Shown here: positions 1-64,000 of the stretch, piece after piece
Layout of the letters: each line of letters starts with the position of its first letter
How positions within the stretch are numbered: the first letter of the stretch is position 1
Source of the DNA: Patescibacteria group bacterium
Lineage (GTDB): Bacteria > Patescibacteriota > Patescibacteriia > Buchananbacterales > SURF-54
NCBI GenBank assembly: GCA_018818885.1
Contig: JAHIRB010000018.1
Location: forward strand, 5,041 to 69,040
DNA: 64,000 nucleotides
Direction of reading: 5' to 3'
The notes under the pieces: generated by a model
Told to the model about the DNA's origin: nothing
Seen by the model: only the letters and a program-made list of their open reading frames with translations
Databases searched by the model: none
Made by a program: the position numbers and the translations under genes

Positions 1-1
1 T

Positions 2-217
2 TCTAGTGTCAGTAACAAGCTTAATGAAGTAATGAAGGTTTTAACAATTTTTGCTGCAATATTTATTCCTCTAACCTTTATTGCAGGAATTTATGGCATG
101 AATTTTAAATATATGCCTGAGCTTGGATGGAAATTCGGTTACTTGGGATTTTGGGGTATCATTTTTACAGTTGCGATAGGGTTGTTATACTATTTCAAAA
201 AAAAGAAATGGTTGTAA
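2..217 (+). CDS. corA: CorA-family Mg2+/Co2+ transporter, C-terminal fragment (5' end lies upstream of the window)
   Basis: Reading frame is open from the window edge. C-terminal TM helix, YGMNF (GMN signature), a second TM and a KKKKW tail. Confidence 0.75.
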   Translation, partial: SSVSNKLNEVMKVLTIFAAIFIPLTFIAGIYGMNFKYMPELGWKFGYLGFWGIIFTVAIGLLYYFKKKKWL

Positions 218-280
218 TAATATTAGAAAATATAATAATTTTATAAATTATCTTCTTTAAATAATTAATTTTTAAAATTA

Positions 281-664
281 ATGAAAACATTACTTAAAAT
301 TTTAAATGCTTTTTTTGTGGTTTTGGGTGTAATCTTCTTTATTTTGATGATTGCAGCAGTAATTTTTATAATTACTGACCCCTACAACTTAAAACCACTA
401 TTAAAGCAAGTTGATATCCCCAGCGGTATCAAGTCAACACTCAACGATTCCACACCAGTTGATGAGCATCCAATGCTTACTTCAGATCAAGAAAAAACTT
501 TGCAAACATTTGGTATTGATCCAGCTAGTCTTCCCACCACCATTACACCAGAAATGGAAAGCTGTGCGATTGAAAAATTAGGTCAAACTCGGGTAAATGA
601 AATCAAAGCGGGCGCAGAGCCATCATTTACTGATTATCTAAAAGCAAATTCTTGTCTTAATTAG
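281..664 (+). CDS. hypothetical N-terminally membrane-anchored protein
   Basis: 127-aa ORF with an N-terminal hydrophobic helix and a soluble Thr/Pro-rich C-terminal part. No recognisable family. Confidence 0.4.
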   Translation: MKTLLKILNAFFVVLGVIFFILMIAAVIFIITDPYNLKPLLKQVDIPSGIKSTLNDSTPVDEHPMLTSDQEKTLQTFGIDPASLPTTITPEMESCAIEKLGQTRVNEIKAGAEPSFTDYLKANSCLN

Positions 665-702
665 CTTATGGCATTTGGCTTATAGCTTATTGCCTATTAA
701 TC

Positions 703-731
703 TTGACAAAATATGCTATTTATTTTAATAT
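703..731 (+). promoter_or_regulatory. sigma70-like promoter TTGACA-17-TAATAT upstream of ORF 808
   Basis: TTGACA at 703-708 and TAATAT at 726-731, with a 17-nt spacer. Confidence 0.4.
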
Positions 732-807
732 TGAAAATAGGTTTTTAGATAATGAGATTGGTAAGCACAAAAAAACTTCTAATTTAAATTATTAATTATA
801 CAAATTT

Positions 808-1356
808 ATGGCAGTAGAACATCGCTCAGATGAAAATATAGGTGAGGATGTAGAAACAATCCCGACACTTAGTAGACTAGTAGAAGATTTTGTACCACCT
901 GATTGGGAAAGTCCTTTAGCAGGGAGGATCTCAGAATTCAGTACTGATATTAAAGCCATGATAATGGACAAAAGTCGTGAAGAAATAAATAAGTTAAAAG
1001 AAGAAGGAAAATATCCAACAAAAATGGAGGAGATAAAAGTTAAAAAAATTGAAGATAAATATGGTGATATTCTCAGTGAGGTAGATAAAAAATTATTGGA
1101 ACGATTGTCTAAATTAAAAGATAAATACTTCGGTAACGAAAAATCTTTGGGAAGAGGAAAAATTAAGAATAGCGCGAGTGATTCATTTCAAGAAGGTACT
1201 TCAAATGCAAATACTAAGGAAAATTACAAAAAACTTGAAGAAGAAATTGATAATGAGTTAGCAGAAATCGCTAAAGGCATATTACCTGAATCATTTCAAG
1301 AGAATTGGCAAGAAAGAAATACACCAGAACAAGAAGAAGAAAAAATGGCAGCATAA
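808..1356 (+). CDS. hypothetical acidic K/E-rich coiled-coil protein
   Basis: 182-aa ORF with a low-complexity charged sequence. No family recognised. Confidence 0.4.
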   Translation: MAVEHRSDENIGEDVETIPTLSRLVEDFVPPDWESPLAGRISEFSTDIKAMIMDKSREEINKLKEEGKYPTKMEEIKVKKIEDKYGDILSEVDKKLLERLSKLKDKYFGNEKSLGRGKIKNSASDSFQEGTSNANTKENYKKLEEEIDNELAEIAKGILPESFQENWQERNTPEQEEEKMAA

Positions 1357-1437
1357 TATTAATAAATAATTTCTTTACCAACTAGGCCCACTGAACATCT
1401 TCGTATTAGAGTATGTTTTTTGGTATAATAAAAACAT

Positions 1438-1692
1438 ATGAAGATATTAATATTTTTTATATTATTACTATCAATACTATTGAATCCAATTGTATTATTT
1501 GCTGCTGATAATCAGTCTATAAATTATGGTGGAAAGACTTTACAGCTTGGACAAACTTATGCAGATGGCCCCGAAGCTTTTGATCGTCGTTCAGTGTTTC
1601 CTAATATTTTATTTGCTGCAATCGGTGTATTGATTATACTTTTTATCATTATTAATTTAATTAGGTATTTGGAATATAGGAAAATCAGATAA
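1438..1692 (+). CDS. hypothetical small membrane protein
   Basis: 84 aa with N-terminal and C-terminal hydrophobic helices. Preceded by an extended -10 TGgTATAAT. Confidence 0.35.
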   Translation: MKILIFFILLLSILLNPIVLFAADNQSINYGGKTLQLGQTYADGPEAFDRRSVFPNILFAAIGVLIILFIIINLIRYLEYRKIR

Positions 1693-1873
1693 GCAACAAC
1701 GAAAGAGGTTTATAAAAATATGTTTTATCGTGCTCTCAATATTATTGATTTTAGATATTATTATATTATTTGCACTCTAAACATCTGCTGCTCTAGCCCT
1801 TTGAGGAATAGCAATAAATCAAGAAACAAATTATTAAAAGATTAACGCACGCATCTTATTTTGATTTTGATTT

Positions 1874-1903
1874 AACACCTTTGTATTAGAAGGTGTTTTT
1901 ATT
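1874..1903 (+). terminator. intrinsic terminator hairpin (cacctttgtattagaaggtg) plus T-run
   Basis: Inverted repeat CACCTT/AAGGTG followed by TTTTTATTT. Confidence 0.4.
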
Positions 1904-1957
1904 TGTCTGTCGAAATTAGAGTATAATACTCCATTACAGCTATGCTATAATAAAATC

Positions 1958-3295
1958 ATGCAGAAGAGAATTGAACAATTTATCGCAAATCCTAAGAAAG
2001 CTTTATGGAAGCTTTCTTTGCCAATTATTATCGGAATGTTAGTCCAAGTTTTATACAACATTGTGGATACCGCCTTTGTTGGTAGGCTTGGCGCAGAAGC
2101 CATTGCGGCATTAACATTTTCTTGGCCATTATTTTTTGTATTGATTTCATTGAATGGAGGGCTGGGAGCAGGCATGAACTCTCGCCTATCACGTTACTTG
2201 GGCGAAAAAAACATACCCCAAGCGGAAAATACAGCAACCCATGGCATGGTATTGTCTTTAGTCGTAGGTTTTATTATTTTTGTTTTAGGCATGATTTTTT
2301 TAAAACCTTTATTAGTAGTTTTCGGCGCTTCTGATTATGTTTTGAAATATGCTTTGGATTATATGAGAATTATTTTAGTGGCAGGGTTATTTATGTATCC
2401 CTCGTATATTATGTATTATATATTCGCCGCACAGGGAGATACCAAAACTCCGATGAAAGTTCAAATAATTGCTTTGGTTGTTAACATGATTTTAGACCCG
2501 ATATTTATTTATTTTTTAGGCCTTGGAGTTAAAGGTGCTGCTTATGCAACCATGATTTCTTTTTTACTTTCTTTAATAATCTATATATATCTGTTTAAGA
2601 AAAGATCACATATAAAAATTAATATCAAAACTTTTAAGTTTTCGTGGCGTATTACTAAAGAAATCCTTGCTGTAGGGCTACCTGCCACCATCATGATGCT
2701 TTTGATGTCTGTTTATTTTATTTTTATAAATCGTTTGATGGCATCTTTTGATGTTGAAACAGTGGCAGCGTTTGGTATAGTAGCTCGGCTTGATAGTGTT
2801 GCAGTTATGCCGGTGGTTGGCCTTTCGGCTGCACTCATTACTTTAGTTGCAATGTTTTATGGAGCAAAAAGATACGACCTTCTAAGAAGTATCGTTTGGT
2901 ATGCAATTAGGGTGATGATAATTTTTAGTATTATTATAGGCTTTATATTTTTTGTTTTCCCACAATTATTTTTGATGATATTTACCAAAGATAAAAATTT
3001 GATTAATCTTGGTTCCCAATATTTAAGAATACAGTTGTTTACTTATCCTTTTATGGTAATCGCCATGATAATTGGTAGAACTATGCAAGGGCTTGGTTTG
3101 GGTTTGCCTGGTTTGATAATTAATTCATTAAGAATGATTTTGATTGCTGTTCCTTTAGCTTATGTTTTTGTTTTAATATTTAACTTTTCTTATTTGTCTA
3201 TTGCGGTTGCTTCGGTAATCGCGGCAGTCATAGCAGCAATTGTTGCGATAATTTGGATAGAAATTAAATTAAAGAAATTAAAATTACTTATTTGA
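1958..3295 (+). CDS. MATE family multidrug/oligosaccharidyl-lipid efflux transporter
   Basis: 445 aa, 12 predicted TM segments. The N-terminal ALWKLSLPIIIGMLVQVLYNIVDTAFVGRLG is typical of MATE/NorM/DinF. Confidence 0.8.
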   Translation: MQKRIEQFIANPKKALWKLSLPIIIGMLVQVLYNIVDTAFVGRLGAEAIAALTFSWPLFFVLISLNGGLGAGMNSRLSRYLGEKNIPQAENTATHGMVLSLVVGFIIFVLGMIFLKPLLVVFGASDYVLKYALDYMRIILVAGLFMYPSYIMYYIFAAQGDTKTPMKVQIIALVVNMILDPIFIYFLGLGVKGAAYATMISFLLSLIIYIYLFKKRSHIKINIKTFKFSWRITKEILAVGLPATIMMLLMSVYFIFINRLMASFDVETVAAFGIVARLDSVAVMPVVGLSAALITLVAMFYGAKRYDLLRSIVWYAIRVMIIFSIIIGFIFFVFPQLFLMIFTKDKNLINLGSQYLRIQLFTYPFMVIAMIIGRTMQGLGLGLPGLIINSLRMILIAVPLAYVFVLIFNFSYLSIAVASVIAAVIAAIVAIIWIEIKLKKLKLLI

Positions 3296-3350
3296 TTAAA
3301 ATGAAAATTAAATATATACTTGGTATGATCTAATAATTAATTTAAAAAAT

Positions 3351-3596
3351 ATGAATAAAGTAACCGTTTACTCTACCCCAACCTGTCCTTATTGTTTACA
3401 AGCAAAAGCTTATTTTAAAGAAAATAATGTTGAGTTCAAAGACATTGATGTAGCAGCAGATGAAAAAAAAGCAGAAGAAATGATTCATAAATCAGGCCAG
3501 ATGGGTGTCCCTGTTATAATCATAGAAAAAGATGGTAAGGAAGAAGTAGTCGTCGGTTTTGAAAAAGAAAAGATAGCTGGACTTCTTAGCTTATAA
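3351..3596 (+). CDS. glutaredoxin-like protein (CPYC active site)
   Basis: 81 aa with a YSTPTCPYC motif and the GVPVI fold signature of the glutaredoxin/NrdH family. Confidence 0.75.
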   Translation: MNKVTVYSTPTCPYCLQAKAYFKENNVEFKDIDVAADEKKAEEMIHKSGQMGVPVIIIEKDGKEEVVVGFEKEKIAGLLSL

Positions 3597-3714
3597 TCAA
3601 TTTTGTCGATACATACATAAAATAGACCCTGCTTTCGTAGGGCTTATTTTTTTAGGTAATTTTATAAATTTATCGTATAATAAAGATAGGATTAATTAAT
3701 ATATTACAAATAGT

Positions 3715-4152
3715 ATGATTTATATCGGAGCAGATCACGCCGGTTTTAAGCTTAAGGAACAAATTAAAAGATATTTTAAAAGTAAAGATATGAGTTTTGA
3801 AGACCTGGGAAACTTAAAGTACGAAAAAACAGACGACTATCCCGACTACGCTTTTAAGGTAGCAAAAAAAGTGTCACAAACAAACAGCCGAGGCATTTTA
3901 GTTTGTGGCAGTGGCGTGGGAGTTTGTATTGCAGCAAACAAAGTAAAGGGTGTTAGAGCAACTCAACCAGTCAACGTCAGTATGGCAAAACAGTCACGTG
4001 AGCATGATGATACCAATGTATTATGTTTTGGACAAAACTTTATAAAGATTAAAGATGTAAAAAAAATAATTGATGTTTGGTTAAAAACTAAACAAAGTCC
4101 AGCCAAAAGACATAAACGTCGTCTTAACAAAATTAAGAAAATTGAGAAGTAA
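3715..4152 (+). CDS. rpiB: ribose-5-phosphate isomerase B
   Basis: IGADHAGF and LVCGSGVGVCIAANK motifs of RpiB/LacAB. Confidence 0.85.
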   Translation: MIYIGADHAGFKLKEQIKRYFKSKDMSFEDLGNLKYEKTDDYPDYAFKVAKKVSQTNSRGILVCGSGVGVCIAANKVKGVRATQPVNVSMAKQSREHDDTNVLCFGQNFIKIKDVKKIIDVWLKTKQSPAKRHKRRLNKIKKIEK

Positions 4153-4155
4153 TCT

Positions 4156-4788
4156 ATGCCAGAAATAATTCCCGCAATTTTGACTGATGGTTTAGAAGAT
4201 TTTAAGGATAAACTAAAAAAATTAGAAGGGCTTACCAAGTGGGTGCAAATTGACATCATGGATGGCAAGTTTGTCAATAATAAATCAATCAAGCTCGAAG
4301 ATATTGTTAGTATTGATCATAATTTTAAATTAGAAGTACATCTGATGGTAGAAAATCCAGAAAAGTATTTTAAGGTCTGTCAAAAATTAAAATGCAAAAG
4401 AGTTCTTTTTCATTTTGAAGCTGTAAAAGATCCGTTGAAAACAATTGAGGAGATGAACCAATATGATTTTGCCAAAGGTATATCAATTAACCCCCCAACA
4501 CCAGTAGATGATGTGTTGCCTTACGTAGATTTGGTTGATGTAGTTTTGTTTTTAGCAGTTAACCCAGGTTGGCAGGGGCAAAAGTTTGATCCTAATGTTT
4601 TAAAAAAGATAGAAAAGATTAGAGAAACTCATCCCAATAAACAAATATCTATTGATGGTGGAGTGAATATGGATAATATCAAAAGAGTAGTTAGTGCAGG
4701 ATTTAATATAATAAATATTGGTAGCGCAATTTTTCAAAATGATCAAGTTGAGAAAAATATTATATCATTTAAAAGTATTATTAAATAA
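4156..4788 (+). CDS. rpe: ribulose-phosphate 3-epimerase
   Basis: IPAIL and DIMDGKFV motifs. 210 aa, adjacent to rpiB and tkt. Confidence 0.85.
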   Translation: MPEIIPAILTDGLEDFKDKLKKLEGLTKWVQIDIMDGKFVNNKSIKLEDIVSIDHNFKLEVHLMVENPEKYFKVCQKLKCKRVLFHFEAVKDPLKTIEEMNQYDFAKGISINPPTPVDDVLPYVDLVDVVLFLAVNPGWQGQKFDPNVLKKIEKIRETHPNKQISIDGGVNMDNIKRVVSAGFNIINIGSAIFQNDQVEKNIISFKSIIK

Positions 4789-4863
4789 AAAGACTGGGCA
4801 ATTCATAATTAACTTACCCAGTCAGTTGTGCGAAGCCTAGTAGCTAATAGGTATCCATACAAG

Positions 4864-5124
4864 TTAAAGGTGCGATATTAACAACATTAACCAAGCTGTG
4901 AATACGAAGCGGAATGCCCACATACGATATGATTCTGACTGGGCAATTTCAGCTTTAGCATCTTTGCTGAATTTAATGCCAATTAAGTTGTGATCAGAAA
5001 ATCCTAATGATTCGAGGATTTGAAAGTCACGTGCATTATCCGAATATATTTTGGCTGCAAGCATAGCAAGCAATCCAAGAAATGCAAACATGATTGAGAC
5101 TATCAAATTCCATGTCATTGACAT
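4864..5124 (-). CDS. small 2-TM membrane protein of the SD-bearing small-ORF class
   Basis: 86 aa. AGGGAGGTGA SD 9 nt upstream of the ATG. Hairpin ACTGGGCAA/TTACCCAGT plus T-run terminator downstream on the minus strand (4790-4830). Confidence 0.45.
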   Translation of the reverse strand: MSMTWNLIVSIMFAFLGLLAMLAAKIYSDNARDFQILESLGFSDHNLIGIKFSKDAKAEIAQSESYRMWAFRFVFTAWLMLLISHL

Positions 5125-5251
5125 TATTTGTCACCTCCCTGTTTCGTATAAATTTTTAGTTGTTGGATTTTCTTGATTGAGACATTGATATATTACTATA
5201 TGTGTTAAATAATTTCAAGTCATATATTAGTTATTGATATTATATAGATTT

Positions 5252-7264
5252 ATGGATCAAAAACAACTAGATCAACTTTCCATTAACACAATTCGTTTTT
5301 TAGCAGTAGATGCAGTGCAAAAAGCCAATTCAGGACACCCAGGTTTGCCTATGGGAGCAGCACCAATGGCTTATACTCTTTGGACTAAGTTTTTAAGTCA
5401 TAACCCAAATAATCCCGAGTGGCTAAATCGGGATAGGTTTATTTTGTCTGCTGGGCATGGATCAATGCTGTTATATTCTTTACTCCATTTGACTGGGTAT
5501 GACATACCTTTAAGTCAGATTAAACGATTTCGTCAATGGGATTCTAAAACACCTGGTCATCCTGAATACGAAATTAAATCAGGCATTGAAACTACAACCG
5601 GTCCATTAGGCCAAGGTTTTGGTAATGGAATTGGTATGGCAATAGCGCAAAGGTATTTATCAAACCGATATAACAAGCGTGGATTTAAATTATTTGATTA
5701 TTATATTTACAGTATTGTTTCAGACGGTGATTTAATGGAAGGAGTGTCGTCAGAAACAGCTTCTATGGCTGGTAACTTAAAATTAGGCAAGTTGATATAT
5801 TTATATGATGATAACGACATATCAATTGAAGGATCAACGAACATAACTTTCACAGAAGATGTTGCTACTAGATTTAAGGCATTTGAATGGCACGTTCAAA
5901 AAGTCAATGATGGAAACAATATCAAAGCAATTGAGGGTGCAATAGAAAAAGCAAAAAAGGACAACCGGCCATCCATCATTATTATCAAAACAACAATAGG
6001 TTATGGTAGTCCAAATAAAGCTAATACTGCTTCTGCCCATGGTGAAGCTTTGGGAGAAGAAGAGGTAGAATTAACCAAAGAAAATTTAAACTGGCCAAAG
6101 GAACCAGCATTTTACATTCCAAAAGAAGCTTTAGAACATTTCAGAACAGCAGTAGAAAAAGGTCATAAACAAGAAAAAGAATGGAACGAAATGTTGAAAG
6201 AGTATAAAAAGAAGTATCCTACCTTGGCAAAAGCATTAGTTACTTTAAAACCACAAAGGTTACCAGTTGGTTGGGCAAAAAAACTATCAGAATATTCTGC
6301 AAAAAAAGATCCAGTTGCTACTCGTGTAGTTTCAGGGGAAGTTTTGAATATTTTAGCTAAGTTTTTGCCAAATTTAATTGGAGGTTCTGCAGATCTAGAA
6401 CCATCAAACAAAACTTATCTAAAAGGTAAAGGAGATTTCAGCGCTAAGACAGCTAACAGAGAAACTCACAACTTGCATTTTGGAGTGAGAGAGCACGGCA
6501 TGGCTGCAATTTTAAATGGAATCGCATTGTCAAAACTAGTAATCCCCTATGGCGGAACATTTTTGATATTTTCAGATTACATGCGGCCATCAATTAGGCT
6601 GGCAGCTTTGATGGGGCTACGCGTAGTTTATGTATTTACTCACGATTCTATTGGTTTGGGAGAAGACGGGCCAACACATCAACCAATTGAGCAGTTAATG
6701 GCTTTGCGGGCTATCCCTAATATGACTGTTATACGTCCAGCAGATGCTAACGAAACCGTACAAGCGTGGAAAGTAGCAATAGAAAATACAACAGGCCCAA
6801 CAGCTATATGTCTAACACGTCAAAGTTTACCAATCATTGACCAAAAAACCTACTCGTCAGCCAAGAATTTATCAAAAGGTGCATACATACTTAATCCCAA
6901 AGTAAAAAATCCAGATATTATTCTAATAGCAACAGGATCTGAAGTGCAATTAGCTATGGAAGCATCAGAAAAATTATCCCCCAAAGTCAACGCTAGAGTA
7001 GTAAGCATGCCAAGCTGGGAGTTGTTCGAAAAACAACCACAAAGTTATAAAGATAAAGTTTTACCTCCAGAAGTAAAGTCAAGACTAGCAATTGAAGCAG
7101 GAGTTACGCAGGGTTGGTATAAATATGTTGGCGATAAAGGTGATATTATCGGAATAGATAAATTTGGTGCTTCAGCGCCAGGTAAAGTTGTTATGAAAAA
7201 ATACGGGTTTGGTTTAGCAAATGTTGTAAAAAAAGCCAGAGAGATTATTAAAAAGAATAAATAA
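5252..7264 (+). CDS. tkt: transketolase
   Basis: GHPGLPMGAAPMAYTLW thiamine-diphosphate motif and full-length homology. Start chosen at the internal Met (MDQKQL) by alignment to known Tkt N-termini; the ORF track starts at 5234. Confidence 0.9.
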   Translation: MDQKQLDQLSINTIRFLAVDAVQKANSGHPGLPMGAAPMAYTLWTKFLSHNPNNPEWLNRDRFILSAGHGSMLLYSLLHLTGYDIPLSQIKRFRQWDSKTPGHPEYEIKSGIETTTGPLGQGFGNGIGMAIAQRYLSNRYNKRGFKLFDYYIYSIVSDGDLMEGVSSETASMAGNLKLGKLIYLYDDNDISIEGSTNITFTEDVATRFKAFEWHVQKVNDGNNIKAIEGAIEKAKKDNRPSIIIIKTTIGYGSPNKANTASAHGEALGEEEVELTKENLNWPKEPAFYIPKEALEHFRTAVEKGHKQEKEWNEMLKEYKKKYPTLAKALVTLKPQRLPVGWAKKLSEYSAKKDPVATRVVSGEVLNILAKFLPNLIGGSADLEPSNKTYLKGKGDFSAKTANRETHNLHFGVREHGMAAILNGIALSKLVIPYGGTFLIFSDYMRPSIRLAALMGLRVVYVFTHDSIGLGEDGPTHQPIEQLMALRAIPNMTVIRPADANETVQAWKVAIENTTGPTAICLTRQSLPIIDQKTYSSAKNLSKGAYILNPKVKNPDIILIATGSEVQLAMEASEKLSPKVNARVVSMPSWELFEKQPQSYKDKVLPPEVKSRLAIEAGVTQGWYKYVGDKGDIIGIDKFGASAPGKVVMKKYGFGLANVVKKAREIIKKNK

Positions 7265-7271
7265 ATGAAAA

Positions 7272-7296
7272 AGCCCAAGCGCGAGAGCGTTGGGCT
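7272..7296. terminator. bidirectional hairpin AGCCCAAGCGCGAGAGCGTTGGGCT between tkt and the minus-strand small ORF
   Basis: Perfect 7-bp stem with an A-run upstream and a T-run on the minus strand (rc ...GGGCTTTTTCATTT). Confidence 0.45.
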
Positions 7297-7322
7297 GTCT
7301 TGTCGGATAATTAATTGATTGT

Positions 7323-7541
7323 TTATTGAACGTCGGTAATGATTTGATCTACCTTACCTCTGAATTTGGAGTTTTCGTCCGGTTTATAGTATCTCTCTGC
7401 AACATGTTTGACATAAATGCCAAGGTCATGGACGATAAGTTCAGACAAACATTCCCAGTCTGGAATCTCAATTTCTTCGCTGATTCCCTGGAAAACGAAC
7501 TCATCATTGCGAAATATTGATAGCAATAATCTTATCTTCAT
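7323..7541 (-). CDS. small protein of the SD-bearing small-ORF class
   Basis: 72 aa. GGGAGGGTGG SD 4 nt upstream of the ATG (core GGAGG about 8 nt). Its own terminator is at 7272-7296. Preferred over the overlapping plus-strand ORFs 7326-7520 and 7417-7605, which lack translation signals. Confidence 0.45.
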   Translation of the reverse strand: MKIRLLLSIFRNDEFVFQGISEEIEIPDWECLSELIVHDLGIYVKHVAERYYKPDENSKFRGKVDQIITDVQ

Positions 7542-7615
7542 ATTTCCACCCTCCCTGCAGGACTATGTCAAATTATCTACAACAAGACCCAGTATACTAT
7601 CATAGATACTTAAAA

Positions 7616-8473
7616 ATGTCGTATATGAAACCAAACAATTTAGCAACAAAAATATTCTTAGATTCTGGTGATCCTATAGAAACAAAAAAGACATTAGAAA
7701 TATTAGATTTTTTAGATGGCCAAACTACCAATCCATCATTAATCGCTAAAAATCCTCAAACAGCAGGCAAGAAATTTTCAAAAGAAGAAATTTATGAGTT
7801 TTACAAAAAAGTAGTTAAGGAGATTGCTCTAATGATTCAGCAGGGGTCCGTATCCGTAGAAGTGTATGCAGACAAAAATACTAAAGCTGAAAGTATGATT
7901 GTGCAAGGCAAAGAAATGTTTTCTTGGATTCCAAATGCACACATTAAACTGCCAACAAATACAGAAGGGCTCAAAGCTGCTGAAAGTTTGGTTCAAGATG
8001 GTTTGAGAGTAAATATGACCTTAGTATTCAGTCAGGAGCAAGCTGCAGCTGTCCATGCTGCAACAAAAGGTGCAAATAAAGGTGATGTCTTTGTTTCCCC
8101 TTTTGTGGGTAGGCTAGATGATCGTGGAGAGAATGGCATGGATTTAATCAAAAACATTATTGAAATGTATAAAAAAGCAGATAGTCATGTTGAAGTTTTA
8201 GCAGCAAGTGTAAGAAGTCTAGATCATTTTATGTATTCTTTGCAGTTGGGGTCTGATATTATTACTGCTCCGTTGAAGGTTTATCAAGAGTGGAACGAAA
8301 AAGGTATAAAAATTCCAGATGCAAACTATCAATACTTATTTAAAAACTTAATTCCCATGCCCTATCACGAGCTGGACTTAAGCAAGTCTTGGCAGGAATT
8401 TAATATTAACCATGGTTTAACCGATGCAGGCATAGAACACTTTGCCAAAGATTGGAACAATTTAATTAGATAA
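7616..8473 (+). CDS. tal: transaldolase / fructose-6-phosphate aldolase family
   Basis: FLDSGDPIE and TTNPSLIAK motifs. Start set at ATG 7616 (MSYMKPNN), because the longer ORF from 7517 overlaps the minus-strand small gene. Confidence 0.85.
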   Translation: MSYMKPNNLATKIFLDSGDPIETKKTLEILDFLDGQTTNPSLIAKNPQTAGKKFSKEEIYEFYKKVVKEIALMIQQGSVSVEVYADKNTKAESMIVQGKEMFSWIPNAHIKLPTNTEGLKAAESLVQDGLRVNMTLVFSQEQAAAVHAATKGANKGDVFVSPFVGRLDDRGENGMDLIKNIIEMYKKADSHVEVLAASVRSLDHFMYSLQLGSDIITAPLKVYQEWNEKGIKIPDANYQYLFKNLIPMPYHELDLSKSWQEFNINHGLTDAGIEHFAKDWNNLIR

Positions 8474-8560
8474 TACAAATTACGAATGAATACGAATATA
8501 CGAATCACATAATAAAATTAGCATTTGTATATTCGTATCTAATTAGTAATTCGTAATTTT
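8474..8560. repeat. palindromic intergenic repeat, copy A (AATTACGAAT...AATACGAATATACGAAT / ATTTGTATATTCGTAT...ATTCGTAATT)
   Basis: Imperfect inverted repeat of about 85 bp. The same arms recur at 29689-29770 and 42812-42898. Confidence 0.6.
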
Positions 8561-9301
8561 ATGAAAAACATAATCAATAAGATGAAACCAAGAATTAAGC
8601 AGATAGTTTCTAGGAGAGATACAAGTTTTTCCTGGCGGATTTTTAAAATTATGGGAGAGTTTGTGACTGGTTTTGAGTTTTTACAGCAATATGGATTAGC
8701 TGCCACATTTTTTGGCACTGCGCGTTGCAGAAAAGAAACCAAAATATACAAAGAAGCAACAAAACTTGCCAAGGAACTTGCTAAAATGGGTTTTGCTATA
8801 ATCACTGGAGGTGGCCCTGGTATTATGGAGGCTGCTAATAAAGGCGCAGTAGAAGCTAAAGGAGATTCAGTGGGTTTAAATATCCAACTCCCAAATGAAC
8901 AACGTATCAATCCGTATGTCAAAGAATCTAGAGCTTTTCACTATTTTTTTACTAGAAAAGTTATGCTTTCATACGCCTCGGAAGTCTATATATTTTTTCC
9001 TGGCGGTTTTGGTACCCTTGACGAGCTTTATGAAATTTTAACTTTAATCCAGACACGAAAAATATGCAAGATTCCAGTTATTCTCGTGGATAAAGATTTT
9101 TGGCAGCCTTTGGTGGAGTGGATGTACGGCAGGCTTTATAGGCAAGATAAAGCAATTGATAAAGAAGATTTAAATTTGTTTAAGGTTGTTGATAATGCAG
9201 ACGAGGCTTTAAAATTAATTAAAAAAGTAATTAAGAGCAAGAAGCTGGTTGCTTCCGAAACCCCAATTGAATACGTTGCTGGTGAAAAAATTCAAAAATA
9301 A
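8561..9301 (+). CDS. LOG-family (TIGR00730) Rossmann-fold nucleotide-binding protein
   Basis: ITGGGPGIMEAANKGA and PGGFGTLDE motifs of cytokinin riboside 5'-monophosphate phosphoribohydrolase-like proteins. Confidence 0.75.
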   Translation: MKNIINKMKPRIKQIVSRRDTSFSWRIFKIMGEFVTGFEFLQQYGLAATFFGTARCRKETKIYKEATKLAKELAKMGFAIITGGGPGIMEAANKGAVEAKGDSVGLNIQLPNEQRINPYVKESRAFHYFFTRKVMLSYASEVYIFFPGGFGTLDELYEILTLIQTRKICKIPVILVDKDFWQPLVEWMYGRLYRQDKAIDKEDLNLFKVVDNADEALKLIKKVIKSKKLVASETPIEYVAGEKIQK

Positions 9302-9302
9302 A

Positions 9303-10613
9303 ATGCCAAATATAGAATTCAATTACAAAAACATCAGCTTTATCAAAGAGGATAAAATAAAAAATTCTGCAGAAAGTTTAAAGACCTATGTAGACCATCT
9401 TAAAATTGTTGCAGAGGCAAACAACTATGAATCAGACGAAGCTTCTATTTTTGCACCTTTTGATTTAGCTGCACAAAAAGAAATAAAGAGTGCGGTAGAA
9501 CAAACAAGTAGCAATATTTTAAAATATATTATTGTAGTAGGAATTGGCGGTTCAAACTTAGGTACTAAAGCAGTTTACGAAGCATTATTTGGAAATTTAG
9601 ATTCATTAAAAAAGAGACAACCTAAAATAATTTTTATAGATACAGTTGCTCCAAGTTTAATGGCAAATGTAAAATTAATTTTGGATGAAATTAAAACCAC
9701 AGAAGAAGTATTAATAAATCTCATCACAAAATCAGGCACTAATACCGAACCGATAGTTAACTTTGAGGGATTATATGCTTATCTGATAAAGCGTTTTCCA
9801 AACATTAACGAAAGAATAGTAGTTACAACAAGCGGTGGGACAAAACTATGGCAAAAATCTCATGAACTGGGTCTTACTATTTTAGACCACCCTACAGTTG
9901 GTGGCAGATATTCAGTTTTCACAGCTGTTGGTTTATTTCCGTTAGCTGTTGTTGGTGTTAATATTAATTCTTTACTAAAGGGTGCACAAGAAATGAGAGA
10001 TTTATGCATATCGTCGGACTTTGATGAAAATGTTGCATTGATTTCTGCAGTTTTGATACATCAACATTATCAAAAAGGCAAAAATATTTTAAACAACTTC
10101 TTTTTTAATCCAGAGCTTGAATCAGTCGGCAAGTGGTATCGCCAACTCATAGGTGAAAGTATTGGTAAAGAAAAAGATACGCGTGGAAACGAAGTCAACG
10201 CAGGCATCACACCCATTGTTTCCATTGGTTCAACAGATCTTCATTCCATGGCGCAACTATATTTAGGTGGACCAGATGATAAATTTACAAATTTTGTATA
10301 TGCTACAGACAAATCAGAGGCAGCTGTTCCAACACAGCAACTATTTCCAGGAGTAGTTGAAGGCCTAGAGGGTAAAGATTTAAAAATAATAATGAACGCA
10401 ATAATAGAGGGAGTTAAAAAAGCCTATTACAAAAAACAAATACCATACATGGAAATAAATATGCCAGAAATTTCTGCTTATACAATAGGACAATTTTTAC
10501 AGTTTAAGATGATGGAGATGATGTATTTGGCTAAGTTGATGGGAGTAAATGCATTCGATCAACCTAATGTAGAAGAATACAAAGAAGAGACTAGAAAACT
10601 CCTTGAATCTTAG
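9303..10613 (+). CDS. pgi: glucose-6-phosphate isomerase
   Basis: VVGIGGSNLGTKAV (SIS domain) and GGRYSVFTAVG motifs. Start set at ATG 9303, immediately after the LOG stop. Confidence 0.85.
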   Translation: MPNIEFNYKNISFIKEDKIKNSAESLKTYVDHLKIVAEANNYESDEASIFAPFDLAAQKEIKSAVEQTSSNILKYIIVVGIGGSNLGTKAVYEALFGNLDSLKKRQPKIIFIDTVAPSLMANVKLILDEIKTTEEVLINLITKSGTNTEPIVNFEGLYAYLIKRFPNINERIVVTTSGGTKLWQKSHELGLTILDHPTVGGRYSVFTAVGLFPLAVVGVNINSLLKGAQEMRDLCISSDFDENVALISAVLIHQHYQKGKNILNNFFFNPELESVGKWYRQLIGESIGKEKDTRGNEVNAGITPIVSIGSTDLHSMAQLYLGGPDDKFTNFVYATDKSEAAVPTQQLFPGVVEGLEGKDLKIIMNAIIEGVKKAYYKKQIPYMEINMPEISAYTIGQFLQFKMMEMMYLAKLMGVNAFDQPNVEEYKEETRKLLES

Positions 10614-10709
10614 CTTTCTTATTTTTACAAATTATTTTTTTAGTTAATGATGGGTATGTACTCATTTTTTTCTTTGATACTTTTGTAACCAAAAGTATCC
10701 AAAAGTTTT

Positions 10710-10783
10710 GGGGTGGCGAAACTCGCACTTGCCTATGGGAAGGTGTGAGTATACTTTCCACGGGCTCGGACAGTCGCCACCCC
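10710..10783. other. tRNA-sized (74 nt) GC-rich structured element with a 10-bp terminal helix GGGGTGGCGA/TCGCCACCCC
   Basis: Closing helix plus internal hairpins (GCGAAACTCGC). No T-loop consensus, so not called as a tRNA. Lies just upstream of the corA promoter. Confidence 0.3.
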
Positions 10784-10811
10784 AAACCCCAGTCTTTCTA
10801 AGATATTCTCT

Positions 10812-10840
10812 TGTCAATATTCCCAAAGTATACTACAATG
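10812..10840 (+). promoter_or_regulatory. sigma70-like promoter TTGTCA-17-TACAAT for corA
   Basis: TTGTCA at 10812-10817, 17-nt spacer, TACAAT at 10835-10840. About 38 nt upstream of the corA ATG. Confidence 0.4.
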
Positions 10841-10877
10841 ATAACGTAAAAAATAAAACAGTTGAGGGTATTTTTTT

Positions 10878-11798
10878 ATGATTAAAATTTATAAGAAGAC
10901 AGTTAAAGAAGCAGAACTAACCGAAGTAAATGATTTTATTTTGGGTTCTTGGGTTAGAGTTGTGGATCCAACCCAAGAAGAAGTTCAATTGTTGGCAGAT
11001 AAAACTGGCATTGCTTTAGATATTTTGGAAGACGCGGTTGATGAAGCAGAGCTACCTCGTATTGAATACGACCAAGGTAACCTCGTAGCTATTATTCGTG
11101 TCCCTGTGTCTAATGGTGATGGTGTTACGTCGATTCCTTTAACAATTATTATCACCAATAGATACATCGTTACGATTAGTATCAAATCTAATGAAATTAT
11201 TAAATTGTTTTTAGAAAATAAAATTGAATGCTTTACAACACAGAAGTCCAAATTTTTATTAAAGATTTTAGATCAAACTAATCGTTCATACGACAAATTG
11301 ATCAAAGGGATTTCAAAAAATATTAGTAGACAAAAATACAAGCTTGATAGTTTAAAAAATAAAGATATTTTTAATTTAGTACAACAAGAAGAAGTTTTGA
11401 ATAATTTTATTTCTTCCTTGGTTCCCAATTCCAATGTTTTTGATAGAATTTTAAAGGGAAAATATTTAAAATTATACGAACAAGACGAAGAATTAGTAGA
11501 AGATTTACTTATTGATGTACGACAGGTTATTGATCTATGTAACACCAACATCAAAACTATTAAAAACGTTCGTGAAGCATACCAAACTATACTTTCGAAC
11601 AACTTAAATAAGTTATTGAAGTTTTTGACATCAATTACCATAATCTTGACTTTGCCGACAATAATTGCTAGTATCTACGGAATGAATGTTGAGCTGCCAG
11701 GCGGCGGATCTCATTTTGCATTTTATTATATAGCGGGATTTACTATTATTGTTATGGCAGCAGCCTACGCAATATTTAATTGGAAAAAGTGGTTGTAA
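10878..11798 (+). CDS. corA: CorA-family Mg2+/Co2+ transporter
   Basis: 306 aa, a cytoplasmic domain then two C-terminal TM helices with YGMNV (GMN motif). Second CorA paralog in the window. Confidence 0.85.
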   Translation: MIKIYKKTVKEAELTEVNDFILGSWVRVVDPTQEEVQLLADKTGIALDILEDAVDEAELPRIEYDQGNLVAIIRVPVSNGDGVTSIPLTIIITNRYIVTISIKSNEIIKLFLENKIECFTTQKSKFLLKILDQTNRSYDKLIKGISKNISRQKYKLDSLKNKDIFNLVQQEEVLNNFISSLVPNSNVFDRILKGKYLKLYEQDEELVEDLLIDVRQVIDLCNTNIKTIKNVREAYQTILSNNLNKLLKFLTSITIILTLPTIIASIYGMNVELPGGGSHFAFYYIAGFTIIVMAAAYAIFNWKKWL

Positions 11799-11804
11799 TT
11801 TAAA

Positions 11805-12251
11805 ATGATAAATATGAAGAAATTTTTTGTCCTATCAGGATTAGTTTTAATTTTAATCACCGGGTGTAAACAAAACACGTCAATAAATATTATTGAGCAG
11901 GTTTGTTTAAAAAATTATTGTTTTTATGTAGAGCTGGCTCAGACTTCAGAAGAAAGATCGCAAGGGTTGATGTATAGAACAGAGTTAGGTCAAAACAAAG
12001 GAATGTTGTTTGTTTATCCAGACGAGGCAATAAGAAGTTTTTGGATGAAAAATACAAAGATCCCATTGGATATAATTTTTATCGATAATAATAAGCGAGT
12101 AGTTAGCATAAGTAAGGATACGCAGCCATGTATAGAGGATCCATGCCCCAGTTATAAGTCTGCCGATAAGGCACAATACGTTTTGGAAATAAATGGTGGA
12201 ATGTCAGACCAGATAGGATTGAAAGTTGGATCAATATTACAATTTAGATAA
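11805..12251 (+). CDS. DUF192-domain lipoprotein
   Basis: Signal peptide plus a lipobox-like LITGC, and ERSQGLMYR...GMLFVY...WMKNTKIPLDIIFID, which match the DUF192 consensus. Confidence 0.55.
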   Translation: MINMKKFFVLSGLVLILITGCKQNTSINIIEQVCLKNYCFYVELAQTSEERSQGLMYRTELGQNKGMLFVYPDEAIRSFWMKNTKIPLDIIFIDNNKRVVSISKDTQPCIEDPCPSYKSADKAQYVLEINGGMSDQIGLKVGSILQFR

Positions 12252-12254
12252 TTT

Positions 12255-12340
12255 GCGGGTATAGTGGTTTATTGTCACTCTCAGCCGCAGAGAGCGGGTA
12301 TAGTATAATGGCTTATTATGTCAGCCTTCCAAGCTGAAGA
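12255..12340 (+). pseudogene. two truncated 5' copies of tRNA-Gly (through the D-arm and through the anticodon arm)
   Basis: GCGGGTATAGTGGTTTATT... and GCGGGTATAGTATAATGGCTTATTATGTCAGCCTTCCAAGCTGAAG match the downstream tRNA-Gly up to the anticodon stem, then diverge. No T-arm. Confidence 0.45.
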
Positions 12341-12380
12341 TTAAACAATTAAAAAATAATATTTTCATCGTGTATTAAGA

Positions 12381-12453
12381 GCGGGTGTCGTATAGTGGTT
12401 TATTATGTCAGCCTTCCAAGCTGAAGAGGGCGGTTCGATTCCGCTCACCCGCT
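12381..12453 (+). tRNA. tRNA-Gly (anticodon TCC)
   Basis: Acceptor GCGGGTG/CACCCGC, anticodon arm TCAGC-CTTCCAA-GCTGA, T-arm GGCGG-TTCGATT-CCGCT. The flanks extend the acceptor helix to 14 bp (ATTAAGAGCGGGTG...CACCCGCTCTTAAT). Folded by hand. Confidence 0.75.
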
Positions 12454-12542
12454 CTTAATACGGGATTTTGGATTCCCGCCTGCCCCGTAAACGACTCTGA
12501 GTTTATCGAATAGAGTTTTACGGGGTTACCCGCTCCATGATA

Positions 12543-12568
12543 AAAGCCCCTTAAAACGGGGCTTTTGT
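12543..12568 (+). terminator. intrinsic terminator AAGCCCC-TTAAAAC-GGGGCTTTT
   Basis: 7-bp GC stem plus a T-run. Preceded by a longer hairpin CCCCGTAAA...TTTACGGGG at 12484-12526. Confidence 0.5.
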
Positions 12569-12595
12569 GATAGACTGGTAAAGCAAGTTAGAATT

Positions 12596-13321
12596 TTATT
12601 TAATATTATTCCAAAGATGCTGAATCATTGTTTTGTGCGTATCAGCAATATCTTTATCTTCAATAATCACACCCATTAGGTTATTTAAAGAAACCATAGT
12701 TGTTTTGTTATCAAATACTAAGATATCTGTAGCTATCTTAAAACTACGAGGTAAAAACTTAGTTTCACTTAGTCCCGTTCTGTATTTTTTTTGTGCATAT
12801 TCTCTGGCTTTTTTACTTTCCTGCATTAAATCATAAATAATACCTCCCTGACGATTCAAGATATTAAATAGATGTCTGTTTTCTTTCTCTGTAAAAACAT
12901 CAGAATAATTATCAAATGAAAACATAGACCAAATTTCTTTTGATCTAAAGACTTCCTCATACATTTTAGTAAGTCTATCTTTGCCTTCATAAAATCTTAC
13001 TTTAGGTTGTTTTGAGCTTTTTTGGTATATAGATTCTAAGTCTGGCAGAATATCCTTAATTTTTTCCTTTTTTTCTTCTAAATACTCAATTAGCTTACTG
13101 GGCTTTTCAGCTTTATAGTGTGTAATAGTCCCAGAGGGAATAGATATTAAAAGATTCTTTTTTAATAATTCTTCAATAATAAGATAAGTGGTGGGTCTTT
13201 TTAGACCCGCCCTTTTTGATAATTGGGTGATAGAGCATGTGCCTAAGGTTAAAGCAGCCAAATAAACGTTGGTTTCCTTATCGTTTAAGCCAAATTGTTG
13301 AAGGATAGTTTCTTTTTCCAT
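12596..13321 (-). CDS. TrmB-family transcriptional regulator (paralog 1)
   Basis: N-terminal winged HTH (NVYLAALTLGTCSITQLSKRAGLKRPTTYLIIEELLKKNLL) typical of TrmB. 241 aa. Confidence 0.7.
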   Translation of the reverse strand: MEKETILQQFGLNDKETNVYLAALTLGTCSITQLSKRAGLKRPTTYLIIEELLKKNLLISIPSGTITHYKAEKPSKLIEYLEEKKEKIKDILPDLESIYQKSSKQPKVRFYEGKDRLTKMYEEVFRSKEIWSMFSFDNYSDVFTEKENRHLFNILNRQGGIIYDLMQESKKAREYAQKKYRTGLSETKFLPRSFKIATDILVFDNKTTMVSLNNLMGVIIEDKDIADTHKTMIQHLWNNIK

Positions 13322-13472
13322 ATATTTAATCTTTATATCAGTTTAGCATAATTTTACTAAAATGTCAAGATTTCTGACGAATTTATAAAAAAAAATAGCA
13401 GGTTTTATAAATCTATTGTATGATGCAAAGTTAAAATTAACAGTACATTGAAAACTAAAAATGAGGTAGAAA

Positions 13473-13880
13473 ATGGGTGAGATAATTTTAACAGAAGGCG
13501 AAGAAAACTGTGTAAACAATATAGTTGGCGAGCTATTCTTTCATGTCCGAAAGGGTACGCTCACACACGGTATGGGAAAGGGGGTATTTCAGAGAAACTG
13601 TATTCATGAGATAGACTGCCACTGGTCAGATCGGGGGTGTATCGACATCAGTATGAGCGAATACGTCAGCGAGATTAACACCAACATGCTTTTAATCTTG
13701 TTTGCAGTTGTAAACAAGATTACTGCAAAACACTCAGTGCATGTTAGCCTTAGTTTTCCTTCTTGGGAAGAACTAAATGCTAACAGGTCACAACCTCCAC
13801 CACCAGATACTTTCTGGATGGAAGCGCTTGCCAGTCAGGGAGAGCCTGAACAGGTAACGGAGGAAGATTGGAAGGAATAA
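13473..13880 (+). CDS. Cys/His-rich small protein (SD-bearing small-ORF class), divergent from TrmB paralog 1
   Basis: 135 aa. GAGGT SD. Cys/His cluster (C13, H24, H32, C43, H45, C49, H50, C56). GC-richer than its surroundings. Own terminator at 13911-13948. Confidence 0.45.
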   Translation: MGEIILTEGEENCVNNIVGELFFHVRKGTLTHGMGKGVFQRNCIHEIDCHWSDRGCIDISMSEYVSEINTNMLLILFAVVNKITAKHSVHVSLSFPSWEELNANRSQPPPPDTFWMEALASQGEPEQVTEEDWKE

Positions 13881-13910
13881 AAAGAATATGTTTCTTTAAG
13901 GGAGGTGATA

Positions 13911-13948
13911 TAGAGACTCATTAAGTATTATAATGGGTCTCTTTTTTA
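13911..13948 (+). terminator. intrinsic terminator AGAGACTCATTAAGTATTATAATGGGTCTCT plus T7
   Basis: GAGAC/GTCTC stem followed by TTTTTTATTTT. Confidence 0.5.
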
Positions 13949-13979
13949 TTTTAGAATTTATGCACAAACTTAATCTTAA

Positions 13980-14007
13980 TTCATCACCACAGTTCTAATA
14001 TCATTGA
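13980..14007 (+). repeat. 28-bp direct repeat copy 1 (CAGTTCTAATATCATTGACTAACCCGCT)
   Basis: Copy 1 of four near-identical copies downstream of consecutive plus-strand ORFs. Ends in ACCCGCT, identical to the tRNA-Gly 3' acceptor core. Confidence 0.6.
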
Positions 14008-14089
14008 CTAACCCGCTTGGCGAAAAGCTGTCCCTACAGGACGGTTTTTTGCTTACACTGAGTTTGCCGAAGTGGTATACTGAAAGTGT

Positions 14090-14485
14090 ATGAAAAAAAT
14101 TTATTTCTTAATATTAATTTTCTTTTTCTTTAACATTATCAATAATGTAGAAGCACTTTTTGTAGATTTTATTGATATGCCGTACAGTCCCGAATATGAG
14201 CATTGTTTTAATAAAGAAGGATACCAGTGTATAGGGATTTATTATGCCAACGGACCTTGCAAAGGCACTGAAGATGTAGATAAGTATTGTATTAAAAAAT
14301 CTGATTCGAAAATTGTGAAATTGTATAAAGAAAAAAAGTTTATGCTAATAAAATTCAAAAATAGGGTTTTTAGTGATATAAAACGCAATCCCGCATCTTC
14401 AGCAGGAATAGCTATTACTATACTATTAGTTATATATTTAATTTTTAGTATCATAAAAAAAAAGTTAAATAAGATAAAAAAATAA
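14090..14485 (+). CDS. hypothetical secreted/membrane-anchored Cys-containing protein
   Basis: 131 aa with a signal peptide, a 6-Cys ectodomain and a C-terminal TM anchor plus K-rich tail. Confidence 0.45.
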   Translation: MKKIYFLILIFFFFNIINNVEALFVDFIDMPYSPEYEHCFNKEGYQCIGIYYANGPCKGTEDVDKYCIKKSDSKIVKLYKEKKFMLIKFKNRVFSDIKRNPASSAGIAITILLVIYLIFSIIKKKLNKIKK

Positions 14486-14516
14486 TCCTTCAAAATTTAT
14501 ATAGTATTTGATATGA

Positions 14517-14544
14517 CAGTTCTAACATCATTGACTAACCCGCT
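14517..14544 (+). repeat. 28-bp direct repeat copy 2 (CAGTTCTAACATCATTGACTAACCCGCT)
   Basis: 27/28 identical to copy 1. Followed by the terminator CACTCCC-CTAAA-GGGAGTG-TTTTT. Confidence 0.6.
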
Positions 14545-14592
14545 CCAGCATTAGCACTCCCCTAAAGGGAGTGTTTTTGATATAATTTTAAT

Positions 14593-15978
14593 ATGAATTT
14601 AATATTACTAAGTTTGGCTGTAATCGTCATTCTTTATTTCACAATTAACCCTTCAAAGAAATGGAAAGTGGCTTTTAATATGGCCACTGTTTCCATTGCA
14701 GCTTTAATTGTTTTATTATTGTTGAAAGTTATTGATATCGAAACAATCATTTCTGGCATCATCGGCACTAATGGAATTGAGCCTTGGAAGGTTTTAGTTA
14801 TATTTTTTAGCGTTGCTTACGTAAGCGTGAGTACAGATGTAACTGGTATTTTTGATTATATAGCATATAGGTTAGTAAGATTAGCAAACGGTGACGGTAT
14901 TAAGCTTTTTTTGTTTTTTTATTGCTTTGCAGGATTCTTAAGTATATTTACTTCTAATGATATTGTTATTTTAACTTTGACTCCGATCATTTTTTATTTA
15001 GGCAAACATGCAAAGATAAATATTATTCCATTATTGTTTGCGGAGTTTTTTGCTGCCAACACCCTTAGTATGCTGTTGTATATTGATAATCCTACAAACA
15101 TTATAATGGTTAATGCGCTAGGGATCGGGTTTGTAGAATATTTGTCAGTCATGTGGCTTCCAACCTTGGTTGCAGCAATTGTTAACTATATATTGTTATA
15201 TTTAATATTTAGAAAACAAATAACTAAAAAATATAATTTAAATGAGAATTCTGAGTTTACAGTAAGAAATAAATTAGACGCCACAATAAGCAGTACATTG
15301 ATGATCGCAATGTTTATTTTTTTAGTATTATCAGACAGTATGGAATTTTCTATTTGGAAAATAACATCTATTTTTGCTATGTTGTTTATAATAGAAGATA
15401 TTTTATTTAGTTTATATTATCAAAGAAAATCACGACAATTATCAGCACCACAACTTGATAAACGAGAAGTCGTGTTAGGTATACCGAAAGAAAAAAATGA
15501 ATTTTGGTTAGCAATAAAGCGTGTACCTTGGAAAATATTACCATTTGTAACAGTTTTTTTTATTTTGGTTTATCATTTAAGTCACATAGGTGTTATTGAA
15601 AGTATAAGTGAGTGGTTATCTGCTGGATCAAATTCTCTTCTGTCGAGTATTGGCTTAAATGGTGTGGTAGCTTTCATCAGTGCGAACATAATTAACAATC
15701 AGCCAATGGCAATTTTGTATTCTTATGTATTTACAAATGCAAAATTAACATTACAAGGGATTGAATTGCGGGGGGCAGTTTATGCAGTTATAATTGCTAG
15801 TAATTTAGCTGCAAATTTTACAATAATAGGTGCTTTGGCAGGCCTAATGTGGAAGAAAATATTAAAAGACAAAGGAGTTCAAATATCATATTTTGATTTT
15901 ATAAAAAAAGGTATTGTAATAACGCCGTTGGTTTTTGTAGCAACATTGGCTACACTCTATGTAATACTTCAGTTCTAA
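14593..15978 (+). CDS. ArsB/NhaD-superfamily anion permease (arsenite efflux pump ArsB-like)
   Basis: 461 aa polytopic protein. CFAGFLSIFTSNDIVILTLTPII...AANTLSMLLYIDNPTNIIMVN aligns to ArsB SNDATALLMTPI...AANVGS...PIGHPTNLVMV. Confidence 0.75.
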   Translation: MNLILLSLAVIVILYFTINPSKKWKVAFNMATVSIAALIVLLLLKVIDIETIISGIIGTNGIEPWKVLVIFFSVAYVSVSTDVTGIFDYIAYRLVRLANGDGIKLFLFFYCFAGFLSIFTSNDIVILTLTPIIFYLGKHAKINIIPLLFAEFFAANTLSMLLYIDNPTNIIMVNALGIGFVEYLSVMWLPTLVAAIVNYILLYLIFRKQITKKYNLNENSEFTVRNKLDATISSTLMIAMFIFLVLSDSMEFSIWKITSIFAMLFIIEDILFSLYYQRKSRQLSAPQLDKREVVLGIPKEKNEFWLAIKRVPWKILPFVTVFFILVYHLSHIGVIESISEWLSAGSNSLLSSIGLNGVVAFISANIINNQPMAILYSYVFTNAKLTLQGIELRGAVYAVIIASNLAANFTIIGALAGLMWKKILKDKGVQISYFDFIKKGIVITPLVFVATLATLYVILQF

Positions 15979-15997
15979 TATCATTGACTAACTCGCT
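15970..15997 (+). repeat. 28-bp direct repeat copy 3 (CAGTTCTAATATCATTGACTAACTCGCT)
   Basis: Overlaps the last codons and stop of the permease gene. 27/28 identical to copy 1. Confidence 0.6.
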
Positions 15998-16200
15998 GTT
16001 TGTATTTATTTTCACCTTCCCCTCCTACACTTCTCGTTTCACTCGAAGTTTTGGAGGGCAGGCAAGTTTACCTGCCGAATCCGCCAGAGGCGGAGAAGGC
16101 AGGCTGAAAATATGGGTTCTGCGCCAGGGGCGCACCAGCCTGGCTGGAATTCCTCTTCACACGCTTTTGACTAGATCATCGCCGAAAGGGTGGTTTTTTA
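15998..16200 (+). other. GC-rich multi-hairpin element (candidate structured RNA or decayed GC-rich repeat) ending in a T-run
   Basis: Consecutive short hairpins CCCTCC..GGAGGG, GGCAGG..CCTGCC, CCGCCAGAGGCGG, TGCGCCAGGGGCGCA and CCAGCCTGGCTGG, then GGGTGGTTTTTT. The ORF 15984-16208 called here is probably spurious. Confidence 0.35.
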
Positions 16201-16240
16201 TTACTTAATAATGAAAAGTTGGAACTATTATAATAATCTA

Positions 16241-16269
16241 TTGACAAACTATTAACCGTTGTATATACT
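16241..16269 (+). promoter_or_regulatory. consensus sigma70 promoter TTGACA-17-TATACT for the dinJ-yafQ operon
   Basis: TTGACA at 16241-16246, 17-nt spacer, TATACT at 16264-16269, 27 nt upstream of the dinJ ATG. Confidence 0.55.
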
Positions 16270-16295
16270 TTAGTTATATAATTAATACAAAGAAT

Positions 16296-16571
16296 ATGAA
16301 AACAATTATCAACATTAAATCCGACAGAGATATAAAAGAGAAAGCTCAAAAAATTGCTAAAAATTTAGGGTTGCCCCTAAGTACTTTGATCAATGCTTAT
16401 TTACGCCAGCTTATTAGAAATGAAGAGATTCATTTCTCTACTGCCCCTATGATGACGAAAGAACTTGAAGAAACAATAACAATTGCCATGCAAGACTTAA
16501 AGGCCAAGAAAAATGTTTCTCCCACTTTTTCTAGCAAAAAAGTCATGAATGATTATCTTGATTCTTTATGA
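16296..16571 (+). CDS. dinJ: type II antitoxin, RelB/DinJ family
   Basis: 91-aa RHH protein (LGLPLSTLINAYLRQLI). 4-bp ATGA overlap with the downstream toxin. Confidence 0.75.
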   Translation: MKTIINIKSDRDIKEKAQKIAKNLGLPLSTLINAYLRQLIRNEEIHFSTAPMMTKELEETITIAMQDLKAKKNVSPTFSSKKVMNDYLDSL

Positions 16572-16828
16572 AAATAAAGTATCATAAGATATTCACTAAT
16601 AAATTTGGCAAGCTTAAGATAAAAGTACGAGAGAAAGCAAAAGAAAGATTAATAATTTTTTTTGACGATCCATTTAATGAAAGGTTAAATAATCATGCTC
16701 TGCAAGGTAAGTATATAGGATTTCGTAGTATAAATATTAGTGGCGATCTTAGGGCAATATATAAAATGATTAATAATGACACAGTTTTTTTTATTGACTT
16801 GGATACACATAGCAACCTTTATTCTTGA
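16568..16828 (+). CDS. yafQ: type II toxin, YafQ/RelE family mRNA interferase
   Basis: 86 aa. LNNHALQGKYIGFRSINISGDLRAIYKMIN...THSNLY matches the YafQ/RelE core. Confidence 0.75.
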   Translation: MKIKYHKIFTNKFGKLKIKVREKAKERLIIFFDDPFNERLNNHALQGKYIGFRSINISGDLRAIYKMINNDTVFFIDLDTHSNLYS

Positions 16829-16831
16829 TTT

Positions 16832-16859
16832 CAGTTTTAATATCATTGTCTAATTTGCT
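16832..16859 (+). repeat. 28-bp direct repeat copy 4, degenerate (CAGTTTTAATATCATTGTCTAATTTGCT)
   Basis: 22/28 identical to copy 1, immediately after the yafQ stop. Last copy before the PurD-like gene. Confidence 0.5.
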
Positions 16860-16995
16860 TTCTGCGCCTGCATCAAAGATTAGATATTTGACTATTAACA
16901 AACGAATCGCCTACTTAGGTGTTTTTTTGTTTAGTCTGGTATATGCAAACTTTTAAAAACTGCTATAATTATATTGTTTTTACTTATCAACACTT

Positions 16996-18321
16996 ATGAA
17001 CAATCATAATAATACTACACAACCATTTACAAAAAGAAAATTTTTGTTTGTTTCCTATGATGCCTTAATTTCTGACGTCGCTTGGCAGGTAATTAAAGAA
17101 GGGCACGAAGCCAAATATTATATCAAACACGAAGAAGATAAAGACATCGCTGACGGTTTTGTACCCAAAGTAGATAATTGGGAGGCAGAAGTTGATTGGG
17201 CAGACATTGTTGTGTTTGATGATGTTTTAGGGATGGGTAGATGGGCAGAAAAATTGAGAAAACAAGGAAAGCTTGTAGTTGGCGGGTCAACCTATACGGA
17301 TAAGCTCGAAGATGACCGTTCTTTTGGCCAAGAAGAACTAAAGAAATTTGGTATCCCAATTATTGCTTATCGAAATTTTACTTCTTTTGACGATGGTATT
17401 GATTTTGTTAGAGAAAATCCAGGAAGGTACGTAGTTAAGCCAAGTGGCGAATCACAAAACGTTAAACTTTATCTTTTTGTCGGACAAGATGAAGATGGCA
17501 AGGATATCATCCAAGTTCTAGAAGCCTACAAAAGGATTGTTGGTAAAAAAATTAGAGAATTTCAATTACAAAAATATGTAACTGGGGTAGAAGTTGGCGT
17601 AGGTGGTTTTTTTAATGGCAATGAATTTGTTTATCCAATAAATATTAATTTTGAACATAAAAAGCTTTTTCCAGGAAATATCGGGCCTTCCACAGGCGAA
17701 ATGGGAACTAGCATGTTTTGGAGTAATGCTAACCGTCTTTATAATGCAACTTTGAAAAAAATGGAAGCTAAATTAGCAGAAGAAAAATATGTTGGCTATT
17801 TTGATTTAAATTGCATTGTCAACAGCCATGGAATATACCCATTAGAATTTACTTCTCGTTTTGGTTATCCAACAATTCATATCCAGCAAGAAGGCATATT
17901 AATGACAATTGCTGATTTTTTATACGGCTTAGCAGATGGTAGCTTAAAAAAGTTTAAAGCAAGAAATGGTTTTCAAGTAGGAATTAGGCTGGTTGTACCA
18001 CCTTTTCCTTATGGAGGGGGAGAAGTAAGCCAAGAAGCTAGTTCCAAAGACACAGTTATACTTTTTAAAAAACCAAATTTAGAAGGAATCCGAATTGAAG
18101 AAACAAAATTAATCAATGGTGAATGGGTAGTGGCCGGAACTTATGGTGTGGTGTTGGTTGTAGTTGGTTGTGGACCAACCATGAAGCAAGCACAACGCCA
18201 AGCATATACTAGAATGAAAAATATTGCCATACCTAATATGTATTATAGAACAGATATTGGCGACCGTTGGTTCGAAGACAGTGATAAGCTACATAACTGG
18301 GGATATTTGAGAGAATTATGA
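16996..18321 (+). CDS. purD: phosphoribosylamine--glycine ligase (PurD)-like ATP-grasp enzyme
   Basis: GNIGPSTGEMGT aligns to PurD DTGPNTGGMGAY. The C-terminal GVVLVVVGCGPTMKQAQRQAYTRMKNIAIPNMYYRTDIG aligns to PurD GRVLCVTALGHTVAEAQKRAYALMTDIHWDDCFCRKDIG. No other pur genes in the window. Confidence 0.65.
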   Translation: MNNHNNTTQPFTKRKFLFVSYDALISDVAWQVIKEGHEAKYYIKHEEDKDIADGFVPKVDNWEAEVDWADIVVFDDVLGMGRWAEKLRKQGKLVVGGSTYTDKLEDDRSFGQEELKKFGIPIIAYRNFTSFDDGIDFVRENPGRYVVKPSGESQNVKLYLFVGQDEDGKDIIQVLEAYKRIVGKKIREFQLQKYVTGVEVGVGGFFNGNEFVYPININFEHKKLFPGNIGPSTGEMGTSMFWSNANRLYNATLKKMEAKLAEEKYVGYFDLNCIVNSHGIYPLEFTSRFGYPTIHIQQEGILMTIADFLYGLADGSLKKFKARNGFQVGIRLVVPPFPYGGGEVSQEASSKDTVILFKKPNLEGIRIEETKLINGEWVVAGTYGVVLVVVGCGPTMKQAQRQAYTRMKNIAIPNMYYRTDIGDRWFEDSDKLHNWGYLREL

Positions 18322-19226
18322 TAATAAAAAAAATAACTGACATTAAAGATTGCCAGCGTATCTGGCAACTTTTTTCACCCAAAGATACCCTTTGGGATTT
18401 ATGGGAATTAGTTGAATCAATATATAATCCAAAGATTCATTCTCCCTTATTTTTAGTTGGTGTAAGAGGTGGTAAAGAAACTGGACTTTTACCTTTGTGG
18501 TTTGATAAATCTCAAAAAGTTTATTATTCTTTTGGCGGATCAATTTGTGAATTCAGGGATTTTTGGTTTGGGCCACAAGATTTTCCATTTTATTTTGAAA
18601 AAATCCCAACTCCAATATTGATAAATGATATTGATGCAGTTTCGGTTGAACAAATCTTAAAAGTGAATCCAGATTATCGTAAATATTTTTTTGAAATTGA
18701 TAATAAATACATTCTTAATTTTAAAGAAATAAATTACAGTTTAGAAGGATTTTATAAACGCTTTACACCAAAACATAGAAAAAATTTAAAGTATGATATA
18801 AAGAAACTTGACAGTTTAAAATATGTTATAAAATGGGAAAAATTTAACCACTTTGATTTAATGATACAATTTAATAAAAACCGTTTTGGTGTGGAATCAA
18901 ATTTTGAAGATATCAATAATATAGATGAACTCAAAAAATTACTTCAGTTTTTTTCAGATAAAAAATGGCTACATACTTTATCCGTTAACATAGATAATAA
19001 AGTACAGGCTATTGAATATGCTGCTTTTTATAATCATACCTATTATGTCATTAATGGTGGTTTTAATCATAAGTATAAAAATTTTGGTAAATTAGTGTTG
19101 ATTGAGCATATTAAAAATGCAATGGAGTTAAAAGCTGATATAGTTGATTTTATGGTTGGAGATAGTGGCTGGAAAGAATTATGGAATTTAGATAAATTAC
19201 CGTGTTATTCCCTGAATAAAGACTAA
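18318..19226 (+). CDS. hypothetical protein, possibly FemAB/GNAT (Acetyltransf_6)-like, in an operon with the PurD-like gene
   Basis: 302 aa with a 4-bp ATGA overlap with the upstream gene. Only weak resemblance to the peptidyl-transferase/GNAT fold; family not securely recognised. Confidence 0.3.
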   Translation: MIIKKITDIKDCQRIWQLFSPKDTLWDLWELVESIYNPKIHSPLFLVGVRGGKETGLLPLWFDKSQKVYYSFGGSICEFRDFWFGPQDFPFYFEKIPTPILINDIDAVSVEQILKVNPDYRKYFFEIDNKYILNFKEINYSLEGFYKRFTPKHRKNLKYDIKKLDSLKYVIKWEKFNHFDLMIQFNKNRFGVESNFEDINNIDELKKLLQFFSDKKWLHTLSVNIDNKVQAIEYAAFYNHTYYVINGGFNHKYKNFGKLVLIEHIKNAMELKADIVDFMVGDSGWKELWNLDKLPCYSLNKD

Positions 19227-19276
19227 TTATTACTTAAAATAAAATTGCTGTTTAGACGATTTTTGTATTTTAATTT

Positions 19277-20314
19277 TTGATAATGTATAATCAATTTATG
19301 ATTTTTGTGCGGAAAACATGTTTATTATTAATAATAAGCGCGACATTATCCATGCCGTTTTTTGTTGAAGCAGCGGAAATTCGTCAAATTACTTTTCCGG
19401 TAGCTGGCGAATATAGTTTTACAGATAGTTTTGGCGACCCCCGCTCTGATGGTAGAACACATTTAGGTACTGATATTATGGCAGAAAAAATGACGCCTGT
19501 TGTTTCGGCAGTGGATGGTTATGTCAGCTATTTGACTGTTACAGAACCTTATTGGGGTTATGCTATTTATATTAAAGATAGTGATAATTATGAGTACCGT
19601 TATCTTCATATAAACGACGATACACCTGGCACGGACGATGGCAATGGCGGAATTCAGTATGCTTTTGCACCAACAATAAAAAGAGGCGTAAATGTTTCTG
19701 CTGGACAGCTTATCGGTTGGGTTGGAGATAGTGGTAATGCAGAAAATGCTGGGTCGCATCTACATTTTGAAATCTGGACACCAAGCAGATCAGTAATAAA
19801 TTCATACCCTAGCTTAATGGCAGCGACACATACTCCAATAATAAATATTAGTTTTGTATTCAGTAAGGATTTGTCATTAGGATCTAAAGGACAAGAAGTT
19901 TATGAGTTGCAAAAATATCTTAATCACAATGGTTTTATTGTTGCAACGACTGGAGCAGGATCAATGGGTAATGAAACAACTTATTTTGGACCAGCAACTC
20001 AGGCAGCTTTAATAAAATTTCAAAAAGCAAAAAATATCAGTCCAGCCGTCGGTTATTTCGGGCCTATCACCAGATCGTTTATAAATAGCAGTTACGTAGT
20101 ACCAAGTGAAACAATAACAACACTCCAGCCTGGTTTGTTAGTCAAAAATAAAAAAACAGTAGAGGTTTTCTATGTTGATGAAAATATGGAACTAAGATGG
20201 ATTATCAACGAGCAGGTTGCAGAAAAACATTTTGGTCCAACCTGGAATCAAATTATTAAAGAAGTAGATGATATCAATGAATTTGGGTTAGCCTATGGTC
20301 CGAATTTACAATAG
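19277..20314 (+). CDS. secreted M23 (LytM) peptidase with a C-terminal peptidoglycan-binding domain
   Basis: Signal peptide. HLGTDIMA...DGYVSY...SHLHFEI (HxxxD/HxH M23 motifs). C-terminal LGSKGQEVYELQKYLNHNGF...GPATQAALIKFQ matches PG_binding_1. Confidence 0.75.
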   Translation: MIMYNQFMIFVRKTCLLLIISATLSMPFFVEAAEIRQITFPVAGEYSFTDSFGDPRSDGRTHLGTDIMAEKMTPVVSAVDGYVSYLTVTEPYWGYAIYIKDSDNYEYRYLHINDDTPGTDDGNGGIQYAFAPTIKRGVNVSAGQLIGWVGDSGNAENAGSHLHFEIWTPSRSVINSYPSLMAATHTPIINISFVFSKDLSLGSKGQEVYELQKYLNHNGFIVATTGAGSMGNETTYFGPATQAALIKFQKAKNISPAVGYFGPITRSFINSSYVVPSETITTLQPGLLVKNKKTVEVFYVDENMELRWIINEQVAEKHFGPTWNQIIKEVDDINEFGLAYGPNLQ

Positions 20315-20370
20315 CCATTCAGCAGGAAACAAAAGTCGTCTAATAGGCGATTTTTTGATATACTTGTTTT

Positions 20371-20898
20371 ATGAATAATCTAATAGTTTTATGTGGTCCC
20401 GTTGGTTGCGGTAAGACAACTTTTATAAAAGAGTTTTCAATTAAACATCCGACTTTTAGCCATGTTGATATTATTAATTACATCCAAAAATACAAAGACG
20501 AATTCGGCCATATAGAACCAGAAGGATCTCTCAAGGCTCATCAAGAACTTTATCAAGAATTAAAAAGAATGAAAGGAGATTTAATTTTAGAGCTGGGAAC
20601 AAATAGAGAAGAAATAAACCTCAATGGTTTAAATGATTTAAAAACTAAATACAAAATACACATATTTTTTTGTTTGCTAGATGCAGAAATTTGTATTAAG
20701 CGAGTAATGACGCGAGCAGAAAATGATCAGAAACGTATAATCCATAGAGAAGATTTAGAAAAAAAATTCAAAAGAGTGTTTCCGAACAATCATGTAAAAA
20801 TAGCTGAAGAATTAAATCTTTCTTATGTCACCCTGGACATGAGCCTACCGCTTGAAGAAAAAATAAAGATAATTAATGATTGGTTAAAAATGATATGA
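20371..20898 (+). CDS. P-loop NTPase (AAA/kinase-like) hypothetical protein
   Basis: Walker A LCGPVGCGKTT at the N-terminus. 175 aa. Confidence 0.5.
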   Translation: MNNLIVLCGPVGCGKTTFIKEFSIKHPTFSHVDIINYIQKYKDEFGHIEPEGSLKAHQELYQELKRMKGDLILELGTNREEINLNGLNDLKTKYKIHIFFCLLDAEICIKRVMTRAENDQKRIIHREDLEKKFKRVFPNNHVKIAEELNLSYVTLDMSLPLEEKIKIINDWLKMI

Positions 20899-21671
20899 GA
20901 AAAAAAGTATTTATCAAAAATAGAAAAGGTCTCAAGATGTCAGTTCTGATTGAAGAATCATCCAATCAGAAGGGTCTTGCTATTATTCAGCATGGTTTAG
21001 GAGGTTTTAAAGAACAAGCTCACATCCAAACTTTTGCCGACGCATTTAGGGAAAGTGGATATACGGTAGTTAGGCTTGATACTACGAATTCTTGTAACGA
21101 AAGCGAAGGCAAACTCGAAGATTCTACACCAACAAAATCATACGAAGATTTAGTTGATTTTTTAGAATGGTCAAAAGAACAAAGTTGGTATCAAGAACCA
21201 TTTGTTTTAGTGGCACATAGTTTGGGAGGTTTGTGTATTTCATTGTATGCTAAAAATTATCCAGAAAAAGTCAAAGCGTTGGCTCCAATTGCAACAGTTG
21301 TTTCAGGAAAATTAAAATTGGTTTCACCTGGTTGGCAAGAATTTTTAAAAGATTGGAAGAGAGATGGCATACGAGAATGGGAGAGTTCAACAAAAAAAGG
21401 TTTGATAAAAAGATTAAAGTGGGAATTTGTAGAAGATTTGCAAAAATATGATCTACTGCAAAGTGCTAACAAGCTAACAATGCCAGTTTTAATGATTGTT
21501 GGTGAAGATGATGAATCAATTCCAGTTGAGCATCAAAAAAAGTTATTTGATAAATTACCTGGCCCAAAAGAATTTCATATCATAAAAGGTGCACCACATA
21601 CTTTTAAAGACAAAAAGCATCTTAAAGAGATAAAAAAGATATTTGTAGATTGGATAAACAAGTTAAAATAA
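20895..21671 (+). CDS. alpha/beta-hydrolase fold protein
   Basis: Nucleophile elbow VAHSLGG, with a downstream Asp and a C-terminal His (GAPHTF). Start set at the ATGA overlap with the upstream gene. Confidence 0.65.
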   Translation: MRKKVFIKNRKGLKMSVLIEESSNQKGLAIIQHGLGGFKEQAHIQTFADAFRESGYTVVRLDTTNSCNESEGKLEDSTPTKSYEDLVDFLEWSKEQSWYQEPFVLVAHSLGGLCISLYAKNYPEKVKALAPIATVVSGKLKLVSPGWQEFLKDWKRDGIREWESSTKKGLIKRLKWEFVEDLQKYDLLQSANKLTMPVLMIVGEDDESIPVEHQKKLFDKLPGPKEFHIIKGAPHTFKDKKHLKEIKKIFVDWINKLK

Positions 21672-21832
21672 ATTAAGTAAAAAAATACCGTTACGACAAC
21701 GGTATTTTTATGTTGATCCTCAAAGAGGTCACGGCCTCGTAGAACTCATCATAGATAGATTCTACATCATTTACGAGGCAAGCCCCGAAAAATAAATATT
21801 CGGGTCAAGCGGGATTCTTTACTTTTTCAAAA

Positions 21833-21850
21833 AGGCCTGGATGGGATTTT
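21833..21850 (-). pseudogene. duplicated 3'-end fragment of tRNA-Cys (AGGCCTGGATGGGATTTT) about 90 bp downstream of the gene
   Basis: 16/18 identical to the tRNA-Cys 3' region AGGCCTGGACGGGATTCG in the same orientation. GC-rich palindromes lie between the copies. Confidence 0.35.
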
Positions 21851-21938
21851 CCGCCTGCGGCGGATGCGCCCGCTTCGACTCCGAAGAGAGGCGAGCCTCT
21901 GGCGCAGAACCTTAAACCTAGAACATTCAAAACCAATA

Positions 21939-22012
21939 AGGCCTGGACGGGATTCGAACCCGTGAATAGAGGTTTTGCAGACCCCCGCCTTAGACCACTT
22001 GGCTACCAGGCC
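21939..22012 (-). tRNA. tRNA-Cys (anticodon GCA)
   Basis: rc reads GGCCTGG-TA-GCCAAGTGGTCTAAGGC-GGGGT-CTGCAAA-ACCTC-...ACGGG-TTCGAAT-CCCGT-CCAGGCC-T. Flanked by a perfect 14-bp inverted repeat CATTCAAAACCAAT/ATTGGTTTTGAATG. Folded by hand. Confidence 0.75.
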
Positions 22013-22036
22013 ATATTGGTTTTGAATGATTATTAT

Positions 22037-22136
22037 GCGAATAGAGGTTTTGCAGATTTACCCCGCAAAATGAGTCACGTTACGTATAACTGAATTTCTG
22101 CGGGGCTTCCGCCTTAGACCACTTGGCTACGTGACC
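22037..22136 (-). pseudogene. tRNA-Cys-like 5' half with an altered acceptor arm, a 52-nt hairpin insertion and no T-arm
   Basis: rc GGTCACG-TA-GCCAAGTGGTCTAAGGC, then hairpin CCCCGCA...TGCGGGG, then TCTGCAAAACCTCTATTCGC. D-arm and anticodon loop are identical to tRNA-Cys. Confidence 0.35.
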
Positions 22137-22247
22137 TCTCTAGGGACCAATTTTATCTCGCCGAAGTTCCGCGTCAGCGGAACGTAGGCGGAAAATGCAC
22201 TTTTCAAATATAGCAGAATATTAATAATTATTCAATAGTCATAACGG

Positions 22248-22271
22248 AGGCGACATTGGCCAATGTCGCCT
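22248..22271. repeat. perfect 24-bp palindrome AGGCGACATT-GGCC-AATGTCGCCT
   Basis: Perfect dyad. The same 10-bp arms recur at 59576-59599 with a CGCG centre. Confidence 0.5.
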
Positions 22272-22349
22272 GTTGATTTATATCCTTGATTTTTATCATA
22301 CAATAAAGTAAAATATATTCATACTTTATAATAATTAATTTAAAAAAAT

Positions 22350-22679
22350 ATGATGGAATCAAGAGAAGGAGAATCGCAAGGCAATCTAGAGAATATCCTT
22401 AGCGAAATGGATAGAGCATCAGAAGCAATGAAGGGTTGGACTGACGATACATTTGATGAAAAGCGTAAAGCAGCTATTGAAATTTTAGGAATAGGACGTG
22501 CTTTAGATGAGTCTGGCCCTTTACAGGAACTTCAACAATTGATAGAACAAGGGTCTTTAAGTGATTCTGATCTTGAGAGAGTAAAGGAAAGTATGAAAGG
22601 TGGTTTGTCAACAGCAGATCCTGAGTTTCAGAGAAAGCTACGGGAAATAGGTATCGCAATAAGAGCTCAAGAAAAATAA
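22350..22679 (+). CDS. hypothetical acidic protein
   Basis: 109-aa ORF followed by a terminator. No SD, no family recognised. Confidence 0.4.
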   Translation: MMESREGESQGNLENILSEMDRASEAMKGWTDDTFDEKRKAAIEILGIGRALDESGPLQELQQLIEQGSLSDSDLERVKESMKGGLSTADPEFQRKLREIGIAIRAQEK

Positions 22680-22688
22680 TTTTTACGA

Positions 22689-22722
22689 TAAAATACCTTC
22701 ATTAGAGGGTATTTTATTTTTT
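22689..22722 (+). terminator. intrinsic terminator ATACCTTCATTAGAGGGTAT plus T-run
   Basis: Stem ATACC/GGTAT followed by TTTATTTTTT. Confidence 0.45.
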
Positions 22723-22833
22723 ATTATACTATTTATTATATTATAGTTTACAACATTCGCAATTTAATCTACCATAAGCCATCCTTGATTTATTTAAGCA
22801 TTTGTAGTAGACTCAAGTAGTATAAAAAAATAT

Positions 22834-22975
22834 ACCCGGTAGTAGAATTTCAAATTAAAAGTATGTTATAAAAATTTTACATCGGTTATATATATTATTG
22901 ATTACTTAATATGTTTAATAACAGATATCGAATATATATGCAAAAAAATAACTATTTGAAATTTCACTACCGGGT
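22834..22975 (+). promoter_or_regulatory. 22-bp inverted repeat pair (ACCCGGTAGTAGAATTTCAAAT / ATTTGAAATTTCACTACCGGGT) bracketing the infB 5' region
   Basis: Arms at 22834-22855 and 22954-22975, 21/22 complementary. The second arm abuts the infB ATG. A third copy of the core is at 42132-42150. Confidence 0.3.
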
Positions 22976-24952
22976 ATGAATCTATCAGAACTTGCACGAA
23001 AAATAAGAGTACCAATGGCAGAACTTCGCCTTAAGTTACCGGCGATGGGTTTTGATATTGGCGGACGCGCAATTAAGGTTGATAATCGTGTCGCAAGCAA
23101 GATTATGGCTGATTGGAAAAATTTAAATGCAAAATATGAGGCAGATCGTAAAAAAGATGAAGCAGAAGAAGAGGAAGTAGTTGATAAAACTGCAGAAAAA
23201 CAGATTGTCAAAATTCCAGAATTTATTACAGTCAGAGATTTTTCAGCTAGGCTAGGTATTGGAGTAACTAAAGTTTTAGGTGAACTTATGAAAAACGGAG
23301 TTTTAGCTTCTATGAACGAAAATATTGATTTTGATACTGCTGCAATTATCGCTTCTGAACTTAATTTTGAAGTAGAGCAAGATACTACAGATGCCACACA
23401 AGAAAAAGCAGTCGAAGCTTTAGAAGAAAAATTAAAATCACAAAATAAAAAAGATTTGGTTGAGCGAGCACCAGTAGTTGTTGTGATGGGACACGTTGAT
23501 CATGGCAAAACCAAACTTTTAGATGCCATTAGAATGACAAATGTTGTAGATAATGAGCATGGGGGCATTACCCAACATATTGGAGCGTATCAAGTAGAAA
23601 AAAATAATAGAAAAATTACTTTTATCGATACTCCTGGCCACGAAGCGTTTACTACCATGAGATCACGTGGTGCTAGAGTAGCAGATATTGCAATTTTGGT
23701 TATTGCAGCAGATGATGGTTTTAAACCTCAAACCGAAGAATCACTCAAAATCATAAAATCAGCAGGTATACCTATGGTTGTGGCCATAAATAAGATTGAT
23801 AAACCAGATGCTAATCCAGATATGGTTAAAAAACAACTAGCAGATCATAACTTAACTTCCGAAGAATGGGGAGGAAAGCAAGTTACCGCAGAAATTTCTG
23901 CAAAGAAAAATATTGGTATAGATAGTCTGTTAGATATTGTACTTTTAGTTGCTGATTTAGAAAAAGATAGTCTTAAAGCAAATCCAACAGGGCTAGCAAT
24001 AGGTACAATTATTGAATCTCATGTTGATAAGGGAGAAGGTCCTGTATCAACTGCATTAATTCAAAGTGGCACTCTTAACGCTGGAGATGGTGTATCTGTT
24101 GCAGGAAATTACTATGGTAAGGTTAGGTTACTAAAAAATTATAAAGGCGAAAGTTTAAAAAGCGCAGGGCCATCAGTGCCAGTAAGAATAGTTGGCTTAA
24201 AAGCCTCACCAAGTATCGGAGATATACTACAAGCAGGAGATGTTCAAAAAGCTAAGGTTTCAAAATATCAATTAGATAAACAGGCCACTGGTTTTTCTGC
24301 TGCACACGTAGCAGTTGATGAAGATAATGAAAGTGGTGTCAGCACTTTAAACTTAATAGTCAAAGCAGATGTTTTAGGTTCTTTAGAAGCAATCTTAACA
24401 TCTTTGGAAGCATTAAATCATAAGGAAGTAAAAGCAAAGATCATATCAAAGGGTTTGGGTAATATTACTTCTGCAGACATCGAACAAGCCTCTGCAGGTA
24501 AAGCAGCAATATTTGGTTTTCATGTTATTGCAGATACAGATACTATGAGTTTAGCATCAGAAAAAAAAGTAGAAGTTCAACTCTATGGAGTTATTTATCA
24601 TTTAATTGATGAGGCAAAAAAAAGATTGCAGGCTATGCTTTCACCAGATGTTGTGCAGACTGATCTAGGTCGCTTAAAAGTACTAGCAATCTTTAAAAAG
24701 GAAAAAAATGCTATGATTTTAGGTGGAACAGTCACTAAAGGTAAGATTACCAAGAGTTGTAAAGCTAATGTACTAAGAGACGACGTTAAAATTGGAACTG
24801 GAGACATCACGCAAGTTCAACAAGGGAAAGTTGATGTCAATGAATGCAAGCAGGGCAATGAGTGTGGATTAAGATTTGAAGGAAAACCAATCTTAGCTGA
24901 AGGTGATTTTATTGAATGTTTTTTAGAGGAAGTTAAAGAAAAGATATTGTAG
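22976..24952 (+). CDS. infB: translation initiation factor IF-2
   Basis: GTPase motifs [13 protein letters not shown] and NKID, and full-length IF-2 architecture. 658 aa. Confidence 0.9.
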
Positions 24953-24970
24953 TGTATAAATTTGTAATAT

Positions 24971-25312
24971 ATGTCTGAGCGTATTCTTCGCATAAACGAA
25001 CTTATTCGTCAACATGTTAACGAATTATTGTTAACAGAAGTTGATTTTCCTAAAGGCTGTTTAGCAACTATAGTACAAGTAGAAACATCTAAAGATCTTC
25101 GTCACAGTAAAATTTATATCAGTGTACTGCCAGTAAAATATACTTCAAAAGTTATTAATAAATTAAAACATAATATAGGAAAAATTCAGCATCAACTCAA
25201 GAAAAGACTAAGTCTAAAACCTCTACCACGCATATCATTTGCCATAGATAGAACCGAAAAAGAAGCAAATGATATTGAATTGCTCCTTGACAGCATCAAG
25301 AAATCAAGCTAA
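24971..25312 (+). CDS. rbfA: ribosome-binding factor A
   Basis: 113 aa. Conserved infB-rbfA gene order and RbfA-like sequence (RINELIRQHVNELLL). Confidence 0.8.
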   Translation: MSERILRINELIRQHVNELLLTEVDFPKGCLATIVQVETSKDLRHSKIYISVLPVKYTSKVINKLKHNIGKIQHQLKKRLSLKPLPRISFAIDRTEKEANDIELLLDSIKKSS

Positions 25313-25323
25313 TATAGTTAGCT

Positions 25324-26301
25324 ATGATTACAACGCAATTAGCCGAGAAAATACACAGTCAAATCAATAACAGCACAAAGATTATGCTAGTAGCCCATCA
25401 AAACGCTGATGGGGATGCTTTAGGCGCACTGTGTGCTATGTATGTATATTTGAAGGATTTAGAAAAGCAAGTTTTTATCTACTCACCAGAAGCTGTAATA
25501 AACAAATATCAGTTTTTACCATACATCGAACATGTCAACTCAGATATAGAAGCAGCTAAAGCTTTTGATCCAGATTTGATTATTGTTTTAGATACTGGCG
25601 ACTTAAGACACGCAGGGCTTGCTGATCATTTAGAAGATTTTTCTAAACCAAAAATAATCAACATTGATCACCACCCCACCAATGAAAATTATGGGCACAT
25701 CAATTTAGTTAGAACTCAAGCAGTTTCTACAAGCGAGATCATCCTGCAATTTTTCAAAATAATAAAATTTCAAATTACAAAAGAGGTAGCTACTTGTCTT
25801 TTAACAGGAATTATATTTGATAGCAACAATTTTACTAATCCAAACACAACTTTATCATCTTTACAAGCAACTGCTGAATTACTAAAACTTGGCGCGCGAA
25901 TGCCACAAGTAAACGACAATTTTATCAGAAATAAAAGCTTAGAAACTCTACAACTTTGGGGTGATGTACTTTCAAGATTAAAATACGACGAAGAATACGG
26001 TACCGCAACTACAGTAGTTACAAAAAAAGATTTAAAAAAATATAACCTGGAACCCGAAGCTTACGATGGCATATCTAATTTTTTAAATAATTTGGGCGGT
26101 GTCAAGGCATCTATTTTATTAAAAGAAGAAGAAGGTGGTATAATTAGAGGTAGTATGAGAACGAATTCTGATAATGTTGATTTATCGGAATTAGCGAAAA
26201 CACTCGGTGCTGGCGGAAAAGGTGGTGGGCATAGGAAGGCCGCGGGGTTTACAGTCAAGGGGAAGTTGCGCGAGACAGACACGGGATGGGAAGTTGTGTG
26301 A
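25324..26301 (+). CDS. DHH/DHHA1 phosphoesterase (NrnA-like nanoRNase / pAp phosphatase)
   Basis: DHH motifs HQNADGDALGA and DHH, C-terminal GGGH (DHHA1). Follows rbfA as in many bacteria. Confidence 0.75.
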   Translation: MITTQLAEKIHSQINNSTKIMLVAHQNADGDALGALCAMYVYLKDLEKQVFIYSPEAVINKYQFLPYIEHVNSDIEAAKAFDPDLIIVLDTGDLRHAGLADHLEDFSKPKIINIDHHPTNENYGHINLVRTQAVSTSEIILQFFKIIKFQITKEVATCLLTGIIFDSNNFTNPNTTLSSLQATAELLKLGARMPQVNDNFIRNKSLETLQLWGDVLSRLKYDEEYGTATTVVTKKDLKKYNLEPEAYDGISNFLNNLGGVKASILLKEEEGGIIRGSMRTNSDNVDLSELAKTLGAGGKGGGHRKAAGFTVKGKLRETDTGWEVV

Positions 26302-26390
26302 ATTAGCGATAGGGCGATAAAGCGATAAAGCGATAAAGTTAATTGGAGATGAAAAATTTTGAAAACTCCATCGCTCCATCGCTTTATAAC
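26302..26390. repeat. inverted repeat built from tandem AGCGATAAAG-like octamers
   Basis: AGCGATAGGGCGATAAAGCGATAAAGCGATAAAG ... CCATCGCTCCATCGCTTTAT. Confidence 0.4.
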
Positions 26391-26410
26391 TCTATTAACT
26401 CAACAAAACT

Positions 26411-26986
26411 ATGCAACTTATACCAACAGTTATCGAAAAATCACACATGGGCGAACGCGCCTACGACATCTACTCTCGTTTGCTAAAAGAGCGAATCATT
26501 TTTTTAGGTTCACCAATAGATGATGTGGTAGCAAACACTGTTATTGCTCAACTTTTATTTTTAGAATCAGAAGATTCAAAAAAAGATATCAAAATTTATG
26601 TTAACTCCCCTGGTGGTTCGGTAACAGCAGGTTTGGCAATTTATGATACCATGCAATATGTAAAACCAGATGTTATGACAATTTGTGTTGGTTTGGCAGC
26701 AAGCATGGGAGCAGTACTTTTATCTTCAGGAAAAAAAGGAAAAAGAATAGCATTGCCTAATTCAGAAATTATGCTTCATCAAGTAATGGGTGGTGCAGAA
26801 GGCCAAGCAGCAGATATTAAAGTACGTGCAGAACATATCTTAAAAATACACGCTAGACTTAATCAAATACTGGCAAAACATACTGAACAGCCATTAGCAA
26901 AAATTGAAAAAGATACAGATAGAGATTTCTTTATGTCTGCAGAAGAAGCCAAGAAATATGGCTTAGTAGATAAGATTATCAAGTAG
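26411..26986 (+). CDS. clpP: ATP-dependent Clp protease proteolytic subunit
   Basis: 191 aa. [25 protein letters not shown] and a catalytic GLAASMGA serine motif. Confidence 0.9.
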
Positions 26987-27017
26987 AGTACTGAGAATTG
27001 GCACTAATAATAACCAA

Positions 27018-27140
27018 TAATCAAGAACCAATAAACAAACAATGTCCAATGATCAATTTTCAATATTCAAATGCTTAGCTGTTTGTAAATTGATTATTGG
27101 GATTTAAAATTTGTTTGGAAATTGGAATTTGAAATTTGGA
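27018..27140. repeat. long imperfect inverted repeat: CCAAT-rich left arm, ATTGG/ATTTG-rich right arm
   Basis: Left arm CCAATAATCAAGAACCAATAAACAAACAATGTCCAATGATCAATTTTCAATATTCAAAT, right arm ATTTGTAAATTGATTATTGGGATTTAAAATTTGTTTGGAAATTGGAATTTGAAATTTGG. Confidence 0.3.
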
Positions 27141-27207
27141 GCTTAATTAATCATAGCTAAATTTAGTTAAATAAGCTATATTAATCAACTTTTATCCCCA
27201 CAGGGTC

Positions 27208-27236
27208 TTGACGTATTTTAATGGGTATGATAAATT
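27208..27236 (+). promoter_or_regulatory. candidate promoter TTGACG-17-TAAATT upstream of the riboswitch-like leader
   Basis: TTGACG at 27208-27213, 17-nt spacer, TAAATT at 27231-27236. The -10 element is weak. Confidence 0.35.
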
Positions 27237-27261
27237 ATGTTTAACCTTACAATTTCATAGG

Positions 27262-27400
27262 TTATTTAGAGAGCTACATGCTATCCAGCCTCTCTCGAGA
27301 AGCTGGATTAAAGGGAAATGGCCCGAAGGTAGCCAGCAACTCTCTTCGATATTATATCGGGGGCAAGAGTGCTAATTCCACCCATAAAAGGGAAAGATAA
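27262..27400 (+). promoter_or_regulatory. candidate SAM-I (S-box) riboswitch aptamer
   Basis: AAGGGAAATGGCCCGAAGGTAGCCAGCAAC matches S-box GGAGGGAcUGGCCCGAUGAAACCCGGCAACC. A P4-like hairpin CTCTTCGATATTATATCGGGGGCAAGAG follows, then an exact GUGCUAAUUCC block. The P1 helix could not be verified by hand. Confidence 0.5.
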
Positions 27401-27435
27401 CGTTGTATGTCGTGCCAAATACGATGTAGACAAAA

Positions 27436-27471
27436 AACTCTTAAAAATCTTTCTGTTTTGAGAGTTTTTTG
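27436..27471 (+). terminator. intrinsic terminator AACTCTTAAAA...TTTTGAGAGT plus T6 (riboswitch expression platform)
   Basis: 10-bp stem with one G-U pair followed by TTTTTTG. A second hairpin, GCCTTCC-TTTTG-GAAAGGC plus T-run, follows at 27493-27518. Confidence 0.5.
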
Positions 27472-27563
27472 TTTGCATCCACGATGTGAACTGCCTTCCT
27501 TTTGGAAAGGCTTTTTAATTGGGGACAAATGAACATCCACATAGATGGAAGGAGGAATCGAAA

Positions 27564-27839
27564 ATGGCAAATGCATGGAGGGAAGCACAACAGGCGCTTG
27601 AAACAGAACTCAAGAAAGCTCAAAAAAAGGGCATAGCACGAGGAAAGACCATCCGTGATTTTGTGATCATGGTTGATGGTGACCAGCTCTGCCTGGGCGT
27701 GCTTACCGGTAAATTGCTCAACAATGAGAGAGAAGTAAAGAGGTACCCTGACATTGAAGGGATTAAGAATGAAGTCAGTTCAGAGTCTTACCCTACAGAT
27801 GGGGTACGGTTTATGTCCATGGCTGGTTACGACGTTTAA
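27564..27839 (+). CDS. small protein of the SD-bearing small-ORF class, downstream of the SAM-I-like leader
   Basis: 91 aa. GGAAGGAGGA SD 8 nt upstream of the ATG. GC-richer. Its own strong terminator follows. Confidence 0.5.
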   Translation: MANAWREAQQALETELKKAQKKGIARGKTIRDFVIMVDGDQLCLGVLTGKLLNNEREVKRYPDIEGIKNEVSSESYPTDGVRFMSMAGYDV

Positions 27840-27857
27840 CGAGCAATGACGTCTGGC

Positions 27858-27896
27858 GGGGAGTTAGTCTTTTTAAGACTCCCCACCTTTTTTTTA
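27858..27896 (+). terminator. intrinsic terminator GGGGAGTTAGTCTTTTTAAGACTCCCC plus T8
   Basis: Perfect nested hairpin followed by ACCTTTTTTTT. Confidence 0.55.
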
Positions 27897-27924
27897 CTAG
27901 CTCTGTTGTTCGTAAAGACAAAGC

Positions 27925-27953
27925 TTGACATCAATAAAACATTGTGATATGAT
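27925..27953 (+). promoter_or_regulatory. consensus sigma70 promoter TTGACA-17-TATGAT for rny (leader of about 200 nt)
   Basis: TTGACA at 27925-27930, TATGAT at 27948-27953. Confidence 0.5.
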
Positions 27954-28158
27954 GCAATAAGCTTAATAAAAATTAAACTAGGAAATATTGAGAAAATAAG
28001 CGAATAGCTAGATTTCACTAGAAATTGTATAGCAATTACTTAAAAAATTTAATTCCGTTGCATATAAAACGCAAAAAATTAGAAAAACTCAGCAGACAAC
28101 AAAGAAAACATATAGTTTTTTAATTTCGCTACTTCTCTTTTCCTTTTGAGGAAAAAAC

Positions 28159-29688
28159 ATGGATACAATTAATGTTTGGCCTTTCGCGCTAGCGGTGGGC
28201 ATTATAACCGGTTTGATCACTGGTTTTTATTTACGTAAAGTAATTGTAGTAAAAAGAAAAGATTCAATTGAGCGCAAAATTCAAAACATGATTCAAGAAG
28301 CCAAGGCTAAGCAAAAAGAAATTTTGCTTGAGGCTAACGACAAGGCTTTAAAGTTTATAGAAGATGCTAAAGGAGAAATTCGTGCCAGGCAGCAAGATTT
28401 ACAAAGTTCACAAAGAAGATTCGAACAAAGAGAAGGTCTATTTGACCAAAAACTTATTGAGCTTGAATCTAAAAAGCAAGAACTTTTAGATAAAGCAGAA
28501 AAAATAGAGGACATCAAAAAACAAGTAATAAAAATTAAAGAAGAGCAAACTACTAAATTAGAAAAAATTGCAGCTTTAAGCAAAGCAGAAGCTAAGGAAC
28601 TTTTACTTGAAAATGTTGAAAAAGAATCAAAAGAAGATATTTTGCAGCGTATTAAGAAATTAACCCAACAAGGTTCCGAAGAACTTGAACGTAAAGCCAA
28701 AGAAATGCTTTCTACGGTAATTGAGCGTGTTGCTATTTCTCATGCAACAGAAAGTACAGCTACTGTAGTTGATCTACCATCAGACGAAATGAAGGGACGT
28801 ATCATTGGACGTGAAGGAAGAAACATCAAATCATTCGAACAACAAACAGGAGTTGAAATTATCGTAGACGATACCCCCCAAGCCATTACAATTTCTGGCT
28901 TTTCTCCAATTAGACGTCATGTAGCAAAAAAAGCATTAGAGAAATTAATACAAGATGGAAGAATTCACCCAGCAAGAATAGAAGAAACAATAGCAGAAGC
29001 TAAACAAGAAATTGCACTGGCAATCAAAAAAGCAGGTGAAGACGCACTCTACGATGTTGGTGTTACTGGTATTGATCCTAAATTAGTCCAAATTTTAGGT
29101 CGCTTGATGTATCGTACAAGTTACGGACAAAATATCTTGCAGCATTCAATTGAAATTGCGCACCTTTCAACTTTACTGGCAGAACTACTTGGAGCAGATG
29201 TTACATTAGCAAAAAAGGGCGGGCTTTTTCATGACATTGGTAAAGCTGTAGATCACGAAGTTCAAGGCGGTCACCCAGAAATTGGCTATGATATTTTAAA
29301 GAAATTTGATATGCCAGAAGAAGTAGCCTATTGCGCCAAAGGACATCACGAAGATCATCCAAAAACTCTAGAAGCAGTTATAGTTAAGGTAGCAGATGCA
29401 ATTTCTGGTGCACGTCCAGGAGCACGAAAAGATACTTACGAAAACTATTTGCAGCGTTTGGAAGAACTAGAAAAAGTTGCAACTTCGTTTGATGGTGTAG
29501 AAAAATCATATGCTATTCAAGCAGGGCGTGAAATTAGAGTATTTGTAGTGCCAGAGGAAATTGATGATTTAGAAGCAGTAAAGTTAGCACAAAACATTGC
29601 TAAAAAAATTGAAGCAGAATTAAAATATCCAGGTGAAATAAAAGTTAATGTAATACGCGAAAAACGTATCGTGGAGTACGCGAGGTAA
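28159..29688 (+). CDS. rny: ribonuclease Y
   Basis: N-terminal TM, coiled coil, KH domain (GRIIGREGRNIKSFE) and HD domain (HSIEIAHL...FHDIGK). 509 aa. Confidence 0.9.
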   Translation: MDTINVWPFALAVGIITGLITGFYLRKVIVVKRKDSIERKIQNMIQEAKAKQKEILLEANDKALKFIEDAKGEIRARQQDLQSSQRRFEQREGLFDQKLIELESKKQELLDKAEKIEDIKKQVIKIKEEQTTKLEKIAALSKAEAKELLLENVEKESKEDILQRIKKLTQQGSEELERKAKEMLSTVIERVAISHATESTATVVDLPSDEMKGRIIGREGRNIKSFEQQTGVEIIVDDTPQAITISGFSPIRRHVAKKALEKLIQDGRIHPARIEETIAEAKQEIALAIKKAGEDALYDVGVTGIDPKLVQILGRLMYRTSYGQNILQHSIEIAHLSTLLAELLGADVTLAKKGGLFHDIGKAVDHEVQGGHPEIGYDILKKFDMPEEVAYCAKGHHEDHPKTLEAVIVKVADAISGARPGARKDTYENYLQRLEELEKVATSFDGVEKSYAIQAGREIRVFVVPEEIDDLEAVKLAQNIAKKIEAELKYPGEIKVNVIREKRIVEYAR

Positions 29689-29770
29689 ATTACGAATTAC
29701 CAATCAATACGAATATACGAATAGATAATACGTAATTTGTATATTAGTTTAAATTCGTAATTGGTATTAA
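29689..29770. repeat. palindromic intergenic repeat, copy B (AATTACGAATTACCAATCAATACGAATATACGAAT ... ATTTGTATATT...AATTCGTAATTGGTAT)
   Basis: Same arm sequences as copies A and C. Lies between rny and the YmdB-like gene. Confidence 0.6.
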
Positions 29771-29792
29771 GAATTATGTAATTAATTAAAAT

Positions 29793-30590
29793 ATGAGAAT
29801 TTTATTCTTTGGTGATGTGGTAGGAAAAATTGGTAGGCGTGGGATGAAAGAAGTTGCGTCACAACTAAAAGAAGAATTAAAAGCAGATTTTGTAATTGCG
29901 AATGTAGAAAACTTAGCGCATGGTACGGGAGTTACAAAAAAGACATTAAAGCAACTAGAAGATGCTGGAGTAGATTTTTTTACCTCTGGAAATCACATTT
30001 GGAAAAAAGAAGAAGCAAAAGAAATACTGGTAGAACAAAAAGTAAAATTAATTAGGCCGGATAATTATATCGAAAAACTTCCAGGAACAGGTGCAACAAT
30101 TATTGAAATAAAAAAGAAAAAAGTGTTAATGGTCAATTTAGTAGGACAGGCGTTTATGCACGAGGAGTTTAACAGTCCGTTTGTTGCAATAGATAATATC
30201 TTAGAAAAATATCAAAAAGACAAACCAGACATTATCATTATAGACTTTCATGCAGAAGCAACTTCGGAAAAAAATGCTTTAGGTTGGCATGTAGATGGTA
30301 GAGTATCAGCAATTGTTGGCACTCACACCCATGTTCCCACAGCAGATGCTAAGATATTAACTAATGGCACAGGATATATAACTGATGTAGGTATGGTTGG
30401 AGCAAAAAATTCAATCATAGGTGGCAACAAAGATGAAATTTTAGAGAGTTTTTTAAGCGGGGATCCGTTTAGCCATAACATCGCAGAAACCGGTGTGTGC
30501 CAAGTCAACGCTGTGCTTATAACAATAGATGCCAAGACATCAAAAACTAAAAAGATTGAAAGAGTAGACAGAGAAGTAGAAATTTGCTAA
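29793..30590 (+). CDS. ymdB: YmdB-like 2',3'-cyclic-nucleotide phosphodiesterase / metallophosphoesterase (TIGR00282)
   Basis: MRILFFGDVVGKIGR...ANVENLAHGTG and a conserved rny-ymdB neighbourhood. Confidence 0.8.
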   Translation: MRILFFGDVVGKIGRRGMKEVASQLKEELKADFVIANVENLAHGTGVTKKTLKQLEDAGVDFFTSGNHIWKKEEAKEILVEQKVKLIRPDNYIEKLPGTGATIIEIKKKKVLMVNLVGQAFMHEEFNSPFVAIDNILEKYQKDKPDIIIIDFHAEATSEKNALGWHVDGRVSAIVGTHTHVPTADAKILTNGTGYITDVGMVGAKNSIIGGNKDEILESFLSGDPFSHNIAETGVCQVNAVLITIDAKTSKTKKIERVDREVEIC

Positions 30591-30643
30591 AATTACACTA
30601 TCTTAAATTAATCATAAAAACCCTTTGAAGGGAGGTGGTAAAC

Positions 30644-30985
30644 ATGAACAAAGACGAGTTAAGCAATTCTTTAGCTGATAAAATTGGTATAACCAAAAAA
30701 CAGGCTTTAGATGCTCTAGATTACTTAACTGAAACAATTACAAGCACCATTAAAGATGGTGGCGATGTTACCTTGACTGGCTTTGGTACTTTTTCAGCAC
30801 GCCAAAGAAAGGGTCGTATTGGAGTAAATCCTCGTAATATTTCAGAAAAAATTGAAATTCCGTCAGTTTTAGTAGCAAAATTCAAAGCTGGAAAAAATTT
30901 AAAGGAAGCTTTGAAATCAAGTGGTTCTAGTAGTTCAGAAAGCGTATCCGAAAGTACCGAAGAGGCTTCCCCAACAGAAGAGTAA
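30644..30985 (+). CDS. hup: DNA-binding protein HU with a Ser/Glu-rich C-terminal extension
   Basis: MNKDELSNSLADKIGITKKQA...GFGTFSARQRKGRIGVNPRN HU/IHF signature. Strong GGAGG SD 8 nt upstream, so start set at 30644 rather than 30635. Confidence 0.85.
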   Translation: MNKDELSNSLADKIGITKKQALDALDYLTETITSTIKDGGDVTLTGFGTFSARQRKGRIGVNPRNISEKIEIPSVLVAKFKAGKNLKEALKSSGSSSSESVSESTEEASPTEE

Positions 30986-31023
30986 TCACATTGATATACA
31001 TCCCTTGGACCTTGGGATAAACA

Positions 31024-31055
31024 AAAACCCCATACATCTTAAAGAGGGGTTTTTG
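31024..31055 (+). terminator. intrinsic terminator ACCCCATACATCTTAAAGAGGGGT plus T-run
   Basis: CCCC(T)/(A)GGGG stem followed by TTTTTG. Confidence 0.45.
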
Positions 31056-31122
31056 TATTGGTTGAAATTAAATTAATATTTTGTTACAGTAGTAAAGTAG
31101 TTATATAAATAAAACATAATTT

Positions 31123-31863
31123 ATGGAAGCAAAAAAAATAAAACAAATTATCAAAGATAAATATGGCAAAATTGCTAATTCGAATGCCGGTTGTGGCTGC
31201 CAATGCAGATGTAATGATAGCGAAGATATTTCGAAAGAGATTGGATATAGCCAAGAAGAAATTAACAATGTGCCAGAAGCAAACCTAGGCCTTGGTTGCG
31301 GTAATCCCATAGCACATAGTCGAATAAAAGAAGGTGATGTAGTGCTAGATTTGGGAAGTGGAGCAGGATTTGATTCTTTTTTGGCAGCAAAAAAAGTAGG
31401 TCCAGCCGGAAAAGTCATCGGAGTCGATATGACACAAGAAATGCTAAATAAAGCTAAAGCGAACGCCAAAAAGTATAATTATGATAACGTAGAGTTTAGG
31501 CTTGGTGATATCGAAGATCTGTCAGTTGAAGATAATATGATAGATGTTATCATTACTAACTGCGTAATTAATTTAGCACCAGACAAACTAAAAGTTTTCA
31601 AAGAAGCTTACAGAGTATTAAAAAAAGGTGGCAGAATGTATATTTCTGATATTGTGTTACTTAAGCAATTAACCCAAGAACAACGAGATAACGAAGAGCT
31701 GGTAACGGGTTGTATTGGGGGTGCAATGCTAAAAGATGAATATATAGAAACAATTAAAAAGTCAGGCTTTGAAGTCAACGTATTAAACGAAGATAAGGAT
31801 ATTAGCAAAAAACAATATCAAGGTTTACCGCTTGTGAGTTTATCCATAGAAGCAATCAAGTAA
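31123..31863 (+). CDS. arsM: arsenite S-adenosylmethionine methyltransferase
   Basis: Three conserved Cys (CGCQC...C) and a class-I SAM motif. LGCGNP...VLDLGSGAGFD...GVDMT...NCVINLAPDK matches the ArsM consensus. Confidence 0.85.
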   Translation: MEAKKIKQIIKDKYGKIANSNAGCGCQCRCNDSEDISKEIGYSQEEINNVPEANLGLGCGNPIAHSRIKEGDVVLDLGSGAGFDSFLAAKKVGPAGKVIGVDMTQEMLNKAKANAKKYNYDNVEFRLGDIEDLSVEDNMIDVIITNCVINLAPDKLKVFKEAYRVLKKGGRMYISDIVLLKQLTQEQRDNEELVTGCIGGAMLKDEYIETIKKSGFEVNVLNEDKDISKKQYQGLPLVSLSIEAIK

Positions 31864-31875
31864 AGCAAGATAACA

Positions 31876-31907
31876 AAAAAACTTCTCAGTAAATGAGAGG
31901 TTTTTTG
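31876..31907 (+). terminator. intrinsic terminator CTCTCA-GTAAA-TGAGAG plus T6
   Basis: A-run, 6-bp stem, then GGTTTTTTG. Confidence 0.5.
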
Positions 31908-31984
31908 AATGCCCTTATTTTTGTAAAATCTACGGGAAGAAAGACTTTTTATTAGTATAGCAATTATTGAATATAATGAAAATT

Positions 31985-32752
31985 TTATTTATAAGGCTTT
32001 GATAATTTCCAAATCGAATCAAATTGTGTTTTCATCATTTCAGCCAGTTCAGCACTTTCTACTAGAAAACCAAAATTTTCTTTACTTGAAGAAATAAATC
32101 GTACACTATTACCATAAATTGCATAGCCGAGCGAGAAATCTACTTCGGCTGGAGCAATTTTTGCATCTCTTTTGGATTCGGTTCCTGTTTTAGAATAGGG
32201 ATATTTTTTTATTGAAGAAATTTCGTTTTGCGGCCAAATTACTTTTATATTAATGTTTCGTTTTACTCTTTCTTTATGAAAAGATGTTAAGAATTCACCT
32301 GAGAGTAGTTTATTTAATTTTATAACAGGCCAGTATGCATAGACAGTTATATCTCTAAACAATAACATATCTTTCATCATCTGCTGTAATTCTTTCTTCC
32401 CCTCATAAATTTGCATTCTTGGTTTAGAAGATGTTTTTTGAGATAAATATTCTGATTGTAATATGTCCAAAGCAATTTTGGCTTTTTTTAATTCTTTTTC
32501 TTTTTCTTCAATTAGTAAATGTAGTTTTTCTGGTGGACAAGCAGCAAACATCTTTACACCACCTTTTTGCGTTTCAAAAACTATACCAATTTCGATTAGC
32601 CTTTCTAACAAATCATAAACTGAAGTTCTGCTAATTTCAGATTGTTTAGCTAGTTGAGTAGCAGACATTTGCCCGCCGTAAAAAAGTTTTTGGTATAAAT
32701 CAAGTTCAATTTTTCTTAAGTTGAATATTGAGAGTAGAGTTGCTATTTTCAT
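31985..32752 (-). CDS. TrmB-family transcriptional regulator (paralog 2)
   Basis: N-terminal wHTH LDLYQKLFYGGQMSATQLAKQSEISRTSVYDLLERLIEIGIV. 255 aa. Convergent with arsM and divergent from the small Cys-rich ORFs. Confidence 0.7.
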   Translation of the reverse strand: MKIATLLSIFNLRKIELDLYQKLFYGGQMSATQLAKQSEISRTSVYDLLERLIEIGIVFETQKGGVKMFAACPPEKLHLLIEEKEKELKKAKIALDILQSEYLSQKTSSKPRMQIYEGKKELQQMMKDMLLFRDITVYAYWPVIKLNKLLSGEFLTSFHKERVKRNINIKVIWPQNEISSIKKYPYSKTGTESKRDAKIAPAEVDFSLGYAIYGNSVRFISSSKENFGFLVESAELAEMMKTQFDSIWKLSKPYK

Positions 32753-32763
32753 ATATTTTAATG

Positions 32764-32786
32764 ATGTCGTGGAATTGTCACGACAT
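32764..32786. promoter_or_regulatory. 8-bp-arm palindrome ATGTCGTG-N7-CACGACAT in the divergent promoter region (candidate operator)
   Basis: Perfect dyad between TrmB paralog 2 and ORF 32870. Confidence 0.3.
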
Positions 32787-32788
32787 AG

Positions 32789-32817
32789 TTTACAATATCA
32801 CAATTAAACATTAAAGT
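32789..32817 (+). promoter_or_regulatory. candidate promoter TTTACA-17-TAAAGT
   Basis: TTTACA at 32789-32794, TAAAGT at 32812-32817. Confidence 0.3.
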
Positions 32818-32869
32818 CAAGAGTTGAACGTTGACAATTGGTTGAGTGGTAAAGGGAGGTATGTATATT

Positions 32870-33130
32870 ATGTACAAAACAATAGGGGCTTCATTATTAG
32901 CATTTCAAATGGGTATGGTGTTTAATGTCGAACTGTTTCATAAAAAGACAGGAGTGTGGCTTGATAGTCTTGAACAAATCGATGAATACCGATCCGGACT
33001 GAAAGTTGAGGAAAGATGTTACTTCGACGTATTCGTAATCCAGAAGAGAGCTCAAATTGATGTGTTAGGACTTGAAGAAGACGAAGTGAAAAAAGTTTTT
33101 CAAGTCATAAAGGCTTGTTTTTCAAAATAA
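32870..33130 (+). CDS. small protein of the SD-bearing small-ORF class
   Basis: GGGAGG SD at 32854-32859. The ATG at 32870 has the best spacing; the ORF track's longer 32846 start was rejected. About 86 aa. Confidence 0.4.
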   Translation: MYKTIGASLLAFQMGMVFNVELFHKKTGVWLDSLEQIDEYRSGLKVEERCYFDVFVIQKRAQIDVLGLEEDEVKKVFQVIKACFSK

Positions 33131-33181
33131 CTTCTCAAATAATTGTTTTAGGACGAAGTGAATGAAAATGGAGATGATAAA

Positions 33182-33610
33182 ATGCCAAAGAAGGAGTCAA
33201 AGTTTAAGGACTGGGGCGTACAACCACATCAGGGTATGAGACACAATTGGGACGTAACTAGTTGCCCACATTGTAATCATGATTTTAATCAATATAGGAT
33301 GTTGTATTGTAGATTCATAGTAGGATTCACTACGAAAGAAGAATATAGAAGGCCTACATACGATGGGACAAAAATTGTAGGATTTTATGCAGAGGGAGCT
33401 GTTATTTTAGAATGTCCAAAATGTTTTGAGCATTCATGGATTCACAGTTGTGGCACTACCAGGCAGTTATTTGATGCGACAGAAGATGACGATAATTTCC
33501 TTTTAGTCCCTGGAGCAAAGGAGGCTTTTTTGAGAAGTGTAAAGAAAAAGTCGAAAAAGAAACCGACCAAAAAAAAGCTAAAGAAAAAATTGGTTAAGAA
33601 GAAGAATTAA
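33182..33610 (+). CDS. zinc-ribbon small protein with a Lys-rich tail (SD-bearing small-ORF class)
   Basis: CPHCNH...CPKC four-Cys ribbon and a C-terminal KKKSKKKPTKKKLKKKLVKKK. GGAGA SD 7 nt before ATG 33182; a GTG start at 33158 is also possible. Confidence 0.45.
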   Translation: MPKKESKFKDWGVQPHQGMRHNWDVTSCPHCNHDFNQYRMLYCRFIVGFTTKEEYRRPTYDGTKIVGFYAEGAVILECPKCFEHSWIHSCGTTRQLFDATEDDDNFLLVPGAKEAFLRSVKKKSKKKPTKKKLKKKLVKKKN

Positions 33611-33619
33611 ATCTATATA

Positions 33620-33651
33620 CCGCCTGAAAAGTAATATCAGGCGGTTTTTTA
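33620..33651 (+). terminator. intrinsic terminator CCGCCTG-AAAAGTAATAT-CAGGCGG plus T6
   Basis: Perfect 7-bp GC stem and TTTTTT. Confidence 0.55.
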
Positions 33652-33662
33652 TATCCAAAAAA

Positions 33663-33687
33663 CTGTCCAATTAGGACAGCTCTTTTT
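33663..33687 (+). terminator. second tandem terminator CTGTCC-AATTA-GGACAG plus CTCTTTTT
   Basis: 6-bp stem followed by a T-run. Confidence 0.45.
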
Positions 33688-33693
33688 ATCTAA

Positions 33694-33835
33694 GATGCGC
33701 GCAGAGGGACCCCCTTCGATTTACTCAGGGTAAGCGAACCCCCGCCTGTCCTCCGAATCCACCTCCGGCGGAGTAGGAGGAACCGTTTGCTTAACCCCGT
33801 ACAATGCTCGCGTGAGCTCGCATATACGGGGCAAG
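33694..33835. other. GC-rich hairpin cluster adjacent to tRNA-Lys
   Basis: Hairpins CTCCGGCGGAG, TCCTCC..GGAGGA and CCCCGTA...TACGGGG. Shares short GC modules with the other GC islands in the window. Confidence 0.3.
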
Positions 33836-33858
33836 GAGTCAACAATTTTTCATTTCTT

Positions 33859-33932
33859 TGCGCCCAGAGGGATTTGAACCCCCGACCATTTGCTTAAGAG
33901 GCAACTGCTCTACCAGCCTGAGCTATGGGCGC
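33859..33932 (-). tRNA. tRNA-Lys (anticodon CTT)
   Basis: rc GCGCCCA-TA-GCTCAGGCTGGTAGAGC-A-GTTGC-CTCTTAA-GCAAA-TGGTC-GGGGG-TTCAAAT-CCCTC-TGGGCGC-A. Folded by hand. Confidence 0.75.
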
Positions 33933-34009
33933 ATAATTAATGTGATTAATAGTTATGTAGATATTTTGGGTTGAGTGTACAAATGATAAACGATGAAAAA
34001 TAAAATAAT

Positions 34010-34038
34010 GCGGGTCTACCAGGCTGAGCTATGGGCGC
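34010..34038 (-). pseudogene. truncated 5' fragment of tRNA-Lys (acceptor plus D-arm only)
   Basis: rc GCGCCCATAGCTCAGCCTGGTAGACCCGC, about 90% identical to the 5' 27 nt of tRNA-Lys and lying 5'-upstream of it. Confidence 0.4.
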
Positions 34039-34064
34039 ATATTTAAGAGGACTATTATTATAAG

Positions 34065-34137
34065 CGCGCCCGGTAGGAGTCGAACCTACAACCCCTTGGT
34101 CCGAAGCCAAGTGCTCTATCCATTAAGCTACGGGCGC
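34065..34137 (-). tRNA. tRNA-Arg (anticodon TCG)
   Basis: rc GCGCCCG-TA-GCTTAATGGATAGAGC-A-CTTGG-CTTCGGA-CCAAG-GGGTT-GTAGG-TTCGACT-CCTAC-CGGGCGC-G. Folded by hand. Confidence 0.75.
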
Positions 34138-34143
34138 ATAAAT

Positions 34144-34410
34144 TTATTTTTTTAATGAATTTTTTATTCTTACTTTTAAGAATTCTCTTTGTTGACCTTT
34201 ATTTTTTATCTCTAACTCACGTTTCCTAGCATCTGTTTTAGAAATATATGCTTCATAGTAAACAAGTGATAATGGCCTTCTGCTTTTAGTTGATTTCACT
34301 TTGCCAGTATTATGATCGACTACTCGTTTTTTAAGATCTCCACTTATACCATAATATAGTTCATTATCCAACTTACTTTTTAAGACATAGAAATAATATA
34401 TATTAAACAT
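34144..34410 (-). CDS. GIY-YIG nuclease-domain protein (YhbQ/UPF0213-like)
   Basis: 88 aa. YYFYVLKSKLDNELYYGISGDLKKRVVDHNTGK..STKSRRPLSLVYYEAY matches the GIY-YIG consensus. Confidence 0.75.
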   Translation of the reverse strand: MFNIYYFYVLKSKLDNELYYGISGDLKKRVVDHNTGKVKSTKSRRPLSLVYYEAYISKTDARKRELEIKNKGQQREFLKVRIKNSLKK

Positions 34411-34454
34411 TTATTCATTTGGTCCGCCCGCCTGCGGCGGGTCCGCCGTAGGCG

Positions 34455-34488
34455 GAAAGCCAAGCGCTCTATCCAGTTGTCCCGACGC
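34455..34488 (-). pseudogene. degenerate tRNA-Arg-like D-arm-region fragment upstream of the GIY-YIG gene
   Basis: GAAAGCCAAGCGCTCTATCCAGTTGTCCCGACGC versus tRNA-Arg GAAGCCAAGTGCTCTATCCATTAAGCTACGGGCGC. Embedded in GC-rich hairpins (CCGCCTGCGGCGG). Confidence 0.3.
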
Positions 34489-34596
34489 AAGGTCGGGATC
34501 CCGACTTCAATATAAAAATATTATATCGTCGGGAAGCTACAGGTGCAAAAAAGTATTACGTAATATATCATATTATACAAAATAAATCAAGAAGAC

Positions 34597-34616
34597 CCCA
34601 AAGGAAGGGGTTTTTT
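34597..34616. terminator. hairpin CCCC-AAAGGAA-GGGG with a T-run, downstream of pilT
   Basis: A/T runs on both sides, so it may act bidirectionally. Confidence 0.4.
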
Positions 34617-34636
34617 GGTATCAGATATGATTTTTT

Positions 34637-35671
34637 CTATTTTGTAGGAACAGAAAGATTAAATTCTAAAGTTTCTTTATCAATTAGATTTTCTTTTTGC
34701 AGTCTTGTTAAATCTTGATCCATGGTAAACATTCCTTCGTCTGCACTGGTCTGTACTACAGTTTTTATTTGAGCAATTTTGTTTTCTCTAATTAGATTAG
34801 AAATCGCAGGAGTATTAACTAAAATTTCTCTGGTGGCTATTCTTCCCCCGCCCTGCTTAGGGATAAGTCTTTGTGAAATAATTCCTTTTAGAGTCATAGA
34901 AAGCTGTAGCCTAATTTGTGCTTGTTGGTGCGAAGGAAATATATCAATAATACGATCAACAGTCTGAGCTGAGTTATGTGTATGTAATGTAGCAAACACT
35001 AGATGTCCTGTTTCAGCTAAAGTAATGGTAGTAGCAATGGTTTCTAAATCTCTCATTTCTCCAACCATAATGACATTTGGGTCTTGTCGCAACACATGTA
35101 TCAAAGCATTATTGAAATTGACCATATCTGTATGCAGTTGTCTTTGTTTGATAATACTTTTGTTTGATTTGAAGATAAATTCAATTGGGTCTTCTAGCGT
35201 TACAATATGTTCGGAACGTTCATTATTAATATGGTTAATTATTGAAGCTAAAGTAGTTGATTTACCGCAACCCGTAGGTCCAGTAACTAAAATTAATCCT
35301 TGATTCAAACTAATTAAATCAAAAACAATTTGCGGCATTTGCAATTCTTCCATTGTTGGAATTTTGGTGGGAATAATTCTTGCCACTAGTCCAATATTTC
35401 CTTTTTCTTGATGAACATTAACTCTAAAACGAGCAGTTTCTCCAATTTCATACGAAAGATCTAGTTCCTTTGTCTCGTCAAAAATTGTTTTTTGTCGTTC
35501 TGACATTAAGCCATAAATCATGCTTTCAGCCGTTTTGTCGTTTACTACTGGTTCATCAGTTTGTGGAGTTAGTTTACCGTCGATTCTAAAAACTGGTGAC
35601 ATTCCAACAATCAAATGAATATCAGAAGCGTTTTTTTCAGCTGCTTTTTTAAAAAGTGTATCAATAGACAT
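34637..35671 (-). CDS. pilT: type IV pilus retraction ATPase PilT
   Basis: Walker A GPTGCGKSTT, Asp box and His box. 344 aa. Confidence 0.85.
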   Translation of the reverse strand: MSIDTLFKKAAEKNASDIHLIVGMSPVFRIDGKLTPQTDEPVVNDKTAESMIYGLMSERQKTIFDETKELDLSYEIGETARFRVNVHQEKGNIGLVARIIPTKIPTMEELQMPQIVFDLISLNQGLILVTGPTGCGKSTTLASIINHINNERSEHIVTLEDPIEFIFKSNKSIIKQRQLHTDMVNFNNALIHVLRQDPNVIMVGEMRDLETIATTITLAETGHLVFATLHTHNSAQTVDRIIDIFPSHQQAQIRLQLSMTLKGIISQRLIPKQGGGRIATREILVNTPAISNLIRENKIAQIKTVVQTSADEGMFTMDQDLTRLQKENLIDKETLEFNLSVPTK

Positions 35672-35752
35672 AGTTTTGTAGTTAATGAAGTTATAAAGTT
35701 AATGAAGTATTTTTTAAACTACATTAACTTCATCTCTCCATCACCCTATACT

Positions 35753-36445
35753 CTACTTCCAGCCTTTTTTCTTTAAAGCATTTGCTGCGGCATCAATTTG
35801 CCCCTCTTGCTTAGAAGATCCAATGCCAGTAGCAATTTTTTCTGCTTCTAGAAACACCGCCATTTTAAACTTTTTGTTATGGTCTGGACCTGTTTCTTCA
35901 ATCACTTTATAGTTTGGTGTAATGCCAACTTTCTCTTGGGCAATTTCTTGGAACTTACTTTTTGGATCAATATATAGTTGATTTTTTAAAATGTAATCAA
36001 GTTGGGAAATTAGATTCTTCTCTAGAAATTTTTTTGTTTTGATAAAACCCAGGTCTAAATACATAGCACCAATTAAAGCCTCAAAAGCATTAGCCAAAAT
36101 AAATTGGCGAGCTTTGGTATTTTTATCTTTAGATTCCCCCTTACTTAGTAGTATGTGGTCATCAAGTTCAAATTGTTTACCTAGCGTGGCAAGCATTTTA
36201 CTATTTACTAAGCTGGCGCGCCAATTGGTAAGCTCTCCTTCTGGATTTGGATAGTTTTGATATAAGTATTCAGTAACTGCCAACTCTAATGCAGCATCAC
36301 CTAAAAACTCTAGACGTTCATTGTGGTCTATACCAAAATTAGGATGTTCATTCAGATATGAACGATGAACCAATGCTTGTTGCAATATTTTTGAATCTTT
36401 AAATTTTACCCCGAGTTTTTTTTGAAGTTGAGTTAAATCTTTCAT
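35753..36445 (-). CDS. rnc: ribonuclease III
   Basis: ERLEFLGDAALE RNase III signature and a C-terminal dsRBD. Confidence 0.9.
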   Translation of the reverse strand: MKDLTQLQKKLGVKFKDSKILQQALVHRSYLNEHPNFGIDHNERLEFLGDAALELAVTEYLYQNYPNPEGELTNWRASLVNSKMLATLGKQFELDDHILLSKGESKDKNTKARQFILANAFEALIGAMYLDLGFIKTKKFLEKNLISQLDYILKNQLYIDPKSKFQEIAQEKVGITPNYKVIEETGPDHNKKFKMAVFLEAEKIATGIGSSKQEGQIDAAANALKKKGWK

Positions 36446-36525
36446 TATTATTAACTCCTTTGAAGTTATCAGTAGAGAAATACCCTACATCTTAAGAGTG
36501 TATCACTCTGCTGATAGCTAATTTA

Positions 36526-36990
36526 TTATTTAGCATCTTTTTTACTTTCTGGTTTATCTTTTGATTCTTCTTTTTCGTCTACCTTATCTTTATATATGCT
36601 TCCCAGCACCCCGTTTACAAATTTTCCAGAAGAATCTCCACCAAAAGCTTTGGCTAGTTCAATGGATTCGTTGATAGCAACTTTAGCTGGGATGTCTTGA
36701 TCATAAAGCATTTCGTAAATTCCCATCCTTAGTGCATTTCTATCAACTATCGTAATTTGTTCAATAGGCCATTCTGGGGCGTACTCAATAATATACTTAT
36801 CAATTTGATTTAAGTATTTTAGGAGGCCTACAATAAGCTCATCAATAAAACCCTTGTCGTCGAATTCTGGAGCAAATTCAGAAAGATTTCTTTTTACCAT
36901 AGAAGGCAATTGGCCTTCTGGTTTTTCGTTGAAGTCCCACTGGTAGAGTGATTGTAAAACTATGGTGCGTGCTAAGTGTCTATTAGACAT
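36526..36990 (-). CDS. nusB: transcription antitermination factor NusB
   Basis: [15 protein letters not shown]-terminus and NusB length. K/E/D-rich tail. Confidence 0.85.
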
Positions 36991-37011
36991 AAAGGTACAA
37001 AAAAGATCAAG

Positions 37012-37227
37012 TTATTTTTTTTCTGATTTTTTAGATTTAGATTTCTTTTCATCCTTAAATTTAATAACATCCCGGCCATTGTATACTCCGCAATTAGGGC
37101 AGGCATGGTGTGGTCGGATTGGTTTATCACATTTAGGACATTTAACTAATTTAACTTTTTTTAGGGCAAGATGCGATCTTCGGCGTTTTCCCGCAGACGC
37201 TGGTCTTTTCTTGGCTGGTACAGACAT
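37012..37227 (-). CDS. rpmF: 50S ribosomal protein L32 with a Lys-rich C-terminal extension
   Basis: AVPKKRTS-like start (SVPAKKRPAS), KCPKCDKPIRPHHACPNCGVY zinc ribbon. Confidence 0.85.
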   Translation of the reverse strand: MSVPAKKRPASAGKRRRSHLALKKVKLVKCPKCDKPIRPHHACPNCGVYNGRDVIKFKDEKKSKSKKSEKK

Positions 37228-37293
37228 AGGTTAAAATTTCTAATTACTAATTAATAATTTCTAATAGGTAAAGTATAGGATATTTTTTTGAGT

Positions 37294-37322
37294 TTGACAA
37301 GTATGACATTTTTTAATAAGGT
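37294..37322 (+). promoter_or_regulatory. promoter-like TTGACA-17-TAAGGT upstream of the three-gene small-ORF operon
   Basis: Identical hexamers and spacing recur at 52699-52727. Confidence 0.4.
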
Positions 37323-37349
37323 ATTAGCACAAATGAAAGGGGGTCGCAC

Positions 37350-37568
37350 ATGCCTACATATATAGCATTTGAGATAATACAAGAAGGAGGTATGGCAGCA
37401 GAAATAATCGATAAAGCAGATAGTATAATGGAAGCGGTTCAAAGAACCAAAGTAGTTCGGCTTTATGCAGTCAAACTGTTGGGTGATTGTCCTGGACATG
37501 ATTTTATGCCAGCACAAAGTGATTGTGGAATCACAGAATTTTGTCAGATTTGCGCAGAGATCAGATAA
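37350..37568 (+). CDS. small Cys/His protein with one copy of a CPxH...CxICxE domain
   Basis: 72 aa. AAAGGGGGT SD 5 nt upstream. VKLLGDCPGHDF...EFCQICAEI. Confidence 0.5.
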   Translation: MPTYIAFEIIQEGGMAAEIIDKADSIMEAVQRTKVVRLYAVKLLGDCPGHDFMPAQSDCGITEFCQICAEIR

Positions 37569-37587
37569 TTAGAACAGGGGGGTATTG

Positions 37588-37953
37588 ATGAATGGCAAAA
37601 ATCTTGAACTTCAAAACCAGAATGAGAACATAAAACATGCGGGTTGGTGGGGCATAGCCTCATGTCTTATTTTCTCAGCAGCATTGTTGTATTATATTTT
37701 TGCTCTTATATTTAATATACTCTCGGTTTTTGAAGCAAGAGAGGAAGGGCAATATTATACAGCTTATGCTATTTTGTTTGCCATCTTCTTTTTACTCGGT
37801 TGGGTAATCAGTATGATTGGCACAGTTGTTGGATTCTATGGATTGTGTCAGAGTCACAGGAAAAAAATGTTTGCCGTTATTAGTACAATTCTCAACTCGT
37901 TGATTTTTTGGGGAACTATCGTACTATTTTATTGGGCGTCGAAGTTCAACTAA
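37588..37953 (+). CDS. small 4-TM membrane protein, middle gene of the operon
   Basis: GGGGGG SD. About 121 aa with four hydrophobic helices. Confidence 0.45.
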   Translation: MNGKNLELQNQNENIKHAGWWGIASCLIFSAALLYYIFALIFNILSVFEAREEGQYYTAYAILFAIFFLLGWVISMIGTVVGFYGLCQSHRKKMFAVISTILNSLIFWGTIVLFYWASKFN

Positions 37954-37970
37954 ACAAGGAGGAGATTTAG

Positions 37971-38387
37971 ATGCCAGAATTTAGTGTTCATGTAGTGTTG
38001 AGCGCAAGTACATTTAAGAATGCATTAAAAATGGCCATTCGTGACGGTTGTCCTGGCGCTCCCGAAGTCGTGATAATTGGAGGATGCCCAGATCACAAAA
38101 TCGAACCTCCAGAACCATCTGCACCATATTCCTTAGAGTTGTCTTTTTGCCGGATATGCGGCGAAAGAAGCATGAGTGATAATCCAATGCACGTATATCA
38201 AGCAGAACGAGAAGACAACGTGCGTAGTATCGGCGCACACTCTTTCAGAGATGCTGTGGAAACAGCGAAAGTCGCATTGGGAGGATCTGTTGAGGTAAAA
38301 CTCGTAGGAAAATGCCCCAAGCATAAGTTCGTACACTTGGATGCTCCGATTAACGAGGTTTGCGAAATTTGCGGGCACATGCAGTAG
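37971..38387 (+). CDS. small Cys/His protein with two tandem CPxH...CxICxE domains
   Basis: 138 aa. AAGGAGGAG SD 6 nt upstream. IIGGCPDHKI...FCRICGE and LVGKCPKHKF...VCEICGH repeat the domain of ORF 37350. Confidence 0.5.
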   Translation: MPEFSVHVVLSASTFKNALKMAIRDGCPGAPEVVIIGGCPDHKIEPPEPSAPYSLELSFCRICGERSMSDNPMHVYQAEREDNVRSIGAHSFRDAVETAKVALGGSVEVKLVGKCPKHKFVHLDAPINEVCEICGHMQ

Positions 38388-38419
38388 GTCACAAGCGACC
38401 AACTAAAAACCCCAGGTCA

Positions 38420-38459
38420 ATCAACGTTTTGGCCTGGGGTGTTGTTTTTGACCTCCCCC
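38420..38459 (+). terminator. intrinsic terminator CCCCAGG...CCTGGGG plus TGTTGTTTTT
   Basis: 7-bp GC stem and a T-rich tail ending the three-gene operon. Confidence 0.5.
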
Positions 38460-38608
38460 TGTCCTCCCCCTCGAAGAGGGGGAGGGACTCGTTTAAGTAT
38501 GTAATGTGTAAAAATAATGTCTGACTACTACAAACTTACAAACATCCTTAACCGAGTTCCCCCTCCTTTATAAGGAGGGGGACAGGGGGAGGTCAAAATA
38601 CAAAAAGC
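38456..38608. mobile_element. MITE-like element with perfect 17-bp terminal inverted repeats (TTTTGACCTCCCCCTGT / ACAGGGGGAGGTCAAAA)
   Basis: Each terminal repeat abuts an internal C8/G8 hairpin (CCTCCCCC-TCGAAGA-GGGGGAGG and CCCCCTCC-TTTATAA-GGAGGGGG). About 70 bp of AT-rich core. No ORF. Confidence 0.35.
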
Positions 38609-38618
38609 AAGGCTTCTA

Positions 38619-38640
38619 AGCCTCGGCTTTTGTATGTCAT
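38619..38640. terminator. hairpin AAGGCTTCTAAGCCTCGGCTTTT, terminator for gyrA on the minus strand
   Basis: On the minus strand the stem is followed by TTTTTGTATTTT. Confidence 0.45.
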
Positions 38641-38677
38641 TAATAACAGTCTGAAGACTGTTATTCCGTTAATAATT

Positions 38678-41293
38678 TTATATAAAGGTGACTGTTGCTA
38701 CAGAATCACCACCTTCTTTAAATCTCATCAACCTGACACCTTGAGTTGCTCTACCTATCACGTTAACTGTTTTAAGTGGCAATCTAATAACTTGCCCTTT
38801 TTTAGAAATAATAATTGCGTCTTCATCTACTGCTTTAGAATTTACTACACTAAAGTATACAATCTTTCCTGTCTTTGGGGTAATTTTCGCAGTTTTGATT
38901 CCAGAACCACCTCTACCTTGGGTTTTAAACGAACCTAGTACACTTCGTTTACCAAAACCATTTTCCATCACCACTAAAACTTGTCCAACTTTTGTCAAAA
39001 CTGAATCAATAATATCCATGCCTACAACATCGTCACCTGCTTTTAGTCGAATTCCTCTAACGCCACCAGCTCCTCTACCCATAGATCTAACACTTGATTC
39101 TTTGAATTTAATTGCTTGGCCGTCTGCTGTTACAAGCATGATGTCGTCTTTTCCTGTTGAAGGTTTTACCCATTCGAGTTCATCTTTTTTACGTAAGCGT
39201 ATAGCAATTAAACCTGAACGTCTTACATTATCAAGATCAGAAATAACAACTTTTTTAGTGAATCCATTCTTGGTAACCATGACTAAGAATTTATAATCTG
39301 CTAATTCAGTCAATGGTAATATCGAAGTTACCTTTTCGTCGGAACTAAGTTGCAAGAAATTTACAATTGCTTGTCCCTTTGAGGTTCTAGAAGTTTGTGG
39401 AATGTCGTAAGCTTTAAGTTGGAATACACGTCCGGTGGTAGTAAAAAATAGTACATCTGAATGTGTCATAGTAGTAAAGAAGTGTTCTACGAAGTCTTCT
39501 TCCTTAGTAGTTAATCCAATAACACCTTTACCACCACGCGTTTGTGTTTTAAAAGTATCAGGAGGTAGACGCTTAATATAACCAGCTTGCGTCATGGTAA
39601 TGATTGTTTCTTCGTTTGGAATTAAATCTTCTTGTTTAAATTCTTTGACACTGCCAGCAACAATTTCTGTTCTACGTTTATCGCCAAACTTTTCTTTTAT
39701 TTCGGTTAATTCTTTTTTGATTACACCCAAAATTTTTGCAGGAGATTTAAGTAGTGCTTCTAATTCTTTTATCAAATCTTTCTTTTCTTTTAGTTCTTGT
39801 TCCACCTTTAGTCTTTCAAGTCCAGCTAGTTGTTGCAACTTCATTTCCAAAATTGCCACGGATTGTCGTTCGGATAATTTAAATTTCTTAATCAAATTAA
39901 TTTTGGCAACTTCCCTATCTTTTGATTTTTTGATTGTACTTATGATGGCATCAATTTTTATTAGCGCCATCCTCAATCCTTCTAGAATATGTGCTCTATC
40001 TTTTGCTTTGGCTAGGTCGTATTCTGCTCTACGTCTGACCACTTCCTGTCTATGTTTAATATATTCTTCTAATACCATTTTCAACGTCAAAACTCGAGGC
40101 TGAATACCATCAACAAGCGCTAACATGTTGACGTGAAAAGTTGTCTGAAGATCAGTTAGTTTAAAAAGTCGATTTAAAATCTTTTTAGGATAAGTATCTT
40201 TTTTTAGTTCAATGACTACTCGTACTCCATCTTTTGAAGATTCATCACGTAAATCTTTTATACCTTCGATTTTTTTGTCTTTGATTAATTCTGCCAATCT
40301 TTCTAAAACAGTTGCCTTGTTAACTTGATACGGAACTTCTGATACAAGTATTCTATGTGCTCCTTTGTGTTCTACAATTTCAGTTTTTGCACGCATTACA
40401 ATGCCACCTTTTCCTGTGGCGTATGCTTGTTTTATTTCTTTTGCATCGTAAATAATAGCACCAGTTGGAAAATCTGGGCCTTTAACATACTGCATTAAAT
40501 CGTCTACGTTAGCATCTTTGTTATCAATTAAATGTATGATTGCATCAACTAGTTCTGATAGGTTATGCGGTGGGATATTGGTTGCCATTCCAACTGCAAT
40601 GCCTAAAGTACCGTTTAAGAGCAAGTTGGGCAGTTTTGCTGGCATGACTAGTGGTTCTTTTATGGTACCGTCGTAATTTGGACTAAAGTTAACGGTATCT
40701 TTATCAATATCATTTAAAAGTTCATCTGCAATACTTTCAAGTTTTGCTTCTGTGTAACGCATAGCAGCAGCGCGGTCGCCATCCATAGAACCAAAATTAC
40801 CTTGGCCATTAACCAAGGGATAACGTAAGGAAAATTCTTGTGCCATCCTAACCATGGAATCGTAAACTGCAGTATCACCATGAGGATGGTATTTACCTAA
40901 AACTTCACCAACTACTGTAGCAGATTTTCTAAACTTCGCAGAAGATCTAAGACCAATAGTCCACATAGCATATAAAATACGTCTGTGAACTGGTTTTAAA
41001 CCGTCACGCACATCTGGTAAAGCGCGAGCAACAATAACAGACATAGCATAGTCGAGATAGCTTTCTTTTACCTCGTCCACAATGGGTCGTTTTTGCACTT
41101 TACCGACACCTGCTTGTTCTACAACTCCGTTTACAGTCAAAGCTTGTTCTAGTGGAGCTTCTTTTGGTTTTTCAGCCTTCTTGTTTTTAGGTTTAGCACT
41201 AGCTTGCTTTTTGGAAGCAGGCTTTTTGGTGGGCTGTTTTCCGCCAGAGGCGGATCGGCCTTTGGAGGATTTAGTTGTTTTATTCTTCGGCAT
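38678..41293 (-). CDS. gyrA: DNA gyrase subunit A with a roughly 60-aa Lys-rich N-terminal extension
   Basis: [33 protein letters not shown] GyrA N-terminal motif, preceded by [39 protein letters not shown]... 871 aa. Confidence 0.9.
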
Positions 41294-42041
41294 TATTTAA
41301 GTTAGTAAATTGTATTGTTGAAATAATATTATTTTGATTTTTGCATGCTTGCTGATTATTGCATCTAAAAATATAAGTGTTTTTATTGTTATCGATTAAT
41401 ATGCTACGCACTTTAATTTTATCTATATCACCTGTGAGTGCAGGAATTTCGTATTCAATTATGGTAAAATCGTTTTGTCCATATGTTACAGATGTCACCT
41501 CAGTGTTTTCATATTTTTTTAGAATATCTGCAATTTTAACACCTAGTGTGGTAGAAGAAATTTCCAATACAATTTCTACTGGGCAATTATCGTACATTGG
41601 AGTTTTCCCAAAACTCGTGATATTTTCGTTTTTTATAAATTCGTAATCAGGTGGGTATTTAAATGTGATTCTTTCATTTTCATCATTGTAAATTTGCCAG
41701 TCTGGATTATTTGCTAACGCTTTTTTTATTTTTTGAATTTGTTCTGGAGTTAGAAGTAGTTCGCTTTCTATACCCGCGAGGTTTTGTTCTTGATCTAATT
41801 CGGTTTTAATTTCTTCGAATTGCTGTTTTGCTTCGTTGAATACATCTCCTAGCTCATCAGCTACTTGTTGTAATTGGCTTGGTTGATTTTGGTCTTGTTT
41901 AGTTGATTTAGAAAAATTAAAAGCTAAACTTATCAACCAAATGATAATTATGATTGCGGTCAAAACCATTACAGAAATAAACAGGATCTGTTTTCTTACA
42001 GCCAAAGGAAGTTTTTCGATTTTTGATTGCTTCTTTGGCAT
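41280..42041 (-). CDS. hypothetical N-terminally anchored protein
   Basis: 253 aa with one TM helix and a Q/E-rich coiled region. Overlaps the gyrA start by 14 nt. Confidence 0.4.
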
Positions 42042-42159
42042 ACCTGGTAGTGAAAATTTAATAATTAATATTTATGTAATTATATAGTATTAAATTTTTT
42101 ATTCATCCCCGATAATAAAGAGAAACTGATTAAATTTCTACTACCGGGCATATGAATTT

Positions 42160-42810
42160 TTAGGTATTAGCCAAAACAAATACTTTCATTTCTTCTGTTG
42201 GTAAATCTTTTTTTGTAATTTTTAATTTTGGCATTTTATCTGTTGAACACACCCCAATTTCTTTACAGAATTTATCAATGGATTCTAAATTTACTTTTAA
42301 TCCCTTCACTTTATAATGCATAGGTATTACTATTCTTGGTTCAATTTGCGAAATTACTTGCGAAGCCTCCTTGGCATTAATGGTATATGTTCCCCCTACA
42401 GGAATCATCAAAATATCTACACTTTTTAATTTTTCAAGCTGGCCATTGGATAGATTATGTCCTAAATCACCAAGATGAACCAAACTCATACCCTCTGCTT
42501 CTATACGATAAATAGTGTTTGTTCCTCTATCTGTTCCTTCCTTTGTGTCGTGATACGAAGGTATGCCGTAAATAAAAACTCCTTTTGCTTCGTATTCGCC
42601 TGGACCAGATACAATAAATGGTTTTTCACCCTCAATTCCTCGAATTGCAGAGATATTATTATGATCTTTGTGGTCGTGTGTAACCAAAACTAAATTAGCA
42701 CCAAAGTGTGGTACTTTTAACCCAATACTATTATCATATGGATCAATAGCTAAGATTGTATTGTTGGTTTGAATCTTAAAACAAGCTTGACCCAACCATG
42801 TGATTTGCAT
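42160..42810 (-). CDS. MBL-fold metallo-hydrolase
   Basis: VTHDHKDH (HxHxDH) and a downstream His/Asp. 216 aa. Confidence 0.75.
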   Translation of the reverse strand: MQITWLGQACFKIQTNNTILAIDPYDNSIGLKVPHFGANLVLVTHDHKDHNNISAIRGIEGEKPFIVSGPGEYEAKGVFIYGIPSYHDTKEGTDRGTNTIYRIEAEGMSLVHLGDLGHNLSNGQLEKLKSVDILMIPVGGTYTINAKEASQVISQIEPRIVIPMHYKVKGLKVNLESIDKFCKEIGVCSTDKMPKLKITKKDLPTEEMKVFVLANT

Positions 42811-42811
42811 A

Positions 42812-42898
42812 GGTTACAAATTACGAATTAATACGAATATACGAATAGGCTTAAATTTCGCATTTGTATATTTGTATGTATTCGTAATTCGTACATTC
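42812..42898. repeat. palindromic intergenic repeat, copy C (AAATTACGAATTAATACGAATATACGAAT ... ATTTGTATATTTGTATGTATTCGTAATTCGTA)
   Basis: Same arms as copies A and B. Starts 2 bp upstream of the MBL-hydrolase start codon. Confidence 0.6.
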
Positions 42899-43198
42899 TA
42901 ACGAAAAATTCGGGCTATAAACCCACTACTATTTTAACATATTTTACTCTTTTTTTAAAGACCATTTGTGGGTATTTTGTGGTTAAATAATTGGCTAAAT
43001 TAAGATAAAATAATTAAGATATTTCAGACATTCAAACTAGTCTTTTGCAACTTTTCTTACTTGACATAAATATCATTATACTATAGTATAAAATGTACCT
43101 GTAAATTATAAATTTCATAAGCTAATTAATCCCGCAAAGTGGGAGCTTGGTTCACAGAATTGAATCGGGTTAAAGCAATTTTTTTTATTGCATTATTT

Positions 43199-44581
43199 AT
43201 GACTAAAACTACAGATACCAAGAGTAAAAAAACAATTGATGACTCACAAAAAAGCGAGTTTAAGAAGTTAATGGAAACTGGTGATTTTGTTAAATTGCCA
43301 AATGTTGGTGATTTAGTAAAAGGTAAATTAATTACAATTTCCAAGTCCGAAGCTCATGTTGATATTGACGGCCTAACAACAGGTATTGTACGAGGACGCG
43401 AATTTTTTGATGAAGCCTCAGAAGCCAAAGGATTAAAACCCGGTGATGTTGTAGAAGCAACTGTTTTAGAATTAGAAAATGAAAACGGAGAAATGGAACT
43501 TAGTTTTAGATATGCTGGACATCAAAAAGCTTGGGAAGAATTAAATAAATTTTTAGAATCTGGTGAAGTAGTCAAGGCCAAGATTATGGATGCCAATAAG
43601 GGTGGTCTAATGGTCAAGATAAATATGGTGCAAGGATTTTTACCTGTTTCTCAACTTTCAACAGAACACTACCCACGTGTGCCTGGTGGAGATAAGAATA
43701 AAATTTTAGAAAGATTAAAATCATACATTGGACAAAGTTTTAATGTTAAAATTATTACTGCACAAGACGAAGAAGACAAACTTATAGTATCTGAAAAATC
43801 TGTTTGGGATGAACAGCAAAAAGATATTATTGCTAAGTTTAAAGTTGGAGAAAAGGTTGAAACAAAAATTACCGCAGTTACAGATTTTGGAGTTTTTGTT
43901 GAATTTGGTGAAAAGTTAGAAGGCTTAGTTCATATTTCCGAACTTGCATGGCAAAGAATTGATGACCCTAGATTACATTTTAAAGTTGGAGAAAAGAAAA
44001 AAGCAGAAATTATTACTGTTGATGGATCTAAAATATTTCTTTCCTTTAGAAAATTAATTCAAGATCCTTGGCACGATGTAGATAAAAAATACAAAATAGG
44101 ACAAATTGTAAAAGGAAAAGTTATCAAAACAAATCCATTTGGAGTGTTTGTAGAACTTGATGCTGATATTCATGGCCTAGCTCACATATCCGAACTTGCA
44201 GATAAACCAATTGCTAATCCAGACGAAATTGCAAAACCAGGCGATATGTTAAATTTTAAAATCTTATCTATAGAACCAGTCAATCACAGACTAGGCCTAA
44301 GTCTAAAAGGTGCAAAAGCAAAGTCAAAAACATTATCTAAGCAAGAAGTAAAGTCAGGCGAGGAAGTTAAGCAAGATGGAGAAAAGCCGAAATTAGTCGA
44401 AAAGGTTGATGCAGTTAATACAGTTGATAAAGATCAGGAGCAAAAAAAAGTTTCTGAAAAGTCAGAAACAAAAAAAGAGAAGTTAGATTCCAAAAGTCCT
44501 TCGACAAGCTCAGGACAAGAGAAAAAATCAGATACCAAAAGTAAAAAAGCTGGCAACAGCAAGGATGATGGCAAGAAATAA
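43199..44581 (+). CDS. rpsA: 30S ribosomal protein S1
   Basis: Four or five S1 domains (GxV...G.VHISE) and a K/E-rich C-terminal tail. Start set at the internal Met (MTKTTD). Confidence 0.85.
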   Translation: MTKTTDTKSKKTIDDSQKSEFKKLMETGDFVKLPNVGDLVKGKLITISKSEAHVDIDGLTTGIVRGREFFDEASEAKGLKPGDVVEATVLELENENGEMELSFRYAGHQKAWEELNKFLESGEVVKAKIMDANKGGLMVKINMVQGFLPVSQLSTEHYPRVPGGDKNKILERLKSYIGQSFNVKIITAQDEEDKLIVSEKSVWDEQQKDIIAKFKVGEKVETKITAVTDFGVFVEFGEKLEGLVHISELAWQRIDDPRLHFKVGEKKKAEIITVDGSKIFLSFRKLIQDPWHDVDKKYKIGQIVKGKVIKTNPFGVFVELDADIHGLAHISELADKPIANPDEIAKPGDMLNFKILSIEPVNHRLGLSLKGAKAKSKTLSKQEVKSGEEVKQDGEKPKLVEKVDAVNTVDKDQEQKKVSEKSETKKEKLDSKSPSTSSGQEKKSDTKSKKAGNSKDDGKK

Positions 44582-45109
44582 CGAAATTAGTGCATAAGGA
44601 AACAACATAGCAGCATTAAGATATAAAGCTAAAAGAATTAAAACAAGGCCTACTACTTGCATAAACATCTTAAACTTTCCCCAGATATTTGCCGAAATAT
44701 CAATACCTCTTTTTCTTCTGCTCCAACCAGTAATAATAAACGCAAATTCAAAAATAATTACTGTCATGGTAGTCCAAAAAAAGTATTTTATGGCAACGAT
44801 AATCAATGATGACCCAATTAGTAGTTTATCTGCTAAGGGGTCGAATGCTTTACCCCAGTCTGTAATTTGATTTCTTGTTCTTGCCATGGAGCCATCAATA
44901 GCATCAGTTAAAGCTACACCAATTAAGAAAGGTACACCAATTGAATAGTTTTCTAGCCATAAAAGATAAACAACAATTGGGGATAGTACAAATCGTAATA
45001 TTGTGACATGATTTGGCTTAATCCATTTTGGGATAAATGGCAAAATTGTGTATTTAAGAATAAAGTCTTGCGGATACAATTTTGGGCTAGAATTAGATAA
45101 GTTTTGCAT
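44528..45109 (-). CDS. CDP-alcohol phosphatidyltransferase (PgsA-like)
   Basis: DAIDGSMARTRNQITDWGKAFDPLADK (D-G-x2-A-R-x8-G-x3-D-x3-D). 3' end overlaps rpsA by 54 nt. Confidence 0.75.
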   Translation of the reverse strand: MQNLSNSSPKLYPQDFILKYTILPFIPKWIKPNHVTILRFVLSPIVVYLLWLENYSIGVPFLIGVALTDAIDGSMARTRNQITDWGKAFDPLADKLLIGSSLIIVAIKYFFWTTMTVIIFEFAFIITGWSRRKRGIDISANIWGKFKMFMQVVGLVLILLALYLNAAMLFPYALISLFLAIILAVASFFTFGI

Positions 45110-45192
45110 ATTAATATCATTATACGTTCAATCTACATCTTTTACAACTTACTTGTTCAAAATAAAAAAAAATAGTATAATCAAAATACTTT

Positions 45193-47025
45193 ATGCGACA
45201 ATTTTCAAAAAACTTTCTTATATTTTTGATCATCTTTTTTGTTTTGGCTGGTTTAGCAAGTATGCTAACCCCTTCTTTAGAAAAACAAGATAAAACGGAT
45301 ATCTCAACCTTGATAGCTCAAATAAACAACGAAGAGGTAGAATCTATTGAAGTTTCTGGCAATAAATTAACAATAAAGTTAAATGATGGGACTAAAGAAA
45401 CAGTTCAAAAAGAAGGAGCAGAATCATTAACAGCGCTGCTAAAAAATTACGAGGTATCAAGCGCCAAAATTCAAAAAATAGATATAGCAGTAAAAGATGA
45501 AAGTGGGCTGGCTTTTTGGTTAATTACTCTTTCGCCAATTTTGATTCCCCTTTTGCTTTTTATAGGTATCATATACTTTATGATGAGGCAGGTTCAGGGT
45601 GCTAATTCACGTGCAATGATGTTTGGAAAAAGTAAAGCAAGAGAAGTATCAAATCAACTAACCACAAAAGAAAAAACCACCTTCAAAGATGTTGCAGGTG
45701 TTAAGGAAGCTAAGGAAGAATTAGATGAAGTAGTCGATTTTTTAAAAAATCCAAAAAAGTTTATTAACGTAGGAGCTAAAATTCCTAAAGGTGTGTTACT
45801 GGTTGGTCCTCCTGGCACAGGAAAAACATTGCTTGCTAAAGCGGTGTCTGGTGAAGCTGGAGTGCCATTTTTTAATATCTCTGGTTCTGAATTTGTAGAA
45901 ATGTTTGTGGGTGTTGGAGCGTCTCGCGTTAGGGATTTGTTTCATAAGGCAAAGAAGAGCTCTCCTTGTATTGTTTTTATTGATGAACTCGACGCAGTTG
46001 GGCGTCAAAGAGGTGCAGGATTGGGTGGATCAAACGACGAACGTGAACAAACTCTAAATCAGATATTAGTTGAAATGGATGGTTTTGATGTAAACACAAA
46101 CATTATTGTGATAGCAGCAACTAATCGTCCTGATGTTTTGGATGCTGCACTACTACGTCCAGGCAGATTTGATCGTAGAGTTGTTCTAGATTTTCCAGAT
46201 ATTGCAGATAGAGAAGCAATTCTAAAAGTACATGCAAAAAATAAACCAATAGTTAAAGAAGTTGATCTTAGAAAAATCGCTGCACGTACCCCAGGCTTTA
46301 CAGGAGCAGATTTAGCAAATCTTTTAAACGAAGCTGCTATTTTAACAGCCAGAAAAGATAAGAAACAAGTAGACGAAACAGCAATTTTAGAAAGTATCGA
46401 AAAAGTAATGCTTGGCCCAGAAAGAAAAAGCCATATTCTTAATGAACAGGAAAGAAAAATAACTGCCTATCACGAAGCTGGTCACGCCTTGGTGGCACAT
46501 GAACTACCTAATGCAGATCCAGTACATAAAGTTTCCATAGTATCACGTGGACGCGCAGCTGGTTACACCTTAAAATTACCAACCGAAGATAAACATCTTC
46601 ATACTAGAGCAGAATTTATTGATGATTTAGCCGTCTTTTTAGCAGGCCATACTACAGAAAAAGAAATTTTTGGTGATATCTCTACAGGTGCATCAAACGA
46701 TCTAAAGCAAGCTACGCGCTTAGCTCGAAGATTGATTATGGAATATGGTATGTCAGAAAATTTAGTTCCAAGAACATTTGGTGAAAAAGAAGAATTAATA
46801 TTTCTGGGGAGAGAAATACACGAACAACGCGATTATAGTGAAAAAGTAGCAGAAGTTATTGATGAAGAAATTAGTCACTTAATTAGCGAAGCCAGAAAAA
46901 CAGCCTTAAATATTATCAAAAAGAAAAAAACAAAATTAGAAGAAATTGTTAAAATATTACTAGAGAAAGAAGCTATAGAAAAAGATGAGTTTGAAAAAAT
47001 ATTTGGCAAAAAAACAAAAGAATAA
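45193..47025 (+). CDS. ftsH: ATP-dependent zinc metalloprotease FtsH
   Basis: Two TM helices, AAA module ([12 protein letters not shown] second-region motif) and an HEAGH zinc site. 610 aa. Confidence 0.9.
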
Positions 47026-47040
47026 ATAAAACATCATTAT

Positions 47041-48003
47041 ATGACTACCTACAAAGAAGTTTTCAAAAAATCTTTTAAATTAGCTTGGAAACCTAAAAGT
47101 ATATGGATTTATGGTTTATTCGCTTCTTTTTTAGGTATTGGAGGAAGTGTAGCAAAAAGTATGGATTTAACTGGTAGCCGTAATATTTTGATAAATTTAT
47201 TGCAAACACTCATAGAGGTTAACTTTTTTTCTTTACAAGCTTTAAAAAACATACCAACGGTTTTTGCACAAAGTCCAATTTCTGTTACTATTTCAGTTTT
47301 GATTTTTTTAATTGTTACAGTTTTGACAATTATTTTGTTGATTTTAGCAATTGTATCACAATCAACTCTTATTAATACAATATATAAAAAGAGTATAGGC
47401 AAAAAAGTAAGTTATATCGAGGGAATTTCTTTTGGACTAAATAATTTTTGGCCAATACTTGGGTTAAATGTGATAACGCGAGCCGTAGGATTTATTGCTT
47501 TTATGTTTTTAGTCTATGTCGTCGCAGCTAGCAGACCATCACTTTTTGTTCCTCTGGGTATAATATATATTATTTTAGTTTTGATCACAGTTGTGATTTC
47601 ATTTGTTATACGTTATGCAACCTGCCACCTCGTTATTAATGGTGATACATTTAAAAATTCCCTTCACAAAGGAAAAGAACTATTTCTTTCGAACTGGCTA
47701 ATTACCTTCGAAGTAGCATTAATGTTGTTGATTATCCAGATGGTATTTGTTTTTTTGTTGTATCTTTTGATAAAAATTGATACCTTTGTTTTATACATAA
47801 TTTTTGTAGCAACAAATTTATTACAAGCTGCTGGTGCTTCAAACTTTGTACTCTTTTTAGTTTTGTTTACAGTTACATTAATTACTTTGCTTTTTTTAAG
47901 TTTCTTTACAGTTCTTGCATGGTCTGTATGGACAGAGCTAACCTTAGAGCTAGAGAAGGGAAATATTACAAGTAAAATCAAGAGTTGGTTGAAGATAGCT
48001 TAG
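47041..48003 (+). CDS. hypothetical polytopic membrane protein
   Basis: 320 aa with 7-8 hydrophobic helices. No family recognised. Confidence 0.4.
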   Translation: MTTYKEVFKKSFKLAWKPKSIWIYGLFASFLGIGGSVAKSMDLTGSRNILINLLQTLIEVNFFSLQALKNIPTVFAQSPISVTISVLIFLIVTVLTIILLILAIVSQSTLINTIYKKSIGKKVSYIEGISFGLNNFWPILGLNVITRAVGFIAFMFLVYVVAASRPSLFVPLGIIYIILVLITVVISFVIRYATCHLVINGDTFKNSLHKGKELFLSNWLITFEVALMLLIIQMVFVFLLYLLIKIDTFVLYIIFVATNLLQAAGASNFVLFLVLFTVTLITLLFLSFFTVLAWSVWTELTLELEKGNITSKIKSWLKIA

Positions 48004-48103
48004 CATATATCTTTAGATTATTATAAACACCAGGTTAGTTCCTGGTGTTTTTACTTGTAAGAATTACTAAAAAAAACTATAATTAAAGTAAGTATAATAA
48101 TAT

Positions 48104-49834
48104 ATGACTCAAATAAATCCAAAAGCTCCCCTGCCTTCTAATATGCCAGAGATATCATCAGAAGAGGTAAAAGAAAAGTATAAAAAGAAAATGTTTGATA
48201 TTCGTATTAGACAGAAAGAAACAGAATCTAACGAAATTGCCAGACAGATGGGTATACAACATATTAATTTAAAAGCTTTTCCTATTAGTCCGGAAACTTT
48301 AACTACGATAGAAGAAGAAACTTCTAAAAAACTTCAAGCGATTTGTTTTTATCGTGATGACGATGCTATTAGGATAGGTGCAGTAGATCCAACTACAGCA
48401 GGAGTCAAAGAGGAAATTGAAGCAATTAAAGAAAGGACTGCCAAAAAAATTGTAGTTTATAAAATTTCCGAACACAGCTATGATCTTGCCTTTAAGTTGT
48501 ATGCCGTACTGCCAAAATTTAGAGAAGTATTAACAGGTGTAGAAATAACAGAAGCAGATGTTAAGCGATTTGAACAAGAACTCAAAACTTTTAAAGATTT
48601 AAGCACAGCACTTGAAAGAATAAATTTAACAGATATGGTTGCTTTGATTATCGCAGGAGCTATAAAAGTAGCTGCCTCTGATATCCATATCGAAGCAGAA
48701 TCAAAGGAAATAAAAATACGTTACAGAATTGATGGATTTTTACACGACGCTGCAACAATAAAAAAATCTTTATGGACTAAAATAATCGCTAGAGTAAAAC
48801 TTGTTGCACATCTAAAAATTAATGTTACCGATCGGCCTCAAGATGGACGATTTACAATTTTTATGGGAGAAGAACAAATTGATGTTAGAGTATCTACTGT
48901 ACCAACTGCTTACGGCGAAAGTGTAGTTATGAGAATTTTGATTTCTTCTAAACAAGGCTTAGCTTTTGAGGATTTAGGTTTAAGAGGTAAAGCTTTTATT
49001 GATCTAGAAGCAGAAGTGAAAAAACCAAATGGCATGATTATTGCCACGGGTCCAACTGGTTCTGGTAAAACCACTACACTCTATTCAATTTTAATGAAGG
49101 TAAACACACCAGGAAATAAAATATTAACTTTAGAAGACCCTGTTGAATATAGAATTTCAGGTATTTCACAAAGCCAAGTTGATGCATCTAAAGAATATAC
49201 TTTTGCCAAAGGCTTGCGTTCACTTCTTAGACAAGATCCAGACATAATTATGGTTGGTGAGGTTAGAGATTTAGAAACTGCAGACATATCAATTAACGCA
49301 GCACTAACTGGTCATCTTGTTACAACAACTTTGCACACTAACGATGCCTCTGGTGCAATTCCGCGTTTAATAGCAATGGGAGTAAAATCATTTTTATTAC
49401 CACCCGCACTTAATGCAATCATTGGACAAAGGCTTGTACGTAAGATTTGTCCTAAATGTAAAACAGAAATTGAGTTAGACAACAAATTAATGTCTACGGT
49501 AATGAAAATAATTGATATGATCCCTCAGGAATCTGGAACAAAACCAAAGAGTTTAAAAAATTTACAATTTTATAAAGGTAAAGGATGCGATTATTGCCAA
49601 GGTATTGGTTATAAAGGAAGAATTGGTATTTTTGAAATCATGACTATGAATCACGAATATGAACCTCTAATACTTTCTGGTCAGGTTTCAGAATACGATT
49701 TAAAAAAGATTGCTTTAAAGCATGGCATGGTAACCATGGTGCAAGATGGATTGCTTAAAGCAATGGACGGTTTAACATCAGTTGAAGAAGTATTTAGAGT
49801 AGCAAAAGATATTTCTGGTTTGTTGGGTGATTAA
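48104..49834 (+). CDS. pilB: type II/IV secretion ATPase, GspE/PilB family (type IV pilus assembly ATPase)
   Basis: Walker A GPTGSGKTTT, Asp and His boxes, and a C-terminal tetracysteine CPKC...CDYC. 576 aa. Confidence 0.85.
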   Translation: MTQINPKAPLPSNMPEISSEEVKEKYKKKMFDIRIRQKETESNEIARQMGIQHINLKAFPISPETLTTIEEETSKKLQAICFYRDDDAIRIGAVDPTTAGVKEEIEAIKERTAKKIVVYKISEHSYDLAFKLYAVLPKFREVLTGVEITEADVKRFEQELKTFKDLSTALERINLTDMVALIIAGAIKVAASDIHIEAESKEIKIRYRIDGFLHDAATIKKSLWTKIIARVKLVAHLKINVTDRPQDGRFTIFMGEEQIDVRVSTVPTAYGESVVMRILISSKQGLAFEDLGLRGKAFIDLEAEVKKPNGMIIATGPTGSGKTTTLYSILMKVNTPGNKILTLEDPVEYRISGISQSQVDASKEYTFAKGLRSLLRQDPDIIMVGEVRDLETADISINAALTGHLVTTTLHTNDASGAIPRLIAMGVKSFLLPPALNAIIGQRLVRKICPKCKTEIELDNKLMSTVMKIIDMIPQESGTKPKSLKNLQFYKGKGCDYCQGIGYKGRIGIFEIMTMNHEYEPLILSGQVSEYDLKKIALKHGMVTMVQDGLLKAMDGLTSVEEVFRVAKDISGLLGD

Positions 49835-49846
49835 ATCAACTAAAAA

Positions 49847-49877
49847 AACACCTTGATAGTTTATAGGTGTTTTTTGT
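49847..49877 (+). terminator. intrinsic terminator AACACC-TTGATAGTTTATA-GGTGTT plus T6
   Basis: A-run, 6-bp stem, TTTTTTG. Confidence 0.5.
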
Positions 49878-49945
49878 ATTGAGGGATTGACATATAAATG
49901 ATATTTTGATAAGATTTTTTTGCGCGTTTAGAGAGGGGTGGAAAA

Positions 49946-50302
49946 TTGAAAAGCCAGAGTACAAAGAAGAAAGTGTCGAAGCGAATGATAAGAGTCTTAA
50001 CTTTAAGTAATATTCTTAAATTATTTCCCAAAACTCCAGAAGGCAGAAGGGCTAAGAATGCATTTCTGCAGCATTGTAAAAACTATTACCTTGAGAGAAA
50101 AAGGATGGAACAAGATCAGATTGCTAATCAAGAAACAAAAAATCCACAACGTGCAATATATCATGGACAAATTATGTCAATATTTGCATTATTACGACTA
50201 GTGCCCGGTGCAGAAAAAAAATGTCCTGCCTATAGCAAGGATCAAGTCGGTGATGCAGTAATGAAATGGTTTGCTATCAATGGCTCAGTAGATTCAAGCT
50301 GA
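49946..50302 (+). CDS. small basic protein, paralog of the convergent gene 50294-50803
   Basis: 118 aa. TTG start with a GAGGGGTGG SD. Shares FPKTPEGRRAKNAFLQHCKNYYLE with FPNTKDGRAAKDNFLKLCREYMEE of the partner. Confidence 0.4.
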   Translation: MKSQSTKKKVSKRMIRVLTLSNILKLFPKTPEGRRAKNAFLQHCKNYYLERKRMEQDQIANQETKNPQRAIYHGQIMSIFALLRLVPGAEKKCPAYSKDQVGDAVMKWFAINGSVDSS

Positions 50303-50803
50303 GCCATTCTTTTTTTTAGAATTTTTGTCTTTTTGTATCTCTTTTGCTAAGTCGGGATCAACAAACATTTCATCTTCCTTTATTCTATTATATACACCAT
50401 TTTTATTTGTTTTACCAAAATCTACAACTTTAAAATATCTATCTAATATTTCTGTAATATAATTTTTATCTCCAAGTCTTGAAAATAATTCAATATTACT
50501 TACTCTACTTGAGGTAGATAATTTACCAATAATACTACGGATATCATTATGCTTTGCTGCGCGTTGTTTTCCATGATGTTGTAAGCTACCACTAACACTT
50601 TGTCTTTTTTGTGCGGCAACTTCTTCCATGTATTCTCTACATAGTTTTAAGAAATTATCTTTTGCGGCTCTACCATCTTTAGTATTGGGAAAGTTATCTA
50701 GTAAAGCATCCATATCAGCAATAGGTAGTTCAGGATTTAGATTTCTTAGATCAACAAATTCTTGAGGAGGGGGTTGTGGTATTTGTTCGAGTCTTCTAGC
50801 CAT
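50294..50803 (-). CDS. hypothetical protein, paralog of 49946-50302; last gene of the tsaE transcription unit
   Basis: 169 aa. Start 3 nt after the tsaE stop. 9-bp convergent 3' overlap with its paralog. Confidence 0.45.
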   Translation of the reverse strand: MARRLEQIPQPPPQEFVDLRNLNPELPIADMDALLDNFPNTKDGRAAKDNFLKLCREYMEEVAAQKRQSVSGSLQHHGKQRAAKHNDIRSIIGKLSTSSRVSNIELFSRLGDKNYITEILDRYFKVVDFGKTNKNGVYNRIKEDEMFVDPDLAKEIQKDKNSKKKNGSA

Positions 50804-50806
50804 ATA

Positions 50807-51259
50807 TTAAGTAATATTAATAATTCTTGTATTTTGATTATTTCCCAACTCTAACAAAATTTTCTTAGTTTGTCTAGGAAGGATTTTTTTTATTTTTTCT
50901 GCCCATTCGATCACTACAACAGTATTTTTATCTCCAAAATATTCATCTGCACCAATATCAACAATTTCTTGTGGAGATTTAGTTCTGTAACAATCGATAT
51001 GAACAAATTGACGAATGTAAATCACGCCTCGGCGAGACGCCTTCGGCGAATTAACTTGGTATACTTTCATCAACACAAAAGTAGGGCTGGTAATTATTTT
51101 TTTTATTCCTAAACCTTGCGCGATGCCTTTGATCAACGTGGTCTTCCCTGCACCCAAATCTCCTGTTAAAGCCAAAACTTCGCCATCCTTAAGACCGCTT
51201 GCAATTTTTTTACCTAAAGCTATTGTCTGTTTTTCTGATGTAGTAATATGTTTTGACAT
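50807..51259 (-). CDS. tsaE: tRNA threonylcarbamoyladenosine biosynthesis protein TsaE
   Basis: Walker A LTGDLGAGKTTL. 150 aa. Confidence 0.8.
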   Translation of the reverse strand: MSKHITTSEKQTIALGKKIASGLKDGEVLALTGDLGAGKTTLIKGIAQGLGIKKIITSPTFVLMKVYQVNSPKASRRGVIYIRQFVHIDCYRTKSPQEIVDIGADEYFGDKNTVVVIEWAEKIKKILPRQTKKILLELGNNQNTRIINIT

Positions 51260-51281
51260 ATTTAATTATATTTGGTAAATT
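51253..51281 (+). promoter_or_regulatory. candidate promoter TTGACA-17-TAAATT for ORF 51323
   Basis: TTGACA at 51253-51258 (overlapping the tsaE start codon on the other strand), TAAATT at 51276-51281. Confidence 0.3.
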
Positions 51282-51322
51282 ATTGTAATCAGGAGGGGAT
51301 ATAAAACCAAAGGAGGCAACAA

Positions 51323-51619
51323 ATGGGAACTGAACAGGTAGTAACTTGCCAGCCACTTCCGACCTCATATGTGGGTCATGGCATGAAAACATTGAAAGCC
51401 CAGATGGCACTCATCAAAGAAGCAGTAGAACAACAGAACAAGGGCATAAGAGGTTGTCAATTTGAAGGTGTTGCAGTTCTCCAAGTCTCTATTGATGGCA
51501 ACTGCCCAAATCCAGATTGTGGCTCATCGAATATTAATTCGCACAAAGCCCCGGCGGAATTTGGATTGGATGCCAGAAGATGTAAATGCAACGATTGCAG
51601 AACAGTTTTTAATTTTTAA
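51323..51619 (+). CDS. zinc-ribbon small protein (SD-bearing small-ORF class) inserted between tsaD and tsaE on the opposite strand
   Basis: 98 aa. AAAGGAGG SD 6 nt upstream. NCPNPDCGS...CKCNDCRTVF. Confidence 0.5.
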   Translation: MGTEQVVTCQPLPTSYVGHGMKTLKAQMALIKEAVEQQNKGIRGCQFEGVAVLQVSIDGNCPNPDCGSSNINSHKAPAEFGLDARRCKCNDCRTVFNF

Positions 51620-51632
51620 CACTAGAATAATT

Positions 51633-52679
51633 CTAGTTCGGTTCAACTTTGACTTCACTCCACGGGGTGAAATCTTTTTTTAGTATTTTAAAATATGCTG
51701 CTGCAGCAATTATAGCAGCATTATCTGTACAAAGATTAAACGATGGGATCAGCAAGTCAACATTTACATTCTTTTTCATTTCATTGCGAAGTAATTTATT
51801 AGCAGTAACTCCACCGCCTAGTAAAATTGTTTTTACTTTATATTTTGTAGCAGCATCAATAGTTTTTTTAACTAGTACGTCAACTACTGCTTTTTCAAAG
51901 CTAGCAGCTATGCCAGTCTTTTGTTTTACAGACAATTTTTTTAAGCCTCTTACTTTATATAGAACAGAAGTTTTTATCCCAGAAAAGGAAAAGTTGAAGT
52001 CTTTAGAATTAATCATACCGCGCGGAAAATCAAAAGCATCTGGTTTACCCTTTGTCGCCATTTTAGATATCACGGGGCCTCCAGGGTAGCCTAGGTTTAA
52101 TATTTTAGCAACTTTATCAAACGCTTCGCCAGCTGCATCGTCTAAAGTCTGGCCAATGTTTTTAAAACTGAATTTATCTTTCATGTAGATTAGTTCTGTG
52201 TGTCCGCCTGATACGATTAGTCCTATTGACGGGAATTTGATGGGTAGATCGGGCGCCTCTGCCCGATCGTTGCGATGGGACGCAGGGGCCCCTCCCACCC
52301 CACTAGGTAGCCAATTAGCATAAATATGTGCTTTTAAGTGGTTGACTGTTATTAGTGGTTTTTTCCAAACATAAGAAAGTACTTTAGCAGTTTCAGTGCC
52401 AACCAATAACGACGTTATTAAGCCAGGCTTATTGGTCACAGCAATATAATCAATTTTTTTTTGATTAACTTTGGCTTTAATCAAAGCTTGATTTAGAACT
52501 GGTAGCATGTTTTTTAAGTGATTTCTGGCTGCAACTTCTGGCACAATACCACCAAACTTCGCGTGAATCGCGATTTGAGAAGAAACAACATTACTAAGAA
52601 TTTTAAAATTGCCACGGTCAACTTTTATAACCGCGACGGCAGTTTCGTCACATGATGTTTCAATTCCTAAAATAATCAT
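51633..52679 (-). CDS. tsaD: tRNA N6-adenosine threonylcarbamoyltransferase TsaD
   Basis: MIILGIETSCDETAVAV, HxxxH metal motifs, 348 aa. The ATG lies 6 nt after a TATAAT, consistent with a near-leaderless mRNA. Confidence 0.9.
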   Translation of the reverse strand: MIILGIETSCDETAVAVIKVDRGNFKILSNVVSSQIAIHAKFGGIVPEVAARNHLKNMLPVLNQALIKAKVNQKKIDYIAVTNKPGLITSLLVGTETAKVLSYVWKKPLITVNHLKAHIYANWLPSGVGGAPASHRNDRAEAPDLPIKFPSIGLIVSGGHTELIYMKDKFSFKNIGQTLDDAAGEAFDKVAKILNLGYPGGPVISKMATKGKPDAFDFPRGMINSKDFNFSFSGIKTSVLYKVRGLKKLSVKQKTGIAASFEKAVVDVLVKKTIDAATKYKVKTILLGGGVTANKLLRNEMKKNVNVDLLIPSFNLCTDNAAIIAAAAYFKILKKDFTPWSEVKVEPN

Positions 52680-52698
52680 ACAAATGTATTATAGCATA

Positions 52699-52727
52699 TT
52701 GACATTTTCATAAATAACTAGTAAGGT
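52699..52727 (+). promoter_or_regulatory. promoter-like TTGACA-17-TAAGGT upstream of ORF 52762
   Basis: Same hexamers and spacing as 37294-37322. Confidence 0.4.
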
Positions 52728-52761
52728 TTGCATACAAAACTAAAAAGGAGGGGAAAGACTG

Positions 52762-53133
52762 ATGACAAAAGATCGTCGGATATTCGGTACCAAAAAAACA
52801 AAAGTTTTACTGAAGGACGTCAAGAAGGGAGACACAATTGAGATACGAGTGCCTGTAGAAGACACTGAAACTGCTTTTGTCAAACCCGACGACAAGTCCT
52901 ACTGGATTGGCCTGGAGGTGATCACAGTAGTTGAAGGTATGATCAATGCCAAGATTGTCGAACCAGACGAGGTCAAAAGCGGATGCGAAGCCAATGTGTG
53001 GTTTCCAGAAGTTGAAGTAGGTGAACCCCTTAACTTATCTTGGACGCATGAAGTGTCGGAAGATATCGCATTCAGGATTCAGTCTGTCAACGAAATACTG
53101 CTCATTTCATTCAAAGAAGCAAAAGTCGGGTGA
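52762..53133 (+). CDS. small acidic protein of the SD-bearing small-ORF class
   Basis: 123 aa. AAAAAGGAGGGG SD 8 nt upstream. Terminator hairpin GAGGCGC...GCGCCTC at 53151-53186. Confidence 0.45.
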   Translation: MTKDRRIFGTKKTKVLLKDVKKGDTIEIRVPVEDTETAFVKPDDKSYWIGLEVITVVEGMINAKIVEPDEVKSGCEANVWFPEVEVGEPLNLSWTHEVSEDIAFRIQSVNEILLISFKEAKVG

Positions 53134-53150
53134 TTCACCAAAAATTAAGG

Positions 53151-53186
53151 GAGGCGCTTTCATTGCGAATGCGCCTCTTCTCTATT
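53151..53186 (+). terminator. terminator hairpin GAGGCGC-TTTCATTGCGAAT-GCGCCTC plus a T-rich tail
   Basis: 7-bp GC stem followed by TTCTCTATTTG. Confidence 0.4.
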
Positions 53187-53299
53187 TGTCATTTCGACCA
53201 ATGTTTAGTCAAATTCACGTGCGTGGAGAGAATTCTTCCCATGCTCATTGGAAGGTGTGGGATCCTTCGCTATCGCTCAGGATGACAAAAAATTATTGA

Positions 53300-54001
53300 C
53301 TACTTCTTTAAGTAATTTTGCCTTTTCTTTTCTGGAAATTTTTCAATTGCATATCTTAGCATTGTTCGTGGCATTTGTTTGACATGCTTTTTTAAAAAAA
53401 CTTCTTCAATTTTCATGTCACGATTGCCGACTTCGCGAAGCATCCACCCAACTGCTTTGTGGATTAAGTCGTGATCGTCATTAAGTAATATTTTGGATAT
53501 TTTGAGTGTGTCAGAAAAATCATTCTGGCGTATAAAAGCATATGTAGCTAAAATCGAAATTCTTTTTTCCCAGAGATTTTTCGATTTTGCGAGCTTGTAT
53601 AATACTTCGCGTTTTTTATCTAAAAGATAGGTACCCACGATATTTGGCGCAGAAAGATCAACAAGATCCCAATTATTGATGTTCCTTGTATTTTTTAGAT
53701 AGAATTGGAAGATTTTTTTCTTTTGGCTTTCATTAGATTTGTTATATTGAGCAATTAAGATAAAGAGCGCAATTAATCTGTATTCGTGAATTTTTGTAGT
53801 TAGAAGTTTTTGCAGTTCACCTAACGTCAGATTATTATATTTCTTAGAAACTTTTCTTTGGACAGGGACTTTAATACCTAAGAAAATGTCACCTTCTCCG
53901 TATTGACCTTTACCAGTTTTAAAAAAACCTTGTAAAAGTAAAGCTTGTTTTTTGTTTTTTAATTTATCTAATTCTTTTTTTAATTCATTTAACTTCGCCA
54001 T
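53300..54001 (-). CDS. DNA alkylation repair protein (AlkD/AlkC HEAT-repeat family)
   Basis: 233 aa. Overall similarity to DNA_alkylation family proteins. Confidence 0.65.
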   Translation of the reverse strand: MAKLNELKKELDKLKNKKQALLLQGFFKTGKGQYGEGDIFLGIKVPVQRKVSKKYNNLTLGELQKLLTTKIHEYRLIALFILIAQYNKSNESQKKKIFQFYLKNTRNINNWDLVDLSAPNIVGTYLLDKKREVLYKLAKSKNLWEKRISILATYAFIRQNDFSDTLKISKILLNDDHDLIHKAVGWMLREVGNRDMKIEEVFLKKHVKQMPRTMLRYAIEKFPEKKRQNYLKK

Positions 54002-54597
54002 TTCAAATTAATATACTTTTTAAATTTTTCATTTTTCAAATAAAAATATCCCATCATAGAAACAAACCCACCACCTAGCGAATCAACTATTAGATCCCAC
54101 ATAGTATCTACTAAACCTCGCTTTTGCATATTCACACCAAAGAATTGATCCATGGAAAATTCAAAAATTTCCCACAAAGCACCCAAGGCAATAGCAAAAG
54201 AAAAGGCAAACATTGCCACAAATCCCGCACTTAATTTAAGAGGTTTATATTCTTTATTTAAGGAATAAACAAGAGAAAAACCGATCACTCCAATAATTAC
54301 TCCAGAAAGCGTATGCAAAAATAAATCCCACCACCAAAATTTCAAATAAAAATCCAATACTCCACCAAAAAATATTGAAGTGTAAATAAAAAAGACGATC
54401 AAAATTTCAAATTCAGAAGGGTACTGATGTTTTAATCTTTTCGAAAGAATGCTTGGCAGAAACGTCAAAATAAAAGTTATAATTGTTAGTCCAAGGTTTA
54501 ACCAGTCCCCTTTAATAATGGTTATAGTTGCAGCAATCATTAAAAGCAGGCGAAAAAGTATTGAAATCCAGGATTTTAAACTTTTATTATTGAACAT
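53989..54597 (-). CDS. hypothetical polytopic membrane protein
   Basis: 202 aa with 5-6 TM helices. Overlaps the AlkD-like start by 13 nt. Confidence 0.4.
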   Translation of the reverse strand: MFNNKSLKSWISILFRLLLMIAATITIIKGDWLNLGLTIITFILTFLPSILSKRLKHQYPSEFEILIVFFIYTSIFFGGVLDFYLKFWWWDLFLHTLSGVIIGVIGFSLVYSLNKEYKPLKLSAGFVAMFAFSFAIALGALWEIFEFSMDQFFGVNMQKRGLVDTMWDLIVDSLGGGFVSMMGYFYLKNEKFKKYINLKWRS

Positions 54598-54605
54598 AAT
54601 TTATC

Positions 54606-55274
54606 TTATAAATAATCTTTAGGAAAGTTAGTACAAATTGCATCAATACCTTTTTTGATTACTTTATCCCCAATTTTCTTATTTAATATTTTCCAAGCAT
54701 AACATTCCAGTCCAAGTTCATGCGCTTTCTTTATTCTTCTTTTTTTAACTAAGTTGTAACGAAAGCCAATGCTATCTAATGGTATTGATAGCGCAAATTT
54801 CCAGATATTTTTTGAATATTTTCTTATCAAATAACTTACCTTAAGATTCGGGTTGGCTGTTTTGATTTCTTTTATCATATCAATGTCAAAAGAACTCACC
54901 CTAACATCATCTGTTAAATTATTTTTTAGTATTATTTCGTTTACTGGTTTCGCTGTTTTTTTGCCTTTTAATTCAATATATAAATTAATTTTACCTTTAC
55001 ACAAGTCAATTACTTCTTGCAACGTGGGAATTTTCTGACCTTCTTCGCAATTTAGTTTTTTTAGTTCATCAAGAGTCATCCCTGATACATAACCATGGCC
55101 ATCTGTAGTCCTATCAACTTTTTCGTCGTGGATTACAACAACTTCTCCATCTTTGGTTAGGTGAACATCCAATTCTGTGCCATTACAACCCAAATCAATT
55201 GCCTTTTGGAATGAAAGCAAAGTGTTTTCTGGGGCATAACCGCAAGCCCCGCGATGTCCGATAATGAGTGTCAT
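54606..55274 (-). CDS. glycerophosphodiester phosphodiesterase
   Basis: IIGHRGA...ENTLLSF...GTELDVHLTKDGEVVVIHD GDPD motifs. 222 aa. Confidence 0.8.
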   Translation of the reverse strand: MTLIIGHRGACGYAPENTLLSFQKAIDLGCNGTELDVHLTKDGEVVVIHDEKVDRTTDGHGYVSGMTLDELKKLNCEEGQKIPTLQEVIDLCKGKINLYIELKGKKTAKPVNEIILKNNLTDDVRVSSFDIDMIKEIKTANPNLKVSYLIRKYSKNIWKFALSIPLDSIGFRYNLVKKRRIKKAHELGLECYAWKILNKKIGDKVIKKGIDAICTNFPKDYL

Positions 55275-55283
55275 ATTATTTAA

Positions 55284-55472
55284 TTAAAACACAAATAAGT
55301 CATCAATAGTTGTTTTAAGTGCTTTGGCTACATCATGCGCAAGCTGTAGTGAAGGATTATATTTCCCCTTCTCTAAAAATACAATAGTTTCACGCCTCAC
55401 TCCTACTTTACGCGCAAGATCTTCTTGAGTTAAGTTATATTGCTGTCTAAGTTCCTTGATTTTGTTATTCAT
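55284..55472 (-). CDS. XRE-family HTH transcriptional regulator
   Basis: 62 aa. [45 protein letters not shown] Cro/C1-type HTH. Confidence 0.75.
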
Positions 55473-55475
55473 AGA

Positions 55476-55520
55476 TTACAAATTACGTATCAATACAAAT
55501 ATACTAATGACGAATTAGAG
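55476..55520. repeat. degenerate partial copy D of the palindromic repeat family (AAATTACGTATCAATACAAATATACTAAT...GACGAATTAG)
   Basis: Matches the left arm with several substitutions. No clear right arm. Confidence 0.35.
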
Positions 55521-55564
55521 TATAAAATAAATAAATAAATTGTACCTTGGCTCGTTGTACATTG

Positions 55565-55948
55565 TTACTTGTCACAGCGCTTTTGGTAAACCTGAAACGT
55601 TACAATTTTTGTAATCATTATAAAACAAACAATATACAAAAATAATAATCCAATTCTTTTAAATTCTGGATAATTCACGCTAACTGCCATCAGTGTTGCG
55701 CCAATAGTTACTAAAGTAATTGTAACAATGTTGATAGTTGCTAGTGCACCTCTTCCAGCAACTTTGTAATCACGTTCATCCGCAGTAACTTCGTCTACCT
55801 GACGAAATAAATAATAGATTAAAAAGGTTGCCACTATTATTGATATTGGCACAACTACAGAATATCCTTGACTGACAGAAATTCCCATTATAATAGCAAG
55901 TGAGACAATTATAACGATTCTAATTTTTTCAAATGTTTTCTTCTTCAT
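55565..55948 (-). CDS. hypothetical 3-4 TM membrane protein (typical partner of a small XRE regulator)
   Basis: 127 aa, hydrophobic. Confidence 0.4.
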   Translation of the reverse strand: MKKKTFEKIRIVIIVSLAIIMGISVSQGYSVVVPISIIVATFLIYYLFRQVDEVTADERDYKVAGRGALATINIVTITLVTIGATLMAVSVNYPEFKRIGLLFLYIVCFIMITKIVTFQVYQKRCDK

Positions 55949-55954
55949 ATGTTA

Positions 55955-55985
55955 CTAATTAATACAAATATTACGAATTGGATTT
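55955..55985. repeat. degenerate partial copy E of the palindromic repeat family (TAATTAATACAAATATTACGAATTGG)
   Basis: Left-arm-like fragment only. Confidence 0.3.
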
Positions 55986-55990
55986 ATTAT

Positions 55991-56476
55991 TTATAATTTG
56001 CCCTTCCTTTCAAAATATAATAGTAAAGAGATAAATACTATTGCCATAACAAGTATGGCAGTACCCGTTGCTTGTGATGGTCGAGTAAAGTAATCATCAC
56101 CAAACCAGCCGAGAAAGAGCAACAGATAAATAGAAAATAAGAATGTATAATGGCCTGCTTTATAGCTGGCTTTTTTAGATCTTTCGTCTTCTACTGGGAC
56201 ATTGTCTTTAACACTTTTAGCATTTCTAATAATAACTGGGATAACCACCGCAATTATTAGTAGTAAAATAATTGGTAGCGCGAGATTAAAAAGATTGAAA
56301 TCAGAATTGTTTTGCCAAGATTTAACTAGCCAAAGTCCAGATGTGCCAATAAACATGACAAGCAATATTACTAGTAATGTGAGTTTAATTTTGTCTTTTG
56401 ACATAGGTTTTTGCTTATTATATGTTAGAAATATATCACTATCTATAATGTTATATAATTCTAACATAGATGTCAA
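55991..56476 (-). CDS. hypothetical 4-TM membrane protein
   Basis: 161 aa, hydrophobic. Confidence 0.4.
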   Translation of the reverse strand: MTSMLELYNIIDSDIFLTYNKQKPMSKDKIKLTLLVILLVMFIGTSGLWLVKSWQNNSDFNLFNLALPIILLLIIAVVIPVIIRNAKSVKDNVPVEDERSKKASYKAGHYTFLFSIYLLLFLGWFGDDYFTRPSQATGTAILVMAIVFISLLLYFERKGKL

Positions 56477-56490
56477 GGGGTAGTTGTGGA

Positions 56491-56532
56491 TAAAATAAAA
56501 GGGGCCGTTTTCTACGAAAGAAACGTGCCCCT
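56491..56532 (-). terminator. terminator for the anti-sigma gene: hairpin AGGGGCCGTTTTCT...AAACGTGCCCCT followed on the minus strand by TTTTATTTT
   Basis: Long nested stem. The T-run is on the minus strand only. Confidence 0.5.
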
Positions 56533-56545
56533 GGTTTATATGAAT

Positions 56546-58102
56546 TTAATTTTGTATTACTTCTACTTTTACTTCCTCTACATCATTTATATCTATTTGC
56601 ACGGCTGGCATTGGTAAGGGTTCAATTCTTGAGCCATCGTCTTCAGATTCAAATTCGACCAATATTTCTGTAATTAATGGCACCACAACATTTTTCTTAT
56701 TTAAGTTTGGCACTACACGTCCATCGACACCATCAATATTAGGCCTGCTAATTATCGGGAAGATTAATGCAGGAACTAACAGCTCATCATTTTGTTCGTT
56801 CTGATAGACCCATTTTCTAAAATAACCCAAGCTTGGCTGTCCAACTTCAATTTCTAATGTATCTTGAGCATTGCCATAGTTATAAGAAAAAATACCGCCT
56901 TTTTCCACCCACTTCATTACAAGATTTGCATCAGTAATTGCAGGGTAGGAAGAACTTTGGTAATTTTGTGTGGTTAAACTTGTAACATTGTTAACTTTTT
57001 TTTCTTTAACATCTACTGCTATATTAAGCCCTATTGGATAACCATTGCCTTCGAATACCCCCTGCCCATTAATTTCTAACGGATATGTAACCATTAAAGT
57101 ATCTGGTACATAAAAGCTAGCTTTATCGGTTGCTTGTTCATAGAATATTTTCCAGTTATTATCTATAAACGGCTGACCATAATTAGCTAAGCTTATTTTT
57201 GCTGCATTCAAGAAATCACTAGCAATTTTTATTATCACATCATCTGCTGGCAGATCATTTATGTTTATACGTTGCTGGTCGTAGCACTTTTGGTCGTTAC
57301 ATCTAACTTGCGGCCATTGCTTATGATTTTTAAAGATAGTTAAGGCGCCTTCGTCTAAATTAGCATTAATAGTGTAGCCATAAGGTTTGTTTTGGGAAAA
57401 ACTTATGTTTTGAACCTGACTGTTAGAAAATCCAGATAGATCGGCTAGGCCTAAGTTGAAACTTTGTAGTAAGCTAGTTAAGCTGTCAGCGCTTGTATTA
57501 CCTTTAACTTTTTTTAAAACATCAAGAGTTTGTTGATCTAAAGTAATTGGCTCGCCTTTATAGACATACTTGTAATTAATTGCTTCATAATAAGGTGGAA
57601 TAAGATTTCCAACTTCTGATGTAGGCATTCCTCCTCCTCCGCCACTCTGAGTGCGGGGCTGGGCTGCGCCGATACCATCAGTTGAGCCGAGTTGTTCACT
57701 ACCACCTGCTAAACTGCCAAAAGCGCTGTCTGTAACTTTAGATATTTGTAATCCAGTCAAAAATGTTTGAGTAAATTCACCTTTTGATTTGTTTAAGGTA
57801 TAGGCCACTGGAATCATGATAACTATTGCTATCACAGCACCAACTGCCGCGTAATTTAGTTTTCTCATAGTCAATGAATTAATAATTAGATCGATGACTG
57901 AAAATTGATTTTTGGTTTTTATTTCAGTTGCTTTATCAATTAACTCCGCGCGAAGTTTTTTGGCAAAGCTGGCATCGAATGTAGTGTTTGGCTTTGTAGC
58001 CAAAATATTTTTAATGATAATTTTTAGTTCGTTTTCGTATTTTTTAAAGCTTGAATCAATCTGATAAAGTTCATTTAAAATTTGTTGTAGATCATTTTTC
58101 AT
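56546..58102 (-). CDS. putative anti-sigma factor: N-terminal cytoplasmic segment, one TM helix, large extracytoplasmic domain
   Basis: 518 aa. 4-bp overlap with the upstream ECF sigma gene. TM at about residues 80-100. Assignment is by position and topology only. Confidence 0.45.
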   Translation of the reverse strand: MKNDLQQILNELYQIDSSFKKYENELKIIIKNILATKPNTTFDASFAKKLRAELIDKATEIKTKNQFSVIDLIINSLTMRKLNYAAVGAVIAIVIMIPVAYTLNKSKGEFTQTFLTGLQISKVTDSAFGSLAGGSEQLGSTDGIGAAQPRTQSGGGGGMPTSEVGNLIPPYYEAINYKYVYKGEPITLDQQTLDVLKKVKGNTSADSLTSLLQSFNLGLADLSGFSNSQVQNISFSQNKPYGYTINANLDEGALTIFKNHKQWPQVRCNDQKCYDQQRININDLPADDVIIKIASDFLNAAKISLANYGQPFIDNNWKIFYEQATDKASFYVPDTLMVTYPLEINGQGVFEGNGYPIGLNIAVDVKEKKVNNVTSLTTQNYQSSSYPAITDANLVMKWVEKGGIFSYNYGNAQDTLEIEVGQPSLGYFRKWVYQNEQNDELLVPALIFPIISRPNIDGVDGRVVPNLNKKNVVVPLITEILVEFESEDDGSRIEPLPMPAVQIDINDVEEVKVEVIQN

Positions 58103-58668
58103 ATTATGTTGGTAATATTTATAACGAAAAATAAGATAATTAGTGACATTTCTTCACGCAATTTTCTAATACTTCGGGAAAATATCATTTTAGAGTTAGC
58201 AACAGAGTTTTTGGTAATTTCAGAAATTTCTTGATAGGACAGTTGATCCCAAAGTCTCATCACTACAATTTCTTTCTGAAGGGGTTTTAATTTATTGAGA
58301 TGTTTTGAAACCTCTTGTAATTTTTGTTTAACATCGATATCACGTTCAATGTCGCTATCGGTTGATAAGTCCCATATAGCATCAATATCTATAGCATTTT
58401 TTTTAGAACGATAATAGTCTATTACATTATTTCTTGCGATTCTATATAGCCACGAAGAAAAACTACCTTTAGTAGAATCGTATTTGTTGATATTTTGCAG
58501 TGCTTTAAAAAAAGTCTGCGAGGTTAAATCTTCTGCTGTTTCTTTGTGAGAAGTTTTATAAAAGATAAAACTATAGATTTTTTTGATATAAACGTCGTAA
58601 AGCTGAGCGAATTGTTCTAATTCCCCCGCCTGACATCTTGTAATGATTGTGGATTCAGCGTTTTCCAT
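58099..58668 (-). CDS. ECF-type RNA polymerase sigma-70 family factor
   Basis: Region 2 (YSFIFYKT...WLYRIARNNVIDYYR) and region 4 HTH (LSYQEISEITKNSVANSKMIFSRSIRKLRE). 189 aa. Confidence 0.75.
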   Translation of the reverse strand: MENAESTIITRCQAGELEQFAQLYDVYIKKIYSFIFYKTSHKETAEDLTSQTFFKALQNINKYDSTKGSFSSWLYRIARNNVIDYYRSKKNAIDIDAIWDLSTDSDIERDIDVKQKLQEVSKHLNKLKPLQKEIVVMRLWDQLSYQEISEITKNSVANSKMIFSRSIRKLREEMSLIILFFVINITNII

Positions 58669-58835
58669 GTTAAACCGAACTTTAAGTCAATTGAGCTATT
58701 TTGTTTAGATATTCCTAAGAATTTAAGTATTTTTGTAAACATATTTCCTTTAGTTATTTAATTTTTCTGTAATATATAACGAAACTAAAGGTGAAAGGTA
58801 ACATATTAAGTATATCCTGCCTGCGCCAGACAAGC

Positions 58836-58866
58836 AAAAAAATCACCTATACAGTGATTTTTTTGT
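58836..58866. terminator. bidirectional terminator A-run, ATCAC-CTATACA-GTGAT, T-run
   Basis: Symmetric A/T runs flank a 5-bp stem. Confidence 0.45.
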
Positions 58867-58875
58867 ATGTTTAGA

Positions 58876-59184
58876 TTAAGCCCCAGTAGCATTCAATATA
58901 TTAGCAACTACAAAGTTAGTAATTGCTAACGCCGAAAGGATTATGACCAGTCCGATCACACCAGCAGCAACAACTTTTTGGCCAGAACCGCTTTTATCTG
59001 CATTGCCACCTGCTGTCATCATCATAACACCGCCAGCAATAATTCCAACAATAACTAGTATTGCTAAAAATCCCAAGGCTACATTAACAATTGTCATTAC
59101 CGATTCTCTCAATTCTCTTGTTCCTAAACCTGTAGAAGAAAGATAACCCATCCCAGTATCGAGTGCATAAACTGGCAAGGTCAC
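58876..59184 (-). CDS. small 2-TM membrane protein, possibly pilin-like (VirB2/TrbC-type)
   Basis: 102 aa with two long Gly/Ala/Val/Ile-rich helices flanking GNADKSGSGQK. The family call is tentative. Confidence 0.35.
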   Translation of the reverse strand: MTLPVYALDTGMGYLSSTGLGTRELRESVMTIVNVALGFLAILVIVGIIAGGVMMMTAGGNADKSGSGQKVVAAGVIGLVIILSALAITNFVVANILNATGA

Positions 59185-59334
59185 AAATAGAAAAATTGAA
59201 AGTAAGCAAAGTACTGTAATTAATGTTTTTATATATTTTTAAATTATTTTTTCTTCTATTTTGGCTTTGTTTTCTAAACCCCTGAATTTGTAGTTAAATA
59301 GCATTTAGCCAGTTATTATGTTTGACATAATGGT

Positions 59335-59562
59335 TTATTCTTTTTTCTTCTTCTTAAAGATTGTTATATAAAGATGTAGAGCTAATAAAATTAAGAAAGG
59401 ATAAAGTATCCAGTCGTGAAGTTTAAAAGACAAAGCTTTGGTTAAAACACCAAAAGTTATTTTTTCCATCACACGATAGTAAGTAATGCCTAGGCCGGAA
59501 ATTAAATAAATTACAATTGCTACTAGTAGTCCGTAGTGGACAGATTTTTTGAAAGTTTTCAT
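59335..59562 (-). CDS. small 2-TM membrane protein
   Basis: Start set at the internal Met (MKTFKK), because the ORF's N-terminal 24 codons lie inside the GC-rich palindrome. Confidence 0.35.
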   Translation of the reverse strand: MKTFKKSVHYGLLVAIVIYLISGLGITYYRVMEKITFGVLTKALSFKLHDWILYPFLILLALHLYITIFKKKKKE

Positions 59563-59575
59563 AGATTCTCTCCGT

Positions 59576-59697
59576 AGGCGACATTCGCGAATGTCGCCTG
59601 CCGCTGTTAGATTTAATTTTTTCGTAGGCGACACGCCCGCTTCGACAAGCCCGCCTAGCCGTCGAGGCTGGCGAAGCGAGGCGAGTCGACGTGTCGC
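59576..59697. repeat. GC-rich palindrome cluster: AGGCGACATT-CGCG-AATGTCGCCT, then GCGACACG...CGTGTCGC enclosing GCCCGCTTCGAC and GAGGCGAG modules
   Basis: The first palindrome shares its 10-bp arms with 22248-22271. GCCCGCTTCGAC also occurs at 21868-21879. Confidence 0.5.
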
Positions 59698-59710
59698 TTT
59701 CCGGTATTTA

Positions 59711-60394
59711 TTACTTTAGAAAATGCTCATCTAATTCCCCAGAAACTGAATAACCCCTTCTTTCCCAAAAACCCTCGTAATCTTTGTCATCAGAAAACTC
59801 AATTTCAGAAATCCATTTTATCCATTTATAACCCCACTTTGTTTCTGCAACCAGTTGAAAAGGAAAGCCGCGCTCTGGCACCATGGCCGCATCATTCATC
59901 TTATATGCCATCAATATGTCATTTTGATAAAAATATTCTATGGGGAATGCAGTTGAATAACCATCAACCGCTCTAAAAATTATTACATTAGCGTCTGCAG
60001 TTGGTTTGGCTACGTCAATTAATTCTCTAAACAACATTCCTTCCCACAAAATTGTTGCAGACCAGCCTTCTACACAGTTTAAGGTGACAACTTTTTTATA
60101 ACTATCAAATCCGTTTATAATTTCGTCATACTTATAGTTTTTTGGATTTTCAATTAACCCCGTAACTTCGAGTTCGTATTTATCAATATCTACATATTGT
60201 GGTCCTTTGATTGAGTTTTCTCTAAAAGCATTAATTGAATCAAGTTTCTGACCTTGGTAGTTAGCAATTTCAATAATATCAAGATGTTTAGTACCTCGTA
60301 CTTTATTAAATTCAATCGATAAAAAATATACTGCGCTGATAATTACTACCAGTATAAATATTACCAAAATGACGTTTGTTATTTTTTTATTCAT
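59711..60394 (-). CDS. molybdopterin-dependent oxidoreductase, MsrP/YedY (sulfite-oxidase) family, membrane-anchored
   Basis: LNCVEGWSATILWEGMLF aligns to YedY RCVEAWSMVVPWIGFPL, and GFPFQLVAETKWGYKWIKWISEIEF aligns to [25 protein letters not shown]. N-terminal TM, no Tat motif. Confidence 0.6.
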   Translation of the reverse strand: MNKKITNVILVIFILVVIISAVYFLSIEFNKVRGTKHLDIIEIANYQGQKLDSINAFRENSIKGPQYVDIDKYELEVTGLIENPKNYKYDEIINGFDSYKKVVTLNCVEGWSATILWEGMLFRELIDVAKPTADANVIIFRAVDGYSTAFPIEYFYQNDILMAYKMNDAAMVPERGFPFQLVAETKWGYKWIKWISEIEFSDDKDYEGFWERRGYSVSGELDEHFLK

Positions 60395-60477
60395 GGAGTT
60401 AGTTGATTAGAGTTAATTGTAGTAATTTGAGTAATTATAGTTGCATACTATAATTAACTACAATAACTATAATCGCT

Positions 60478-60861
60478 TTATTGCTTCTTAAAGTTTAGAC
60501 ACGCTGAGTTGATGCAATACCTCTTGCCTGTTGGGGTGGGTCCGTCCTCAAAAACATGTCCTAAATGAGAATCACAATTAGCACACTTTACTTCAATACG
60601 ATTAATACCATGGTCACTATCATCAACCAGCTCTACATTATCACTTTTTGCGACATCAGAGAAACTTGGCCAGCCAGTACCTGAATCGAATTTAGTGTCA
60701 GAAGAAAATAGTTCGTGTCCACAAGCCATACATGTGTAAGTACCCTCTTCTTTATTATTAAGATGTTCACCAGAAAATGGGGTTTCAGTACCCTTTTCGC
60801 GTAGAATGTGATATTGTTCGGGCGTTAGTTTTTTCTTAAGTTCTTCTTCGTTGATACTCAT
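60478..60861 (-). CDS. msrB: peptide-methionine (R)-S-oxide reductase
   Basis: CxxC...CxxC zinc site, GTGWPSF and HLGHVF motifs. Start set at the internal Met (MSINEEE), because upstream codons lie in GC-rich hairpins. Confidence 0.8.
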
Positions 60862-60904
60862 ATGATTATTCCTTTTGTCTTTTCGACCGATGTTAAATAT
60901 TATA

Positions 60905-60985
60905 CCTGGAGACCAGCCAGAGGCTGGTGTTCGCCAGAGGCGAATCTGCCTTTGGCATGACGCCTCTGGCGCAGATCTCACATCA
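60905..60985. repeat. GC-rich hairpin cluster (CCAGCCAGAGGCTGG, TTCGCCAGAGGCGAA, CGCCTCTGGCG)
   Basis: Three hairpins with AGAG-type loops. The CCGCCAGAGGCGG variant occurs at 16075-16089. Confidence 0.4.
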
Positions 60986-61056
60986 TACTTTATTGAAGGG
61001 TGTGGGATTTCTCCATTTCGTTCGTTACGCTCACTTCAGTCGAAATGACAAACAGG

Positions 61057-61530
61057 TTAATGACAAACCTTCTTACCAGTTTTTTTAAAATATTTTTGAT
61101 GGTACTCTTCTGCTGGGTAAAATTTTGTTGCTTTAGTAATTTCGGTTACAATATTATTGTCAAATTCAGATTGATGGTCTTGCTTAGATTTTTCTGCCTT
61201 GTCTTTTTGTGTATCATCATGATAAAAAATTGTAGAACGATATTGCGAACCTACGTCTGAGCCTTGACGGTGCATTTGTGTTGGGTTATGCATTTTCCAG
61301 AAATTATTCAATAGTTCCTCGTAGCTAATAACTTCGGGATCAAATTTAACTTGTACTGCTTCCGCGTGTCCAGTAGTATCAGAACAAACTTGTTCATAGT
61401 TTGGGTCTTCTGTTTTACCCCCGGTATAACCTACTGTTGTTTCTACCACACCATCAAGTTGATCAAAACTATCTTGAATACCCCAAAAGCATCCTGCAGC
61501 AAATGTTGCAGTATGTAATTTATCATTCAT
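61057..61530 (-). CDS. msrA: peptide-methionine (S)-S-oxide reductase
   Basis: ATFAAGCFWG active-site motif. 157 aa. Confidence 0.85.
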   Translation of the reverse strand: MNDKLHTATFAAGCFWGIQDSFDQLDGVVETTVGYTGGKTEDPNYEQVCSDTTGHAEAVQVKFDPEVISYEELLNNFWKMHNPTQMHRQGSDVGSQYRSTIFYHDDTQKDKAEKSKQDHQSEFDNNIVTEITKATKFYPAEEYHQKYFKKTGKKVCH

Positions 61531-61536
61531 ATGTAT

Positions 61537-62385
61537 TTAATCTTCTACGATTGCAGCGCATTGTCCGTCTAGACACACGCATCTTAAATATTCACCAGGC
61601 CATTGCTTACAATCACAATCTGAATTAACACTGCATTCAACTTGATAGCTTTTACTTTCTTTAGGATCTGGAGAATGCTCCCACATAGGGCAGGCCACAA
61701 CACACGAACTGTTTTCGCAAAAAGCTTGATAAGGACAATTAGATTGCACAGCATAACGCATAGGAACTTCACAATTAGAGCTGGACTTGCATATAACGCC
61801 AACCTCGGTATCAAGTATCACTGGAATTTCTAAAGCATCGTCGTTTTCTGGCAAACCAGAAGGATTATCTTTTTGAAGAATTAATGATCCATTGTTTTTG
61901 TAATTAGGTACTTCAAATTCTAAAGTTGCTGTAAATGGCACAAAATTTTCTGTCATCCACTCTCCCTGGGCGGTGGCATAACTTTCGGCAATAATTAAGC
62001 CGTCCCAATTAGTTAAAACCACGGGAAAAGTTGCTTCAAAAAACCAGTATCCACGTGCTTCACCCGAAATTTCCAATGGGCTTGCAATTATTTGATTGGG
62101 TCGTGGATTATTAAGCCTAATAAGGTCAGTTTTTTCTTGTTCATTGCCGATATTTTCTACAAAAGTTTTGCCATTTGCCATGCATTGTCTTGGATAGCTT
62201 TCCATGGCAGGGTTGCCTGCTTTAATGCAGTCATCAAAATTTTCAATTGTAGTGACATGGGTGTTTGAATTTTCAATGTTGAGGTTAATATCTGCTTTTT
62301 CTTTTGGTAAAAAGAAAATAAAGAGCACTAAAACGATAAATATGACAAGAATTGCAGCAAAAATTCTTGATAGTGTTTTTGACAT
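61537..62385 (-). CDS. secreted/anchored protein with a Gmad2-like immunoglobulin-like domain and a Cys-rich C-terminal module
   Basis: N-terminal signal-anchor. SGEARGYWFFEATFPVVLTNWDGLIIAESYATAQGEWMT resembles Gmad2/GerMN-associated domains. C-terminal 80 aa contain 12 Cys. Confidence 0.45.
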   Translation of the reverse strand: MSKTLSRIFAAILVIFIVLVLFIFFLPKEKADINLNIENSNTHVTTIENFDDCIKAGNPAMESYPRQCMANGKTFVENIGNEQEKTDLIRLNNPRPNQIIASPLEISGEARGYWFFEATFPVVLTNWDGLIIAESYATAQGEWMTENFVPFTATLEFEVPNYKNNGSLILQKDNPSGLPENDDALEIPVILDTEVGVICKSSSNCEVPMRYAVQSNCPYQAFCENSSCVVACPMWEHSPDPKESKSYQVECSVNSDCDCKQWPGEYLRCVCLDGQCAAIVED

Positions 62386-62456
62386 AGATTTTTTTAGCTA
62401 TTATTTATACTTGTTTAAGTATAGCAAAACAAGCACAAAGTGTGTAATTACTTGAT

Positions 62457-62492
62457 CAAAAAAAGCTGCCTCATGCATTGAGACAGCTTTTG
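62457..62492. terminator. bidirectional terminator A-run, AGCTGCCTCATGCATTGAGACAGCT, T-run
   Basis: Nearly perfect 11-bp palindromic stem. Confidence 0.5.
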
Positions 62493-62501
62493 TGTTAACT
62501 A

Positions 62502-64000
62502 TTAGAAATTAGTAAATTCACCCTTAAGATCTAGTCCTATAATTTCTGTATCAATTTTGAATTCAATGGTTTCGTATTGTGTCTGATTCTCATATCTATC
62601 GAGCATACATGGAAACTGCATTGGAACCGAAGCAGGCACTATTCCAGAAGTTGGTCCTGGGAAGTCTAGCCATATTGGAGGTTCACTTTGTAGAGACCAA
62701 TTTGCACCTGGAGGCCCATCAATATGAACTGGAGTAATAGGAAGAGGACATTGAGGATGAGCGTGGTCATAAACAAAACTAACTGCTGGTGGATACAATG
62801 ATGGAGAAGGTCCTCCGCCAATTAAGTCGTTGCCGTCACCTCCGTCGATAATCAAGTCGTCATCTGGACTTCCTATTAAAGTATCTGAGCCTTCTGCACC
62901 AATTAGATCATCACCACCACTACCATCAATCATCAGCGCATTGTCAGGTTCATCTGCTCCAGGTAAAGCAGTTATGCTTACAGTAAGAGGAATGGTATTG
63001 ATTAGATTTCCATCAGCATCATAAATAGTAATATGTCCAGCAGCAATATATGTTCCAGGAGCTGTAAACGAGCCACGATCAATTGTTACGTCAGAATCAT
63101 CTGGTAGCTGACCTCCTACTTGCGAAAAGTCCAACCAACCTGGAATGTTTCCGGTAATTTCGTATCTAGCTGAATCAGCAGATGCTGGTTGTAAGTTTAA
63201 TTGTCTTAATTTATTTGTTCCTTGAGCACCGATAACAATAACGTCAGAAATAAAAATCCCAACAGATTCTGCACCATCAGCAGGAGCAACACATTGAGCT
63301 GGCTTGCCAGAACAAATTTCTTCATTTTCGCATTCTTGTTTTTCTGCTGCACATTCTCCGCTGTCACAATACACCCAGCCTATTTCTGTTTCACTACAAC
63401 ACACTTTGGTAGTGTCACCGCAATCACTATCAGTTTGGCATTTACGTGGTCCGGCAGCCATATCTGTTCTTAATTCATTCATTTTTGCAGACAAACTATT
63501 AGCACCACCTAAGCCCTCATATTTACCACCTGCAACTGCTTGGTTGTAAAGTGATCGAAGTCTATTTATTTCTGCTTGTGTTTCTGGATCATAACCAGAA
63601 AAACTTCCAGTACATGCAGGACTTGCTGATTGTACTACTGTTCCTGTGCCACCTGTTGTTATACCACCTGCACCTACGCTTACTTTTGGAGCAGGTCTAT
63701 TGCATTCTTCTTCAAAAGCATCTAAAGCAGCGTGTTTTGATTTGTGAGCAGAGTTAGCATCATTAATAGCTTGAGTACGTGCACTTGCAGCTGCGCCTTC
63801 AGCTGTCTGTCGAGTTTGTTTAGCAGTCGCGTCACCATTTGCTAAATCAGCTTCGCATTTTGCTTTCTTACCTTCGTAAGTATCTTCTTTTGGAGGATTA
63901 TTTTGACAATCTTTCCAAACTTGTTTTGCATTCTCGTAAGTTTCAACATTTGCATCAGTTGGGTCGTTAATAGCAGTTTGCCCTGCTTTATAAGAATTTT
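62502..64000 (-). CDS. large secreted protein with RTX-type GGxGxDxLx calcium-binding repeats and Cys-rich modules (5' end beyond the window)
   Basis: The frame stays open on the minus strand to position 64000, with no stop. Repeats DGSGGDDLIGAEGSDTLIGSPDDDLIIDGGDGNDLIGGG. Cys-rich CQTDSDCGDTTKVCCSE...CENEEICSGKPAQC. The ORF track's TTG start at 63494 is internal. Confidence 0.55.
   Translation of the reverse strand, partial: NSYKAGQTAINDPTDANVETYENAKQVWKDCQNNPPKEDTYEGKKAKCEADLANGDATAKQTRQTAEGAAASARTQAINDANSAHKSKHAALDAFEEECNRPAPKVSVGAGGITTGGTGTVVQSASPACTGSFSGYDPETQAEINRLRSLYNQAVAGGKYEGLGGANSLSAKMNELRTDMAAGPRKCQTDSDCGDTTKVCCSETEIGWVYCDSGECAAEKQECENEEICSGKPAQCVAPADGAESVGIFISDVIVIGAQGTNKLRQLNLQPASADSARYEITGNIPGWLDFSQVGGQLPDDSDVTIDRGSFTAPGTYIAAGHITIYDADGNLINTIPLTVSITALPGADEPDNALMIDGSGGDDLIGAEGSDTLIGSPDDDLIIDGGDGNDLIGGGPSPSLYPPAVSFVYDHAHPQCPLPITPVHIDGPPGANWSLQSEPPIWLDFPGPTSGIVPASVPMQFPCMLDRYENQTQYETIEFKIDTEIIGLDLKGEFTNF

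Follow-up and report, generated by a model that had tools for sequence, protein, structure and literature searches.

Small genes with strong Shine-Dalgarno sites in an SD-poor parcubacterial genome: a probable pool of fast-turnover cassettes

Shine-Dalgarno usage at the locus

The stretch of DNA analysed here, referred to throughout as the window, comprises 64,000 nucleotides and derives from an AT-rich, Buchananbacteria-like genome of the Parcubacteria (CPR/Patescibacteria). A preliminary description had singled out twelve small open reading frames (ORFs) as carrying canonical Shine-Dalgarno (SD) boxes; all twelve are present at the coordinates given, and public assemblies of this strain annotate every one of them as a gene. 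With SD strength expressed as duplex energy (ΔG) against the canonical anti-SD, used as reference in place of this genome's own 16S 3' end, the 70 called genes of the window are sharply bimodal: ten reach the cut-off for a strong SD (ΔG ≤ -11.8 kcal/mol), and every one of the other 60 starts is weaker than -9. The ten comprise HU (Bac_DNA_binding; 30644..30985, +; AAGGGAGGTGG, ΔG -22.0) and nine small hypothetical ORFs, designated 4864(-), 7323(-), 27564, 32870, 37350, 37588, 37971, 51323 and 52762. Canonical boxes are thus upheld for nine of the original twelve, but those of 13473 and 33182 are weak and that of 49946 depends on the start chosen. Strong SDs are found in 10 of 31 genes of ≤160 aa and in none of 39 larger ones (Fisher p=1e-4), and in nine of 19 hypothetical genes versus one of 51 annotated genes (p=1e-5). 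The combination of strong SD, start codon and an ORF of ≥70 aa occurs 14 times in the window, against 0.19 expected from dinucleotide shuffles.

That one annotated gene is HU, in keeping with the earlier remarks that housekeeping genes start without an SD and that, among conserved genes, HU alone has a comparable site. The genes for L32, S1, IF2, ClpP and FtsH, presumably abundant proteins, have no SD by ΔG scoring. At 12 housekeeping genes a -10 box lies 5-12 nt before the ATG, a promoter arrangement of the leaderless type; the core genes start without an SD, many looking leaderless and others seeming to lie on short AU-rich leaders. The strong SD of HU recurs in six relatives (L012, L014, L016, L017, L018 and L020; L labels denote the relatives compared, P labels orthologous proteins in them). 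Across 74 related loci of this SD-poor lineage, 4.2% of 1010 ORFs have a strong SD, and six of the 15 conserved SD-led ORFs are HU; enrichment in orphan ORFs is modest (5.9% vs 2.8%, p=0.03), which suggests that the high density in the window may be peculiar to its own lineage. The anti-SD motif is reportedly missing in about half of Parcubacteria (PMC9297842); it is present in canonical form (GGATCACCTCCTTTCT) in L030, a relative from the SD-poor lineage.

Small genes and their neighbourhoods

Several of the small genes stand alone. ORF 4864 (4864..5124, -; 86 aa; GGGAGGTG, spacer 9, ΔG -16.6) occupies the gap separating rpe from tkt, on the strand opposite theirs, has its own terminator and encodes two hydrophobic segments; no homologue was found beyond its own cluster, and no Pfam, PHROG or PADLOC match. 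The acidic ORF 7323 (7323..7541, -; 72 aa; GGGAGGG, ΔG -11.8), likewise terminated and opposite in strand to its neighbours tkt and tal, has no homologue and is a singleton in 90% clusters. The basic ORF 49946 (49946..50302, +; 118 aa) follows a promoter TTGACA-17-TAAGAT at 49887-49915 and is convergent with the next gene, which it overlaps; its SD (GAGAGGGGTGG, ΔG -16.0) serves a TTG start only, and the public call begins at ATG 49985, which has no SD. ORF 13473 (13473..13880, +; 135 aa, with Cys and His; GC3 0.44; terminator) has a weak SD, GAGGT (-7.2), and an alternative 75-aa form beginning at the internal ATG 13653, the NCBI start, has a strong GGGGGTG box; no homologue was found in the representative-library search. 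It is divergent from a TrmB-family regulator (12596..13321, -; Pfam PF01978) with a promoter TTGACA-N17-TAAACT at 13340-13368(-), and is perhaps of the same TrmB-regulator-linked type as the following operon.

This operon is divergent from another TrmB-family gene (31985..32752, -; PF01978). Its first gene, ORF 32870 (32870..33130, +; 86 aa; AGGGAGGT, spacer 10, ΔG -13.3), has no homologue in the representative-library search. The second, ORF 33182 (33182..33610, +; 142 aa; weak SD GGAG, Lys-rich tail, terminator), has motifs (WGxQP, CPxC, VGF, ECPxCFE, H, VPGAxEAF) that place it in a new family of predicted 4-Cys Zn-ribbon proteins, modelled by AF2 at pLDDT 86.7. Family members without exception face a divergent TrmB regulator, an arrangement that recurs in four more independent contexts, and TrmB orthologues of 51-60% identity adjoin them in L091, L150/L151 and L152. 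In the L152 operon all five genes have SD-like boxes, of which three are strong and two score near -9, and the flanking genes have none.

A second operon is divergent from rpmF, with its promoter (TTGACA-17-TAAGGT) at 37294-37322. ORF 37350 (37350..37568, +; 72 aa; ΔG -15.9) encodes a CPxH...CxxC domain, of which ORF 37971 (37971..38387, +; 138 aa; ΔG -13.6; GC 0.46; strong terminator, 91% conserved) has two copies; between them ORF 37588 (37588..37953, +; 121 aa, hydrophobic; GGGGGG box, ΔG -12.0) apparently encodes a multi-pass membrane protein, as read from its sequence. In L090 the operon also adjoins L32, with orthologues of ORF 37350 (P0029, 48% identity, SD AAGGAGG) and ORF 37971 (51% identity), and ORF 37588 is missing. 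Between the operon and gyrA terminators lies a MITE-like palindromic element (38446..38598; 57-nt inverted arms, 81% complementary; rich in CCTCC/GGAGG; fold z-score -10) that the L090 site lacks. GGAGG also occurs within hairpins, in this element and at 53150.

ORF 27564 (27564..27839, +; 91 aa; GGAAGGAGG, spacer 8, ΔG -16.2; GC3 0.47; strong terminator) starts 162 nt past the aptamer of a divergent SAM-I riboswitch (27261..27401, +), whose P2 contains an extra 29 nt; a promoter, TTGACG-17-TATGAT, is placed at ~27209-27237 and a terminator at 27431-27470. The aptamer scores 22.6 bits against Rfam RF00162 and its syntenic copy in L011 46.3 bits (≥ GA 44.4); the element is conserved in 10 relatives (nhmmer), with a four-helix consensus and compensatory changes at 11 pairs. 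No promoter of its own was found for ORF 27564, which has no relative and is a strict singleton among 5.8 billion clusters. In eight genomes the SAM-I riboswitch of the ClpP|RNase Y slot is always followed by a small SD-led ORF, and these ORFs belong to at least three unrelated families.

Variable slots in a syntenic backbone

Placement in gaps between unrelated housekeeping genes, noted from the outset, is borne out, and the backbone is strongly syntenic. ORF 51323 (51323..51619, +; 98 aa; ΔG -12.1; promoter TTGACA-17-TAAATT), with a C-terminal Zn-ribbon motif CPNPDC...CKCNDC, forms a unit that, compared with the sister species L145, where the slot is empty, is cleanly inserted as 373 nt separating the stop codon of TsaD from the start of TsaE; TsaD and TsaE are adjacent in L096 and L098, and in L093/L094 the slot holds an SD-led ORF unrelated to 51323. 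ORF 52762 (52762..53133, +; 123 aa; AAAGGAGGGG, ΔG -13.3; GC3 0.46; promoter TTGACA-17-TAAGGT) is divergent from tsaD and has an orthologue in the same slot of L145 (P0040, 71% identity, SD ΔG -16.3, GC3 0.46); the slot between TsaD and a DNA-alkylation-repair gene holds an unrelated SD-led ORF of 103 aa in L092. The L32|GyrA gap measures 40-60 nt in seven relatives, an empty slot, and contains an unrelated SD-led 75-aa ORF in L010 and the homologous operon in L090. The slots L32|GyrA, TsaD|TsaE, TsaD|alkylation-repair gene and ClpP|RNase Y are therefore recurrent, and are empty or occupied by an orthologue or by an unrelated SD-led ORF.

Composition and coding status

G+C averages 0.404 in the small-ORF set vs 0.334 in comparison genes, and GC3 0.378 vs 0.249 (Mann-Whitney p=3e-5; against other small genes p=2e-4). 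Atypical codon usage and Cys-richness had both been proposed and are confirmed, with a chi-square p=2e-24 for G/C-ending codons and 2.9% Cys vs 0.7%, a four-fold enrichment. An estimated G+C of 40-47% is right as to a raised average, but seven of the twelve reach only 36-38%, and the GC3 of ORF 37350 is an ordinary 0.23. The slot ORFs of relatives have host-like G+C; raised G+C is therefore not defining for the class, and the window's excess is consistent with cassettes imported from Parcubacteria of higher G+C. Selection, and not past transfer, could also account for the G+C, as the orthologue of ORF 52762 still has its GC3 of 0.46 despite dS above 1.

By their coding signatures the small ORFs are judged to be genuine protein-coding genes. 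G+C by codon position is coding-like (GC1/GC2/GC3 0.50/0.35/0.38), ORFs fill the space from SD to terminator, and Cys/His patterns of putative Zn ligands are conserved among homologues. A dN/dS near 1 had been named as grounds for rejection; where an orthologue exists it is 0.16-0.46 (ORF 52762, 0.16; 37350, 0.39; 37971, 0.46), against 0.11-0.13 for TsaD and TsaE. The SD is kept in sister-species orthologues, and indeed in every orthologous small ORF examined, while the proteins diverge to 40-70% identity. Most units were said to end in a terminator, and of the nine genes that close a unit in the SD set (HU counted), eight do end in a hairpin plus T-run. An exact TTGACA-N17-TAnnnT lies upstream of four of the twelve ORFs, not five, and housekeeping genes share this promoter type.

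Homology

Six of the ten ORFs searched (27564, 4864, 7323, 13473, 32870 and 51323) have no relative in the searches covering them, and ORF 52762 has a single one, its 71% orthologue. For seven of the twelve these searches covered relatives of less than 50% identity, through a representative library, or of more than 90%, through a cluster look-up, the 50-90% range being covered solely for ORFs 52762 and 27564; the representative search covered all ORFs but 37588 and 49946, and the look-up all but 49946 and 52762. The sole pair related to one another is 37350 and 37971, and no function or family is common to the set, so that the notion of one system is not sustained. For the ORFs tested, no phage, plasmid or defence homology appeared in 50,697 phage records, 72,556 plasmids, PHROGs, PADLOC or IMG/VR, and the window's gene tables list no integrase, transposase or phage structural gene. 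The comparison with morons consequently survives as to promoter-SD-ORF-terminator architecture and fails as to any phage, plasmid or defence link.

Discussion

These small genes probably constitute a flexible, fast-turnover pool of SD-dependent cassettes, rather than a single system, in an SD-poor and partly leaderless lineage. A minority of genes, HU and about ten small ones, would be translated by classical SD:anti-SD pairing, the small genes on predicted leaders of 20-40 nt, with the SD recruiting ribosomes to leadered, G+C-richer mRNAs. Each cassette, single or mini-operon, would occupy a recurrent intergenic slot, often on the opposite strand, the set including at least the TrmB-linked Zn-ribbon operon, the rpmF-divergent CPxH...CxxC/membrane operon, the SAM-I-linked ORF and several singletons. 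The autonomy once ascribed to the cassettes fits their promoter-SD-ORF-terminator units but not ORF 27564, which is riboswitch-dependent and without its own promoter. Products may be small Zn-ribbon factors that bind nucleic acids or proteins, together with small membrane proteins. Parcubacteria may gain or exchange cassettes through recombination in the conserved flanking genes, and the five ORFs with 43-46% G+C may still bear the composition of G+C-richer donors; neither a donor for any of the cassettes nor an insertion signature such as repeats or an integrase came to light, and this swapping is something we infer. Horizontal transfer among Patescibacteria is reported to be frequent (PMC12455944). 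A foreign or specialised origin, as first suggested, agrees with gain, loss and replacement in the slots, but several units are not recent arrivals, given purifying selection and SDs retained in sister species; these units are ORF 52762, the 37350/37971 operon beside L32 and the 33182 family beside TrmB.

Retention of the SD in all examined orthologues, its recurrence at HU in six relatives, the fully SD-marked L152 operon with unmarked flanks, the constant SD-led ORF behind the SAM-I riboswitch whatever its family, and the canonical anti-SD of SD-poor L030 could also point to a dedicated regulon, a two-tier translation in which the anti-SD is kept for privileged or condition-dependent expression of HU and small effectors or regulators, the SD being a regulatory device and not a by-product of origin. 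We regard this as rather unlikely, as there is no sign of conditional anti-SD availability, presumably abundant proteins such as L32, S1, IF2, ClpP and FtsH do without an SD, and the SD-led set lacks a common function or family. That CPR phages, plasmids or integrative elements with SD-dependent translation left these genes behind or carried them in is improbable: their layout, atypical G+C, insertion/deletion polymorphism, one adjoining MITE-like element and the poor sampling of CPR phages would suit such an origin, but database matches and mobility genes are absent as described, the units are flanked by housekeeping genes whose synteny is conserved, the promoters are of host type (TTGACA-N17-TAnnnT), and purifying selection acts on several units, which are inherited stably. 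It is more doubtful still that G+C-richer structured segments carry ORFs by chance, spurious or newly born, with GGAGG as an RNA structural element. G+C-richer DNA does have fewer stop codons, GGAGG does occur within hairpins and six of the ten searched ORFs lack homologues, but the excess over shuffles, coding-like G+C by codon position, dN/dS well under 1 at every orthologue pair, filled SD-to-terminator space and conserved Cys/His ligand patterns all speak against it, and for 33182, 37350, 37971 and 52762 it is already largely refuted.

Known systems offer partial parallels. In Bacteroidota, SD use is known from only a few genes, rpsU among them, a restriction that may be likened to the dedicated-regulon reading of the present locus. 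The favoured pool of cassettes would resemble phage morons in architecture and, unlike them, showed no phage homology for the ORFs tested.

Strong Shine-Dalgarno sites on small hypothetical genes

Shine-Dalgarno (SD) potential was scored as the hybridisation energy between the 20 nt before each start and the canonical 16S tail, over a reference gene set of 70 public gene calls and Pfam matches (window 3473-64000). Across the 70 genes the energies are sharply bimodal, with 10 genes at -11.8 to -22.0 kcal/mol, here called strong SD, and all other called starts weaker than -9; the preliminary description of this region had set small ORFs with strong boxes apart from housekeeping starts that show none. 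The ten are the gene for HU (30644) and nine small ORFs designated by their window start coordinates, 4864 (-), 7323 (-), 27564, 32870, 37350, 37588, 37971, 51323 and 52762, and the SD spacer is 5-10 nt in every strong case. Canonical boxes had originally been assigned to twelve small ORFs, and for these nine the assignment stands, but ORF 49946 is strong (-16.0) solely from the TTG start chosen in that description, the box of ORF 13473 itself is a weak GAGGT, with a strong box preceding an internal ATG that is the NCBI start, and ORF 33182 has GGAG only. A motif-centred scan agrees with the energies, in that nearly all intergenic GGAGG or GGGGG motifs followed by a start 3-12 nt on and by a long ORF belong to this set or to HU, and 14 such configurations of SD, start and ORF are observed against 0.19 in dinucleotide shuffles. 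Strong SD precedes 10 of the 31 genes of 160 aa or less and none of the 39 larger ones (p=1e-4), and in the same gene set it is present on 9/19 hypothetical genes versus 1/51 annotated genes (p=1e-5), HU being the lone annotated case, as had been noticed by eye.

The signal extends to related genomes. Among 1010 ORFs at 74 related loci, 4.2% are preceded by strong SD, with a frequency of 2.8% for conserved ORFs (15 ORFs, six of which are HU) versus 5.9% for orphan ORFs (p=0.03). The box is kept in orthologues: it is strong before HU in six relatives and before four orthologue proteins of the small ORFs (P0029, the orthologue of 37350; P0040, that of 52762; P0019 and P0020), and near threshold before two others (P0021, -9.3; P0022, -9.1). 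The window is without a 16S gene, and the contig of one relative (L030, PilT 65% identical) opens with a 16S 3' end, GGATCACCTCCTTTCT, that is a canonical anti-SD. The anti-SD motif is reported to be missing from about half of Parcubacteria (PMC9297842). The window belongs to a metagenomic contig of 79 kb (ENA ERZ27247128 k141_1529105). By its PilT the organism falls close to Candidatus Buchananbacteria and other Parcubacteria; the best relative at species level is 76% identical and most relatives 65-70%. The same strain occurs at ~100% identity in three other assemblies and in an NCBI MAG (locus tags KKA15_), and its NCBI annotation gives every small ORF looked up as a hypothetical protein.

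Promoters, terminators and the starts of core genes

The small ORFs are surrounded by a promoter and a terminator of their own, with the exception of ORF 27564, which is without a promoter. A hairpin followed by a T-run closes 8/9 unit-terminal genes of the SD set, HU counted in, which bears out the terminators described earlier. The sequence TTGACA-N17-TAnnnT occurs in 12 copies versus 1.1 expected. Four of these, rather than the five first claimed, precede ORFs of the set, and they are not special to it: the cassettes use the ordinary promoter type of the host, because the remaining copies precede housekeeping genes.

The gene for TsaD, whose start had been seen to lie shortly after a TATAAT, is one of 12 core genes in which a TATAAT-like -10 hexamer ends 5-12 nt before the ATG. 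The others encode Tkt, Tal, the product of the gene at 14090, ArsB, AAA_33, DHH, CDP-OH transferase, FtsH, TsaE, DNA_alkylation and an ECF sigma factor, and examples of such starts are tkt 5252, tal 7616, arsB 14593, DHH 25324, ftsH 45193, tsaE 51259 (-) and tsaD 52679 (-). Other core genes have short leaders without SD, and operon-internal core genes are likewise without SD. The proximity of the -10 box to the ATG implies that leaderless mRNAs would be widespread in this Parcubacteria lineage.

Recurrent variable gaps in conserved synteny

The PilT neighbourhood is strongly syntenic, running IF2-RbfA-DHH-ClpP, a gap, RNase Y-YmdB-HU and onward to PilT-RNase III-NusB-L32, a second gap and GyrA, and the small ORFs occupy the variable gaps, or slots, of this conserved order. 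Mapping of presence and absence in relatives found slots that are empty, filled by an orthologue or holding an unrelated SD-led ORF. The L32 / GyrA gap is just 40-60 nt in seven relatives. In one relative (L010, GyrA 82%) it holds, on the opposite strand, an unrelated 75-aa ORF that is SD-led, and in another (L090, L32 96%) the orthologous 37350/37971 operon, with promoter, SD and terminator conserved and without the membrane gene 37588. The tsaD and tsaE genes abut in the sister species L145 and are also adjacent in L096 and L098; the window has a clean 373-nt insertion with ORF 51323, and L093/L094 have an unrelated SD-led ORF of ~101 aa on the opposite strand with its own terminator. Between TsaD and the DNA-alkylation-repair gene, L145 carries the orthologue of ORF 52762 (SD ΔG -16.3; GC3 0.46, TsaD 0.30), and L092 (TsaD 82%) an unrelated 103-aa ORF that is SD-led and has a terminator of its own; between L092 and the window the flanks of this slot can be aligned but the interior cannot.

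A probable SAM-I riboswitch in the ClpP / RNase Y gap

The ClpP / RNase Y gap measures 1-2 kb in all relatives and contains a conserved non-coding element, which in the window is probably a divergent SAM-I riboswitch (27261-27401, + strand) with a terminator at 27431-27470, between clpP and rny. The window aptamer reaches 22.6 bits against RF00162, compared with a gathering threshold of 44.4, the low score being due to 29 nt inserted in P2; in L011 the syntenic copy clears the threshold with 46.3 bits. The four-helix consensus has 29 pairs, 11 of them with compensatory changes across 8 genomes, and the aptamer has GGCCC, AGCAAC and GUGCUAA as its conserved cores, with the terminator after it. 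The riboswitch keeps its syntenic place in at least 8 relatives, and each of the eight genomes has an SD-led ORF of 55-167 aa that begins 122-204 nt past the aptamer. The genes downstream of the aptamer are orphan small ORFs and then rny. At least three unrelated groups can be told apart among these ORFs, namely a Zn-ribbon group, the L018/L020 group and singletons including ORF 27564, and hhalign gives no support for homology between ORF 27564 and the L018/L020 ORFs. The aptamer lies upstream of ORF 27564, which therefore has no promoter of its own and is probably expressed through riboswitch read-through.

The usual cargo of SAM-I riboswitches consists of Met/SAM genes. The element described here resembles that class in its four-helix aptamer, core motifs and terminator, and differs from it in the variable SD-led small ORF that takes the place of a gene for Met/SAM metabolism or transport downstream, and in the insertion that holds the window copy below threshold. 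A variable orphan ORF as cargo is atypical, and it offers an experimental handle on these genes via SAM-dependent expression. L020 has a T-box leader (18066-18380, - strand; 126.7 bits) in the interval from clpP to the SAM riboswitch, which shows that the clpP / rny gap collects different regulatory RNAs.

A proposed TrmB-linked Zn-ribbon family

ORF 33182 belongs to a family of proteins of ~120 aa in which, in an alignment of 22 sequences, W11, G12, C28, C31, G48, C78, C81 and H88 are conserved. Its genes have a TrmB-family regulator as their divergent neighbour, both in the window and in four other contexts (L091, L150/L151, L152-L154), the contigs L149 and L155 ending too early upstream to show this adjacency, and usually lie inside an operon of several small hypothetical genes with strong or near-threshold SD boxes; the core genes flanking these operons are without SD boxes. 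ORF 13473 is divergent from a second TrmB paralogue. We propose, from conserved residues and gene order, that the TrmB-linked WGxQP Zn-ribbon proteins are a new family, so that the locus would define a conserved family as well as a set of variable slots.

Operons that are divergent from TrmB and made up of four or five small hypothetical genes, mostly with SD-like boxes, are seen at L152 4200-6002 and L150 2872-4552, and contain a second recurrent family whose members have a membrane anchor at the N-terminus and a GWIQNNN motif (L152 h120/h125, L150 h123). L150 (JGI Ga0216259_102484) has L31-RF1-PrmC at both contig ends in inverted orientation and so looks like a palindromic assembly artefact, the outer parts of which need caution.

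Relatedness, composition and origin of the small ORFs

The small ORFs had been put forward as a single undescribed system, and this did not survive comparison of the proteins. A common protein family is rejected: relatedness within the set is limited to 37350 and 37971, where 37971 consists of the CPxH...CxxC domain of 37350 duplicated in tandem, and the pool is otherwise heterogeneous. Pfam, PHROGs and PADLOC gave nothing above threshold for the small ORFs (Pfam only for 37588 and 49946), the sole listing being a sub-threshold IBR match for ORF 51323 (E=0.083; 13.4 bits, cut-off 24.3). The small ORFs scanned by tblastn against phage and plasmid records had no match, nor did four ORFs scanned against IMG/VR or the 12 ORFs compared by tblastn with 80 PilT-centred loci of related genomes. 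Sensitive profile searching, which had been recommended at the outset, was productive in part. A HMMER scan with a concatenated query of ten ORFs against 1.84 billion cluster representatives found relatives for two of the ten, 33182 (about 22 proteins at 31-45% identity) and 37350 (one protein at 48%), and none for the other eight. The representative library merges relatives above 50% identity, and for this reason three ORFs were followed up: ORF 27564 is a strict singleton among 5.8 billion 90%-clusters, ORF 52762 has one orthologue at 71% identity, and an orthologue of 37971 (51%) was located via synteny. The AF2 model of ORF 52762, built from a 2-sequence alignment, has a pLDDT of 41 and is unusable.

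The raised G+C seen by eye is real in the window, where GC is 0.404 in the SD set versus 0.334 in other genes and GC3 0.378 versus 0.249 (p=3e-5); Cys makes up 2.9% of residues in the small ORFs versus 0.7% in the rest, and their codon-position G+C of 0.50/0.35/0.38 is coding-like. It is not a general property of slot ORFs, as those of L092, L093 and L010 have G+C equal to their host genomes, and SD-led orphans in relatives show a mean GC3 excess of +0.046 that is not significant. Two sources of the excess in the window are to be weighed together with a third that is rejected. Five window ORFs at 43-46% G+C resemble G+C-richer Parcubacteria relatives (42-46%), which fits an exchange among Patescibacteria, where gene exchange is reported to be common (PMC12455944). 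Selection for G+C is also possible, because the orthologue pair of ORF 52762 holds its GC3 of 0.46 despite a dS above 1. Translational selection is rejected as the source of the raised GC3 on the low GC3 of HU and L32.

Other elements in the window

Four non-coding elements had been singled out as candidate unannotated features, and none of the four matches Rfam. The MITE-like palindrome at 38446-38598 (first placed at 38456-38608) has 57-nt arms that are 81% complementary, each holding its own CCTCCCCC/GGGGGAGG hairpin, and a fold z-score of -10; in L090 no such element separates the operon terminator from that of gyrA. By its inverted arms, its fold and this absence it behaves like a MITE; no other copy of it was noticed elsewhere in the window. 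A strongly structured G+C-rich hairpin element of ~80 nt with a 13-bp closing helix (10705-10790; z -4.7 on the + strand) is flanked by the pgi terminator region and the promoter of corA and has no tRNA match. The G+C-rich hairpin cluster at 15990-16209 (z -2 to -3) is situated between arsB and a DUF6364/YafQ toxin-antitoxin pair, and a 34-nt piece of it matches two L013 sites at 85% identity, which suggests that the piece belongs to a dispersed palindromic repeat family. The spacer at 53134-53299, previously unexplained, contains terminator hairpins, a GGAGGCGC...GCGCCTC hairpin forming a shared bidirectional terminator to which further hairpins are added; the spacer has the same length in the sister species L145 but cannot be aligned.

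The motif AACTAAAAA occurs 14 times in the window versus 5.1 expected (e.g. 5153-, 13453+, 38401+, 49838+, 52738+), about half of the copies being in leaders or just downstream of small-ORF cassettes; as a common upstream motif it was rejected, since it is mildly enriched and near several cassettes but not cassette-specific. A tRNA-like sequence at 12294-12367 (+; 26 bits against a gathering score of 29) directly upstream of tRNA-Gly (12381-12454) may be a degenerate tandem tRNA copy. At 58876-59184 (-) a 102-aa hypothetical protein has a near-threshold match to T4SS_pilin (PF18895; 24.7 bits versus 26.6).

Interpretation and relation to known systems

The best-supported reading of these data is a flexible pool of SD-dependent small-protein cassettes in recurrent slots of a genome whose core genes initiate without SD. 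The earlier view of foreign, moron-like cassettes captured a real pattern and a moron-like architecture, but the cassettes are best regarded as cellular, heterogeneous and partly long-resident, and in two of the sub-units the regulatory partner is conserved, a TrmB regulator in one and the SAM-I riboswitch in the other. That SD is a functional ribosome-recruiting signal in this organism, the manner in which cassettes are exchanged, and the protein roles, including several Zn-ribbon proteins, are matters that we infer; 37588 looks like a small membrane protein, and 4864 is perhaps another.

Patescibacteria, also labelled CPR, make up a large share of bacterial diversity, and their gene expression is little understood. 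The clean split in sequence, with core genes independent of SD and accessory small genes dependent on it, makes the purpose of the anti-SD in an SD-poor CPR bacterium directly testable, and the locus names concrete hotspots at which streamlined genomes gain and exchange small orphan genes. A more speculative proposal, compatible with the data but in our view rather unlikely, is that in SD-less Parcubacteria the retained anti-SD serves a separate translation tier, reserved for HU and for rapidly exchanged small, often Zn-ribbon, proteins in conserved regulatory slots, which would comprise the SAM-I riboswitch, the TrmB-divergent promoters and the promoters divergent from rpmF or tsaD. Were there such a tier, translation of the core proteome would begin by one mechanism and that of the accessory proteome by another, and every imported small gene that came with an SD or gained one would be expressed.

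Parallels with several known systems are instructive. Like phage morons, the cassettes are single small ORFs or mini-operons that carry a promoter and a terminator of their own and are atypical in composition, sitting between conserved neighbours and varying in presence between close relatives; unlike morons they are set among the housekeeping genes of a cellular chromosome rather than in a prophage, and at least one unit relies on an upstream riboswitch instead of its own promoter. A location in a phage or prophage is rejected on the flanking genes (tkt, tal, clpP, rny, rpmF, gyrA, tsaD, tsaE), which keep a conserved synteny, and on the lack of phage matches among the ORFs scanned. With integron cassettes they share small, often orphan ORFs acting as exchangeable units, but they are dispersed rather than arrayed and have their own promoters and rho-independent terminators; by this arrangement, and with no integrase in the Pfam tables of the window, an integron is rejected as well. 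Replacement-type flexible genomic islets likewise have conserved flanks and unrelated genes in the same slot of relatives, whereas the scale here is tiny, 0.3-1.3 kb with one to three small genes, and the unifying feature is strong SD in an SD-poor genome rather than a function such as glycosylation.

With respect to translation, Bacteroidota are SD-poor, keep the anti-SD and have SD on very few genes, e.g. rpsU. The present lineage is alike in that most genes lack SD, the anti-SD is canonical (in the relative L030) and strong SD is restricted to few genes including that for the abundant HU; it differs in that HU and orphan small ORFs, not rpsU, carry the signal and in that many core genes are apparently leaderless, and to our knowledge no mechanism of anti-SD masking has been described in CPR. 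Genomes of mixed type (GeneMarkS-2 'group C'; mycobacteria; PMC6028130, PMC4633059) similarly combine leaderless-type promoters with SD-led genes, and in mycobacteria leaderless transcripts and small proteins are both reported to be common (PMC4633059). In those genomes, however, most leadered and operon-internal genes use SD, whereas here it is the leadered and operon-internal core genes that are without SD and the small orphan proteins that carry it.

Follow-up and report, generated by a model that had tools for sequence, protein, structure and literature searches.

The question raised by this locus is what the short palindromes are that lie between conserved genes in the window (the whole 64-kb stretch of DNA analysed). 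A first-pass annotation had proposed a dispersed repeat of the REP/MITE kind, or else a conserved terminator or RNA-processing module, and this interpretation is partly supported. The window palindromes are probably gene-less, non-autonomous, MITE- or REPIN-like derivatives of a cassette that encodes a GxxExxY nuclease at other loci.

Palindromes and single arms in the window

Five elements are present in the window, three palindromes of 80-90 bp and two single arms, as first annotated, and their counts lie far above shuffle expectation. The core AATACGAATATACGAAT was found three times exactly and three times with ≤3 mismatches, versus 0.37 expected, and a count of six was never reached in the shuffle control. 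ATTACGAAT occurs 9 times versus 0.86 expected. The arm had been described as ATTACGAAT-N-core, which needs correction. Each arm is ~33 nt long and consists of four direct TACGAAT heptamers, with the consensus CTACGAAT-TACGAAT-nAA-TACGAAT-A-TACGAAT and a sharp inner boundary. All three palindromes carry four heptamers per arm in inward-facing pairs. Arm coordinates were obtained by an ungapped scan with the 33-nt consensus, for which a Markov control gave 0 matches at ≤9 mismatches.

The first palindrome lies between the genes for transaldolase and LOG. Its left arm (8473-8505, plus strand) has four TACGAAT-type heptamers with 2 mismatches to the 33-nt consensus and begins on the final base of the stop codon that closes the transaldolase ORF (7517-8473). 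The right arm (8523 or 8531 to 8563, minus strand) reads ATTTGTA-ATTCGTA-...-ATTCGTAAT, with an indel relative to the consensus, and its outer end overlaps the LOG gene ATG at 8561. In the second palindrome the left arm (29690-29722, plus strand, 2 mismatches) is directly 3' of the RNase Y stop codon (29686-29688), and the ymdB ATG (29793) is 26 nt downstream of the right arm (29735-29767, minus strand, 6 mismatches). The left arm of the third palindrome (42814-42846, plus strand, 2 mismatches) comes, at its outer end, to within 3 nt of the start codon (42810) of a minus-strand MBL-fold hydrolase gene, and the right arm (42862-42894, minus strand, 4 mismatches) faces an S1 (rpsA-like) gene. 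Pfam agrees with the gene names first given to all three pairs. For the third copy the first description needs correction: the MBL and S1 genes are divergent, and the longest S1 ORF opens at 43139, ~240 nt away.

The other two elements had been taken for degenerate left-arm fragments. They do share the left-arm orientation but are better described as solo arms, each abutting the start codon of a minus-strand gene. In one (55476-55508, extending up to 55515, plus strand, 5 mismatches, without a partner arm), 3 nt separate the outer end from the start codon (55472) of a 62-aa XRE-family HTH gene (55284-55472, minus strand). The other (55953-55985, plus strand) is degenerate, with >12 mismatches in the ungapped 33-nt scan, and is recognised solely as a cluster of three TACGAAT-like words. 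A gap of ~4 nt lies between its outer end and the start codon (55948) of a minus-strand DUF2178 membrane-protein gene (55565-55948). The consensus scan found no further arms in the rest of the window or the remainder of the 79-kb source contig.

The palindromes resemble MITEs in having terminal inverted repeats, no coding capacity and a length below ~300 bp. As RNA, copies 1-3 fold with -23.9, -16.7 and -31.1 kcal/mol (z = -4.5, -2.0 and -6.8). Rfam matched only tRNAs in the window, and the elements in six other loci gave sub-threshold microRNA-hairpin noise.

The arm family in other genomes

The exact 20-base core was found in >117 loci of other genomes, of which ~46 are labelled Patescibacteria and ~62 Bacteroidota. 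Near-identical arm sequence occurs across many Patescibacteria classes and many Bacteroidota, and the outer heptamers are conserved despite their absence from the search pattern. With ≤9 mismatches allowed, 902 kb of loci contained 188 arms versus 0 in the Markov control. Further copies are thus very numerous outside the window. The elements are a dispersed, multi-copy palindromic family of the REP/MITE kind, as first proposed, and no chance AT-rich similarity.

Among the 188 arms, 12 direct tandems and 28 inward-facing pairs (loop length -8 to 50 nt) were counted, and no outward-facing pairs. Solo arms number 132 versus 56 paired arms, the solo count being an upper bound because partner arms with indels are missed by the strict ungapped 33-nt scan. 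Target-site duplications had been suggested as a check, and no direct repeats were found at the outer ends of the 28 pairs. Arms are polar with respect to host genes. An ATG lies 0-14 nt beyond the outer end in 56/188 arms, with a peak at 4-7 nt, versus 6 beyond the inner end; among solo arms the counts are 41 versus 6. In ~10 arms the inner end abuts the start codon instead. Most of the linkers that separate the heptamers lack complementarity, and single-side changes gave 106 plain mismatches versus 39 wobble pairs.

A GxxExxY nuclease cassette with the same arms

In nine other loci the same inverted arms bracket an ORF of ~125 aa, and two further protein look-ups (P0121 and P0175) gave the same arm-ORF-arm arrangement. 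Loci L092, L102 and L110, for example, have arms 370-490 nt apart with a GxxExxY ORF between them. TACGAAT arms flank 9/10 of the GxxExxY genes found in pattern-derived loci. The ORF product matches TIGR04256 (83-121 bits, cut-off 35) and PF13366 (88-119 bits, cut-off 22). In PMC3424549, PF13366 is listed with its function unknown and with multiple transfers across divisions. Across 46 sequences, residue E35 of the GxxExxY motif never varies, nor do residues D74, E84 and K86, which make up a D...ExK pattern. An AlphaFold model of the protein has a pLDDT of 93, and its best Foldseek matches are Cas4, lambda exonuclease, Hjc resolvase and tRNA-splicing endonuclease. By family, modelled fold and residue pattern, the product is a minimal, uncharacterised PD-(D/E)XK nuclease.

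The cassette fits exactly from a host stop codon to the next start codon and is co-oriented with the downstream host gene. The inner end of the left arm touches or overlaps the ORF ATG, and the right arm follows the ORF stop, leaving 4-10 nt between its outer end and the start codon of the next host gene. Insertion sites of the nuclease ORF between conserved neighbours include fabD|fabG, radA|next gene, rpsG|fusA and rfbD|rfbB.

Neither the window nor the 79-kb source contig as a whole contains a GxxExxY gene. The window copies were therefore classified as gene-less derivatives, and a trans-acting partner in this genome is only putative. Each exact GxxExxY protein that was looked up had a single genomic context, which gives no indication that ORF-bearing copies transposed very recently.

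Turnover at gene junctions

Presence/absence polymorphism, another check suggested at the outset, was observed. Relatives differ in state at both junctions compared. At rny|ymdB, relatives have a 7-nt gap (YmdB identity 71%), a variant built of AACGAAT words (68%) or a different hairpin (59%). The rfbD|rfbB junction is empty in L155 (a 2-nt gap), holds only a palindrome in L156 and carries the full cassette in L092 and L159. The RfbB proteins of L155 and L156 are identical, and L156 has ~97 extra nt at the junction, including the ORF-less palindrome. A TAGATTACAAA stretch similar to the end of an arm persists at the empty site of L155, and the difference between L155 and L156 could therefore be a deletion and not an insertion.

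Arm words and GxxExxY protein clades

GxxExxY genes of other clades, in Bacteroides, Bernardetia, Sphingomonas, Gemmatirosa and one Saccharibacteria genome, have similarly built arms, or a palindrome next to the gene, composed of different words. Locus L044 has inverted arms of CTGAT words (38 nt, 82% complementary), and Bernardetia has arms of CACAGAGA (28 nt, 86%). In Bacteroides finegoldii the cassette lies between radA and the next gene (CACAGAGGA, 30 nt, 90%), and in Sphingomonas between fabD and fabG (CGCGAAG, 25 nt, 92%). Gemmatirosa has word palindromes of CGCGGAT and CGCAGAGGA directly 3' of the ORF. Clear arms are absent at some independently found GxxExxY genes: Persicobacter has none, a Treponema copy has a 16-nt inverted repeat only, and the gene on a Fusobacteria plasmid is accompanied by a 22-nt direct repeat in place of arms.

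Proteins of the main TACGAAT group, which takes in a true Bacteroidota locus with T9SS proteins, are 36-67% identical to each other across phyla, mostly at least 42%. L077 and L052, flanked by TACGAAT/TACAAAT arms, form a separate pair with 57% mutual identity and 28-42% identity to the main group. Identity between TACGAAT-flanked and other-word proteins is 18-36%, except that L052 and the Treponema copy reach 41%. The two CACAGAG(G)A proteins share 55% identity, and the Bacteroides copy shares 49% with the Gemmatirosa copy beside the CGCAGAGGA palindrome. In these sequences the arm word tracks the clade of the GxxExxY protein, not the host phylum.

Origin of the palindromes

The cassette, present in many genomes of Bacteroidota and of the candidate phyla radiation, looks like an undescribed selfish or mobile element; neither an Rfam family nor a published description of such a cassette was found. 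We infer that the cassette is mobile and that its nuclease recognises the arms. It would be a present or recent selfish mobile unit passed whole between phyla, and the heptamer arrays may be the recognition sites of the nuclease. By analogy with MITEs and REPINs, the ORF-less palindromes would be non-autonomous or deletion derivatives. Solo arms would be further decay products, retained mainly as leader directly before a host start codon. Palindromes within transcripts would form AU-rich interrupted stems, which may be processed; we regard this as a side effect.

A broader proposal is offered tentatively, and we think it possible rather than probable. GxxExxY cassettes may be a new ~0.5-kb class of prokaryotic mobile element. 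The nuclease would recognise the heptamers of its own arms and either excise and propagate the unit or home into gene-less palindromes. The latter would then serve as landing pads, in which the ORF divides its own symmetric site. The TACGAAT lineage would have spread between Patescibacteria and Bacteroidota. If true, this would provide a function for ~18,000 protein clusters (50% identity) that at present have none.

Two host functions were weighed against an origin from the cassette. The palindromes might be transcribed as stem-loops through which polycistronic mRNAs are processed, stabilised or terminated, acting for instance as RNase III sites between tal/LOG and rny/ymdB, and be kept for this, with the link to the nuclease secondary. 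The predicted stems are good (z = -4.5 to -6.8 in 2/3 copies), palindromes occupy gaps between co-directional genes, an unrelated hairpin takes the place at rny|ymdB in one relative, and C-to-T changes in right arms (ATTTGTA) give G-U pairs in plus-strand RNA. A purely structural RNA module is hard to square with single arms being commoner than paired ones (132 versus 56, the former an upper bound from the ungapped scan), with the largely non-complementary linkers and excess of plain mismatches over wobble, and with conservation across phyla of sequence, not pairing. Nor does a conserved terminator fit, since the stems are AU-rich, not G+C-rich, no U-tract follows, and the terminator scan called none of the three palindromes. 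A 7-nt gap suffices in a close relative, and no Rfam family matches. We consider this explanation unlikely. The polarity of the arms towards host start codons could likewise mean host function and not decay. The arm might be a promoter-proximal or 5'-leader element, or an array bound by a regulator such as the adjacent XRE protein, acting on the gene it points at, with palindromes as bidirectional versions. Besides the excess of ATGs past the outer end, one solo arm precedes the XRE regulator gene itself, and the solo arm in L076 lies between a promoter-like site (TTGACG-17-TATTGT) and the fusA ATG, where it would be leader. On the other side, the genes downstream have housekeeping roles without relation to one another (tuf, fusA, rpoA, ychF, rplB, pyrG and others) and show no regulon logic, ~10 arms meet the start codon by the inner end, and the nuclease ORF is bracketed by arms in opposite sense. 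No consistent -35/-10 was found within the arm, promoter-like matches being at chance level, and near-identical strains differ in presence. Shine-Dalgarno sites occur in just 7/57 genes of the genome, so their lack at arm-adjoining genes is not special. Such a role also seems improbable to us.

The palindromes might also be classical REP/REPIN or IS200/IS605-derived elements moved by a Y1 (HUH) transposase. They are palindromic, extragenic and multi-copy, and many copies, though not all, end CTAC...GTAG, which recalls the GTAG head of REPs (PMC3733652). The unit, however, consists of direct heptamers arrayed over 33 nt and is not palindromic, unlike the 20-40 nt imperfect palindrome headed by GTAG or CGTC that is typical of REPs, and the gene bracketed by the arms encodes a PD-(D/E)XK nuclease. 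The cognate TnpA-REP or IS200/IS605-type enzyme suggested by the first-pass annotation was not seen: no Y1-transposase-like ORF was found at E ≤ 1 in ~0.9 Mb of loci, a weak test that used tblastn with two approximate Y1-type queries. We regard this origin as highly improbable.

Comparison with known systems

Derivation from a GxxExxY cassette invites comparison with four known systems. Like REP/REPIN-RAYT systems, the family has short extragenic repeats, single and as inverted pairs, and a small enzyme gene between inverted copies of the same repeats. Gene-less copies far outnumber gene-bearing ones, and the repeat sequence co-varies with the enzyme clade. The enzyme differs, being a PD-(D/E)XK nuclease of ~125 aa (GxxExxY), whereas RAYT is an HUH/Y1 transposase, and the arm is built of 3-4 direct words of 7-9 nt in place of a GTAG-headed palindrome. 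Cassettes can also have many gene-bearing copies, inserted between operon genes, and one word type is almost unchanged in two phyla.

The likeness to MITEs lies in the terminal inverted arms, the lack of an ORF, the length of 80-100 bp and the intergenic position, and further in an ORF-bearing relative with the same arms and in strains that differ in presence/absence. Unlike MITEs, the palindromes lack target-site duplications, the full cassette is only ~0.5 kb, and the parent-like cassette with the same arms encodes a nuclease, for which transposase activity is putative, and no known transposase.

Free-standing homing-endonuclease genes, including those of the PD-(D/E)XK type, are likewise small nuclease genes wedged between normally adjacent conserved genes. 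They share with the cassette a sporadic distribution and presence/absence polymorphism (rfbD|rfbB is empty in L155), and the cassette ORF parts the two halves of a symmetric site, which adjoin each other where the gene is lacking. Homing enzymes normally aim at one specific host sequence and bring no arms, whereas the cassette has many unrelated insertion sites per genome, all with the same arms.

The intervening sequences of 23S rRNA, extended stems that are cut by RNase III and in some cases carry an ORF in the loop, are also horizontally spread inserts. They too have complementary flanks around an optional small ORF of unknown function and are tolerated within essential transcription units. 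Cassettes differ in lying in the spacers of mRNA operons and not in rRNA helices, and in their ORF, which belongs to PF13366, whereas that of the intervening sequences belongs to PF05635.

Palindromes and solo arms in the window

The elements in the window belong to the TACGAAT lineage of a family of GxxExxY-nuclease cassettes, as members that lack the gene. The three palindromes and two fragments reported by the first-pass annotation were all present as described, and Pfam agreed with the neighbours named for the palindromes: transaldolase and LOG for copy 1 (~8473-8563), RNase Y and YmdB for copy 2 (~29690-29767), and an MBL-fold hydrolase (minus strand) and an S1 protein for copy 3 (~42814-42894). 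The fragments (55476-55515 and 55953-55985) are solo arms, which lack an inverted partner, and both adjoin start codons of minus-strand genes, one encoding a 62-aa XRE HTH protein and the other a DUF2178 protein. Chance similarity does not account for the family. The 17-base core has three exact copies and three others with ≤3 mismatches, versus 0.37 expected, and no shuffle contained six; ATTACGAAT occurred 9 times versus 0.86 expected. The source is a Patescibacteria metagenome contig, 79 kb long with ~34% G+C. Its other 15 kb were searched and contained no further arm or palindrome, and no GxxExxY gene was found anywhere in the contig, window included.

Upstream of copy 3, the strand of the MBL gene carries a promoter-like TTTAAA-17-TAAAAT with a TG (minus strand, 42905-42959). 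It is followed immediately by a small GC stem and T-run, then by the palindrome and the MBL start, an order that could be attenuator-like or due to chance.

A second repeat family, the ~30-nt direct repeat CAGTTCTAATATCATTGACTAACCCGCT, lies at 13972-14018, 14499-14545, 15952-15998 and 16814-16860. It ends four consecutive small units, namely two Pfam-less ORFs, an ArsB/CitMHS-type transporter and a RelB/YafQ toxin-antitoxin pair, which look like a gene-cassette array with a common end signal. A 92%-identical copy of the 5' part of tRNA-Gly(TCC) (12291-12340 vs 12378-12427) precedes the called tRNA (12381-12454) by 87 nt; it was called by neither ARAGORN nor Rfam and could be a pseudogene or else belong to an interrupted tRNA gene. 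The window also has a stand-alone gene for an 88-aa GIY-YIG domain (34144-34410, minus strand), identified from precomputed Pfam matches for the source contig; it adjoins a tRNA-Lys/tRNA-Arg pair and may be another small selfish nuclease gene. Past the right end of the window (L162 155-3366), the source contig encodes a large serine recombinase and then, close to where the contig stops, a pair formed by an HTH protein and an M78 peptidase (ImmA/IrrE-like); this region may be an integrated element.

Anatomy and distribution of the arm

The repeat family is not confined to this genome. An exact scan for AATNAATACGAATATACGAAT, using one genome per species, gave >117 matching stretches among those listed, labelled ~46 Patescibacteria of many classes, ~62 Bacteroidota, 4 unclassified and a few others. 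All but one of the listed matches came from metagenome-assembled genomes. The full arm reads C-TACGAAT-TACGAAT-n-AA-TACGAAT-A-TACGAAT; its inner edge is sharp, and conservation extends to arm positions outside the search pattern. A 33-mer scan of 902 kb identified 188 arms at ≤9 mismatches; a Markov control gave no hit. The 188 arms formed 28 inward-facing pairs with loops of -8 to 50 nt, 12 direct tandems and no outward-facing pairs, and 132 counted as solo; being strict and ungapped, the scan overlooks a partner arm that contains an indel. Near identity of a 33-nt non-coding arm in two phyla is a marker of horizontal exchange between them.

Rfam returned no relevant family at gathering score on the window or at an E-value threshold on six other loci. 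A full-text literature search for the motif strings gave no match. Word-based searching returned only a REP paper (PMC3733652) and papers on CPR rRNA insertions, the latter silent on the elements.

In metagenome-assembled genomes of Bacteroidota and the candidate phyla radiation, the cassette family accounts for one class of intergenic repeat. The repeats probably break metagenome assemblies; many GxxExxY contigs are only 0.5–2 kb long.

A nuclease gene between the arms

Left and right arms 370–490 nt apart enclose an ORF of 100–150 aa, whose scores against TIGR04256 "GxxExxY protein" and PF13366 PDDEXK_3 clearly exceed the curated cut-offs. The pattern-derived loci contained 10 GxxExxY genes, 9 of them bracketed by TACGAAT arms. 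In these nine, the left arm reaches the ATG with its inner end or extends into it, the right arm comes after the stop, and the next host ATG lies 4–10 nt past the right arm. Two further proteins, P0121 and P0175, have the same arm/ORF arrangement as the nine bracketed genes.

The AlphaFold model (pLDDT 93) matched Cas4, lambda exonuclease, Hjc resolvase and tRNA-splicing endonuclease, and residues E35, D74, E84 and K86 are invariant. The GxxExxY/PF13366 family comprises 18,050 clusters (50% identity, E ≤ 1e-3). PF13366 has been listed as lacking an assigned function and as transferred several times between divisions (PMC3424549). The literature search returned almost nothing on the family; the papers that mention the GxxExxY name do not address its biology. 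A PDB sequence search retrieved no solved relative. GxxExxY is no known defence or phage family; PHROGs gave no match and PADLOC only faint Cas4-like ones. Many of the best 150 family representatives are proteins of ~265 aa with two tandem GxxExxY domains (e.g. P0256, P0258, P0263).

Other words in other clades

GxxExxY genes collected without use of the motif have host genes of the same direction on either side, and most have inverted arms of tandem words or an adjacent palindrome of such words. The words were CTGAT ×4 in Saccharibacteria (L044; arm 38 nt, 82% complementary), CACAGAGA in Bernardetia (28 nt, 86%), CACAGAGGA in Bacteroides finegoldii (30 nt, 90%) and CGCGAAG in Sphingomonas (25 nt, 92%), where the cassette separates fabD and fabG. 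Two Gemmatirosa genes have a palindrome immediately 3' of the ORF, with the words CGCGGAT and CGCAGAGGA. The Treponema gene has just 16 nt of inverted repeat, and the Persicobacter gene has no arms. On a plasmid of Fusobacteria bacterium ZRK30 (L151 480-1080), the 22-nt direct repeat CAGATTTAATCCGTGTACCTAT flanks a GxxExxY gene without inverted word arrays; target duplication or another mode of insertion may account for it.

In the sequences compared, the arm word covaries with the protein clade. Proteins of the main TACGAAT group, which includes a truly Bacteroidota locus with T9SS proteins, share 36–67% identity, mostly ≥42%, across phyla. L077 and L052, with TACGAAT/TACAAAT arms, form a separate pair (57% mutual identity, 28–42% to the main group). 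TACGAAT-flanked and other-word proteins are 18–36% identical, the sole exception being L052 and the Treponema copy at 41%. Identity is 55% between the two CACAGAG(G)A proteins and 49% between the Bacteroides copy and the Gemmatirosa copy beside a CGCAGAGGA palindrome. Since protein identity follows the arm word, arms and ORF appear to be inherited and transferred as one unit.

The related CPR contig L126 carries other operon-spacer palindromes (9957-9992, 13849-13939 and 14641-14720). One is a GC-rich hairpin between rny and ymdB (GTAGGGAC...GTCCCTAC); two consist of other tandem words (ATCCAAAT; TACATTG) and adjoin rnc and nusB, which suggests further word-array families.

Turnover at orthologous junctions

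Relatives differ at rny|ymdB and at rfbD|rfbB. At rny|ymdB, the window has a palindrome, versus a 7-nt gap in a relative with 71% YmdB identity, a variant of AACGAAT/ATTCGTT words in one with 68%, and an unrelated GC-rich hairpin in one with 59%. Scanning metagenome contigs for YmdB relatives gave only 3 loci, all distant. At rfbD|rfbB, locus L155 has a 2-nt gap. L156 encodes an identical RfbB protein, and its flanks differ from those of L155 at one of ~150 aligned bases; it has ~97 extra nt with a gene-less ACGAAT/CCGAAT palindrome, which replaces the last rfbD codons (L156 455-580 vs L155 2440-2520). The full cassette occupies this junction in L092, L127-L136 and L159.

Arm repeats give spurious or altered gene calls. 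The called RfbD of L156 has a rewritten C-terminus, terminating in arm-encoded residues (...IHYPLMIRIRYPKAFR), and spurious small ORFs arise from arm sequence, e.g. L092 44-199.

Target-site duplications, which the first-pass annotation had proposed to look for, were not visible. P0121 and P0175, looked up as exact proteins, each had a single genomic context. Together these results argue against recent jumping. Viral contigs contained neither a GxxExxY relative nor the exact motif, so a phage vector is unsupported.

DNA words, RNA stems and start codons

The first-pass annotation had offered a conserved terminator or RNA-processing module as an alternative. The palindromes would still fold in transcripts: predicted energies of the three copies were -23.9, -16.7 and -31.1 kcal/mol (z = -4.5, -2.0 and -6.8). 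Compensatory arm changes numbered 37 versus 6.6 under independence, but almost all fell in the outer heptamer, and they were not taken as RNA covariation. Single-side changes gave 106 mismatches versus 39 would-be wobble pairs. By simple criteria, none of the three window copies is a terminator. The heptamers are conserved, the linkers between them are mostly non-complementary and loop length varies freely. These features, with the prevalence of mismatches and the many solo arms, speak more for recognition of the words by their sequence than for a purely structural role.

The arms are also polar with respect to genes. An ATG of an ORF of ≥60 aa lies 0–14 nt beyond the outer (CTAC/GTAG) end of 56/188 arms, with a peak at 4–7 nt, versus only 6/188 past the inner one; among solo arms the numbers are 41 versus 6. 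The genes faced are unrelated housekeeping genes (tuf, fusA, rpoA, ychF, rplB, pyrG and others), and in ~10 arms it is the inner end that meets a start codon. One solo arm, in L076, has a promoter-like site on one side and the fusA ATG on the other, and there the arm would be leader. A role as a Shine-Dalgarno substitute was rejected because this Patescibacteria genome seldom uses such sites: only 7/57 long ORFs in the window have a GGAG/GAGG/AGGA core 4–20 nt upstream of the start. Rare Shine-Dalgarno use may explain why insertion directly before a start codon is tolerated.

Nature of the element

GxxExxY genes sit in operon spacers, and small genomes are strewn with palindromes that have the same arms but no gene. 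We propose that the nuclease recognises the heptamer arrays, that the cassette is, or was, mobile, and that the gene-less palindromes would be its non-autonomous or deletion derivatives. Spacer location, clade-specific word arrays and gene-less palindromes thus provide a testable hypothesis for the GxxExxY target.

Among known systems, Zur/Fur-type boxes (half-site TCGTAAT), NarL heptamers, ECF -10 motifs and attC sites do not appear to fit the direct-repeat arrangement, the variable arm-to-arm distance or the gene contexts. A search of ~0.9 Mb of loci for Y1 transposases, a weak test, gave no match. The comparison of the first-pass annotation with REP/MITE-type elements holds for the kind of element but probably not for the proposed enzyme, the bracketed gene encoding a GxxExxY nuclease, and the family is possibly a new type of very small mobile element.

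Follow-up and report, generated by a model that had tools for sequence, protein, structure and literature searches.

Partial tRNA gene copies and a GIY-YIG nuclease gene in a Patescibacteria genome: candidate scars of small cassettes in tRNA genes

Four tRNA genes and their partial copies

The window analyzed here is a 64,000-nt stretch of an ultra-small Patescibacteria genome (GCA_018818885.1, contig JAHIRB010000018.1, positions 5,041-69,040, forward strand). Exactly four tRNA genes, for Gly, Cys, Lys and Arg, were identified in it by both ARAGORN and Rfam. They lie among the following features, where positions within a copy are numbered along the corresponding tRNA.

12255..12277, plus strand: older tRNA-Gly 5' pseudo-copy (positions 1-6 and 10-24, then GTCA), with a weak hairpin after it
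12291..12340, plus strand: younger tRNA-Gly 5' pseudo-copy (3 leader bases and positions 1-47)
12341..12380, plus strand: spacer from pseudo-copy to tRNA-Gly, with the motif TTTTCATCGT at 12362-12371
12367-12380, plus strand: 5' arm of the extended acceptor helix of tRNA-Gly, within the spacer
12381-12454, plus strand: intact tRNA-Gly (TCC)
12454 to 12466, plus strand: 3' arm of the extended acceptor helix, from an inverted-repeat search
12468-12535, plus strand: tRNA-Gly 3' pseudo-copy, weak (z 3.1, p about 0.01)
12545-12563, plus strand: native terminator, after the 3' pseudo-copy
21833..21906, minus strand: tRNA-Cys 3' pseudo-copy (aligned 21891-21833, z 5.4)
21924..22028, minus strand: tRNA-Cys with its enclosing 23-nt inverted repeat (arms 96% complementary)
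21939-22012, minus strand: intact tRNA-Cys (GCA)
22039..22136, minus strand: tRNA-Cys 5' pseudo-copy (z 19.4)
33696..33831, minus strand: hairpin (33831-33795) and tRNA-Lys 3' pseudo-copy (33790-33696, z 9.4)
33858-33933, minus strand: intact tRNA-Lys (CTT)
33858..34014, minus strand: 81-nt spacer and intact tRNA-Lys, with TTTTCATCGT at 33999-33990
34015..34039, minus strand: tRNA-Lys 5' pseudo-copy (positions 1-25, 24/25 identical, E 9e-7, z 11.6)
34064-34137, minus strand: intact tRNA-Arg (TCG)
34144..34410, minus strand: intact 88-residue GIY-YIG nuclease gene (PF01541, E 1e-14)
34419..34546, minus strand: tRNA-Arg 5' pseudo-copy (three blocks split by hairpins, z 11.7)

An earlier note on this DNA had described a broken 5' copy just upstream of each tRNA gene, and this was borne out at all four loci. 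When each tRNA was searched against the 64-kb window with blastn-short, non-self matches at E < 0.01 fell solely directly upstream of the same tRNA, and gapped alignment against 300 shuffles confirmed the significance of the four 5' copies (z 11.6 to 19.4). The breakpoints given there were also broadly right, lying where the D arm ends and where the anticodon arm or variable loop ends. The description was real but incomplete, missing the full Arg extent and the 3' pseudo-copies that the same alignments revealed downstream of tRNA-Lys, tRNA-Cys and, weakly, tRNA-Gly. No 3' pseudo-copy of tRNA-Arg was found in the window by this test. At Lys and Cys, and weakly at Gly, the intact gene lies between two parts of an older copy, and native terminators come after the 3' pseudo-copies. 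A weaker, unrelated Arg match (E 0.05) was seen at 22406-22418.

Both 5' fragments claimed for tRNA-Gly (12255-12340) were recovered. The younger (12294-12340, 91% identity by blastn-short, E 9e-13; 92% by repeat search) extends through the anticodon arm into the variable loop (z 19.1) and scores 26 bits with the Rfam tRNA model, slightly below the threshold of 29. The older matched at 12259-12273 (positions 10-24, E 0.003). Weakest of all parts is the Gly 3' pseudo-copy, in which a hairpin (12483-12525) splits positions 54-62 (12468-12476) from positions 63-74 (12524-12535). The reported inverted repeats around tRNA-Gly and tRNA-Cys were real, with arms of 21 and 23 nt, respectively. Assembly artefact was discounted for the Gly locus, because three independent assemblies, made from different samples, agree there at every base.

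At Cys, the 5' half was present as described, with a different acceptor arm (GGTCACG, 22136-22130) and a 52-nt insert containing a hairpin (22105-22061). The insert separates a block at 22130-22109 (positions 7-28, E 2e-7; positions 7-27, at 22130-22110, are assigned to the pseudo-copy) from one at 22056-22039 (positions 32-49, E 5e-5). The inverted repeat lengthens the acceptor stem of tRNA-Cys by 14 bp. The 3' copy comprises positions 41-49 (21891-21883) and 59-74 (21848-21833), broken up by GC-rich hairpins that include TCCGCCGCAGGCGGA on the minus strand (TCCGCCTGCGGCGGA in plus-strand form, 21850-21864). The acceptor-plus-D-arm fragment claimed for tRNA-Lys was likewise matched and sits 24 nt past tRNA-Arg. 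Hairpin inserts part the Lys 3' copy into positions 41-49 (33790-33782), 50-58 (33744-33736) and 62-75 (33709-33696), and its native terminator is next.

The earlier note had mainly read these fragments as classic integrase scars, left by phage or island integration and excision in tRNA genes. tRNA genes are classic integration sites, and such integration keeps the gene functional while leaving a partial copy as a direct repeat, a known by-product (PMC9897764). That reading was not borne out and is extremely improbable here. No integrase or recombinase gene adjoins any of the four loci, and no kb-scale island separates copy from gene. Copies lie 25-330 bp from their genes (25-130 bp at three loci), against repeats 9-121 kb apart in integrase systems, where a tyrosine recombinase mobilizes kb-scale islands and the 3' part is duplicated (PMC9897764). 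The units in the window are 0.1-0.4 kb, the upstream copy is the 5' part, 5' or both parts are duplicated, and the copies are nested and hairpin-interrupted.

The Arg locus and its nuclease gene across genomes

The Arg fragment noted earlier was present (34475-34457, E 0.003) but was only a portion of a far larger copy, 34546-34419, covering positions 1-42. Two hairpins (34533-34480) separate block 1 (positions 1-13, 34546-34534) from block 2 (positions 14-34, 34477-34457), and a 30-nt double hairpin that interrupts the anticodon (34456-34427) separates the latter from block 3 (positions 35-42, 34426-34419). A promoter region, assigned as such from position only, precedes the copy. The copy matched its own tRNA at 39/43 bases versus 41/43 for a relative's tRNA-Arg, leaving allele comparisons within the window ambiguous. 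The GIY-YIG gene begins 8 nt past the pseudo-copy and stops 6 nt short of tRNA-Arg. It is the only nuclease gene copy in the window, and its protein keeps all invariant residues. The closest solved structures are the UPF0213 proteins 1zg2 and 1ywl (E 3e-13 and 1e-9). No nuclease ORF or ORF remnant was detectable at the Gly, Cys and Lys loci of the window.

Homologues of this nuclease were surveyed in 80 species-level genomes. A co-oriented tRNA starting -30 to +40 nt from the nuclease gene end was found in 25/80 genomes versus 0.27 expected, roughly 90-fold enrichment. An adjacent co-oriented tRNA on one side was seen in 36/80, an opposite-strand tRNA in only 2, and the downstream tRNAs covered eleven isotypes. 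At least 14 loci carried a 100% identical copy of the tRNA 5' part (13-58 nt), located 7-110 nt upstream of the ORF, and further 5' copies were visible by eye once hairpin inserts were allowed for. Dozens of Patescibacteria genomes repeat the layout of the window Arg locus, with tRNAs of many types. Only 6-9 of the 36 tRNA-adjacent loci had a hairpin-bearing repeat on both sides; the remainder carry a 5' copy alone, which leaves room for more than one route. At L065, L068, L057 (Cys) and L083 (Trp), the acceptor strands of the outer halves are mutually complementary and unlike those of the enclosed intact tRNA; in each, a former gene has been split, with another tRNA allele now between its parts, and both halves bear the same hairpin. 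In a neighbor-joining tree of the 85-residue protein, built without support values, element architectures were separated and sub-clades followed tRNA identity. Tandem copy number differs between L167 and L168.

A candidate cassette and competing explanations

The partial tRNA copies are, in our judgement, probably scars of very small, selfish GIY-YIG cassettes that settled in tRNA genes. The Arg site would still be occupied, and Gly, Cys and Lys would be nests minus the nuclease gene. The proposed cassette would consist of a gene for a ~85-residue minimal Slx1/UPF0213-like GIY-YIG nuclease, an adjoining working tRNA gene or its 5' part in the same orientation, and short hairpins rich in GC, typically in the form of a 30-nt double hairpin. 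It would enter a resident tRNA gene that matches its own in identity, at cloverleaf loops or arm boundaries, and a working tRNA copy would be retained on insertion. The displaced 5' part would remain upstream with the native promoter, and the 3' part often downstream with the native terminator. Repeated rounds would yield nested copies, such as the two 5' fragments at Gly. Hairpin modules lie in the loops of dead copies, and the nuclease gene would later be deleted. We infer that the nuclease cuts the tRNA gene, perhaps via its folded structure rather than its sequence, and that the cassette is copied in as the break is repaired, tRNA sequence on either side serving as portable homology arms in an intron-less form of homing.

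Several observations support this proposal. At the Arg locus, the space between pseudo-copy and tRNA is taken up exactly by the nuclease gene, and the survey contributes the tRNA abutment, the exact upstream 5' copies, the range of isotypes and the complementary outer halves. Hairpins in dead-copy loops, the positions of the native terminators and of the Arg promoter region, polymorphism among relatives including the copy number difference, protein clades that follow architecture and tRNA identity, Slx1-like kinship and GIY-YIG insertions in CPR rRNA genes (PMC11270868) point the same way. The earlier note had also suggested a recurrent mechanism in which small elements, GIY-YIG among the candidates, replace a portion of the tRNA; the wider data essentially matched this idea. 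Against the cassette proposal, the intact tRNA, where it has the same sequence as the dead copy, stays a potential target, and self-immunity of the occupied locus is unaccounted for.

The stereotyped 30-nt double hairpin usually interrupts 5' copies in a loop. It is a clean insert within the anticodon or T loop of dead copies, in the window as elsewhere, mostly just 5' of a C. Its architecture is conserved while its stems vary; the 100% pairing of the covariation set is partly built in, the set having been picked by a hairpin finder. At L080 the same double hairpin is found twice, in the anticodon loop of a first dead copy and in the T loop of a second, and clusters of hairpins are also present at a distance from intact tRNAs (window 16020-16144; L088). 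These features, together with the many ORF-less nests, would suit small palindromic (MITE-like) hairpins as the mobile agents, inserting repeatedly into tRNA-gene loops while the GIY-YIG protein moves them in trans or is an unrelated passenger. Dead copies would then exist since a duplicate had to take over, and a passenger ORF would use strong tRNA promoters. We consider this unlikely: hairpins alone do not account for an intact tRNA between the halves of an older gene, for an ORF lying within about 10 nt of the tRNA in 25 of the 80 surveyed loci, or for protein clades tracking element architecture. The idea overlaps the cassette explanation more than it opposes it.

Comparison of syntenic relatives, as the earlier note had advised, revealed presence/absence polymorphism, from clean loci (L090, L114, L092, L095) to fragment-bearing ones. 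The Lys 5' pseudo-copy is absent in L090 and L088, where the Arg-Lys gap is 0-3 nt. L093 and L089 have the pseudo-Arg without a nuclease ORF, nests without an ORF being common, and in L089 the Lys gene has nested copies on either side. The Arg pseudo-copy of the window is homologous to that of L089 and agrees with it at the start and at the hairpin site (20/20 and 11/11 bases), although the neighboring PilT-like ATPase is just 70% identical and the promoter region unalignable. The link of Gly, Cys and Lys to the cassette would rest on shared architecture and on L089 as a putative intermediate.

Local duplication without a mobile element, by slippage or unequal crossing-over, could also leave decaying tandem copies, with the nuclease gene merely kept near highly transcribed tRNAs. 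The short copy-gene distances at three window loci, the missing ORF remnants at Gly, Cys and Lys, and the many upstream copies in relatives that are 100% identical, perhaps through recent local duplication or gene conversion, would all fit. This origin nevertheless appears quite improbable. Placing an intact gene between 5' and 3' halves needs several specific extra steps, yet nested halves were seen at Lys, Cys and weakly Gly and at L065, L068, L083 and L089. Halves sharing an acceptor helix that differs from that of the enclosed tRNA point to a different allele having been inserted. Duplication also leaves the stereotyped hairpin and the tRNA adjacency unaccounted for. Between the window and L089, conservation is higher in the pseudo-Arg module than in the non-coding DNA around it.

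There is a very slim prospect that the partial copies are functional RNA parts, either leaders for tRNA processing or expression or decoys for tRNA-binding factors. The conserved hairpin architecture with varying stems and the pseudo-Arg start and hairpins shared with L089 are compatible with such a role. In silico folding also predicted that the extended helix keeps the tRNA-Gly cloverleaf: with the helix shuffled, the 5' strand of the pseudo-copy paired with the true 3' end in 99/100 shuffles. That control is weak, since shuffling both arm and pseudo-copy gave the native stem in only 7/100. Syntenic relatives differ in whether they have the fragments, several being clean, fragment extent differs per locus, and many fragments are visibly decaying.

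Relation to known systems

GIY-YIG homing endonucleases of the phage T4 SegB kind carry a separate DNA-binding region, whereas the window-type protein, from bacterial chromosomes, is only an 85-88-residue catalytic domain of Slx1/UPF0213 type. SegB, a free-standing homing endonuclease of the GIY-YIG family, is encoded within the T4 tRNA gene cluster; its recognition site includes a conserved T-loop-coding motif of tRNA genes, and break repair lets it spread, intron-free, along with neighboring tRNA genes (PMC2330249). The cassette proposed here would resemble it in these respects. SegB differs in being a phage protein with a 27-bp recognition site, and the abstract of the SegB study makes no mention of partial tRNA duplication, nesting or a hairpin module (PMC2330249).

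By sequence and by minimal single-domain architecture, the closest relatives are the bacterial Slx1-like stand-alone GIY-YIG proteins (UPF0213), a family with a predicted role in DNA repair or RNA metabolism (PMC1564403); no description tying it to mobility or to tRNA genes was found. Within the same bacterial group, GIY-YIG ORFs occur in non-intron insertions of another structured-RNA gene, that for CPR rRNA, chiefly at stem-loop tops or bases (PMC11270868), and the GIY-YIG locus L028 is apparently such an insertion in 23S rRNA. That study does not mention tRNA (0 occurrences) or describe target duplication or a replacement copy, and it deems GIY-YIG insertions sparse and outside a homing context (PMC11270868). 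No earlier description of a family of nuclease cassettes and tRNA nests was found in the literature; the family would be widespread in Patescibacteria and apparently previously undescribed.

In fungal mitochondria, free-standing GIY-YIG and LAGLIDADG genes lie beside partial duplications of atp6 and cob, so that a selfish nuclease gene adjoins an essential gene that stays whole with a displaced partial copy beside it; there the hosts are protein-coding, the 3' end is duplicated and the genomes are organellar (PMC6279837). In the window system, by contrast, the host is a tRNA gene, mainly the 5' or both parts are displaced, and a hairpin lies within the dead copy. Allomyces atp6 reportedly has a partial host-gene duplication beside a free-standing nuclease gene. 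GC-rich double hairpins ("double-hairpin elements") occur in the same fungal mitochondrial genomes.

Partial tRNA copies and nested genes

The 64-kb window is a piece of chromosome of a Patescibacteria (CPR) bacterium, taken from a 79-kb metagenome contig; near-identical proteins carry the source name "Patescibacteria group bacterium". It has a GC content of ~34% and encodes transketolase, glucose-6-phosphate isomerase, IF-2, RNase Y, GyrA, FtsH, ribosomal protein S1 and PilB/PilT-type ATPases. ARAGORN and Rfam agreed on four tRNA genes. Each tRNA was searched against the entire window with blastn-short (significance E < 0.01), and non-self matches at this level lay directly upstream of the same tRNA only; a single weaker match, of Arg positions 14–26 to 22406–22418 (E 0.05), was unrelated. 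In a gapped test (local alignment with long, cheap insertions allowed, 300 shuffles), the upstream copies of all four tRNAs gave z values of 11.6 to 19.4.

tRNA genes and their partial (pseudo-) copies in the window; "positions" are those of the parent tRNA
12259–12273, plus strand: older Gly 5' fragment (blastn-short E 0.003)
12294–12340, plus strand: Gly 5' pseudo-copy, positions 1–47 (blastn-short 91% identity, E 9e-13)
12381–12454, plus strand: tRNA-Gly-TCC (ARAGORN, Rfam)
12468–12535, plus strand: weak Gly 3' pseudo-copy, positions 54–74 (gapped test z 3.1, p about 0.01)
22130–22109, minus strand: Cys 5' pseudo-copy, positions 7–28 (blastn-short E 2e-7)
22056–22039, minus strand: Cys 5' pseudo-copy, positions 32–49 (blastn-short E 5e-5)
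21939–22012, minus strand: tRNA-Cys-GCA (ARAGORN, Rfam)
21891–21833, minus strand: Cys 3' pseudo-copy, positions 41–74 (gapped test z 5.4)
34039–34015, minus strand: Lys 5' pseudo-copy, positions 1–25 (blastn-short E 9e-7)
33858–33933, minus strand: tRNA-Lys-CTT (ARAGORN, Rfam)
33790–33696, minus strand: Lys 3' pseudo-copy, positions 41–75 (gapped test z 9.4)
34546–34419, minus strand: Arg 5' pseudo-copy, full extent, positions 1–42 in blocks
34475–34457, minus strand: part of the Arg 5' pseudo-copy, positions 16–34 (blastn-short E 0.003)
34064–34137, minus strand: tRNA-Arg-TCG (ARAGORN, Rfam)

An earlier note, written from the sequence alone, had reported a broken 5' copy upstream of each tRNA, and these E values and shuffles indicate that the pattern did not arise by chance. 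Both Gly fragments, the Lys fragment and the Cys copy were recovered as described, the latter with a different acceptor arm and a 52-nt insert parting its two blocks. The Gly 5' copy scored 26 bits with the Rfam tRNA model (threshold 29). At tRNA-Arg a fragment was present but proved to be more than the D-arm piece first noticed, running in the order positions 1–13, two hairpins, positions 14–34, a 30-nt double hairpin inside the anticodon, and positions 35–42. This full Arg copy, the downstream 3' pseudo-copies and a nuclease gene go beyond that note. No 3' pseudo-copy was found downstream of tRNA-Arg in the gapped test.

Native-looking terminators were located past the 3' pseudo-copies, and the Arg 5' pseudo-copy was preceded by a region in promoter position, which together indicate that the intact Lys and Cys genes, and probably the Gly gene, are nested between two parts of an older copy. 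This arrangement contradicts the explanation initially proposed for the fragments, that they are scars of integrase att sites in tRNA genes (PMC9897764, among the nearest known systems). Such scars would account for partial tRNA copies, but the upstream copies here are duplicated 5' parts with 3' parts on the other side of the nested gene, and the copy-to-gene gaps of 25–330 bp hold no kb-scale element. Pfam searches of the genes flanking all four loci returned CorA, DUF192, TrmB, an alpha/beta hydrolase, IF-2, a PilT-like ATPase, GIY-YIG and two ORFs with no match, and no tyrosine or serine recombinase.

Other candidates were rejected. For a group I or other tRNA intron, Rfam at gathering scores found the four intact tRNAs only and no intron family; the interrupted copies are incomplete, missing the other half, and intact genes exist besides them. 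Readings as split or permuted tRNA genes or as CRISPR-derived fragments were likewise discarded. Assembly artefact, a concern of the earlier note, was dismissed because three assemblies, made independently from different samples, gave the same Gly locus sequence; two of their three contigs terminate inside the repeat at this locus.

The inverted repeats noticed at two acceptor stems are real, extending that of tRNA-Cys with 23-nt arms (96%) and that of tRNA-Gly with 21-nt arms (90%). They are unrelated in sequence, with no evident target duplication. In a precursor with a competing copy, these extended helices may hold the true tRNA in its fold; the Gly folding test (99/100) is suggestive of such protection from mispairing with the pseudo-copy, with a weak control in which the native stem was predicted in just 7/100. 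An allele comparison, asking whether the window's pseudo-copies stem from a different allele, was ambiguous at 1–4 base differences, and a clear difference was seen only in the Cys acceptor arm. The 10-mer TTTTCATCGT occurs twice in the window (12362–12371, plus strand; 33999–33990, minus strand), each time oriented like the tRNA and lying in the spacer that parts it from its 5' pseudo-copy (Gly, Lys); it was not enriched in related loci and is a minor lead. Relatives of the Gly locus were sought through the adjoining DUF192 protein, whose homologues outside the same species reach at most 63% identity, and the two loci checked had neither conserved synteny nor a nearby tRNA-Gly.

The nuclease gene of the tRNA-Arg locus and its syntenic relatives

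An intact gene occupies the space between the Arg pseudo-copy and tRNA-Arg, the kind of element that the earlier note had imagined between fragment and gene.

34410–34144, minus strand: GIY-YIG nuclease gene, 88 residues (PF01541, E 1e-14, residues 5–74)

It starts 8 nt past the pseudo-copy and ends 6 nt short of the tRNA. A profile search over all six frames of the full window, directed at decayed remnants in the spacers without an ORF, returned this one intact gene only; a possible nuclease tail, "IKQLKK*", in the Gly spacer was rejected as too short and AT-rich. The protein has every invariant column of a 26-sequence family alignment. It consists of the catalytic domain only (residues 5–74 of 88; homologues, 81–98 residues). 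The closest solved structures are the UPF0213 proteins 1zg2 (BH0048, E 3.4e-13) and 1ywl (EF2693, E 1.1e-9), which rank ahead of I-TevI (1mk0) and eukaryotic SLX1. UPF0213 proteins have been placed among bacterial Slx1-like minimal GIY-YIG proteins (PMC1564403), with which the window protein shares its closest sequence match and its single-domain architecture. Homologues of ~85 residues number in the hundreds, and those with source names are nearly all from Patescibacteria. A neighbour-joining tree of the 85-residue proteins, built without support values, separates two tRNA-nested groups, in which sub-clades follow tRNA identity, from a third group whose ORF lies between terminal inverted repeats of about CCCCCACACC / GGTGTGGGGG, frequently accompanied by 4-nt direct repeats.

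The order PilT-like ATPase, tRNA-Arg, tRNA-Lys is kept in metagenome relatives (ATPase identity 62–70%), and the syntenic loci are polymorphic: clean, fragment-only or, as in the window, occupied. Four of these loci are clean (L090, L114, L092, L095), and the Arg–Lys spacing is 0–3 nt in L090 and L088 compared with 130 nt in the window. A conserved regulatory function is unlikely since several syntenic relatives are clean. L093 carries a pseudo-Arg 5' copy with two hairpins and no ORF, and L091 and L111 carry 3' fragments. In L085 (~1850–1960) tRNA-Arg sits within a perfect 12-bp inverted repeat, CCGCACCTTTCC / GGAAAGGTGCGG, which resembles both the element ends of the inverted-repeat type and the extended acceptor helices that Gly and Cys have in the window. 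Flanking pseudo-copies at z of at least 5 were found for 4 of 29 tRNAs in these relatives, whereas all four window tRNAs have them.

L089, whose ATPase is among the most similar to that of the window, has pseudo-copies on either side of its Lys gene (z 12.7 and 16.3), which is therefore nested. Its pseudo-Arg starts exactly as that of the window (GCACCTGTAGCTT-CCCGACG...) and has a double hairpin at the same place without an ORF. L089 looks like a deletion derivative of the occupied state seen here. The pseudo-Arg module is conserved better between the two than the surrounding non-coding DNA; either it belongs to a cassette that is shared or was transferred, or it is under selection.

Recurrence beside tRNA genes in other genomes

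Eighty nuclease loci were fetched from species-representative genomes. In 25 of them a co-oriented tRNA had its start between -30 and +40 nt relative to where the nuclease match ends, against 0.27 expected from the tRNA density in the outer flanks of the same loci. Counting either side, 36/80 had a co-oriented adjacent tRNA and 2/80 an opposite-strand neighbour, a strong and oriented association that spans eleven isotypes of downstream tRNA. A 100% identical 5' part of the same tRNA (13–58 nt) lay 7–110 nt upstream of the ORF in 14 of the 80, and further diverged or hairpin-interrupted 5' copies were seen on reading the sequences. The recurrent layout is a dead 5' copy with a hairpin, the ORF, an intact tRNA and sometimes a dead 3' copy. 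The closest homologues (67–73% identity) show it at Lys-CTT, Glu-TTC and Ser-GCT in unrelated gene neighbourhoods. Tandem arrays of dead 5' tRNA copy, double hairpin and nuclease ORF were found in L038, L011, L164, L168 and L079. The L167 and L168 proteins are identical, yet the loci differ in unit number: after the ORF, L168 has an extra pseudo-copy and hairpin where L167 has the intact tRNA.

Former tRNA genes are also found split around a different allele. In L065, L068, L057 (Cys) and L083 (Trp), one hairpin is common to the upstream and downstream halves, whose acceptor strands are mutually complementary (e.g. GGTCGCG/CGCGACC; GGGAGTG/CACTCCC). The intact tRNA that these halves enclose along with the ORF has another acceptor stem. 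Entry of an ORF-plus-tRNA unit into an older gene would be expected to give this structure, which is not readily produced by simple tandem duplication. Pure local duplication would provide partial copies beside their parent genes, but it does not explain the loci as a whole, leaving the nesting, the distinct inner allele, the stereotyped hairpin and the enrichment unaccounted for. The two-sided form occurs in only 6–9 of the 36 tRNA-adjacent loci; the remainder have a 5' copy only.

Short GC-rich hairpins interrupt the dead copies almost always. The commonest module is 30 nt long and comprises two 15-nt hairpins, in the window TCCGCC-TAC-GGCGGA followed by CCCGCC-GCA-GGCGGG. Double hairpins are inserted cleanly in the anticodon (34/35 or 35/36) or the T loop (55/56 or 56/57), in most cases immediately 5' of a C, after which the tRNA sequence continues for a few bases before the ORF. 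Across 31 distinct versions the stem sequences vary while the geometry stays constant, with both-side changes in 11 of 12 pairs; the 100% pairing of this set is partly built in, as it was gathered by a hairpin finder. A second element group carries a single hairpin of the CCCCGC...GCGGGG type. Three window hairpins of one type (12483–12525, 22061–22105 and 33795–33831; consensus GCCCCG(T/C)A, loop of ~17–27 nt, T(A/G)CGGGGT), each inside or beside a tRNA pseudo-copy, resemble these single-hairpin modules of the second tRNA-nested group. The hairpins could serve as a recognition structure, as a shield of the dead copy against cutting, or as an RNA element.

Separately, a dense cluster of GC-rich hairpins lies past an ArsB-like gene (16020–16144, plus strand). 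It includes TCCGCCAGAGGCGGA and a double hairpin, TGCGCCAGGGGCGCA then CCAGCCTGGCTGG, with flanks GGGTTC and AATTCC, and looks like a T loop left from a fifth tRNA copy that has otherwise disappeared; at this position Rfam gave no tRNA match.

A possible tRNA-nesting element and related palindromes

Breakpoints in the tRNA copies cluster where the D-arm ends (~22–28), where the anticodon arm or variable loop ends (~41–49) and in the T loop (~55–65). This clustering, the Slx1-like character of the protein and the range of isotypes targeted suggest that structure is recognized and not sequence. As the most likely mechanism we infer from the comparisons that the nuclease cuts the tRNA gene and that the break is repaired by copying a cassette of ORF, hairpins and tRNA. 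The dead 5' copy on the left and the intact tRNA on the right would act as homology arms usable in any genome. Such arms would renew the 5' duplication at every event, which would explain the loci with a 5' copy only, and later deletion of the ORF would leave nests without it, like those of Gly, Cys and Lys here.

A possible, though on balance doubtful, generalization is that these loci represent an undescribed class of selfish element of ~0.35 kb, made up of an 85-residue Slx1-like GIY-YIG gene and a 30-nt double hairpin, that recognizes structure and nests a replacement tRNA by means of tRNA homology arms. The target would be folded tRNA-gene DNA (cloverleaf or cruciform), cut at loops and arm junctions, and the replacement tRNA copy would come to lie inside the resident gene. 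The element would be hard to lose because it would contain the host's sole working copy of that tRNA. Repeated rounds would produce Russian-doll tRNA genes across Patescibacteria, with related inverted-repeat forms acting likewise at tRNA 3' ends and in rRNA genes. A real alternative, overlapping with the cassette model, is that mobility resides in the palindromic modules, on which the nuclease would act in trans.

We place the nuclease-carrying cassette among free-standing homing-type nuclease elements. T4 SegB (PMC2330249) and fungal mitochondrial nuclease genes beside partial host-gene duplications (PMC6279837) are among the nearest known systems, as are the rRNA-gene insertions discussed below. 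As in SegB-like enzymes, the window protein has a GIY-YIG catalytic domain with conserved residues, and here too the gene sits at its presumed target and is present or absent among relatives (25/80 versus 0.27; L167/L168). It differs in having no separate DNA-binding domain for a long recognition site within its 88 residues. Non-intron insertions bearing GIY-YIG genes have been published for CPR rRNA genes (PMC11270868), and the window ORF, in a disrupted tRNA-Arg locus of Patescibacteria, is similar to these; the tRNA case is not covered there. We rate as unusual the domain-only Slx1-like nuclease, the tRNA-in-tRNA nesting and the stereotyped double hairpin. A full-text literature search, spanning few subscription journals, found no GIY-YIG cassettes nested in bacterial tRNA genes, and a prior report is possible.

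If correct, the cassette model would extend the known mobile DNA by an autonomous element of very small size and give a function to the large Patescibacteria "GIY-YIG nuclease family protein" gene family, to which no role has so far been assigned. It would account for the partial tRNA genes and odd hairpin-rich spacers of these genomes, which confuse tRNA annotation and break assemblies, and would mean that a parasite can occupy single-copy essential RNA genes of tiny genomes while the host survives. A minimal, structure-guided nuclease targeting tRNA genes would be of interest to enzymologists and tool builders.

About 35 of the 80 relatives' ORFs are flanked by CCCCCACACC / GGTGTGGGGG-like repeats, several with 4-nt direct repeats; this motif is absent from the window. 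At L010, L053 and L055 (~2380–2800), inverted-repeat GIY-YIG elements lie at the tRNA 3' end and their outer repeat bases are the tRNA 3' end, so the tRNA stays whole and the displaced end lies past the element. L076 and L033 are likewise among the elements at the very 3' or 5' end of a tRNA whose outer repeat bases match that end. Direct repeats at such elements are 4 nt, or 7–11 nt of acceptor strand. By eye, a GIY-YIG element with a CCCCCACACC end also appears to lie inside a 23S rRNA gene (L028, ~2340–2900), in agreement with the published rRNA insertions.

Several other palindromic units were observed. L071, L048, L061 and L063 hold palindromes without an ORF whose ends are as in the inverted-repeat GIY-YIG elements (e.g. 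CCCCCACACCAACTTA...TAAGTTGGTGTGGGGG), and these look like non-autonomous derivatives. In the window, a 145-bp MITE-like unit just downstream of gyrA (38450–38594) is bounded by terminal inverted repeats of 15 bp that match perfectly, GACCTCCCCCTGTCC / GGACAGGGGGAGGTC, and contains C-rich hairpins. Two repeat families were also seen. A ~27-nt motif, ATTACGAAT-N-AATACGAATATACGAAT (family D1), has four intergenic copies (8460–8505, 29677–29722, 42801–42846 and 55463–55508). Copies of CAGTTCTAATATCATTGACTAAC(C/T)CGCT (family D2; 13972–14018, 14499–14545, 15952–15998 and 16814–16860) lie around the ArsB-like gene cluster and look like operator or regulatory sites.
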